A stretch of DNA of 63,319 bases, counting the filler, from Reclinomonas americana ATCC 50394 (Eukaryota), in the NCBI GenBank assembly GCA_048213135.1. It is 6 parts of 2 records of this genome, joined end to end, with 100 filler letters (N's around TTAATTAATTAA, not from the genome) between each part and the next. Parts side by side here need not be neighbours in the genome. Positions count along the whole stretch, not along the records: positions 10,265 to 22,095 come from PS015144.1; positions 22,196 to 32,556 come from PS015144.1; positions 32,657 to 44,994 come from PS015144.1; positions 45,095 to 59,345 come from PS015144.1; positions 59,446 to 63,319 come from PS015148.1; 1 more part is not named here. One strand, 5' to 3'. The notes under the pieces were generated by a model. It did no database searches and was not told the origin of the DNA. It worked only from the letters and a program-made list of their open reading frames with translations. The position numbers and the translations under genes are program-made. Numbering within the stretch: position 1 is the stretch's first letter; each line of letters starts with the position of its first letter. Shown here in pieces: positions 1 to 63,319 of the stretch.

Positions 1-12124: not shown

Positions 12125-15068
12125 CGGCCACCATATCGAAGGATGGTCGTCGCCACTGTCGGCGCAGCCGAGCACGCCAATGGCCGCCGACCGCCATTTG
12201 CCGGAGGCGCTTTCCACCAATGAGGCTCTGTTGGATCAAGATGTTCAGGCACCGTACCCGAGGTCCATGTCGCTGGCCGAGATGCCAACTGGTGTCATGA
12301 TGGCGCCAGTAGCGGGCAAACCGAGTTCGCCAGTGGCAGGTGACGGCCCGTGTGCCGACGTGATCGTGAACTCGCCTTTGGCTCTCGAGCTGTCGCCGCC
12401 GCCGCAGAGTGAGGCGCTGATGGTGGTCATGACGCTCTTTTCACCGTCGGCGGCAGTGCCCAGCACACCACACGGTAGCCTGGTGGAGCATGACGCGGAA
12501 CCGCTGTTGGCACTGGCTGGATCGAGCATGTCGTCGCCACCGCACACTCCAGCGGCGGTGGATGTGCCCAAGTTCACCTCGCCGACGTCGGCGGTGCCAA
12601 GTACTCCTCTGGCCAACGAGCTGATCAGACGGCCGACGGTGCAGGCCATTGCCGTGGCGCCGTTCTTTGGAGACCCGTCGCTCGTCGACAATGAACGGCC
12701 GCCAGGCGACATGGACGTGGAGCGCCTGCTGCCGCTTGCCAATCCCAACGACACTGACGAGGTGGCTGGCACCGACGTGCAGATGTGCGAGCCGCCGGGC
12801 AGCTTGCGCCCGACCTCTGCACAGTCGACAATTCCGTGGGTGGATATTCGCGGAGATGAGGAGAAGGAGGAGGTGGGAGAAGATGAGAAGGAGGCGGAGA
12901 AGGAGGAGAAGGAGGAGGAGGAGGAGAAGCGGAAGCATCGTGCTCATGGCGGAGCTTTCGGAGTGTCTGGCGGTGGGATTGCCACAGGCCACGAACAGGT
13001 TGCTGCAGAAGCAGCCGACATGGTTGGCCGCAGCGCCGCCATTGCGGGCCAGGTGCCATCTGCAGTGGAAGCAACAGCAGCTTCTGGAGCTGGTGACGCT
13101 ACGGGTGCTGTGGACGCCGCCGTTGTGGAGGCGGCCCTGAGGTCCGGCGACGTGGAGGCCGATGGTGGCGTTGATGGAGCGGAGCCGCAGCAGGGAGATG
13201 AGGGTGGCGATGGTGATGGCGATGACAACGGCGAATCGCTCGAGTCGCCACTGGCCATGTCGCCGTGGTTGTCGGGCGAGAGCGATGCAGTACCGGCGAC
13301 TCCGCACGCCTTGGAGGCGGATGAGGACGTGGTGGACAGAACAGTAGGTGGCATGGATGGCGACGAGGCGGCCCCCGAGGCTGCCGATTACGAGATCCCC
13401 TCGCAGGATGCACTCGACAGGCAGAGTTCAGTGGCGCCTGCAGACGCTCCGTCGACCCCGTTACCGGCGTCGGCACGCGATGTGATGGCCGAAGCAGACG
13501 ACGGCGAGCTTATTGTGGCAGACCCGGCGCCTGAAGATCACGGCGCTCCATGTTGCGTGACACAGTTGGAAGAGAGGGGAGTCACGCAAATGTGTCGTTA
13601 CCATGTCTCATCCTCCTCCTCCTCTTTTGCAGCGGTCGCCATTCCAGCACTACAGATCGATCGAGTGCCAACCATAGCGTGCGTACCACGCAGAATAGCG
13701 CGATGCCTTTGTGTGCTTCTGCTAGACTCATGTGTGCACTCGCAGTAAACCCCCACCGCCTCCGCCGGTCTCGCTCAAGGAGCTGCTGCAGCCGCGCTCG
13801 ACCATTGACTCGGTAAATCTCCTGCGCCTGGACGAACACGGCGAGACGATGCTCACCGAGGCCGACGACGACATTTTGGTGGTGGCGACCAAGTTTATCA
13901 ACACGGTGTTCCACATGGGCCAGGCGACCCTGGAGCGCAACCGAAGTACGTCCAGATGTAGGAGAGACACTTACCTCTGTGCTTGTTCTCATGATTGGTG
14001 TCATCTCGTGCAGCACTGGACGACTTGTCGTCGTGGTTCATGTCGGTGTTTGATATCTCCATGGACTTTGTCAAGGTGATGGAGTCGCACGTGGTGGACT
14101 GTGACTTCTTCATGGAGCCGATGACACCGCGCACGTATGGTTTCGATTTCCTGAACGAGTACTTGAGAGTGCGTGCCCACGGGAGCCATCTTTTCACACG
14201 CATTCGCACACTCCCACTCTTCCATCGTGCTCACGATGTGTGTGCGTTTTTGTTTCAAACAGGATCTGCCGGCCATTGTGGAAGACATGTCGACTTTGCT
14301 GTCGACCGCTCTGGTGGCGGTGGCCGATCGGTACTCGCAGATCATGGACGCTCAGACGACCGAGAGTTGCGTGCAAAAGGCATGGGAGACACAATATGGA
14401 GACTGGCGTGTAACACTGTGCAATCGCGCAGAGTTGAGCGACAGCGAGTTTGATGCGCGAGTCGACGAGATGTTGAAGCGAACCATCATTCGCTACCTGT
14501 ACATCACCATCCGTCCGATGGCCATCGCATTCGTGAGCACCAACCACGACAACATCCTCAGCGGGCGTGTCTTTGGCAAGTGCCCCGGCGTCTACAGTTC
14601 GATGAATCTGCTGGCCACTGCACTTGCCGACGGCATCCACTGGGTATGTTCGGATCAGGGCGACGCCGATGTGTGGGATATTTTCGACATGGGCCCCGGT
14701 GGCTCCAAGCAGGGCATCAGCACGCCAAAGCCCGCCAGGCGGCAACCGTTCCACGTCAAGCTGCCGTACTTTTTGCACGCGTACATGATTAATGTTGCGT
14801 GATGGTGGCGGAGGAGAGCGAGACGTGGAGATTTCCGAGTTCTCACATGTTTCATTTGTACAGCTAATGTGGTTCTTCTGTTTGCTGGGCGAGGACGACG
14901 CCGAGAATCGAATGTGTATTCAAGACATCTTTGCCCCGACGCGCCGGCGCGGCTCACGCATGCATACGTCGGGTGGCAGTGGCCGCCACAGCACGTCTCC
15001 GTCGCCTTCGGCGTCGCAGCGGTCACCAGCGAGCTCCCATCTCGAGCCGGGCAGCCCGTGGGCGTGAG
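12125..15068 (+). CDS. 3' part of a large protein: acidic/P-rich disordered region, then an unassigned helical domain ending EPGSPWA*
   Basis: Long open exon 12125-13551, then in-frame spliced exons (donors at 13552, ~13679, ~13946, ~14169, 14794). Confidence 0.6.
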
Positions 15069-15585
15069 AGGAAGAAGAGGAGGAGAGAAAATAAGGAGAG
15101 TAGGAATGTGTATAACGATGCAATGTCTCGCAAACACGAACTGAGCACGCAATTTTTCCTTTACTACTCCGAGAGTAGAGAACCGGGGGGGAGAAGCATA
15201 ATACAGGGACGAGACGGGTGCGTGTGTGTGTGAGAGAGAGAGAGAGGTNNNNNNNNNNNNNNNNNNNNNNNNNNNNNNNNNNNNNNNNNNNNNNNNNNNN
15301 NNNNNNNNNNNNNNNNNNNNNNNNNNNNNNNNNNNNNNNNNNNNNNNNNNNNNNNNNNNNNNNNNNNNNNNNNNNNNNNNNNNNNNNNNNNNNNNNNNNN
15401 NNNNNNNNNNNNNNNNNNNNNNNNNNNNNNNNNNNNNNNNNNNNNNNNNNNNNNNNNNNNNNNNNNNNNNNNNNNNNNNNNNNNNNNNNNNNNNNNNNNN
15501 NNNNNNNNNNNNNNNNNNNNNNNNNNNNNNNNNNNNNNNNNNNNNNNNNNNNNNNNNNNNNNNNNNNNNNNNNNNNNNNNNNNNN

Positions 15586-16029
15586 TTCTCAAACGCAGCA
15601 CTTGTGCGGTACTACGAGGAGGCCTTTGGTGTCGTGTCGGTCAACCTTGTGACCGACGTTGGTCACATGAAGCGACGTCAGCACCAGGCGGCGCTTGCAG
15701 CGTCGGGCATCACCACGCCCGCTACGATCGACAGCGACATTCCGTTCTTCCGCCGAGGTGGCGGCAACGGTGGCGGCCGCAACGCTTTGCGTGCGGACGA
15801 CGAGGAAGAAGACGGCGGTGAGGGTCCTCGCAAGAGCCCGGCCGTGTCGCCGTCGCAGCCGACGGCTGTGGCAGCCTCGGCCCCGGCGTCGGCAGGCAAG
15901 GCCACGCTGGCCGTTCCTCGTGGTATCGACGACGAGCACGACGACGACGACGATGAGGGCGCCCCTAATTTGTACGCCCGCGCTGTGCGGAGAAGTCGTT
16001 CAGCCGAGGCTAGCCCGGGCACGCAGTAG
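15586..16029 (+). CDS. Terminal exon of an unidentified gene
   Basis: Open frame from the gap to TAG at 16027-16029 with coding-like codon usage (FSNAALVRYYEEAFG...). Confidence 0.5.
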   Translation, partial: FSNAALVRYYEEAFGVVSVNLVTDVGHMKRRQHQAALAASGITTPATIDSDIPFFRRGGGNGGGRNALRADDEEEDGGEGPRKSPAVSPSQPTAVAASAPASAGKATLAVPRGIDDEHDDDDDEGAPNLYARAVRRSRSAEASPGTQ

Positions 16030-16147
16030 TAGTTTTGTGTCTCCGTCGTGCTCATTGCGTTCAGATTTTTGCTTCTGTTCTCCCCTCCCNNNNNNNNNNN
16101 NNNNNNNNNNNNNNNNNNNNNNNNNNNNNNNNNNNNNNNNNNNNNNN

Positions 16148-18870
16148 GGAGAGGCGTGAGCGGAAATAGAGCGCAGAAAAACGGTTGCTCTCTCTGTCTC
16201 TCTCGGTGCGTACCTGGAGGCACGTTGACGACCACGCGGGACAGCCGCCGGGCCGGCGGGACCATCGGTGGCAGTGGTACCTGGTGAACCGGCACTCGGC
16301 GGTGACATGGCGCCAGTTGGGGGTGACGATGGAAGGTTGGACGGCGGCGGCAGAGCACCCGAACGGTGCGGAGGAATTTCCGGTATGGCAATGCGCTTCT
16401 TGGCCTGATCACAACAAGCAACGCAAAGATGAGTTGGGTGAAATGGCGTGAGACGTGAGACGTGAGTGAGGAGGGCAATCCCCAACAAACCGGCTGTGCT
16501 GGGACACTCGGCTGTCGGGAGGGAATGGGGAGGAACGAAGAGTGCTTCAGATGAGCAACACACTGACATGCATGCAAAACAGGCATCATCAACAAGACTC
16601 CCACCTCGTTGCTGTCAGTGTCAGTGGAAGATGTCGGGGCATCGGCGGCGGCGGCGGGAGGAGTAGCAGGCGCTGACACGGGGAATGGATTCATGAGCTT
16701 CATGCATATCACACACATATGCCATCGCACACACCTTCCTCGACAGTGACATCCGAACTGAAGGCGACGCGAGGGCGAGCACGCTTCGGGGACTACGCAG
16801 GAAAACAATGATTAGTCATGCATCATCGGGCAGCCCACACACACTTGGATGGACACAAACCACAGCAGAGTTGGGCGAGCTGGCCAGATCGCCAGCGTGC
16901 ACACGGTGTGGTGAGCTGGCGGCTGGCGGTGGCGACTTGGCGGCGACTGGCACCGTGTCGTCCTCGGCACGAATGTTCTTGGCCTGCTGCAAAATCTCGT
17001 CCAGCTGCAATCCAGGATCAACTCCCTCGGGCAAATCCAGCAGCGAGCGCAGCGACATGCCAGACACCATGGAGGCCGAGCCGGAGCCCGACAGCGCATC
17101 GTCGTCGCCCTCGTACAGACGCATCATCATCTCGAACTCCTCCTGGTCTGACTTGATCTTCTGGCGCAACTCGTCCACCACACGGCGGTGCTCCAGCAGG
17201 CGGCCCTCCAGAGCAGAAGTCGACTCCGACTGCCCACGAGAGAGAGAGAGAGAACATGATGAGAACACTGCGTTGCAAAATCTCACAGTGCTTTCCGCGA
17301 TACGCACCTCCTTCAGCTGACGCTTCTCCATGTCAGTGCTGCTGTCGCCCAATGCAGCGGCCAACTTTTCCAGTGTGGCGCGCGCTTGGTCCGACACTGC
17401 ATGGTAGTGCTTGACCGTGTCGGCCTCCTCGTCCAGCGCGTGGTGCATGAACTCGCGATTGCGAGCATACTTTTCCTCCGTGGCCTCGCAATGGTGCACC
17501 GTGCTGTCCAGCTTTTGACGAATGGCCAGCAGCTGCAGTGACAGCAGCGTGAGCCATCCAAAGCAGAGATGCAGTACATGACTGATTGTACCGTTCGCTC
17601 AAAGCCCTTCTTCATGGTGAAGCGGTCGGCAATGTTCTTGGTGGCCAACTCCGACAGTTCGCGGTCGACAAACGCACGAACAGCGGCAACCTGTTCGCGG
17701 TTGCGATGCATGCAATCGACCGACGGTTGGAAGTCGTCGTACTGCTGACGTGTCTTGTTCTCCCACTGTAGAAACACGTGACGAGTGAGAAAAAAATGCA
17801 ATCTTGCTGGGAAGTGAAAGCACGACGTTCGCAACAGCTTCACGCTCGGCCTGCTGCACACGCTTCATCTCCGAGACGTCCACTTGTGCGGCACGCACGA
17901 GGTCAATGAGGCGCTGCGAAGACATGCGTTCCTCGTCGTGCACGAGCTTTTGCTCTTGAAGCGAATGCTGCAGAGGTGAAANNNNNNNNNNNNNNNNNNN
18001 NNNNNNNNNNNNNNNNNNNNNNNNNNNNNNNNNNNNNNNNNNNNNNNNNNNNNNNNNNNNNNNNNNNNNNNNNNNNNNNNNNNNNNNNNNNNNNNNNNNN
18101 NNNNNNNNNNNNNNNNNNNNNNNNNNNNNNNNNNNNNNNNNNNNNNNNNNNNNNNNNNNNNNNNNNNNNNNNNNNNNNNNNNNNNNNNNNNNNNNNNNNN
18201 NNNNNNNNNNNNNNNNNNNNNNNNNNNNNNNNNNNNNNNNNNNNNNNNNNNNNNNNNNNNNNNNNNNNNNNNNNNNNNNGATCGTTTCCCCATTCCGTCC
18301 ACCAACCTCAGTCGCTGCACCTTGAGCTGCAGCCTGATGCGCGCCAACCACGCGAAAAACACGTCGCGCTTCAGCACAATGTTGCGACGCTCCTGCAGTT
18401 GGGTTTGCGTGCGAGCGCGGTGCCAGTCGTTGGCCGCCGATGCCTTCTCATACGACTGCTGCATCCGCATCATGTGCGCGGCGCCGACAAATCGGCGCCA
18501 GTCGTCAAAGACGTACTTCATGCGGAGTTTGTCGGGAGTGTGCAACACAAACTGCGAGGAAGAGACATGAGGAGACACAGAGGAGGAAAAAAAAAAGACA
18601 ACTCGCACACAACGCAACAGCCAATTGCCTCTTCTGGCGCTTCGAGTGCTCCGAGTACAGAATCCACGCACGGAAGGCACGAGAGACCAACACGCGACGG
18701 TGCCACTGATAGGCCTTGGCGCGCAGCTGTCGCTGTGTCTGACAGTCTTCCGCAAAGTGGCGCCACTCCGAGAAAGCACGCGCAGTCCACGCCGCAATGC
18801 GGCGACCTTCAAACTTGGTGAGCTCGAACTTGCGCTGCTTCTCGAAAATGGCATTGTCGCGCAGAGCCTG
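16148..18870 (-). CDS. Sfi1/POC5-like centrin-binding repeat protein with coiled coil and S/P-rich tail (gapped; 5' exons probably near 19256-19570)
   Basis: Repeats IAAWTARAFSEWR, AYQWHRRVLVSRAFRAW, KLRMKYVFDDWRR and IVLKRDVFFAW fit the Sfi1 consensus A-x7-LL-x3-F-x2-W. Confidence 0.6.
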
Positions 18871-19730
18871 NNNNNNNNNNNNNNNNNNNNNNNNNNNNNN
18901 NNNNNNNNNNNNNNNNNNNNNNNNNNNNNNNNNNNNNNNNNNNNNNNNNNNNNNNNNNNNNNNNNNNNNNNNNNNNNNNNNNNNNNNNNNNNNNNNNNNN
19001 NNNNNNNNNNNNNNNNNNNNNNNNNNNNNNNNNNNNNNNNNNNNNNNNNNNNNNNNNNNNNNNNNNNNNNNNNNNNNNNNNNNNNNNNNNNNNNNNNNNN
19101 NNNNNNNNNNNNNNNNNNNNNNNNNNNNNNNNNNNNNNNNNNNNNNNNNNNNNNNNNNNNNNNNNNNNNNNNNNNNNNNNNNNNNNNNNNNNNNNNNNNN
19201 NNNNNNNNNNNNNNNNNNNNNNNNNNNNNNNNNNNNNNNNNNNNNNNNNNNNNNNCAGGTACACATACGCATATCGCGCGTGTACAGATAGCACTGTGCG
19301 TGCATGTGGCAAGTGTAAAGGAGAGGAGGCAACGTGCAAGTGCTGCGTGCAATGACCGCGGACATGCGCGCGCGCTCTCTCTCCCTTGTGTGCTTGTGTT
19401 TTGTGCATGCATATTGCCACATGCGCGTGTGCGTGTGTGTGTGTGCGAGTGTGTGTACCTGAGAAGCTGCGCGGTCGAGGCCGCACGGTGCTCCATTGAT
19501 GTTTGAAACAATGCACTTCAGCGACTCTATCACACAGCTGGGACAGATGGAGCTCGCGCGACTGCATCTGTCCCTTCGTTCTTTTTTGGCGCGTTCTTCA
19601 TTCCTGTCTCTGCACGCGTGCCCTTTGCCGTCGCTTTCTGTGTATTGACAACAACGCCTCCCTCTCTCTCTCTCCCTCTCTCTTTCTTTCTTGATCACGG
19701 AGTTCATTGCCACTTGTCAACTCCGCCATC

Positions 19731-21808
19731 ATGGTCTTTTTCCGTTCTCTGTCTCTCTCTGTGTGTGATCTCTCATGTGCTGATCGTATGTCGTAGGGAA
19801 ACACGATTATGAACGGGCATGAGCTGGAGCAGTTGCGCAACTCATACTCACTGGCATCCTCCATCTGATCATGACAGCTTTTTTGATAGGACTCCGGCCA
19901 ATCGTTGGCGATTCTCAGTCGACACTGACTGTTGCGGTCTCGCTTTCTCTCATGTGTCTGATGATCTGTGAGAGTATGACGTTTATGTGTATGCAGCTGG
20001 CGTGGCCACTCGCGACGATGACTTGTACGACGAAGCGGAGATTGTCATTGGCACGAGGCGGTTCTTTTACCGGCACATGCGGACAGCTGATAAGCCACGG
20101 TTTGTGTATGACGCCTTTAGTGCTGTTCTCTGTGCTTACATAGCTGCATTTACAGCGCCGTGGTGTTCATCTTGCATCCGTTCTCCGTGGTGCGCGCGCA
20201 CGTGATGCAAATATTCCGATTTGGGTTTTCTTGTTGTAGTGACATGTGTGGTGTGCGCAGTCGTCGTTTGAGCAAGGCCAGACTGCGCGCTGGTTCCAGC
20301 AGCGAGGTATGTGCGCTGGTGATTGTCGATAGCCTCTCAGTGCGTGATTCTGACTCTCTTGTCAGGTTGCGAGGTGTGTTGTCATGCGGCTGCATGATTT
20401 CCGTCAGCACTCCTCACATGTCACGGCGTGCAGTGCTTCTCCTTGGACTCCATCGGACATGGGCGAACGGTTCGTCTCTTGCACAACGCTGGTGATGGTT
20501 GCCATGGCTCACTTGCACGTTGCAGGAGGGATGGGTGCAGATGATCCGCAACTGGCGCGAGCTGCGTGATGCGCACTGTGCGTTTGCAGAGGCACGGCTC
20601 GTTGAACGTTGCGTTGAGGAAAGGAAGAGGCCTGTCGCACTCCTCTGATCGTGTCTCTTGCGCGCAGACGCCGACCGCCTGAACGTGCCCGTGTTCGTCT
20701 ACGGGTTCGTGTTTCTCTCTCTCCCTCCCTCTTGCATTCGTACTGCCAGCTGACGTCTTTTTCTCAGCGCGTCCATGGGTGGTGCGCTCACGTTTCAAGT
20801 GAGCGCACACCTGGAGGCCATTGGTTGCGTGATGCTTCCTTATTTATGGTGCCTTGAGGCGTCCGAGCTGACTGTTGGTGCACAGGTACCTTTGCGTCTC
20901 GGGGCGGTGGTGCCATCATGGCATCGCCGGCCTTCCGGCTGCCTGGCGCCCCGCGCGGATGCGTCTTGTCGACTCTGCGGTGAGCAAATGGACGTGTGTG
21001 TTGTGCCTCCCTCGCTGTACGTGCGCCAACATTGACATCGTCGGTCAGTGCTGTGGCCGCCTGCTGTCCGTGCTGCGTGGTCACGCGCGAGAGCAACAAC
21101 AACCTGACACGCGATGCCGACAAGCTGGAACGCTTGCCCGACGTGTGGTACGCTCCGACCGCTGCTGCATGTGTACCGTAGAATGTGATTCTCACTCGTA
21201 CACGCAGGGGCTACAAGATCAGCGGCGGTGCGTCCCACCTCCACCCCCGTCGGAAATAATAATAACTCACTCAAATCACGCAGGCGTCAAGGCCAGCACG
21301 GGCGCCTCGCTGATGGACATGGGTGCCGACTGCGTGAGCCGCTTCCACGAGTACACCTCTCCCTTTTTGATCTTTCACGGCACCGGTACGACGGTATCTT
21401 CTTGCCTGCCGCGCAGTACATGAACTGAAGAACGCCGTGAATGACACAGGTGACCTGATGACGACCGCCACGGCATCGCAGGTGAGACAGGGCAAGGTTA
21501 TCACTTCGAGCCACTCTCGGGAGAAGCTCACAATCGCACGCTGCCGCAGGAAATGTACGAGCAGGCACGAACGCCCGCCGACGACAAACGCATCGTGCTG
21601 TTTGACGGCGCCTACCACGTGCTGTCCATTGAGCTGGACGAAGTCACCGATGTTGCGATGGCGGGCCAGTCGCAACAGGAAACGCCAACGACACACACTG
21701 ACCTTGCTTGCCACACAGGTGTACTGGCGAGAGATCGAGGAATTCATCGACAGACGAGTGGCAGCCGCACCGCCGCCCACCGCCGGAGGAGACAACGTAA
21801 TCGAGTAA
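19731..21808 (+). CDS. Alpha/beta hydrolase, monoacylglycerol lipase/lysophospholipase-like (Hydrolase_4); many short exons, start uncertain
   Basis: Spliced motifs CFSLDSIGHGRT, PVFVYGASMGG (nucleophile Ser), PFLIFHGTGDLMT (Asp) and FDGAYHVL (His). Confidence 0.85.
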
Positions 21809-21927
21809 TGCCGACACCTCATCTCATCATCATCTTCGTTATGCAAACGGCGGGCAGCAGTGTGTAATATGAAGCCTACAAATTGTGAACATCTAACGCG
21901 CAAATCGATTTCCCCCCACAAGTCTCC

Positions 21928-22219
21928 TCAGTGCGACTCATCCATGCCAGCCGCAGCGCTCTGCTGACCGAGCTGCGCCACATGCTGAATCGTGTCCCAG
22001 TACCTGCAAATAGAACAGATCAACATTCGAGAAGCACACACAGACGACGCCAGCTCTCTCCTCTCCGTCTGAGTCTTACACATTGATCTGCTTCGNNNNN
22101 NNNNNNNNNNNNNNNNNNNNNNNNNNNNNNNNNNNNNNNTTAATTAATTAANNNNNNNNNNNNNNNNNNNNNNNNNNNNNNNNNNNNNNNNNNNNTCCTT
22201 CCTTCTCCCCGTCCTCCTC

Positions 22220-22262
<43 letters not shown>

Positions 22263-22711
22263 TGTGTGTGTGTGTGTGTCTCTCTCTCTCTCCATGCATT
22301 CCTCCTCGAGTCTGCATCTGCCTATTTCATGGCCTTTCCACATTCCCTTCTTCCTCCCCACTCTCTCTCTCTCTCCCTCTCTCCCTCTCACTCTCCCCCT
22401 ACACACTCACCGCTTCGTGCACGTCTGCAAGCACTCAGTCTCCGAGCTGCTCAATCGCGATCCCACCTTGCCCACGCACCGCTTCCAGCACGTCTTGGTG
22501 AACTGCAACTGCGCCATGTGATTCTGCTGCGCAACCTGCAACTGCATGCTCAGCTGCTGCAGCTCCTGCAAAAAGAGAGGAGGGCGAAATGTTCAGCAAA
22601 ACAAAACAAAACGCACACAAACAAACAACATGCACGTGTGTGTGTGAGAGAGAGTGTGTGCGTGCGTGTGTGCGCAACTCGCATGTCGCGTTCTGCTTGT
22701 GCGTTTGCCAT
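21928..22711 (-). CDS. TIM8: Mitochondrial small Tim chaperone, Tim8-like (exons 22711-22679, 22565-22411, 22003-21928)
   Basis: Twin CX3C: TCWKRCVGKVGSRLSSSETECLQTCTKR|YWDTIQHVAQL. The last intron spans the linker gap at 22096-22195 in matching phase. Confidence 0.85.
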
Positions 22712-22763
22712 TGTGTGACTGTGTGTTTGTGTGTGTGTGTAAATTTCGTGTGATTGTGTTGGA

Positions 22764-22938
22764 ATGTCGTGGCGAGGTCGCTTGTCGCAAGGCTTGCAAG
22801 AGCTGCGCTTTGTGGCGTGTGGAGAGGGTGCGAGCAGCAAGGGCGTGAGGTGAGTGCGCAGAGAGGGAGAGAGAGAGACACGGAGAGAGACGCTCAATGA
22901 CGCACGCACAGAGGAAGAGAGAGAGAGGGAGGGAGGGA

Positions 22939-22982
<44 letters not shown>

Positions 22983-23448
22983 GGAGGGAGGGAGAATACG
23001 CACAACTGTGACACATGAACGGCACCGATGAAGATGCACACACGCACTCTCTCTCTCTTCTCTCTCACACACACTATCGCACACATCAGTGATGCCTTCA
23101 TTCACTCTCACGTTTGTTGTTTTGTGCGTGTGTGTGCACGCGCGTAGGGACTTTGTGCAAAAGAACTACTCTGAGCTGCGGCTTCTCAATCCGGGAATGG
23201 GCCTGCGTGTGCGTGAGGCGGCTGGTGCTTCGCCGCAGGTGGTGGCCACGTTCAGTTGCGTTTGTGCATGAGAGAGAGGAGAGCTCTGCACACATGCGTC
23301 ATCTGGATGCAGTGATCGCCTCTCTGCCTCCTGATTCTGCTGTGCCTTTGTTGCAGAGTCGGGCGATGAGCGCGCCGTCAGCCTGGCGAACCTGTCGGAC
23401 GCTGAGGTCGGTGGTGTCATCAAGGGCTTTGCCGATGGCAAGGAATGA
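22764..23448 (+). CDS. NDUFA2: Complex I accessory subunit B8 (3 exons)
   Basis: MSWRGRLSQGLQELRFVACGEGASSKGVRDFVQKNYSELRLLNPGMGLRVREAAGASPQVVATFKSGDERAVSLANLS.. matches the CI-B8 family. Confidence 0.9.
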
Positions 23449-23572
23449 GTGTGTCCAACTCGCTGGCTTGTTTGTGTGTGCATGTGTGCGTCGCAGTGAA
23501 GCGCATGTTCTCCCACGTTTGCACTTCATTCTTTGCTCGTGTTCCCTGCATCATCATCGCCACCGTTGCATC

Positions 23573-36694: not shown

Positions 36695-39032
36695 CTTCTT
36701 CCTTCTTCTCCTACTTCTCCTCCTCCTCCTCCTCCTCCTCCTCCTCCTCCTCCTCCTCCTCCTCCTCCTCTCTCTCTCCTCCTCCTTCTTCTTCTTCTTC
36801 TTCTTCTTCCTTCTTCTCCTCCTCCTCCTCTTCTTGCTTCTTCTCTTCTTCTTCTTCTTCTTCTTCCTCCTCTCTCTCTCTCTCCCTCCCTCCCTCTCTC
36901 TCTCCTCCTTCTCCCTTTCTCTCTCCTTCTCCTCTCTCCACTCCCCTCCTCTCTCCCTTTCTCTGATCAGTGCCTGCGTTCGTGCAGCTCTGTGCATGCG
37001 TTTGAGCGATTGGACAAGCTCGGTGAGGGCACGTATGGAGCCGTGTATCGCGCACGTGATTTGCAGTCGGGTGACATTTGTGCGCTGAAGCGCATCAAGA
37101 TGGAGGCGGAGCAGGATGGGTGCGTGCTGTGTGTGTCACTCTCGCTGAGCTGATTGTCGGATGCGTGTCATGCGATCGATTCCCTCCGCTGTCTCTGTTG
37201 GCACTGATGATTCTCCGTCCTGTGTTCTCTTCTCTTTGTGTTGGATGCACTGTTCGCTGACAACTCTGGCTGATGATGATGATTGCTCAGTCACTAAGGA
37301 AGCGCACTCTCTTCATTCCTTAGTTGGTTGGCACATGCACTCCGTGTTGCACAGGCCTGCTCAGTCGTGCACTCCGCGTTGAGCAGACCGTGCTGTTGAC
37401 GAGTGCTTAATTGCTCCCGAAACTCTGCTCTTTCTAGTGGTGGCACTTGTATTGCTCGTTGAGCAAGCTTGGCTGCTTAGTCACTCTGGAAACTCTTGCT
37501 TGTCGTCTCTGTTGGTAGGCACATGCACTCCATGTCGAGCAACGTCAGTCGCTCTGGGCACACTGTCCCTTCTCTTCTGCGTTAGCGCGCACTTGTATTG
37601 CTCGTTGAGCAAGCTTGGCTGATTGGTCACTCTTCTTTTGTGTCGGTTGAAACATGCACTGCGTGTTGAGCAAGCCTTGCTGACCAGTCACCCTGAACGC
37701 TTTCTCTTCTCTCCTCAGCGTTGTTTGCTCCCTCTCGTCCTCATCATCTCTTGCCCCCGCAGCATGCCCATCACCGCACTCAGGGAAATCACTCTGCTGC
37801 AACAGCTGCGTCACCCCAACATTGTGACGATGAAGGAGGTGGTGGTCGGCTCGCGTCTCGACAGGTTTGGAAAGGAGGCTTCCTTCGCTTACAAACCGAG
37901 AGTCGCTGATGTGGTGATGGTGGTGCAGTATCTTTCTGGTATTCGAGTACTGCGAGCACGACATGGGCGACTTGCTGGACGATCTGCGACCCGTGTTCAC
38001 GATTGCCGAGGTCAAGTGTCTCATGGTGCAGTTGCTGCAGGGCATTGACTACTTGCACAAGAATTGGATCATTCATCGGTGAGTACGGCCTCGCCCCCCT
38101 TCTCCCGTGCCCATGTTTCCCTCCCTTCTCCCTCACCCTTCTCCCCTGTTCCCTTCCCCCTTCCCAGCGACATCAAAATGAGCAACCTTCTGTACACCGC
38201 CGACGGCATCCTCAAGCTGGCCGACTTTGGCCTGGCCCGTCGCTACGCCATGCCACCAACCTTTATGACGCCGAAGCTCGTCACATTGTGGTACCGCGCC
38301 CCGGAGATTCTGCTCGGCACCACCAACTACACCGAGGAGAGCGACATGGTTCGTGTGTCTCCCTCTCTCTTCGCCGCACACCCTTCCTTCTCTCATGTTC
38401 CCTCCCCCCCACAGTGGTCGGCCGGGTGCATCTTGGGCGAGCTGCTCCTCTGCAAACCGCTGATGGCAGGTCGCGACGACATGGACCAACTGATCAAAAT
38501 GTTCAGCTTGCTCGGCACGCCAAACGAGAAAGTGTGGCCGGGCTTCTCTCGATTGCCCATGGTGGAGAAGATTGGCGTCGATGCGCTGCCACAGCGTCCG
38601 TACTCGTATCTGCGGCCCACATTCGGAATGCTGTCGGCAAGTGGCCTCGACTTGTTGGAGCGGTGCGTTGTTCCGCTTCTTCGTCTTCTCCCCGAATCGT
38701 CGTTTGACGTGGATTCTTTGCTCAAACACCAGCCTTCTCACCTACGACCCGTCACGACGCATCACGGCTGCCGAGGCACTGGAGCATCCATTCTTCACCG
38801 AGAGTCCACCCACCAAGTCGCCAGCGATGATGCCCACAGTTGCGCACGCTGATCACTTGTGTTTGAAGCACTTCGTCTCTCACTCTCTTTCTGCATCCAG
38901 TTCCCATCACAAACCGTGCGTCGCGCGCGTGCCAAGCGACGACGTGAACCGTCACCGAATGCCGGCGAGAAGCGCAGGAAGCACGCCCCACCGTCTCCAT
39001 CGCCACCACCAGCCAATGGAAAACGCAAGTAA
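36094..39032 (+). CDS. CDK10: Cyclin-dependent kinase, CDK10-like (CDK10/CDK11 group)
   Basis: GSCR|SVHAFERLDKLGEGTYG, DG|MPITALREI, HR|DIKMSNLL, DFGLAR, MTPKLVTLWYRAPE, MPT|FPS; basic C-terminal tail. Confidence 0.9.
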
Positions 39033-39442
39033 ATGTAATACTGTTAGCCACGCATTGCGATTACGCAAGACGAGTAGTCTCCAGTTAGGAACCTTTCATT
39101 GTGTAACGAGAGACCGGTCATTTCGTTTCCCTCGTTTCTAATAGTCCACTGCTCTCGTTATTTGTTTGTTTCTTGGCCCAAACTCTAAGTCTTTTCTCAT
39201 TGTTCATCTGTGAGTGGAACACCTGCAGTTCTCGACTTGTTCATACAAAAACCTGACGCTGACATTGGTGTTGTGTTTCTGTTCATCAAGATATATGTTG
39301 CTCGGTTGTTGGTGAATGAATCGTAGGCATGTTGTCAAGTTGCTGCATTTTCCCCACATTCATTCACGGCACACCACACACGGCTGCCGAGCATCGCAGT
39401 GTATGCAACGACGGCTCATGGTTGCACACTGTCTTTTTTCGT

Positions 39443-42400
39443 TCACGAGCAAGGGATCTTGTCGGCCACTGCACCAGCGGAGTAAATCAGCATTCAAAGA
39501 TTATACATCGCACAAATTACAACAACACGCAACGCTCGTCCACCGGGATCTTGCGGCCGAGGATCTTGCGTGCCATGTCGATCTTGCCAAAGTTGTTGAA
39601 GAGCAGGATGCCCATCACACGTCCACCCTTGAGGTAGTAGACAACGCCTGCAAAGACAAGAGATGAGATGACGACACACACGTGCCGACAGATGCGACCC
39701 TCACTCACCCTTGCCGTACGACTGAATCTTCTCTGGAGGCGCCGTGAAGAACCACGGAGCTCCAGGTGCGTCGACGCGGACGTTGTCCCAGAAACTCACC
39801 GTCTCGAGGTTGGAGTCGAGACTGTGTGTTTCATTGAGTCAGCTTGCTTTGGCAGCAGTCAGGGGGAGGATGGGGAGGTACGCAACACGCCGAGGGCCTC
39901 GTAGCCGAGGCTGCCAATGTCGCCCCAGTACATGCTCTGGAACGAGTACGGCTGGTGTGCGCCAGTCATGTTCTGTCCTGCCAGGCGGCCAGACACGACG
40001 GCGTGGTCGTGGTGCTGCGTGCGAGTCAAACAACAGTCAGTGGATGTGCACGCATCAGCATGTGCCTGAAGGAGCAAACCTCCACACTGTAAACACATGT
40101 GTGAGTGTGCATGATCGAGAAGAAACTCATTCACAAGCAATGAACACGTACCGACGGCGGCCGAGGACAGGATCAAAGAACGAGCAAATGTCGCCGGCGG
40201 CGTACACACCGGCACTGCGTGGCAGTTGATGAGCATGAGAAATTACACACGGCAGATGAGAGCGCAAGTGACTCACCGCGCCTCCAGCTCCGAGTTCACG
40301 ACAATGCCGCCGTTCTTGTGGTCGATCTCAAGACCGGCCAGCGACGCCAGCTGAGTGTTCGGGGCAATACCGAGGGCCGTCACCACTGCACACAAAGGCA
40401 CATACAGTGAGTCGTTCACTCTTCTCCAATGCCTGCTGTCTTGCACACACTCACCATGATCAACGACCACCTCCTCGTTGTTGTCGAGCACGACCGTCAC
40501 CTTCTCAGCGGGGCCGTCAGACACCTTGGTGACCATGCGGTTGGGGCGGATGGTGACACCGGCCACGTTCAGGTGCGTGGTGGCGGCATCAGACAGGTAG
40601 CGCGGGAAGTTGCTGCGAGAAATGGTGAGATGGAGAGGAAGAGGAAGAGGAAGAGGGAGAGGGAGAGGGAGAGGGAGAGGGAGAGGGAGAGGGAGAGGGA
40701 GAGGGAGAGGGAGAGGGAGAGGGAGAGGAAGAATCGGAAGAGGAGAAGAGAGAGGAAAGAGGGGAGAGACAGAGGGAGACGAAGAGAGAGAGAGAAGGGA
40801 GAGAAGGAGAGGGACAGACAGCAACCAACAAGACAATAGGAAAGAGGGACAGGGAGGAGAAGAGGAGGGAATGAGAAAGAAAGAAAACAACAGCGCAAAA
40901 AGCAACTGGGACAGGGAGAGGGAAGGAGAGAGATAATGAAAGGAGAGAGAAAAGCAAATCCTACTCTGGCCCTCTTTCTTTCTCTCTCTTCCTCAGTCTC
41001 ATCTTCCCTTCATTCACTCTCTTTCCCTCTCACCCCGCACACACACCGTGCCATGACGCTCGGCTCCGGGAACACCTGGATCACGTCGCCACCCTTTTGT
41101 TGCGCTGCGCCAGTCACACGTGATGAGCTCACACACTCTTTCTTACACAAAGACACACGACGCAGAACGCACCGCGCTGAGCCAACACAAAGGCGAGCTC
41201 AGTGCCGAGGAAGGATCCGCCGAGGACAGCGAACGAGCCGCCACTGCGCGAGATGGAATCGAGACGCTGGAAGTCCTCCACAGTGCGGAACGACGAGACC
41301 TTGTTGCGCACCGCGCCTTCGAGGCCCGGGCACTCATTCGGCACGCCACCCATGGCCAGCAGGCACTTCTCGAACGAGAAGCGGCGACCATCGTCCAGGG
41401 TGACCACACGGCTGTTGACGTCCAGTTCCTGCGACAAACAACAAAGGATGATGAGTAATGCGCAAGGGCAGACGAGAGAGAGAGAGGAGAACCAAGTGTG
41501 TGTGCATGACGTACCACGACCTCGCTGCCGAGAATGAGGTCCACACGGTTCTCCTCGTACCACGACAACGGCTTGAAGATCAAACTCTGCTCCTGCTTAT
41601 CCCAGCTGGTATAAGTCAGGGTCTTCGACACCTCCGGATCCACCGACGTCCACAGCTCCTTGCTCAGCGGTGGGCCTGTGTGTTCCTCAATTGCATGAGC
41701 CAAAATACGCGCGCGTGCACACGAGGTGGAGGGGCAAAAGAAAACGCAACGCATGTACGGCAAGGTCTGCTCGCGACCAATCATCAACAGCGTGCCCTCC
41801 GGGTCGCGCTCTCGAATCGCCATCATCGCCATGAAGCCAGCCGTGCCTGTCAAACGAGAGAAGAGAGATGAGTAAAGAAGGACAAGNNNNNNNNNNNNNN
41901 NNNNNNNNNNNNNNNNNNNNNNNNNNNNNNNNNNNNNNNNNNNNNNNNNNNNNNNNNNNNNNNNNNNNNNNNNNNNNNNNNNNNNNNNNNNNNNNNNNNN
42001 NNNNNNNNNNNNNNNNNNNNNNNNNNNNNNNNNNNNNNNNNNNNNNNNNNNNNNNNNNNNNNNNNNNNNNNNNNNNNNNNNNNNNNNNNNNNNNNNNNNN
42101 NNNNNNNNNNNNNNNNNNNNNNNNNNNNNNNNNNNNNNNNNNNNNNNNNNNNNNNNNNNNNNNNNNNNNNNNNNNNNNNNNNNNNNNNNNNNNNNNNNNN
42201 NAACATGAGTGAGAGAGGGAGAGTGAGTGGAGTGAGTGTGTGTGTGTGTGCGTGTGAGTGAGTGTTTTCACGCCTTGTCCTTGCTGCTCTCTCTCACTCT
42301 CTCTCTCTCTGTATGCGCGTGTGTGTGTGAGTGAGTGAGTCAGTGTGCGAGTGTTGTCACGCCTTATCGCTTGCTGCTGCTGCTGCTGCTGCTCTCTCTC

Positions 42401-43073
42401 TCTCTCTCTCTCTCTCAGAGATACTCACCAGCACCGCAAATGACCTGCACACAGCCGACCAATCATTGAGCACAAGAAGAGAGACAGACAAACAGAGAGT
42501 GTGTGTGCAAGAGAGAGGAAAACACGCAACGTATTTGTACGCGCGCGGATGCTTGGAAGGCTTGCTCGACTCGGCATTCTCCGACGACGAAGTTGATGCG
42601 TTCTGCCAAGCAGCATCATTCAATCAGCAGCATCCGGACAAGTGGCATCATGACTGCATCCTCTTTAACAAACACAACAACACACAACGCACACTCTCTC
42701 TCACTCTCACAAACATACACACAGCACACACACAATGCGCGTGCAAAGCAGATTTCGTCACACAAAGAGAATCTCTCTCTCTCACACACACGCACACACA
42801 CAACACACTTGCGCACGCACGCTACACTACACGCACTCTGACACAGCGCGCAAGTGCGTGCACGCGCGCGTGTGTGCGTGTGTTTTATATGCGACATTTG
42901 CAACACAGACAAGACGCACTCTTACGCACACTCACCGACGCGTTCTGCTCTGTCTCTTCTTCTTCCTCTTCCTCAGCACGCAGCATGCTCATGGTGAGGC
43001 GACGCGAGAACTCAAAGGAGACTGCGGCCGCGCTGGCAAACGTGCGCGGCCACGACTTGACGAGCCACCACAT
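39443..43073 (-). CDS. AIFM1: Apoptosis-inducing factor-like FAD/NADH oxidoreductase (start uncertain; 314-N gap in an intron)
   Basis: [78 protein letters not shown]. Confidence 0.9.
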
Positions 43074-43229
43074 AGCTTATGTAAGGGGGGATAACAAGCA
43101 AGACACACACACGCACGCGCACACACACACGAGCGCGTGAGGGTCTTGTTGGGTTGAAAGGTGGAAGAGTGGGACAAGTGGATATCACAAATATCTTGTT
43201 GTGAGGTCCGTGAGCAAGTGAGGCAAGGT

Positions 43230-43760
43230 AGATGCTGCACTAGACAGTGATATGAGCTTCTGCAACTCACAAGAGGACCAGCCTCGTCTGCTGAGCGAGG
43301 CAGACAAGTGAGCGACGTTTTGCATGTCGACGTCGACGTCGTTGCAGCTGGCATGGAAGTGCCTTTGCGTCATTCATTCCACCTCCCGGTGCGGTTAACC
43401 CCCGGTGCTGCACTAGACGGTGATATGAGCTTCTGCAACTCAAGGGCCGACCAGATTTGCCTGCTGGGCTGCAGCTTGGCGCCACTTTCCACCTCCCGGT
43501 GCTGCTTCTGCAACTAAAAGCGAGGACCAGCCTCGCCTGCTGAACGAGACAAGTGATGCGCATGCCTCGCACTCATTCCACATTCCATCTGCACTAGACT
43601 TGCCTGCTGGGCGAGTCCGACAACGCTGCGTTCTGTGTTCACGGCAACAGAATGTCGTAGCGGTGCGATCGTTCCACTCATTCCACTTCCCGAGTAAATC
43701 GGCACAGCGACAAGTTGCGGCAGCGCGATGGCCTCTTTCCACCTCCCAGTTATCAAGTCG
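43230..43760. repeat. Degenerate tandem repeat (roughly 170-180 bp modules) between the EFM7 stop and the AIF start
   Basis: gctgcactagac.gtgatatgagcttctgcaactc at ~43235 and ~43407; gaggaccagcctcg.ctgctga at ~43273 and ~43522; ttccacctccc recurs several times. Confidence 0.7.
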
Positions 43761-43834
43761 CTCCACTCTCTCCATCAATGTCTATCTCGTCGTGTTATAC
43801 TCTCTCTCTTTCACACACACACACCTCCCCATCT

Positions 43835-44994
43835 CTACTTGCTGCTATTGGTCATGCGGAAAATATGAATGGTCGATCGCACATCCTCGGGGCCAGGGTC
43901 CGACGGGAACATTGGTTGTCTCCGTCGCTCACCGACCTTTTCCACCACAAAATTGAAGCCCTCGGCGGGATCGGAGGCCAGGGCGAAAAAGTTGAGATCT
44001 TGCGTGGCCATGTGTGGTCGGTGGTGCGAGAAACACACCAGAGCCTGTGCGTCGATGAGCACCTGTTTTGCCACAAGTACCCTCACAGTTGGCACTCACC
44101 TCGCCGTCAGCCGCCATTAGCTCTTTGGTTGATCGCAGCAGCTCACGGTGGAACGCATGATTGAACTGCGGAGCACACAAGACGACGTCAATCACAACTA
44201 CAGCACTCAATGCTCTGCGTGAATCACGCAACGACCAAATCCGACAGAATGCACACATCAAACGGCTTCTCCTGCCCTTCGTCACCGGTGCCCAGTCGGC
44301 GCAGCTCGTCCGTGTTCTTGCCCCACAAGTGGCCCTGCGTCCGGGAGGAAAGAGGATATTGTCAGACGTCCCTCACGTGTCACCAGCAACACTTGCGTGC
44401 AATCACGTACCGCTGCATGCACAAATGGTTGCCGGTCGGCGGGAATGTTGCGCGTGATGTTCTGCTGCAGGTTGTCCACCACTGCGGCCTCCGGGTAGTC
44501 GGTGATGACCACACGACTGGCACCATTCAGGGCGGCGACGAGTGACGGTGCACCACCTCCCGCTCCCAACTCCACAAAGCTGCGACCGGCGCACGGCACA
44601 GCATACTCGGGATCGGCTCCGTCAAAGACCTCGCACAGCAACTTGGAGGCGTTCCACATGAGGTGACCCCACAGCGAGTGCTGGCCGATGAAGCGCAGTG
44701 CCAGCACACCGCGTCCACCTGGTTTACAGAGAAGGAGGCTGAGTGATATTCGAAAAGAAGCCCAACAGTACACCAGCAGGGAACACCTCACCGGCGCGCT
44801 CATAAATCTCCTCGTGAGGTGGATCGGGCTCGACAAAGAAGCCCTCGGGTTCGTCAAACAGCGACAGATCTGCATCCTCCAAGACGTCGGCCGCATCTGG
44901 CGAGTCACTGCGCCGCGGTGGTGGTGGTGGTGGTGCTGCCGATCGCCCCCCGTGCACGTGCTTCTCACGCTGCGCACGCTTGTCCTCCGCCTCC
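43835..44994 (-). CDS. EFM7: EFM7/NNT1-like protein N-terminal/lysine methyltransferase domain (no own ATG seen; frame open to gap)
   Basis: LFDEPEGF, LRFIGQHSLWGHLMWNA, VELGAGGGAPSL, VVITDYP, ILSDLV|FNH, FSHHRPH. Confidence 0.85.
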
Positions 44995-45094
44995 NNNNNN
45001 NNNNNNNNNNNNNNNNNNNNNNNNNNNNNNNNNNNNNNTTAATTAATTAANNNNNNNNNNNNNNNNNNNNNNNNNNNNNNNNNNNNNNNNNNNN

Positions 45095-47354
45095 TCCTCT
45101 CCTCCGTCAGCCTCCTCGCCCTCGACCTCATCAGTGAACGACTTCCATGCGTCTCCGTCGGCCTCGGACTCGCGTTCCATCTCCTCCAGCACGCGGATCA
45201 CGTGCTCTGGTCGTGCATCACCGCGGCGCCAGAACAGATACAGGCGGTACGTCTCTGTCGCCTGCCCCGTGATGGCGTGCAGGCCGCGACGCAACCGAAT
45301 CGGCACTCGCGCAATCAACCGTTCCCATCCACTCTCCTGCATGCGATCGAGGAAGAACATGACGCCGTCGCGGTCGTCCGACAAGATCTCCAGGAACCAC
45401 CCATTCGGCTCCAAGAACGCCTCAATGACGCGGATCAAGCAGGCAATGTGCGTACGATCCAAGCTGTATGTGAGCTCACTGCCAATCACAATCTCGGCCG
45501 GCCGCAGATCAGTGCCGGAAAAGTCGTTCCAGTCGAGCATTCTGTGCACAGCCGTCAGCCATCTCTCCCTCTTCCTCCCCCACGCAGGAGTCACGCAACA
45601 GGGCTCGTGCCGACTCGCCCACATGCAGCATGCGCCGGCGACGTGCCTCCTCCATCACAACATCGTCTTCCGGCTGGCTGTTGACTTCGATGTTGTAGGC
45701 GATGTTGTCGATGATTTGCGGAATGTAGTCGGTGATGAAGCAGCGCTGGGCAAAGCGCGCCGCCATGACGCCCGGCAGTCCGACACCGGCGCCCAACTCA
45801 ATCACCACGCGGTCGGCAAACAGCGCTTCACCGTGCTCACGAATCCACCGAGCTGTGGAGGGGAGAAGAGAGTGAGAGAGGGAAAAGGGACAGAGAGAGA
45901 GAGAGAGAGACGGAAGAGGAGTGTGAGAGACAAGGGAAGAGAGGGAGACAACAGAGACGAGAGGACGGAAAAAAAGGAGAAGACAAAAGAAGAAGGATAA
46001 AAGAAGAATAAAAAGTAGAAGAAGAACAACAACAGGCGAAGAACGAGAGGAGGAGGGCGGAGAAGACGAAGAAGAACAAGAAGAAAAAGAAAAGAACAAG
46101 ACGAAGGATTGGAGAAACAAGATGACGAAGAAGAAGGAGAAGGAGGAGGAGAATAACAGCAACAACAACAACAAGCAGAACACGAAAGATAGGAATGCAA
46201 GAAGCTGGATTGGAGAAACAAATGACGAAGGGGAAGAAGTAAAACAAGGAGAAGAAGGAGAGGAAACAAAGAAGAGCAGCAACATAACAACAAGAATAAG
46301 AAGAAATGGAAGAAAGAGAAGAGAAACACGACGACGAATAAGTACAAGGAGGAGCAGAAGAAGAAGAAGAAGAAGAAGAAGAAGTTGCAAGAAGAAGAAG
46401 AACAAGATCAACACCTCCAACAACAACGACAACAAGGAGGAGAAGAAGACGAGCAACAGCAATTCCAACAACAAGTAGAAGAAGGAAAAGCAGCAGCAGC
46501 AGCAACAAGAAGCAAGAAGAGGAAGAGAAGAGAAACAAGAAGACGACGAAAGAAGCGTCACGCTCTTCCCCCTTCTCTTTCCCCCTTTCCTCCCCCTTTC
46601 CCCTCCTTTCCCCCTTNNNNNNNNNNNNNNNNNNNNNNNNNNNNNNNNNNNNNNNNNNNNNNNNNNNNNNNNNNNNNNNNNNNNNNNNNNNNNNNNNNNN
46701 NNNNNNNNNNNNNNNNNNNNNNNNNNNNNNNNNNNNNNNNNNNNNNNNNNNNNNNNNNNNNNNNNNNNNNNNNNNNNNNNNNNNNNNNNNNNNNNNNNNN
46801 NNNNNNNNNNNNNNNNNNNNNNNNNNNNNNNNNNNNNNNNNNNNNNNNNNNNNNNNNNNNNNNNNNNNNNNNNNNNNNNNNNNNNNNNNNNNNNNNNNNN
46901 NNNNNNNNNNNNNNNNNNNNNNNNNNNNNNNNNNNCCTCTTCCCTCCCTCCCCTTCCCCTTTACAGCAACTCACCCAGAATGACGGCCGCATCCCACAAC
47001 GCACACCCAATACCCCCATCAATGATCGACAGCTCCCGAATGTACATCTCATCCTCCTCCCATCGCCGCTCCTGCCGATCATACCGACCCCATCCCACTG
47101 TCTTGCGCCTCTTCTTGCCAATGCCAAGTGCAGCCTAACAAAGACACAGAGAGAACACACACAGTCTGAGCATGCATGTGCGTCTGTGAGAGAGCGGAGA
47201 AACACAATGCTCACTGTGCGCCAGTCGATGCCCGATGAGCCTGCACACACGCACGCACACACACACACACACACAACGTGTGAGGCACTGTGCGCCCATC
47301 ACTTGCACACACATAGAGACACTCACCGAGTCGTTCGCGCACCACCGAAGTCAT
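45095..47354 (-). CDS. Family-16 (METTL21/22/23-like) protein methyltransferase domain (no stop seen; frame open into gap)
   Basis: GIGCALWDAAVIL|ARWI, VIELGAGVGLPG, FITDY, LDW, IVIGSELTY. Confidence 0.85.
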
Positions 47355-47413
47355 CGGAAGAGAGAGTGAGTGAGTCACACAGTTTGTCTCTCTTTCGTCT
47401 TCACACACAACGA

Positions 47414-49724
47414 ATGGCATTACCGTTTGCACTGGTGCTCTTCCTCGAGGGCGCCTCATCAGTGCTGGTGAGTGTGTGTGCATGTCTCCTTTCCATAATG
47501 CACTGATCACTTGCTCATTCTCCGACACAGTTGACTGTGATGCTTGCGCTTGCTGGTCAGCAGTCGTTTTTGTGTCACTCTGTGCTCTCATTGTTAACTC
47601 TCACTACTCATGCACAGGCATGTATCTCGTGTGGCGTCGGTTGGTGCCCGATAATCTGCCCAGCATCCTCTCAAAGCTCACTGTTGAAGGCATGCATGTA
47701 TGCATTCATTGTTGTTCTCTTCGTGCGTCGTCCACTCATTCCTCTTGTGTAGTCACGTTGCCGTGCTTTGCTTTTGTAAAGGTTTGCATGGATTGTGTGC
47801 TCTTCTTCGTCGTTGTTGTTTCATGAACATGCATGCAGCTCGGTGCCAGTATCAATCTCGACGAACTGCTGCGATTATGGGCCGTCTTTATCGCGCCACT
47901 GGTCGTGTGGGGTGAGGCAGCAGCAACACCGCTACTGTTTTGCTTCTCGTTGGATCGCCTTTCATCTCATGCCACTGCACAGGTGTCACGTATGTGCTGG
48001 TGGCGCTCATCTTTCGCGTGTTCTGCCGCGTGCCCGATCGTGGACTGCAGAGCATTCTCATGTGCAGTGTGCTGATGACCAACAATGGTGTGGCGACTGT
48101 GCTCGCCAACAGTCGTTCCAGTCGTTTTCTGTTTCTGATGTCGAGTGTTTCTCCACGCAGGCAATGTGCCGTTCGCCATGGTCGAGGTGATTGTCACCTC
48201 GGAGGTGTTCACCAGCGTCTTTGATCCCAGCCTGAATCTGCGTGATGTGGCCGCCGGATACATCTCGTGCGTTGCCTGTTGGCCACACGTGCACTCTGCG
48301 GTAGTTGTCTCACTTCTGTGTGCATGGCAGTGTTTATGTCATTCTCGGCGCTGTGGTCTGTGTGCGTGCCGTCTCTGTGTACCTCCCTCACTCGCCTCAC
48401 GCGCTGCGTCAGATGTACTGGACCATTGGTCTGAAGATGTTCAACAGCGGGGCCCCTCCGTCGAGTGCGCCTCCCAACTCCTCCACTCTGCAAATGTCGC
48501 CGTCGATGCGGTACATTCGCGACAACGTGATGCCGACCATTAAGCTCATTTTCAACGCACCCAACATTGGCCTCCTGACGGGCATTGTAGCGTTACGTCA
48601 CTCCACCATCACGCAGTCGGAGATTGGGAGTTGACATTGAGATACAACAGGGGATGTATTGCGCCCGTTCGACAATTTTTGTTTGTCAAGCCGCCGTACA
48701 TCATCTCGGGCATCATGGGCGGTGTTCGGCTGGTGAGTCCGTGTCTTCTCTTGCCTCAAACGACTTGGTCTCACGCGCGAGAGAACCAGTTGAGCGATGC
48801 GATGATTGCGGTCGCCACGGTCAGCACAGGCGCAGGTACATACTTGCCTCCACGCCCCTTCCGCCTCCGTTACTCATCACTACCCCCCTTTCAGCGCTGG
48901 CCCTCACTCTCCGACGGCAGGCCGAAGAGCGACGACACAAGCGAACGCAGGTTTGAATGCTCACATGGGCAGCGCTTCCGTATCGCCTCTTGCTGATTTG
49001 CTTCTGTGAGCAGTCCTTTGTCAGCCAGTTGCCAGAGGTGGACGAAGTGGAGTTGACAGAGGTGGACTCGGAGCGGCCACAGCACGATGGCGAGGACCAG
49101 CATCACTACAGCGAGGACGACAAGAAGGATCTGCTTGCTCGCAGCCAGTCGGGGGCGAGTGTTGCCGCTCCGTCAACCGCCGCGGCACCAGCAGTTCTCC
49201 TCCTGTCGACTCGCGACATTTTCTGGAGCGTATTCGCCAAGCAGGTGCTCGTGCCCCTCGTCTTTGCACCGCTGGTGTATGGTACGTACTGTCGATCGGC
49301 AGCTGCTCCCTGTGTCGTACCTCGCTCACTCACTCAGTGGAGCAGGGGTGTGGTGGCTCGGGGTGCTGCCGAGCGATCGGCTGCTGGTCTTCACGCTCAT
49401 GCTGCAGGGAGCGGTGCCGAGTGCTGTTGCGTCTCGTTTGCAACAATTATTCCTGCACACGTGCTGTTCTTCATTCATTCACTGACTGACGTGTTGAGCG
49501 CAGGTCGTGCTGACCATCATGGCCGAGTTTGCTGGCTTTGGTCGCGCCGAAGTCTCGGTGCTCATGCTGTGGCAGTACGCATCCACAGTTGTGTGTCCCT
49601 CCATGCGCATCTCATCTGCTGTAGAGAGATTGTCGACCTCACACTTCCTCCCTCCGTGCAGGTGATCCTGCTGCCGATCTGGTCTGCTGTGTTCCTCGCT
49701 ATTGTGTCCACCATTCCGGCATGA
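47414..49724 (+). CDS. PILS-like/auxin efflux carrier (AEC, Mem_trans) family transporter, multi-exon
   Basis: LSKLTVE|VTLPCFAFVK|LG, NN|GNVPF, FNAPNIG, DRLLVFTLMLQGAVPSA, EVSVLMLWQY; multiple hydrophobic segments. Confidence 0.85.
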
Positions 49725-49795
49725 TGAGATCGCCACCAAGCGTAAGCGACACGCGATAAGGCAAGACGGGAGATGTCTGTAAGGCCTCGAGTCGA

Positions 49796-51712
49796 TTATG
49801 GCTGCTTTCGTGCGCGGCGGGCCTGAAAAAAGCAGCAGCAGAGTAGAGTGCGTGCTGACAAAGTGAGCACGCAGTGCCACGAGCGCGATCACAATGTAGA
49901 TGCGGAACCTCTTTTGCAGCGGCCGCTTCCTCCTTCAGGAACTCACGTCGCGTGTTCGACCGTGGCCCGGCATTGAAAACGCGACCGAACGACGGAAGCC
50001 ACATGGGGTCGTCTTCGCCGCTGGTCGGTACACCCGCTGCGCGTGCGCGCTCCTTGTTCACACCACAAAATGCATCCACACACGAGAGCAGACAGCTGCA
50101 CGCAACTGGCCTCCGCGAGCCTCTTGGCGCGCAGAAAATCGGCGCCGACGCGATTCGGCGGCAGCCTGGCTTGCCGCTCGGCCTGTTTCGCTGACGGTAC
50201 GCGCGAGCCGAGACGCACACCACGAGGGGGCATGGTCGGTCCAATGACGGGTTGCTACACGAAGAACAAAAAAACAAAAGTGACACACGGGTTTAGGAAC
50301 GAGTTCGTCGACCACATTGCGTGTGGTAGGCAGGGTACGGTGGAAGAACGAAAGCAACAATCAAAAGGATACATCACGCGGCGTGGACGCACAATGGCGG
50401 AGGCCGGACGAAGCCACGGAGGTACTGAATCAGCGTCGTACACATTCTTCTCGCCGGAACCCAACTGGCGCGGACGCAGAGCAAACAGGCCTGGCCCTGA
50501 AGCACGCTGCGTGACCTTGCGCACGACTCCATCTGTTGCGGCACGAAGGGGTCAGGTGTATGCGACGTTGGTGGCACTGAAACGCCACGCAACTCGCAGA
50601 GACACGAGGAGTGTATCGCTGGAAAATGCGCGTGCCCATGATCTCGGCCCCGCGAAAGTCATCCGACTGGTCGTCCAGGTCCAGCTCCCACGGGATCCAC
50701 TGCGATTGCGTGGCACCGTGATACCTGACCACTCCTCCGCCCCACACACGCCGCCCCTCGTGCCAGCCAGTGGGGTTCTGCATCACGCCGTGCTCGTTGG
50801 TCACCGTATAGTACACTGCGTCGCAATGAGCATGCCGCGGTGGGAAGAGATGAGGCAAGTACTGACCTATGGGAGCACGTCTGATGATCGGAGGAATGGC
50901 AATCGTGGTGGCCGTCGTCGTCGTCGCAGTGGTGGTGCTGGTCGTCGTTGTCTCCCTGCTGTCCATCTCCTCGCGCTGTTTCTCCTCGCGCTGCTTCTCC
51001 TCGTACTCCTCCACGGCCAGCAAGTACTGCAACGTCGGTGGGTGAGTCCCTGCCTCCCGCCTCCCACCAAAAACACACGGACCTCCACCCACTCGTCATC
51101 GTTCAAGTACTGCGCCTGTGCCCGATGCGAGCGTGGCTTGTTCTCCTTCCAGAACGCATGCACCGAGGCCACATGCACCGCCGACGCCAAATGCTCCACA
51201 AAAGCAAAGCCAGGCACACGCTCCTGCTGCGTCGACTTCTTCTCGTTCTTCTTGACCTTCTTCATCTTCTTTTCCCCTTCCTCGTCCTCATCCTCGTCTT
51301 CCTCTTCCTCGTGATCATCCAGTGCAGAGGCGTGCCGAAACACATCGCGTGCACAAAACACGCAGTAGAATCGCTCACGAGCGCCATCGCCAGTCACCAC
51401 TGGACCCTCTGCATGCCACATCATCAATCTCCGCCACTCTCTCACACACACAGCGGCACTTTGGCGTCACTTGCCTGCACTGCGGAGAGCCTCGGTGCCC
51501 CACATGCGCAGAAAGTGCTGCGTGCGAGCCTCGTGCTTGCCGAGTACACGCTCGACGGCGGCAACATGTGATGGAGTGAAGGCATGACCACGCTCGGCAA
51601 AGCTCAGGCGACACACACTGCAGTAGACCAGTGCACCGCCGCCACTGCCACCACCAACACCACGTTTTCGCACTCGTTTGCGTCGTTTCTTGGTGGCCTC
51701 GCCCTCGCTCAT
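49796..51712 (-). CDS. CCDC84: CCDC84/CENATAC zinc-finger protein (last exon tentative)
   Basis: CSVCRLSFAERGHAFTPSH, FYCVFC..EHLASAVH..FWKENK, RLPPNRVGADF, WLPSFGRVFNAGPRSNTRREF. Confidence 0.88.
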
Positions 51713-51776
51713 CGCATGTGTTTTCGCAGAGGGGGACAACTACAGTAACTCACTTCGCAACACAAGCCTTTGTACA

Positions 51777-52416
51777 TTATGAGTGCTGATCATCATCGTC
51801 GTCTTCCCTGGCAGTGAGGCGACTGGCTGGGGGTTCCACCACATGCACTGCGCCGTGTTTCTTCCGCCTGCAGCGAGTGAAGGAGAAGATGGTGAGACGC
51901 GCCAGCACGGTGAGGGATCACAAAAAGAAGCCGGGCGCAACATGAATGGTCTGCCGAGCTCATCGACCACGTCCACGTGCTGCGCCAGCAGAGTGTGCAG
52001 ATGACCGGGCGAGTGTTCGTGTCTCCGCCGTGTGCATCGGCACACCTTGGAGAACGCCCACTGCGACACGACTCGGACGACCTCGATCAGGTCCTTCAAG
52101 CCTGCGGTCGAAAACCAATGATCAGCCTCCGCCGCAACCATCATTCGCAAGCCCACCGACACCACGTACCAATCACGAGCAACAGCAGCAGCACGAGCAC
52201 CTCGCCCACTGTCAAGTGGTGACCCACATTGATGCGGCGGAGCAGTGTGCTCTTGGTCAGGTCGATGCGCAGTTGCAGGTCGCCTCGCGACGGCACCGTG
52301 TTGCGATCGTAGAATGCGTCGGCGTGCATCAACCGCGTTGAGCTGGTAGTCACCGACCACATGCGATATGAGCGGGAGAGCACTATGGCACAGCAGTGGT
52401 GAGTGCAAAGGACCGC

Positions 52417-52507
<91 letters not shown>

Positions 52508-55500
52508 GAGAGGACGACGACGACGTACGACGAGACGACGTACGACGTACGTACGACGTACGTACGTACGTAACGTACGGTACGTACGTACGTACGNNNN
52601 NNNNNNNNNNNNNNNNNNNNNNNNNNNNNNNNNNNNNNNNNNNNNNNNNNNNNNNNNNNNNNNNNNNNNNNNNNNNNNNNNNNNNNNNNNNNNNNNNNNN
52701 NNNNNNNNNNNNNNNNNNNNNNNNNNNNNNNNNNNNNNNNNNNNNNNNNNNNNNNNNNNNNNNNNNNNNNNNNNNNNNNNNNNNNNNNNNNNNNNNNNNN
52801 NNNNNNNNNNNNNNNNNNNNNNNNNNNNNNNNNNNNNNNNNNNNNNNNNNNNNNNNNNNNNNNNNNNNNNNNNNNNNNNNNNNNNNNNNNNNNNNNNNNN
52901 NNNNNNNNNNNNNNNNNNNNNNNNNNNNNNNNNNNNNNNNNNNNNNNNNNNNNNNNNNNNNNNNNNNNNNNNNNNNNNNNNNNNNNNNNNNNNNNNNNNN
53001 NNNNNNNNNNNNNNNNNNNNNNNNNNNNNNNNNNNNNNNNNNNNNNNNNNNNNNNNNNNNNNNNNNNNNNNNNNNNNNNNNNNNNNNNNNNNNNNNNNNN
53101 NNNNNNNNNNNNNNNNNNNNNNNNNNNNNNNNNNNNNNNNNNNNNNNNNNNNNNNNNNNNNNNNNNNNNNNNNNNNNNNNNNNNNNNNNNNNNNNNNGAG
53201 AGAGAGAGAGAGGGGCGATGGAGACGTACTTGCACGGCACACCAACTTGTCGAGTCGAACAATGCTGCTGAGGAAACCGGAGTTGCTGACCGCAGTGCAC
53301 TGCTCGACAATGCTCGGCAGGAGCAGCATACTCACTGCCAGCTCACCGCGCAGCAGCTTGCCGGGTGGCGGCTCAAACACGCCACGCGTCCAACTACTCA
53401 ACCAGTCAGTGTCACACTTGCCCGAAAGAGTGGGTGGCACCGGCATACCTTTCCACGCCATTCTTCTCGCTCTCCACCGCCGTCACGTTCAGCACCAAGC
53501 GCTGCACGTAGAGCGGCACGAGAGAGTCCTGACTGTGCATGTCCATGACAAAGGAGCTGGCGGTGGCCAGAGCGTAGCCCTCCGAGAACGTCGTCAGCAC
53601 ATCACACGTGAAAGGACCTTCGCCTTCCACGGTTCGAATTACTGTGACGACGCACGTGAGTGAATTCGGTTGCCACCAAGAGCAAGCATTGCGGCGCAAC
53701 TCTGTTCGGGTCGACAGTCGTCGGCCGATTGCACGCCCTCTCTACACCCCGTCGTCTGCAACTGCACTGTGATGGACGAGCAGGGAACATTCACGCCCTC
53801 CAGACGCAGTCGGATTTGCCACGGCAAACTCTCCACGTCGTGCACGACCTCGCGAGGCTCCTGCGAGGAGGAGGATAGTCAGCGTGGCCGTCACAACCAA
53901 GAGCAAGACATCGCCTTAATGGTGCGACTCACAAACTCAGACACGGTGGCCAGCGAGGCCGACACCGAGTCGTTGGCACCGCTCAGCATGAACGCCAGCA
54001 TGAAAATGGCCAAGAAGAGCACGGAAATGTAAAACAGCAGGCTGGCCAGCGAGCCGCACACCGAGCTCCACTTGTACTTGCGGCGATTGGCAAACTCGGG
54101 CGTCTCGCCAATCTCGTCGTGCTCCGACTCCTGCACACCAACAATAATGGGTGAGAACACAAAACATGCTTCGCAACAGGTAGGCGACCGTGCACACCTC
54201 GGACATGATGTTCATGGCCAGCAGAACGCTTTGCGTGCCCAGTTGCACGTTGCGCAGCGTGCCGTCACGCCAGCGGAACGCAAACACACTGCAAAACAAT
54301 CGAGTGAGAGAGAGTTTTCAACAAACGACAGGCAAAGGCATGGTCGACGAAACGTAATCGTAAACATGGCCAACCCCATCAGTGCAAACGAGAGCACGGG
54401 CAGGAAGCTGAGGAAGAAACTGTCTTCCACATTGACCTCTTCGGTAGGCTCCAACGGCTCCTCCGCATACTCAAAGCCCTCCTCCTCGATATCCAACGGC
54501 TGCGCGCTGCCGGCAGGGCACGAATGCGAGTTGGGTGTGCACGCCAGGCACGAGTCGGTGTATGACGAGCCCGTCGCCGGGTTGTAGGTGCCTTCGGGAC
54601 ACAGCTGGCACGCATCGAATCCACTGGTCGGTTTGAATGTGCCCTGTCCACATGGCACACACGAGTTCGCCAGCAACTGCTGTCCCTTGGGGCACGCCTC
54701 TGCACATTCTGCGTGAGTCTTCCTCCCCTTCGTGCCCCCACGACGAGCAAAACGCAACGGAAAAACTTGACATCGTACAGCGACAGCGTAGCGTCCTGCG
54801 AGGTGACGAGGAATGTGTCGGAGAGGCCGCTGGTGGAGGCGCGCACATTGTACGGTGACTGGAAGTAGGCCGGATAGTTCTGGCTGGGCGCCGAAGCATC
54901 AAGCTCCACCCATCGCCGCGCCTCGTCTCGCGAGAACAGCCGCAGTTGCGCAGACTTGCCCTGCTGTACCGAGCCCGTAGAGCTGACCAGCAACGTATCG
55001 TATGGTTCCGAGTAGGACAGCTGCGAGCCGAAATTCACGAGTCCGTGGTCGCGCGACGTGAAATTCTGCACCAAAGTACCGGCCGGATTCTGCTCAATGG
55101 TGTAGGCCAGCACAGAGTTTTGCGTGGCGAACCCCACAGCAATGTCGGAGGTGCCAACCAGTTCCACCGACGTGGCGCAGGCGGTGGCGTTGGTGCGAAT
55201 CTGCGCGGCCACCGAGAGCGACCCATCGGCGGCCACATCCAGCACCATGACCTCGGAGACCACGATGAAGCTGCGATACGAGGCCTGCTTCGGCGCGCAA
55301 TACGTGCACTGCGCATAGGCCGTGCGACTGCCACGCGCCGTCAACGCCGTGATGACGGTCTGGCCCTGGCAGAAGCGCGGCGGCACACTCTGCAGTCGCG
55401 CCTGCAAACGAGCCTGCGAGCGCGCCGTCGCTGCTGCCACTGTCGTGGTCGTGCCGAGAGTGGTCGAAGTGGACGAAGTTGTCTGTGTCGAGTTGGTGAC

Positions 55501-57178
55501 GGCGACGAGTGCCTGCACGTAACAGTCAGTGACGTACAATTAAAGGGGAATCCGTGCGCATGTACCTCTGCGGCGACAGCGGGCTGCTTCACATGTGCGG
55601 TGGCGGCCGGCGCCTTGAATAGAGGCTTCTTGAGCTGGTCGGCGCGCGACTCGTGGCACCGCAACTGAGGGCGTGCACAAAAAAGGGGCGCGTGAGGGGG
55701 CAATGACGATCGGCGACAGGTGCGGTGAAACGACGCAACTCCCGACGAGGTCACCGAGCACACACACAACGGCCATTGATTCGTGTCGTACACTTGCCGC
55801 ACGTCGCCAGCACACGAGCTGACCGCAAACGAATCGCCAAGTTTGACGTGCAATCCCAGTGTGCAGTTGGCGGCCGCCAATCCACAGTCCGCCTCCTGTC
55901 ATTGTCAGCCAGCGTTTAGCATCATTGCTCCAAGAAGGACACCAACGAAGCGCCTCGCAACTGTGAACGAATACGAGGCCGAGCACGCCTTTTCCGCGTC
56001 GTGGTTCATGGCCGCTCGTGGTTCGGCACTCACCAACTCGGCAAAGTCCTCCGTCATGGCATTGTAAAAGTCATCGTCGTCTTCGTCATCGTCTGTCGCA
56101 TCGGCGCCGCTGGCGTGCGTGCTGGCGGATGACGACGACACGGTCAGCGGCGACGCCGAGGTTACCGACACGGCAGTGGCACACAGGCTGGTGTCGATCA
56201 GCTGCAAAAGGCCAAGTGAGAACACAAGGAGCATGGATGTTTGATGCCTCGCACGTACCTCGACGTAGCCGTAGGCACCGGCGCTGCCCGTGAGTCCATG
56301 CTGCGAACCGACGGCCGCAAGTGCCAGTGGCGCCGAGCCACCCACCGGCGTCACCTTGTGCACGTGCACCGACACGCCATACGTGGGATCGCCGGGCTTG
56401 CGCAACACCGTGCGCCACTTCCACACATCGGGCGTGCCAGCCACACCCGCCACCCGCCGCACCGTGGTCGGCGTCGTCTCCGTTTCCACCGCCGCCTCCA
56501 CCGCGGTGGACACTGCCGGAGTCGACACCGGCATGGCCACAGTTCTCAATTCCTCATCCACTCGCTGCTTGCCACTCGTCGGCGGCGGTGGTGGTGACGA
56601 CGACGATGGCTGCTGTTGCTGCTGTTGCATGACTGGCATGTCCAGCATATCAGCATCGGCCACAGCCGGCGACTGCACCGCCAGCACTGGACTTGGCGCA
56701 GAAGCCGCCGCAGACGACGCAGCAGCCGTTGTACGACTATGCTGATGATCGCCACTCATCTCACCCACGCGATCCGCCTGCTCCTCCTCCTCAAACGACA
56801 CCTGCAACAGCACCGCCGGCGACAACTCATTCTCCGTCGCCCCTCGTCGCTGCTGCTGCTGATCATCACTATCCGAGTCACGCGACGACAAGGGCGGGGC
56901 GGTGGGTGGAGGCGCCACCACACGCTGATAGAGAATCACTTGCCCGCCGAGTCGCAGCTGATTGTTGACCGATTCAGCCGCCGTCACACCAATCACTGCG
57001 AATTCGTCGCCCACACTCGCCGCCACGTGTTCCCCTGTGCAACTAGTTGCTGAGACAAAGGGCGAGTGTGACTATGAGTGTGTGTTGATCACTCACCACT
57101 CACGCACACAATCATCGACAAGAACAGCAGCAAAAGAAGCCATGTTGGCGCGCAAACGTGACTTCTTGTCTCTCTCAT
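51777..57178 (-). CDS. Large secretory-pathway membrane protein: signal peptide, FG-GAP-like propeller repeats, Cys-rich (ephrin-receptor-like/GCC) repeats, several TM helices
   Basis: Signal WLLLLLFLSMIVCVS; FAVIG..GQVILYQ, YGVSV..AAVGS..GYVE, NFGSQLS..LLVSS; CVPCGQGTFK..CQLCPEGTYN..CLAC..CPAGS; hydrophobic helices near 54400, 54020 and 52190. Contains a 602-N gap. Confidence 0.65.
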
Positions 57179-57724
57179 GATTCTGTGTGCGCACGTGCGT
57201 GCTGTGTGTCTTGCCACAACACTGTGTCTCTCAATGTGCGCCACACACACTCTATCTCGCGCGCAAAACTTCACCGGCGGATATGGACAGAGGACAGACA
57301 GATCGGCGGCTCGCGCGCGCCAAAAATCACTGTGACGTTAACCGTGAACAAAGTGACTGTGAGTGTGAGTGCAAGTGTCAGTGTGGTGGATCCTCAGTGC
57401 ACAGCTCGTGCTTGCAACACATACGTCTTCACAGAGAGAGAGAGCGAACGAACGAGTTGCGTAACACATAGGCGGCCACACTCACTCTCACTCTCACACG
57501 CACACACACACGCGCTGTCTCATCACGCGTGACACACATGCACACACATGCACTGTACGCACACACATATGTGCACGTTGAAGAGCGCGCTCAGAGATGT
57601 CGATCACACTCGCTTCTCCCGATATCGGATGATACAGTTCCTCCTCGCATTCACACTCCTCTGCCATTGTTCTTCCTCATCCCTCTCTCTCACACACACG
57701 CACTGTCTCTTCTTTCTACACCAG

Positions 57725-59345
57725 ATCATGCGGTGGACGAAGCGTGAGCCGCGCATTGCGTCACGCAAGGCGTCGGAACGCGCTCGGCTTGCGCGCGCCT
57801 GCCAGCTCATGTGCCCTCTCAACGATCACGAGGTGTTCATGTACTCGGGGCATCGCAACGACCTCGCCGAGCTGTACACCGATGCGGTGCTGCTTGACAC
57901 AGGTGCGGGCATGTGAGAATGCATGCCAGGGCAGTTTGCATCAATCATGACTGTATTTTTTTCGTGCTAGTCTCCGGCAAGGCCGAGTTTGTGTGGACCA
58001 GTGGAGTATCGGTGGGCTTCCGCAGCGATACGCACTTGGTTCGTGTCGGCGACAATCGGCTGTTCATGTACGGTGGCAAGACGGCCAAGTCTGGCTTTGG
58101 TGGCAGTTTATACGTGGCCAATGCGGCGTTGGCCGATGCGTTTGTCTTGCGGCGTGTGGTGAAGGAGGAAGGTGATGAGGAGGACGAAGAGGAGGAGGAG
58201 GGCGCGGAGGGCGGCGAGGATGCGGGCAAGCCGCAGTGGGTGTGGGAGGCTGTCGAGTTTTCGGGTGACTCCCCAGGGCCGCGTCGTGGTCACTCGCTGA
58301 CGGCACTCGACGATCATCGTGTGGTGCTGTTTGGTGGCGACAATGTGCCTGCCGATGTCTTCTTGTTTGACTTGAGTTGCGCCAAGCCACCCCGCCGACT
58401 GTGTGTGATGTCGCAGCTGACCGCTCGTGATCGACAGACACCATGAGGTGTGAACGCAAGATCNNNNNNNNNNNNNNNNNNNNNNNNNNNNNNNNNNNNN
58501 NNNNNNNNNNNNNNNNNNNNNNNNNNNNNNNNNNNNNNNNNNNNNNNNNNNNNNNNNNNNNNNNNNNNNNNNNNNNNNNNNNNNNNNNNNNNNNNNNNNN
58601 NNNNNNNNNNNNNNNNNNNNNNNNNNNNNNNNNNNNNNNNNNNNNNNNNNNNNNNNNNNNNNNNNNNNNNNNNNNNNNNNNNNNNNNNNNNNNNNNNNNN
58701 NNNNNNNNNNNNNNNNNNNNNNNNNNNNNNNNNNNNNNNNNNNNNNNNNNNNNNNNNNNNNNNNNNNNNNNNNNNNNNNNNNNNNNNNNNNNNNNNNNNN
58801 NNNNNNNNNNNNNNNNNNNNNNNNNNNNNNNNNNNNNNNNNNNNNNNNNNNNNNNNNNNNNNNNNNNNNNNNNNNNNNNNNNNNNNNNNNNNNNNNNNNN
58901 NNNNNNNNNNNNNNNNNNNNNNNNNNNNNNNNNNNNNNNNNNNNNNNNNNNNNNNNNNNNNNNNNNNNNNNNNNNNNNNNNNNNNNNNNNNNNNNNNNNN
59001 NNNNNNNNNNNNNNNNNNNNNNNNNNNNNNNNNNNNNNNNNNNNNNNNNNNNNNNNNNNNNNNNNNNNNNNNNNNNNGCCGGGCCTCCAGTGGGCACCCA
59101 CCCACCCGATCAACCACACACGATGCGCGGTCACTGTGCGTGCTTGGCCGACGACCACCGCATCGTGGTGTGGGGCGGTGAGAGATGGGGCGAGATGGAG
59201 GAGATGTTGGAGCATGAGTCGCACATGGCGGTGTGGGTGCTGGACACGAACACGTGGCACTGGTCGTACAAACCGTGCTCGGGGCCGGGGCCACGCACAT
59301 TGCTGGTCGGCTCCTCGATGGTGAAACTGCCCAACGGCCAGTTGC
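57725..59345 (+). CDS. Kelch-repeat protein (partial; start uncertain, gapped)
   Basis: RLFMYGG, WEAVEFSGDSPGPRRGHSLTALDDHRVVLFGG, RGHCACLADDHRIVVWGG..VWVLDTNTWHW. Confidence 0.8.
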
Positions 59346-59898
59346 NNNNNNNNNNNNNNNNNNNNNNNNNNNNNNNNNNNNNNNNNNNNTTAATTAATTA
59401 ANNNNNNNNNNNNNNNNNNNNNNNNNNNNNNNNNNNNNNNNNNNNACACTACACATAGTACTATAGTAGTAGTAGATATACTAAGTAGTAGAGAGAGAGG
59501 AGGAGGAGAGAAGAAGAAGAAGAAGAAGAAGAAGAAGAAGAAGAAGAAGAAGAAGAAGAAGAAGAAGAAGAACAAGAACAAGAAGAACAGCGACAACAAG
59601 AAATAACAACAACAACAAGAAGAAGACAGAGAGGAGGAGGAGGAGAAGAGGAAGAACAAGAAGAAGTAGAAGAGGAAGAAGAAGAAGAACAAGAAGAAGA
59701 AGAAGAAGAAGAAGAAGAAGAAGGAGAACAAGAACAAGGAGAAGAACAAGAAGAAGAAGAACAAGAAGATGAAGAAGAACAAGAACAACTAGAAGAAGAC
59801 AGAGAGGAGGAGAACAAGAACAAGAAGAAGCCAAGAAGAAAGAGGAGGAGGAGGAAGAGCAGAAGAAGACTGATAACAATTCATTGTGTGCGCGCAAC

Positions 59899-59946
59899 TG
59901 CATCACTTTCAAACATGTCAGCAGCGACTGCGCGACTGCCGCCCAT
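59899..59946 (-). CDS. Putative first exon (MGGSRAVAADMFESDA) of a gene whose remainder lies in the gap
   Basis: ATG at 59946 followed by a GTTGCG donor at 59898 and a pyrimidine-rich, intron-like tract. Confidence 0.4.
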
Positions 59947-59999
59947 GGGTGCCACAGAGGGACCGCCACTCATTCTCACTGACAAAGAGCGACGACGGA

Positions 60000-62801
60000 A
60001 TGAGTGAACCTTTGATCAATCAACTCTTGACATATATAAAGATGTTTGTGGAGAAAGGCGAGGTTACCAGTGTGCGTCCGCGCTTTGTGAGCAGTGTGAG
60101 TGGCGATGTGAGTAGTAGTGTGGTTGCTGGTGCGGCGGCGCCTTCGCCGGATCGACGGGCGGATGAGCGGCAGCCGGAGGAGTGCAGACCACTCTGTTGC
60201 GTCTATGTGTGTGTGACATGTGCCACAGACACGCACGCACGCACGCATTCACGGAGAGAGCACGCACACAGAGAGCACAGAGAGAGAGAGAGAGAGCACA
60301 CTGACTGCATTCATGCAATCAATCACTCTCATTGCATTCGCTGCATTCGCTCACTCGCCTGTCTCCCTTGCGCTTGCCTGCTTCATTCGCTGCAGTCTCT
60401 CATTCACTCACCCTGCCTGCCTTCTTCCCTGCCTTCCCACTCACTCTCACTGCATTCGCTGCATGCTCACATATGGTCATTCGAGCTGACTGCGTCCCCT
60501 GCATTCGCTGCATTCACTCACTTGCCAGTCTCTCTCGCTCTTGCCTGCTTCGTTCTGTGCCTCTTGCACACACTCACTCACTGCTTGCCTCCTTCCCTGC
60601 CTTCACGTCTCTCGTGCGCTCACCGCATATGCTCACACATGGTCATTCGAGCTGACTGCATCCCCTATTCGCTGCATTCACTCACTTGCCAGTCTCCCTT
60701 TCTCTTTGCCTGCTTCGTTCGCTGCAGTCTCTCATTCACTCACCCTACCTTCCCTCTTCCCTGCCTTCCCACTCACTCTTACTGCATTCGCTGCAGCTGC
60801 TCACACATGGTCATTCGAGCTCACTGCATCCCCTATTCGCTGCATTCACTCACTTGCCAGTCTCCCTTTCTCTTTGCCTGCTTCGTTCGCTGCAGTCTCT
60901 CATTCACTCACCCTACCTTCCCTCTTCCCTGCCTTCCCACTCGCTCTTACTGCATTCGCTGCAGCTGCTCACACATGGTCATTCGAGCTGTCTGCATCCC
61001 CTGCGTTCGCTGCATTCACTCACTTGCCAGTCTCCCTCTCTCTTGCCTTGCCTCTTGCGCACGCTTACTCACCACCTGGCTCCTTCCCTGCCTTCCCATC
61101 TCTCGTGCGCTCACTGCAGCCGCTCACTGATTGTCATTCGAGCTCACTGCATTCATGCACACTCACATTGCATTCACTCAGTCGCCAGTCTCCCTCGCTC
61201 TTGCCTGCTTCGTTCTTGCCTGCCTCTTTGCGCGCCTCCTTGCTCACTCGTTCCGTATGCTCATGCTCAGTCCTGAAGCTCGGCGTGGTGGAGAAGAGTC
61301 GCGGCTCGGCCTACATTGAGCTGCACAACACCAAAGTCATGTGCTCAGTGTTGCGTCTCTCAGTTTGCGCTGCGTGTCTCTCTGCTCGTGTTCTCCAGGC
61401 TGCTCATCTTATTATTGCGCTGCCAGTGTCGGTCCTCGCCCGACTGCACGCCCCGAGTTCACCGAGCAAGGCCAGTTGCATTGCAGTGTGCATGTGGCTC
61501 CCTTTGCCACCCCTGTGCGTCTCGTGCCCAACTCTGTTGCGTCCCCTCGGTTGTGCGGTGTAGAAGAGGGGAGATGCCCTGCTGACGCTTTGTGCAGTAC
61601 GAGTCGCGTGAGTTGGATCGGCAGCTGTCGCTGCAGCTGTATCAGGCGCTGGAGGCGTGTGTGTGGCTCGATCGCTTCCCGAAGGCCGTCGTCGATGTCA
61701 ATGTGGTGGTCATGGAGTCGGATGGAGGTTCGTGGGGGACGGCGAAGGGAGTAGAAGGAGGGAAGGCAAAGAACGAGAGAGCAGCAGCAGCAACGACAGC
61801 ATGAGAGAGAGAGGGGGGGAGGGAGAGTCCCTTGTGTTCATTAGTGTGCGTGTGGAAGGAGAGAGGGAGAGAGACAGACAGAGAGTGAGAGAGAGAGAGA
61901 CCCGTGTGTACATTTGTGCGCTTACGGAGAGAGAGAGAGAGAGAGCAAAATCGACGAGAGCGAGAACGAGAGGAGAAGTGCAGAGAGTGAGATGCAGAGA
62001 AAGAACAGAGACTGGAACAACGCAGGCCAGAAGACCACAAATTTAAGCTGCATGAAAACATCGGAGATTGAGTCCACAAAGAGAGAAAGAGATGAACGCA
62101 GAGGAAGAGGCCAACAGCAAGAACTTTAGTGCACCATCTGAGCGAGAAGCGGAAAGTGAGAACTGAGAGAGAGTAGCTCCTTGAAGGACGACTACGACTC
62201 GATATTGCTGCACGACGACAGCTGTGATTCATAGAGTGCAAGACAGTGAGTACAGCAAGGCAACGGAAAGTGAGCCTTCTTCTCCTCTCTCTCTCTCTCT
62301 TTACTTCTCTCCTCTCTTCTCCTTTCGCTGACCGACCGCGTCACAGGCACTCTGAGTGCCATTATCAACTGCGCATCACTGGCGCTGGCCGACGGCGGCT
62401 TTGAGATGTACGACCTTGTCGCGGCGTGTCAAGCAGTTTCGCAGCCTTGTTTTTTTTACTCCCCCTCTCCTTCGCACATGCTCACTCCCCCCCTCGCGCA
62501 GTGTGAACTGCAACGCAGCATTGTGCTCGACCCCACTGCCGTGGAGGAGCGCTACCAGACCGGCAGTATGTGTGTGGCCTACATGCCGTCGCTGAGCGAG
62601 GTCACACTGATGACACAATCGGGCGAGATGAGCGTCACCAAGGTGATGGAGGCCATTGATCTGGCACTCGACGGCTGCTCTCGAATCCACGAATTGCTAC
62701 GCTCGCATCTGCTGGCGTCGCTGGTGGAGCAGGAGGAGAGAAGAAAGCGGGAAGAGGAAGAGGACGATAGAGCAATGATGGCGGTGGATGGAGCAAAGTG
62801 A
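60000..62801 (+). CDS. EXOSC6: RNA exosome RNase PH-like subunit, Mtr3/EXOSC6 (RRP41-like)
   Basis: CRPL|FLKLGVVEKSRGSAYIE..KVMCSV|VGPR, APFA, LDRFPKAVVDV..ESDG|G..INCASLALADGG, VLDPT..EE. Confidence 0.85.
60300..61235. repeat. ~168-bp minisatellite, about 5.5 copies, inside EXOSC6 intron 1 (60196-61270)
   Basis: atggtcattcgagct recurs at 60473, 60639, 60807 and 60975, with a variant at ~61131. The central copies are nearly identical. Confidence 0.9.
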
Positions 62802-63149
62802 ACGACGGACAACGAAGAGCGACGCTGTGTGTCCTGCAATCATTTAACATGATGTTGTTTGTGCGAAGAGCAGCACCACTGCTGCCACTCACTCGTCGAC
62901 TCACCTACAAACCAGCGGCGCCAGTGCAGCCCACCAACATTTCATACAAACGCGCAGAAAAGGCATAGTGTGCATGCTCTCTCTCTCTGTCTCTCTGCTT
63001 TGCTTCTCTCTCTCTCTCATTGTCACAGACGCTGCATGTGGACTTTGCGGATGGACGGAGGTTCCGGTTCCTGGCCGAGTTCCTGCGTGTGGAGAGTCCG
63101 TCTGCGGAGACAAAGGGATACGGAGCGGCCGCAGGGAAGGCGAAGGTGC

Positions 63150-63212
<63 letters not shown>

Positions 63213-63319
63213 GACGGACGTACGTCGTCGTGTCTCACACCCTCTCTCTCTCTCGCTCTCTCTCTACTACGTACGTACGTACGTACGAAGAAGTACTACT
63301 CTCTCGTCTTCTACTGTCG

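Follow-up and report, generated by a model that had tools for sequence, protein, structure and literature searches.

A second class of 5' splice sites, GTTGCG after a non-G exon base, in a 63-kb DNA window

The window, the whole stretch of 63,319 nucleotides analysed here, is a single 63-kb window that may not represent the genome, and contains several recognisable genes with introns that begin with GTTGCG or a relative of this motif (Table 1; introns are cited by first base and strand, and a slash marks the exon/intron boundary). In an AIF-like gene, homology fixes two such junctions (41750- and 39886-) exactly. The ORF reading through the intron at 41750- aligns to chain 1m6i_A as two pieces abutting at residues 52/53, and the 25 extra residues between the pieces equal 75 nt. 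At 39886-, a 14-residue stretch of the spliced protein across the junction aligns without gaps to 37 of 38 homologs, and the intron uses the sole frame-keeping GT-AG pair within 15 nt. The last intron of this gene, 39533-, is doubtful, with just 8 codons after it, and its spliced form sets L at a conserved column.

Homology in the other genes concerns the flanking exons. The exon upstream of 23255+ matches NDUFA2 chains (residues 31–62 of 98), and the homology search with its downstream exon returned no match. The Ras family profile is matched by the exon downstream of 30113-, the Pkinase profile is completed by the exon upstream of 38839+, and Methyltransf_16 is matched by one upstream exon of the 44232- gene and by the exon upstream of 45599-. 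In the RNase_PH gene, the candidate intron at 60196+ spans 1075 nt filled with tandem repeats; its removal would join ..EECRPL to FLKLGVVEKSRGSAY, which by eye resembles an RNase PH protein start, and the following exon matches RNase_PH profile positions 8–31. At 61350+ and 61536+ of the same gene, exon spacing agrees with the profile to within one position.

Introns were predicted with a donor-blind gene finder that required GT at the donor, used no donor matrix and allowed introns of at most 400 nt. The commonest donor hexamer was GTTGCG, in 23 of 138 introns, with 1.39 expected by chance and 1.8–2.0 under the independent-position model that had been named beforehand as a test; in the reversed-window control of the same finder, no donor hexamer was counted more than three times. 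The preliminary description had listed 23 GTTGCG sites, and the motif is read from the first intron base on the given strand in all 23. The donor-blind finder recovered 14 of them and added nine GTTGCG donors, and a finder with a learned donor mixture recovered 17; 41750- was missed by both runs, yet is fixed by homology. Unsupervised clustering separated the donors into a G/GTGCGT-like class A and an H/GTTGCGT-like class B, with a lower BIC for two mixture components (4410.6) than for one (4515.9) or three (4508.4). The class A donor is G/GT[G/A/T][C/A/T]GT and the class B donor H/GTT[G/T/A]CG(T). The 139 predicted introns comprise 32 of class B, 61 with an ordinary GTNNGT donor and 46 unclassified, many of which are probably false; the gene models were self-built and contain errors, and an intron of more than 400 nt was modelled wrongly. 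The second donor class is thus abundant, as first described, and larger than the original 23 sites. The relatives proposed for the motif were found in part, GTTTCGT at three and GTTACGT at one predicted donor, and GTTCCG at 0 of 139.

The individual sites differ in strength. Homology fixes 2 of 38 class B junctions, and seven sites of the preliminary description are weak: 20608+, 22678-, 32152+, 42530- and 60196+ have candidate status only, and 59898- and 39533- are doubtful though predicted. For 20608+ the finder took an in-frame GTGCGT donor, cact/GTGCGTTTG, at 20578, 30 nt upstream and with the same acceptor. Splicing at 22678- joins MANAQAERDMR to a twin-CX3C exon, and translation could instead begin, with no intron, at an ATG further downstream. 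Both 32152+ and 42530- adjoin tiny exons or gaps. The introns at 19832..19889 and 19931..19996 are uncertain because they lie in an unconserved N-terminus.

Table 1. Class B introns and candidates in the window. P, site of the preliminary description; N, new; BF, predicted by the donor-blind finder; DM, predicted with the donor mixture.
Position	Strand	Exon end/intron start	Gene or context	Source	Basis and remarks
7612..7892	+	ctc/GTTACGTG		N	BF; candidate, relative motif
9435..9518	+	gcc/GTTGCGTG		N	BF
10023..10117	+	taa/GTTTCGTC		N	BF; relative motif
13552..13632	+	cat/GTTGCGTG		P	BF; read-through meets stop
14366..14431	+	aga/GTTGCGTG		N	DM only
14794..14863	+	aat/GTTGCGTG		P	BF
17766..17835	-	gct/GTTGCGAA		P	BF; length not a multiple of 3
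18552..18618	-	gct/GTTGCGTT		P	BF
19832..19889	+	gca/GTTGCGCA		N	BF; uncertain
19931..19996	+	act/GTTGCGGT		N	BF; uncertain
20608..20667	+	aac/GTTGCGTT		P	candidate, not predicted
20824..20885	+	ttg/GTTGCGTG		N	BF; sole one after G
21652..21718	+	gat/GTTGCGAT		P	BF
22566..22678	-	cga/GTTGCGCA		P	candidate, not predicted
23255..23356	+	tca/GTTGCGTT	complex I B8 (NDUFA2)-like	P	BF
27070..27146	-	gac/GTTGCGTT	before repeat module NDLVAGDDSD	P	DM; paralogous introns
27793..27858	-	cct/GTTTCGTC	before repeat module NALVAGDESD	N	BF; paralogous introns
30007..30113	-	agc/GTTGCGTG	Ras-like GTPase	P	DM
32152..32274	+	aca/GTTGCGTG		P	candidate, not predicted; acceptor picked by rule
38839..38900	+	aca/GTTGCGCA	end of protein kinase gene	P	BF
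39469..39533	-	agc/GTTGCGTG	AIF-like, last intron	P	BF; doubtful
39822..39886	-	cgt/GTTGCGTA	AIF-like	P	fixed by homology
41676..41750	-	tgc/GTTGCGTT	AIF-like	P	fixed by homology
42445..42530	-	tac/GTTGCGTG	tiny exon, then assembly gap	P	candidate, not predicted
44166..44232	-	gtc/GTTGCGTG	Methyltransf_16	P	BF
45542..45599	-	cct/GTTGCGTG	second Methyltransf_16	N	BF
49426..49503	+	gct/GTTGCGTC		P	BF
50533..50593	-	cga/GTTGCGTG		N	DM only
51868..51941	-	cat/GTTGCGCC		P	BF
53642..53700	-	aga/GTTGCGCC		N	DM only
54289..54353	-	tac/GTTTCGTC		N	BF
54700..54758	-	tcc/GTTGCGTT		P	BF
55665..55739	-	gga/GTTGCGTC		N	BF
55896..55961	-	aca/GTTGCGAG		N	BF
59789..59898	-	gca/GTTGCGCG	downstream 'exon' CT-rich, low complexity	P	predicted; doubtful
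60196..61270	+	tct/GTTGCGTC	RNase_PH	P	candidate; beyond finder's 400-nt maximum
61350..61426	+	agt/GTTGCGTC	RNase_PH	P	DM
61536..61597	+	tct/GTTGCGTC	RNase_PH	N	BF

The motif is also overrepresented in the window itself. GTTGCG occurs 76 times on both strands (47–54 expected under Markov models of order 1–3) and GTTGCGT 31 times (11–12 expected); the density of GTTGCGT, 0.53 per kb, compares with 0.087 per kb in a 392-kb sample of unrelated eukaryotic contigs from metagenomes, where it is six times rarer. Within predicted exons, GTTGCG lies 8 times on the sense strand versus 19 times antisense. The GTTGCG donor class in the window is real, and roughly between one quarter and one third of its short introns start with GTTGCG(T) after a base other than G.

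Membership of class B is closely tied to a last exon base other than G. G occupies -1 in 32 of 41 class A donors versus 1 of 27 of class B (Fisher p = 3.7e-10), and this base played no part in predicting the introns compared; the proposed dependence of -1 on the +5G versus +6G register is thus very strong in the window. That G never precedes GTTGCG holds for the original 23 sites, all with A, C or T, and fails once in the wider set of 38 class B candidates, at 20824+ (attg/GTTGCGTGA). The proposed +1 alignment of the two motifs is likewise seen on the intron side, with class B positions +3 to +7 mirroring class A +2 to +6. Position +4 of class B resembles +3 of class A, and -1 resembles -2, much more closely than either resembles background (about 6 nats for -1 against -2), and G is scarce at class A -2, paralleling its avoidance at class B -1. 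At class B -2 and -3, the shifted model (class A -3 and -4) does no better than background, and the shifted counterpart of class A GTGAGT is nearly absent: the window has two occurrences of GTTGAGT, neither of them at a predicted donor. Paralogous introns of the repeat gene change class with a synonymous last exon base, as in CCG/GTGTGTG and CCG/GTTAGTG versus CCT/GTTTCGT.

In length, composition and 3' signals the two classes are alike. Introns of either class have a median length of 67 nt (p = 0.43) and a GC content of 0.535, and the 3' signals are common to both, with a branch motif CT[CG]A[CT] located 18–19 nt from a CAG acceptor. The minor spliceosome offers a precedent for two donor classes, a main one and a second. 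The U12-type donor motif is /RTATCCTT, from which the class B donor differs, and in branch site, branch-site distance and acceptor class B agrees with the main class; [AG]TATCCT occurs only four times on both strands of the window.

Pairing with U1 is less easily reconciled with a plain shift. Nearest-neighbour folding with the canonical U1 5' end (AUACUUACCUG) gave a mean of -1.1 kcal/mol for class B versus -6.9 for class A, and predicted shifted pairing (+1G with C9) for 4 of 32 class B donors. The canonical end thus pairs poorly with class B in any register, and simple shifted pairing would be insufficient. The human shifted sites of Roca and Krainer reportedly have an AAGU core; that of class B is GCGU, and canonical U1 is therefore predicted to be unable to hold class B. 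The earlier proposal of a routinely used shifted register accordingly stands in part, favoured by the two classes and the coupling of -1 to register, and opposed by the poor canonical pairing and by the -2 and -3 positions, which fit the shift no better than background. A bulged U at +2/+3 explains the intron-side statistics as well as a shift does. No snRNA genes were found within the window.

The reading that best accounts for these data as a whole is that GT-AG introns carry two co-dominant types of 5' splice site, both removed by the same major spliceosome, with class B accounting for roughly one in four to one in three introns. Class B would amount to class A displaced by one base into the intron, with its +1G standing in for the exonic -1G, a U in place of the class A +1G, and UGCGU as the core after it. 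The 5' splice site helix, with U1 first and probably U6 later, would form one base downstream of its usual place, either in a shifted register or with a bulged U at +2/+3, the two being equivalent as far as the intron side goes, and cleavage would still occur at the sole GU. Given the poor pairing of GUUGCGU with the canonical U1 end, the U1 5' end of the organism is probably non-canonical, or proteins may add affinity. We put the probability of this reading at about 0.5, jointly with the window being of nuclear origin, from an intron-dense eukaryote whose median intron measures about 67 nt.

Two alternatives accept the class B donors and change the reader. In the first, a variant U1, or some other variant snRNA, would be dedicated to class B and pair with GUUGCGU in the normal register, such that two U1 species serve two classes. 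The very poor pairing predicted for the canonical end and the sharp, not graded, separation of the classes would fit; nevertheless we consider it unlikely, as a dedicated U1 that kept C9 would favour G at -1, found in 1 of 38 class B candidates, and as single base changes flip the class of paralogous introns, which suggests one flexible reader. Recognition mainly without U1 pairing, through a U1C- or LUC7-type protein factor or later U6/U5 contacts, is a more doubtful proposition. It agrees with the weak predicted pairing and with the CGU/GCGU core that the conserved part of class B shares with class A, the likeness to a shifted class A then reflecting U6 pairing with G+6 U+7, but does not by itself account for the avoidance of G at -1.

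The remaining alternatives fare far worse. Introner elements, described in Micromonas and Aureococcus, likewise give many introns one terminal motif, and a past burst of elements with terminal GTTGCGT and a non-G target preference would explain the uniform 7-mer and the biased flanking base with no special recognition. Such a relic is very improbable: class B introns have neither a common internal sequence nor a distinct length class, share no similarity with each other beyond CT-rich low complexity (blastn-short; 8 pairs among introns at E < 1e-3, each of low complexity and none restricted to one class), are identical to class A in length, GC, branch site and acceptor, carry no inverted terminal motif at their 3' ends, and alternate with class A at one position in paralogous introns. 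That most GTTGCG sites are unspliced artefacts of hand inference or of the finder, in a GC-rich sequence where long ORFs arise by chance, is suggested by the several candidate-only sites and is largely refuted by the reversed-sequence control, the two junctions fixed by homology and an excess of GTTGCGT over the Markov expectation (about 20) that agrees with the number of predicted donors carrying it (19). Least credible are misplaced junctions with an exonic GTT and GC-AG introns starting at GCGT: every GTTGCG site has a GC in frame three bases downstream, and a frame-keeping GC..AG alternative does exist there in 8 of 8 sites examined, but homology rejects it at both testable junctions, where it inserts one residue versus 40/40 (41750-) and 38/38 (39886-) homologs and the GT reading is gap-free at the junction, and GTT/GCGT is unlike GC-AG donors, which in other respects adhere closely to the donor consensus.

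The two-type reading has its closest parallels in human splice sites. Human shifted-register sites (Roca and Krainer 2009, as cited in PMC4856993) resemble class B in that a one-base displacement is needed for a match to the consensus, +1G then occupies the position of -1G, +2 U faces U1 C8, and the cut still falls at GU; strict non-G at -1 is a trait of class B here. PMC4856993 also describes human bulged-nucleotide registers with the bulge at +2/+3 (its reference 16), and GU-U-GCGU can similarly be read as GUGCGU with one extra bulged U, but in that model -1 stays opposite U1 C9 and G at -1 should help, whereas it occurs here in 1 of 38. All validated noncanonical registers together make up 1.5% of human 5' splice sites (PMC4856993), compared with 32 of 139 predicted introns for class B in the window. 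A shifted donor that is a rare oddity in human would here serve as a routine rule.

We distinguish ordinary donors (class A, GTNNGT, mostly resembling G|GTGCGT) from donors of the form GTTNCG (class B, resembling H|GTTGCGT), and denote each site by its first intron base and strand, with -1 as the last exon base and +1 as the first intron base. At the introns that the preliminary description had begun with GTTGCG, the hexamer does start at the base and on the strand claimed (23/23), and the -1 base is A, C or T at all 23 sites and G at none. Introns were predicted on both strands by dynamic programming with codon log-odds (trained with an entropy filter against CT-rich repeats), an acceptor matrix, the branch motif CT[CG]A[CT] and intron length (maximum 400 nt), while only GT was required at the donor, with no donor matrix (donor-blind prediction). 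GTTGCG was the commonest donor hexamer already in the first pass (13 of 110 introns), and after four rounds of retraining the 138 introns comprised 23 with GTTGCG, 11 with GTGCGT and seven each with GTACGT and GTGAGT. A random pick among the 7,562 GT sites would yield 1.39 GTTGCG donors and an independent-position model 1.8–2.0; applied to the reversed window as a control, the procedure returned 45 'introns' with a highest hexamer count of three. Since the counts exceed the values of both the reversed control and the independent-position model, GTTGCG is more frequent among predicted donors of this window than expected by chance. Fourteen of the 23 originally described sites were recovered donor-blind, together with nine new GTTGCG donors, and 17 of 23 were recovered among the 139 introns of a later run with a learned donor mixture. 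Sites 20608+, 22678-, 32152+, 42530- and 60196+ are retained as candidates only, and 59898- and 39533- are doubtful. The wider class B list has 38 candidates (32 predicted introns and six originally described sites outside the predictions), all of which start with GT and end with AG, and the finder joined open frames across the 32. Class B is very probably real, and it is larger than first described.

Sequence composition gives a similar picture. Both strands of the window together contain 76 copies of GTTGCG (47–54 expected under Markov models of order 1–3) and 31 of GTTGCGT (11–12 expected); the excess of about 20 GTTGCGT is close to the 19 predicted donors that carry it. Within predicted exons, GTTGCG is less frequent in sense (n = 8) than in antisense orientation (n = 19). 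The GTTGCGT density of 0.53/kb is six times the 0.087/kb measured over 392 kb of metagenome contigs from unrelated eukaryotes, a control that consists of kinase-exon matches (80 loci, best identity 65%) with no close relative among them. The window contains 4,781 N in 63,319 bases, in 24 runs, and has a G+C content of 57% without N. Five identical N44-TTAATTAATTAA-N44 blocks (10165-10264, 22096-22195, 32557-32656, 44995-45094 and 59346-59445) are six-frame-stop linkers and explain a large excess of TAATTA-type hexamers, and (TACG)n microsatellites at 52548-52596 and 63268-63290 explain an excess of TACGTA and GTACGTA.

Expectation-maximisation from random starts on 137 donor-blind donors (one of the 138 could not be windowed) favoured two motif components plus background (BIC 4410.6) over one (4515.9) or three (4508.4). 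The first component accounts for about 49% of donors and reads ..G|GTGcGT (81% G at -1); the second accounts for about 33% and reads ..C[t/a]|GTTGCGT (3% G at -1). The proposed dependence between the -1 base and the position of the downstream G (+5 or +6) was borne out: in the donor-blind set, where the -1 base had no influence on prediction, it was G in 32 of 41 class A and one of 27 class B donors (Fisher p = 3.7e-10). The corresponding fractions in the final set are 51/61 and 1/32, next to 46 unclassified donors, many of them probably false. Over the 38 class B candidates the -1 base is T (n = 14), A (n = 12), C (n = 11) or, at 20824+, G (n = 1). Predicted class B donors are GTTGCGT (n = 19), GTTGCGC (n = 5), GTTGCGA (n = 3), GTTTCGT (n = 3), GTTACGT (n = 1) and GTTGCGG (n = 1); two of the relatives named in the preliminary description are thus represented, but its GTTCCG is found at none. 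Five class B donors, at 13552, 14794 and 20824 (+) and at 44232 and 45599 (-), read GTTGCGTGA, which puts a TGA seven bases into the intron. The 25-exon gene (see table) provides a natural paralogous intron series, as introns at the same positions bound each of its modules. The phase-0 intron before each N[DEA]LVAGDDSD module has the donor CCG|GTGTGTG, CCG|GTTAGTG, CCT|GTTTCGT or GAC|GTTGCGT, so that, across these paralogous introns, the donor class changes with the last exon base.

The two classes are displaced by one base on the intron side, as first proposed. Class B positions +3 to +7 (T, G/T/A, C/T, G, T) mirror class A positions +2 to +6, with T at +3 corresponding to T at +2, G/T/A at +4 to G/T/A at +3, C/T at +5 to C/T/A at +4, G at +6 to G at +5 and T at +7 to T at +6; the log-likelihood of class B +4 is -22.6 under shifted class A versus -41.1 under background. 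On the intron side, a bulged U explains the pattern as well as a shifted register does; the exon side separates them in part. With a bulge at +2/+3 the -1 base stays opposite U1 C9 and a G there should help, yet G is nearly excluded (1/27 donor-blind, 1/38 in the wider list, versus 32/41 in class A). Under a shift, the counterpart of class B -1 is class A -2, which is also poor in G (5/61) and whose distribution fits class B -1 about 6 nats better than background does; no such agreement links class B -2 and -3 with class A -3 and -4. That a recognition helix displaced by one base explains class B stands at about even odds.

Pairing with a standard U1 is another matter. Donors were folded with the canonical U1 5' end, as given in PMC4856993, from which the organism's own U1 may differ. 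Class A donors reached a mean of -6.9 kcal/mol and the canonical register in 59 of 61 cases, compared with a mean of -1.1 kcal/mol and no preferred register for class B, where +1G paired with C9 in 4/32, with C8 in 3/32 and was unpaired in 15/32 folds. Of the originally proposed shifted register, the displaced motif and the coupling to -1 stand, but shifted pairing to a standard U1 appears insufficient because the class B folds are weak and without a preferred register. Candidate explanations are a U1 5' end in this organism that departs from the canonical one, an additional second U1, or donor recognition by proteins or U6. A U1 core that pairs with GCG would be in keeping with the frequent +3G and +4C of class A. 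No RNA genes, including U1 and U6, were detected in the window at Rfam gathering thresholds.

Individual junctions can be fixed by homology, foremost in an AIF-like gene on the minus strand that contains four of the originally described sites. Its conserved exon at 41174-41428 (-), used as query in a full HMMER search, retrieved 150 homologs with a best identity of 55% among 1.84 billion representative proteins. Two word-index protein searches (with an exon of the AIF-like gene, and with a kinesin exon at a strict 1e-10 cut-off) gave no match and a metagenome scan with the AIF exon found no relative; the lineage seems poorly represented in protein collections. The junction claimed at 41750- was confirmed, as the read-through frame aligns to the human AIF chain 1m6i_A in two abutting pieces (..LPYMR ending at residue 52, PPLSKELW.. 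starting at residue 53) with 25 extra residues exactly between them, where the candidate intron is 75 nt long. When the spliced protein was aligned with the first 40 homologs of 480–760 residues, the junctions at 41750- (LPYMR|PPLSK) and 39886- were both free of gaps; in the 17-residue stretches checked, a homolog gap lay opposite a window residue in 8/40 and 1/38 cases, respectively. At 39886- the GTTGCG donor is the sole frame-keeping GT-AG pair within 15 nt, while 39533-, at the extreme C-terminus, drew weak support from the homolog alignment. An in-frame GC-AG alternative lies three bases downstream at every GTTGCG site, but this reading adds one residue relative to 40/40 (41750-) and 38/38 (39886-) homologs and so fails at both junctions where homology could decide.

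Features of genes with class B introns
Feature	Position	Strand	Description
25-exon gene	23573-28893	-	Low-complexity acidic, serine-rich protein; modules N[DEA]LVAGDDSD.. and ..KPEVAADESDLSDEEPARPA..
7-nt micro-exon TGTGGAG	40080-40086	-	AIF-like gene; introns starting 40151 (GTACGT) and 40079 (GTTTGC) either side
434-nt intron with long CT/GA repeat	40613-41046	-	AIF-like gene; donor cacg|GTGTGTGTG at 41046
Candidate intron, 1075 nt	60196-61270	+	RNase_PH (exosome subunit-like) gene; mostly tandem repeats, period about 170 nt by eye

Across the micro-exon of the AIF-like gene, the spliced RRRVEHHDH aligns to homologs without a gap. For its repeat-bearing intron, homologs place the true join at ..VMAR|NFPRYLS, and the finder, with its 400-nt maximum, put a false exon flanked by a pair of false introns in its place. 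In the RNase_PH gene, exon 61273-61347 covers profile positions 8–31 (the match reaching its last residue) and exon 61598-61801 covers positions 73–111 (the match starting at residue 6); the intervening exon, of 36 residues, spans the profile gap to within one position, in agreement with introns 61350+ and 61536+. Single short exons used as Pfam and PDB queries gave mostly no match (among others for both exons at 44232-, 49426+ and 21652+ and for exons 39710-39820 and 23359-23445) and decide nothing either way.

Apart from their donors, class B introns are not a separate kind. The classes agree in median intron length (67 nt each, p = 0.43) and in G+C content (0.535 each), most introns have a CAG acceptor (55/61 in class A, 30/32 in class B), and both classes share a branch motif family 18–19 nt from the 3' end. 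A CT[CG]A[CT]-type motif is present in 29/32 class B introns (median 18 nt from the 3' end), a rate partly built in, as this motif was a finder score. Branch sites throughout the window are of this type (CTCAC, CTCAT, CTGAC, CTGAT); CTAAC and CTAAT, which are common elsewhere, occur once each among class A and class B introns. The U12-type consensus has the donor /RTATCCTT and the branch TCCTTAAC, from which the class B donor and branch logos differ, and [AG]TATCCT occurs only four times in the window. All-against-all blastn-short of the 139 introns, which would reveal introner elements, gave eight pairs, all of CT-rich low complexity. Length, G+C content, branch, acceptor and blastn results thus favour one spliceosome over a U12-like system or a recent introner family.

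These observations can be combined into a reading in which, as a rule that holds genome-wide in this lineage, the recognition register and the cut site are uncoupled from each other. A single snRNA set, its U1 probably carrying a 5' end suited to a GCG core, would read HG[G/U]UGCGU in one way, and the spliceosome would then cut before whichever GU is present. In about a third of introns, the choice between cut sites one base apart would depend on a single base, G or U in third place of the motif, preceded by G or non-G. We give this reading as a whole, with the uncoupled register, one snRNA set and a single base setting the cut site, a probability of roughly 0.3.

Human cells are known to use noncanonical U1 registers, shifted and bulged ones among them, as rare exceptions; all validated kinds together account for 1.5% of 201,541 5' splice sites (PMC4856993). 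In the window, a quarter to a third of the introns would use a donor of this sort. Our search of the running text of open-access papers found no literature on GTTGCG-type donors, which the organism's genome paper may describe. Gene finders trained on a single donor matrix would miss or misplace class B introns, and gene annotation in R. americana and related organisms may for this reason contain systematic errors. If true genome-wide, R. americana would offer a natural system for how the cut site is fixed independently of U1 pairing, and also for the co-evolution of U1, U6 and the donor consensus; part of this interest is that the donor class switches so cleanly with the last exon base.
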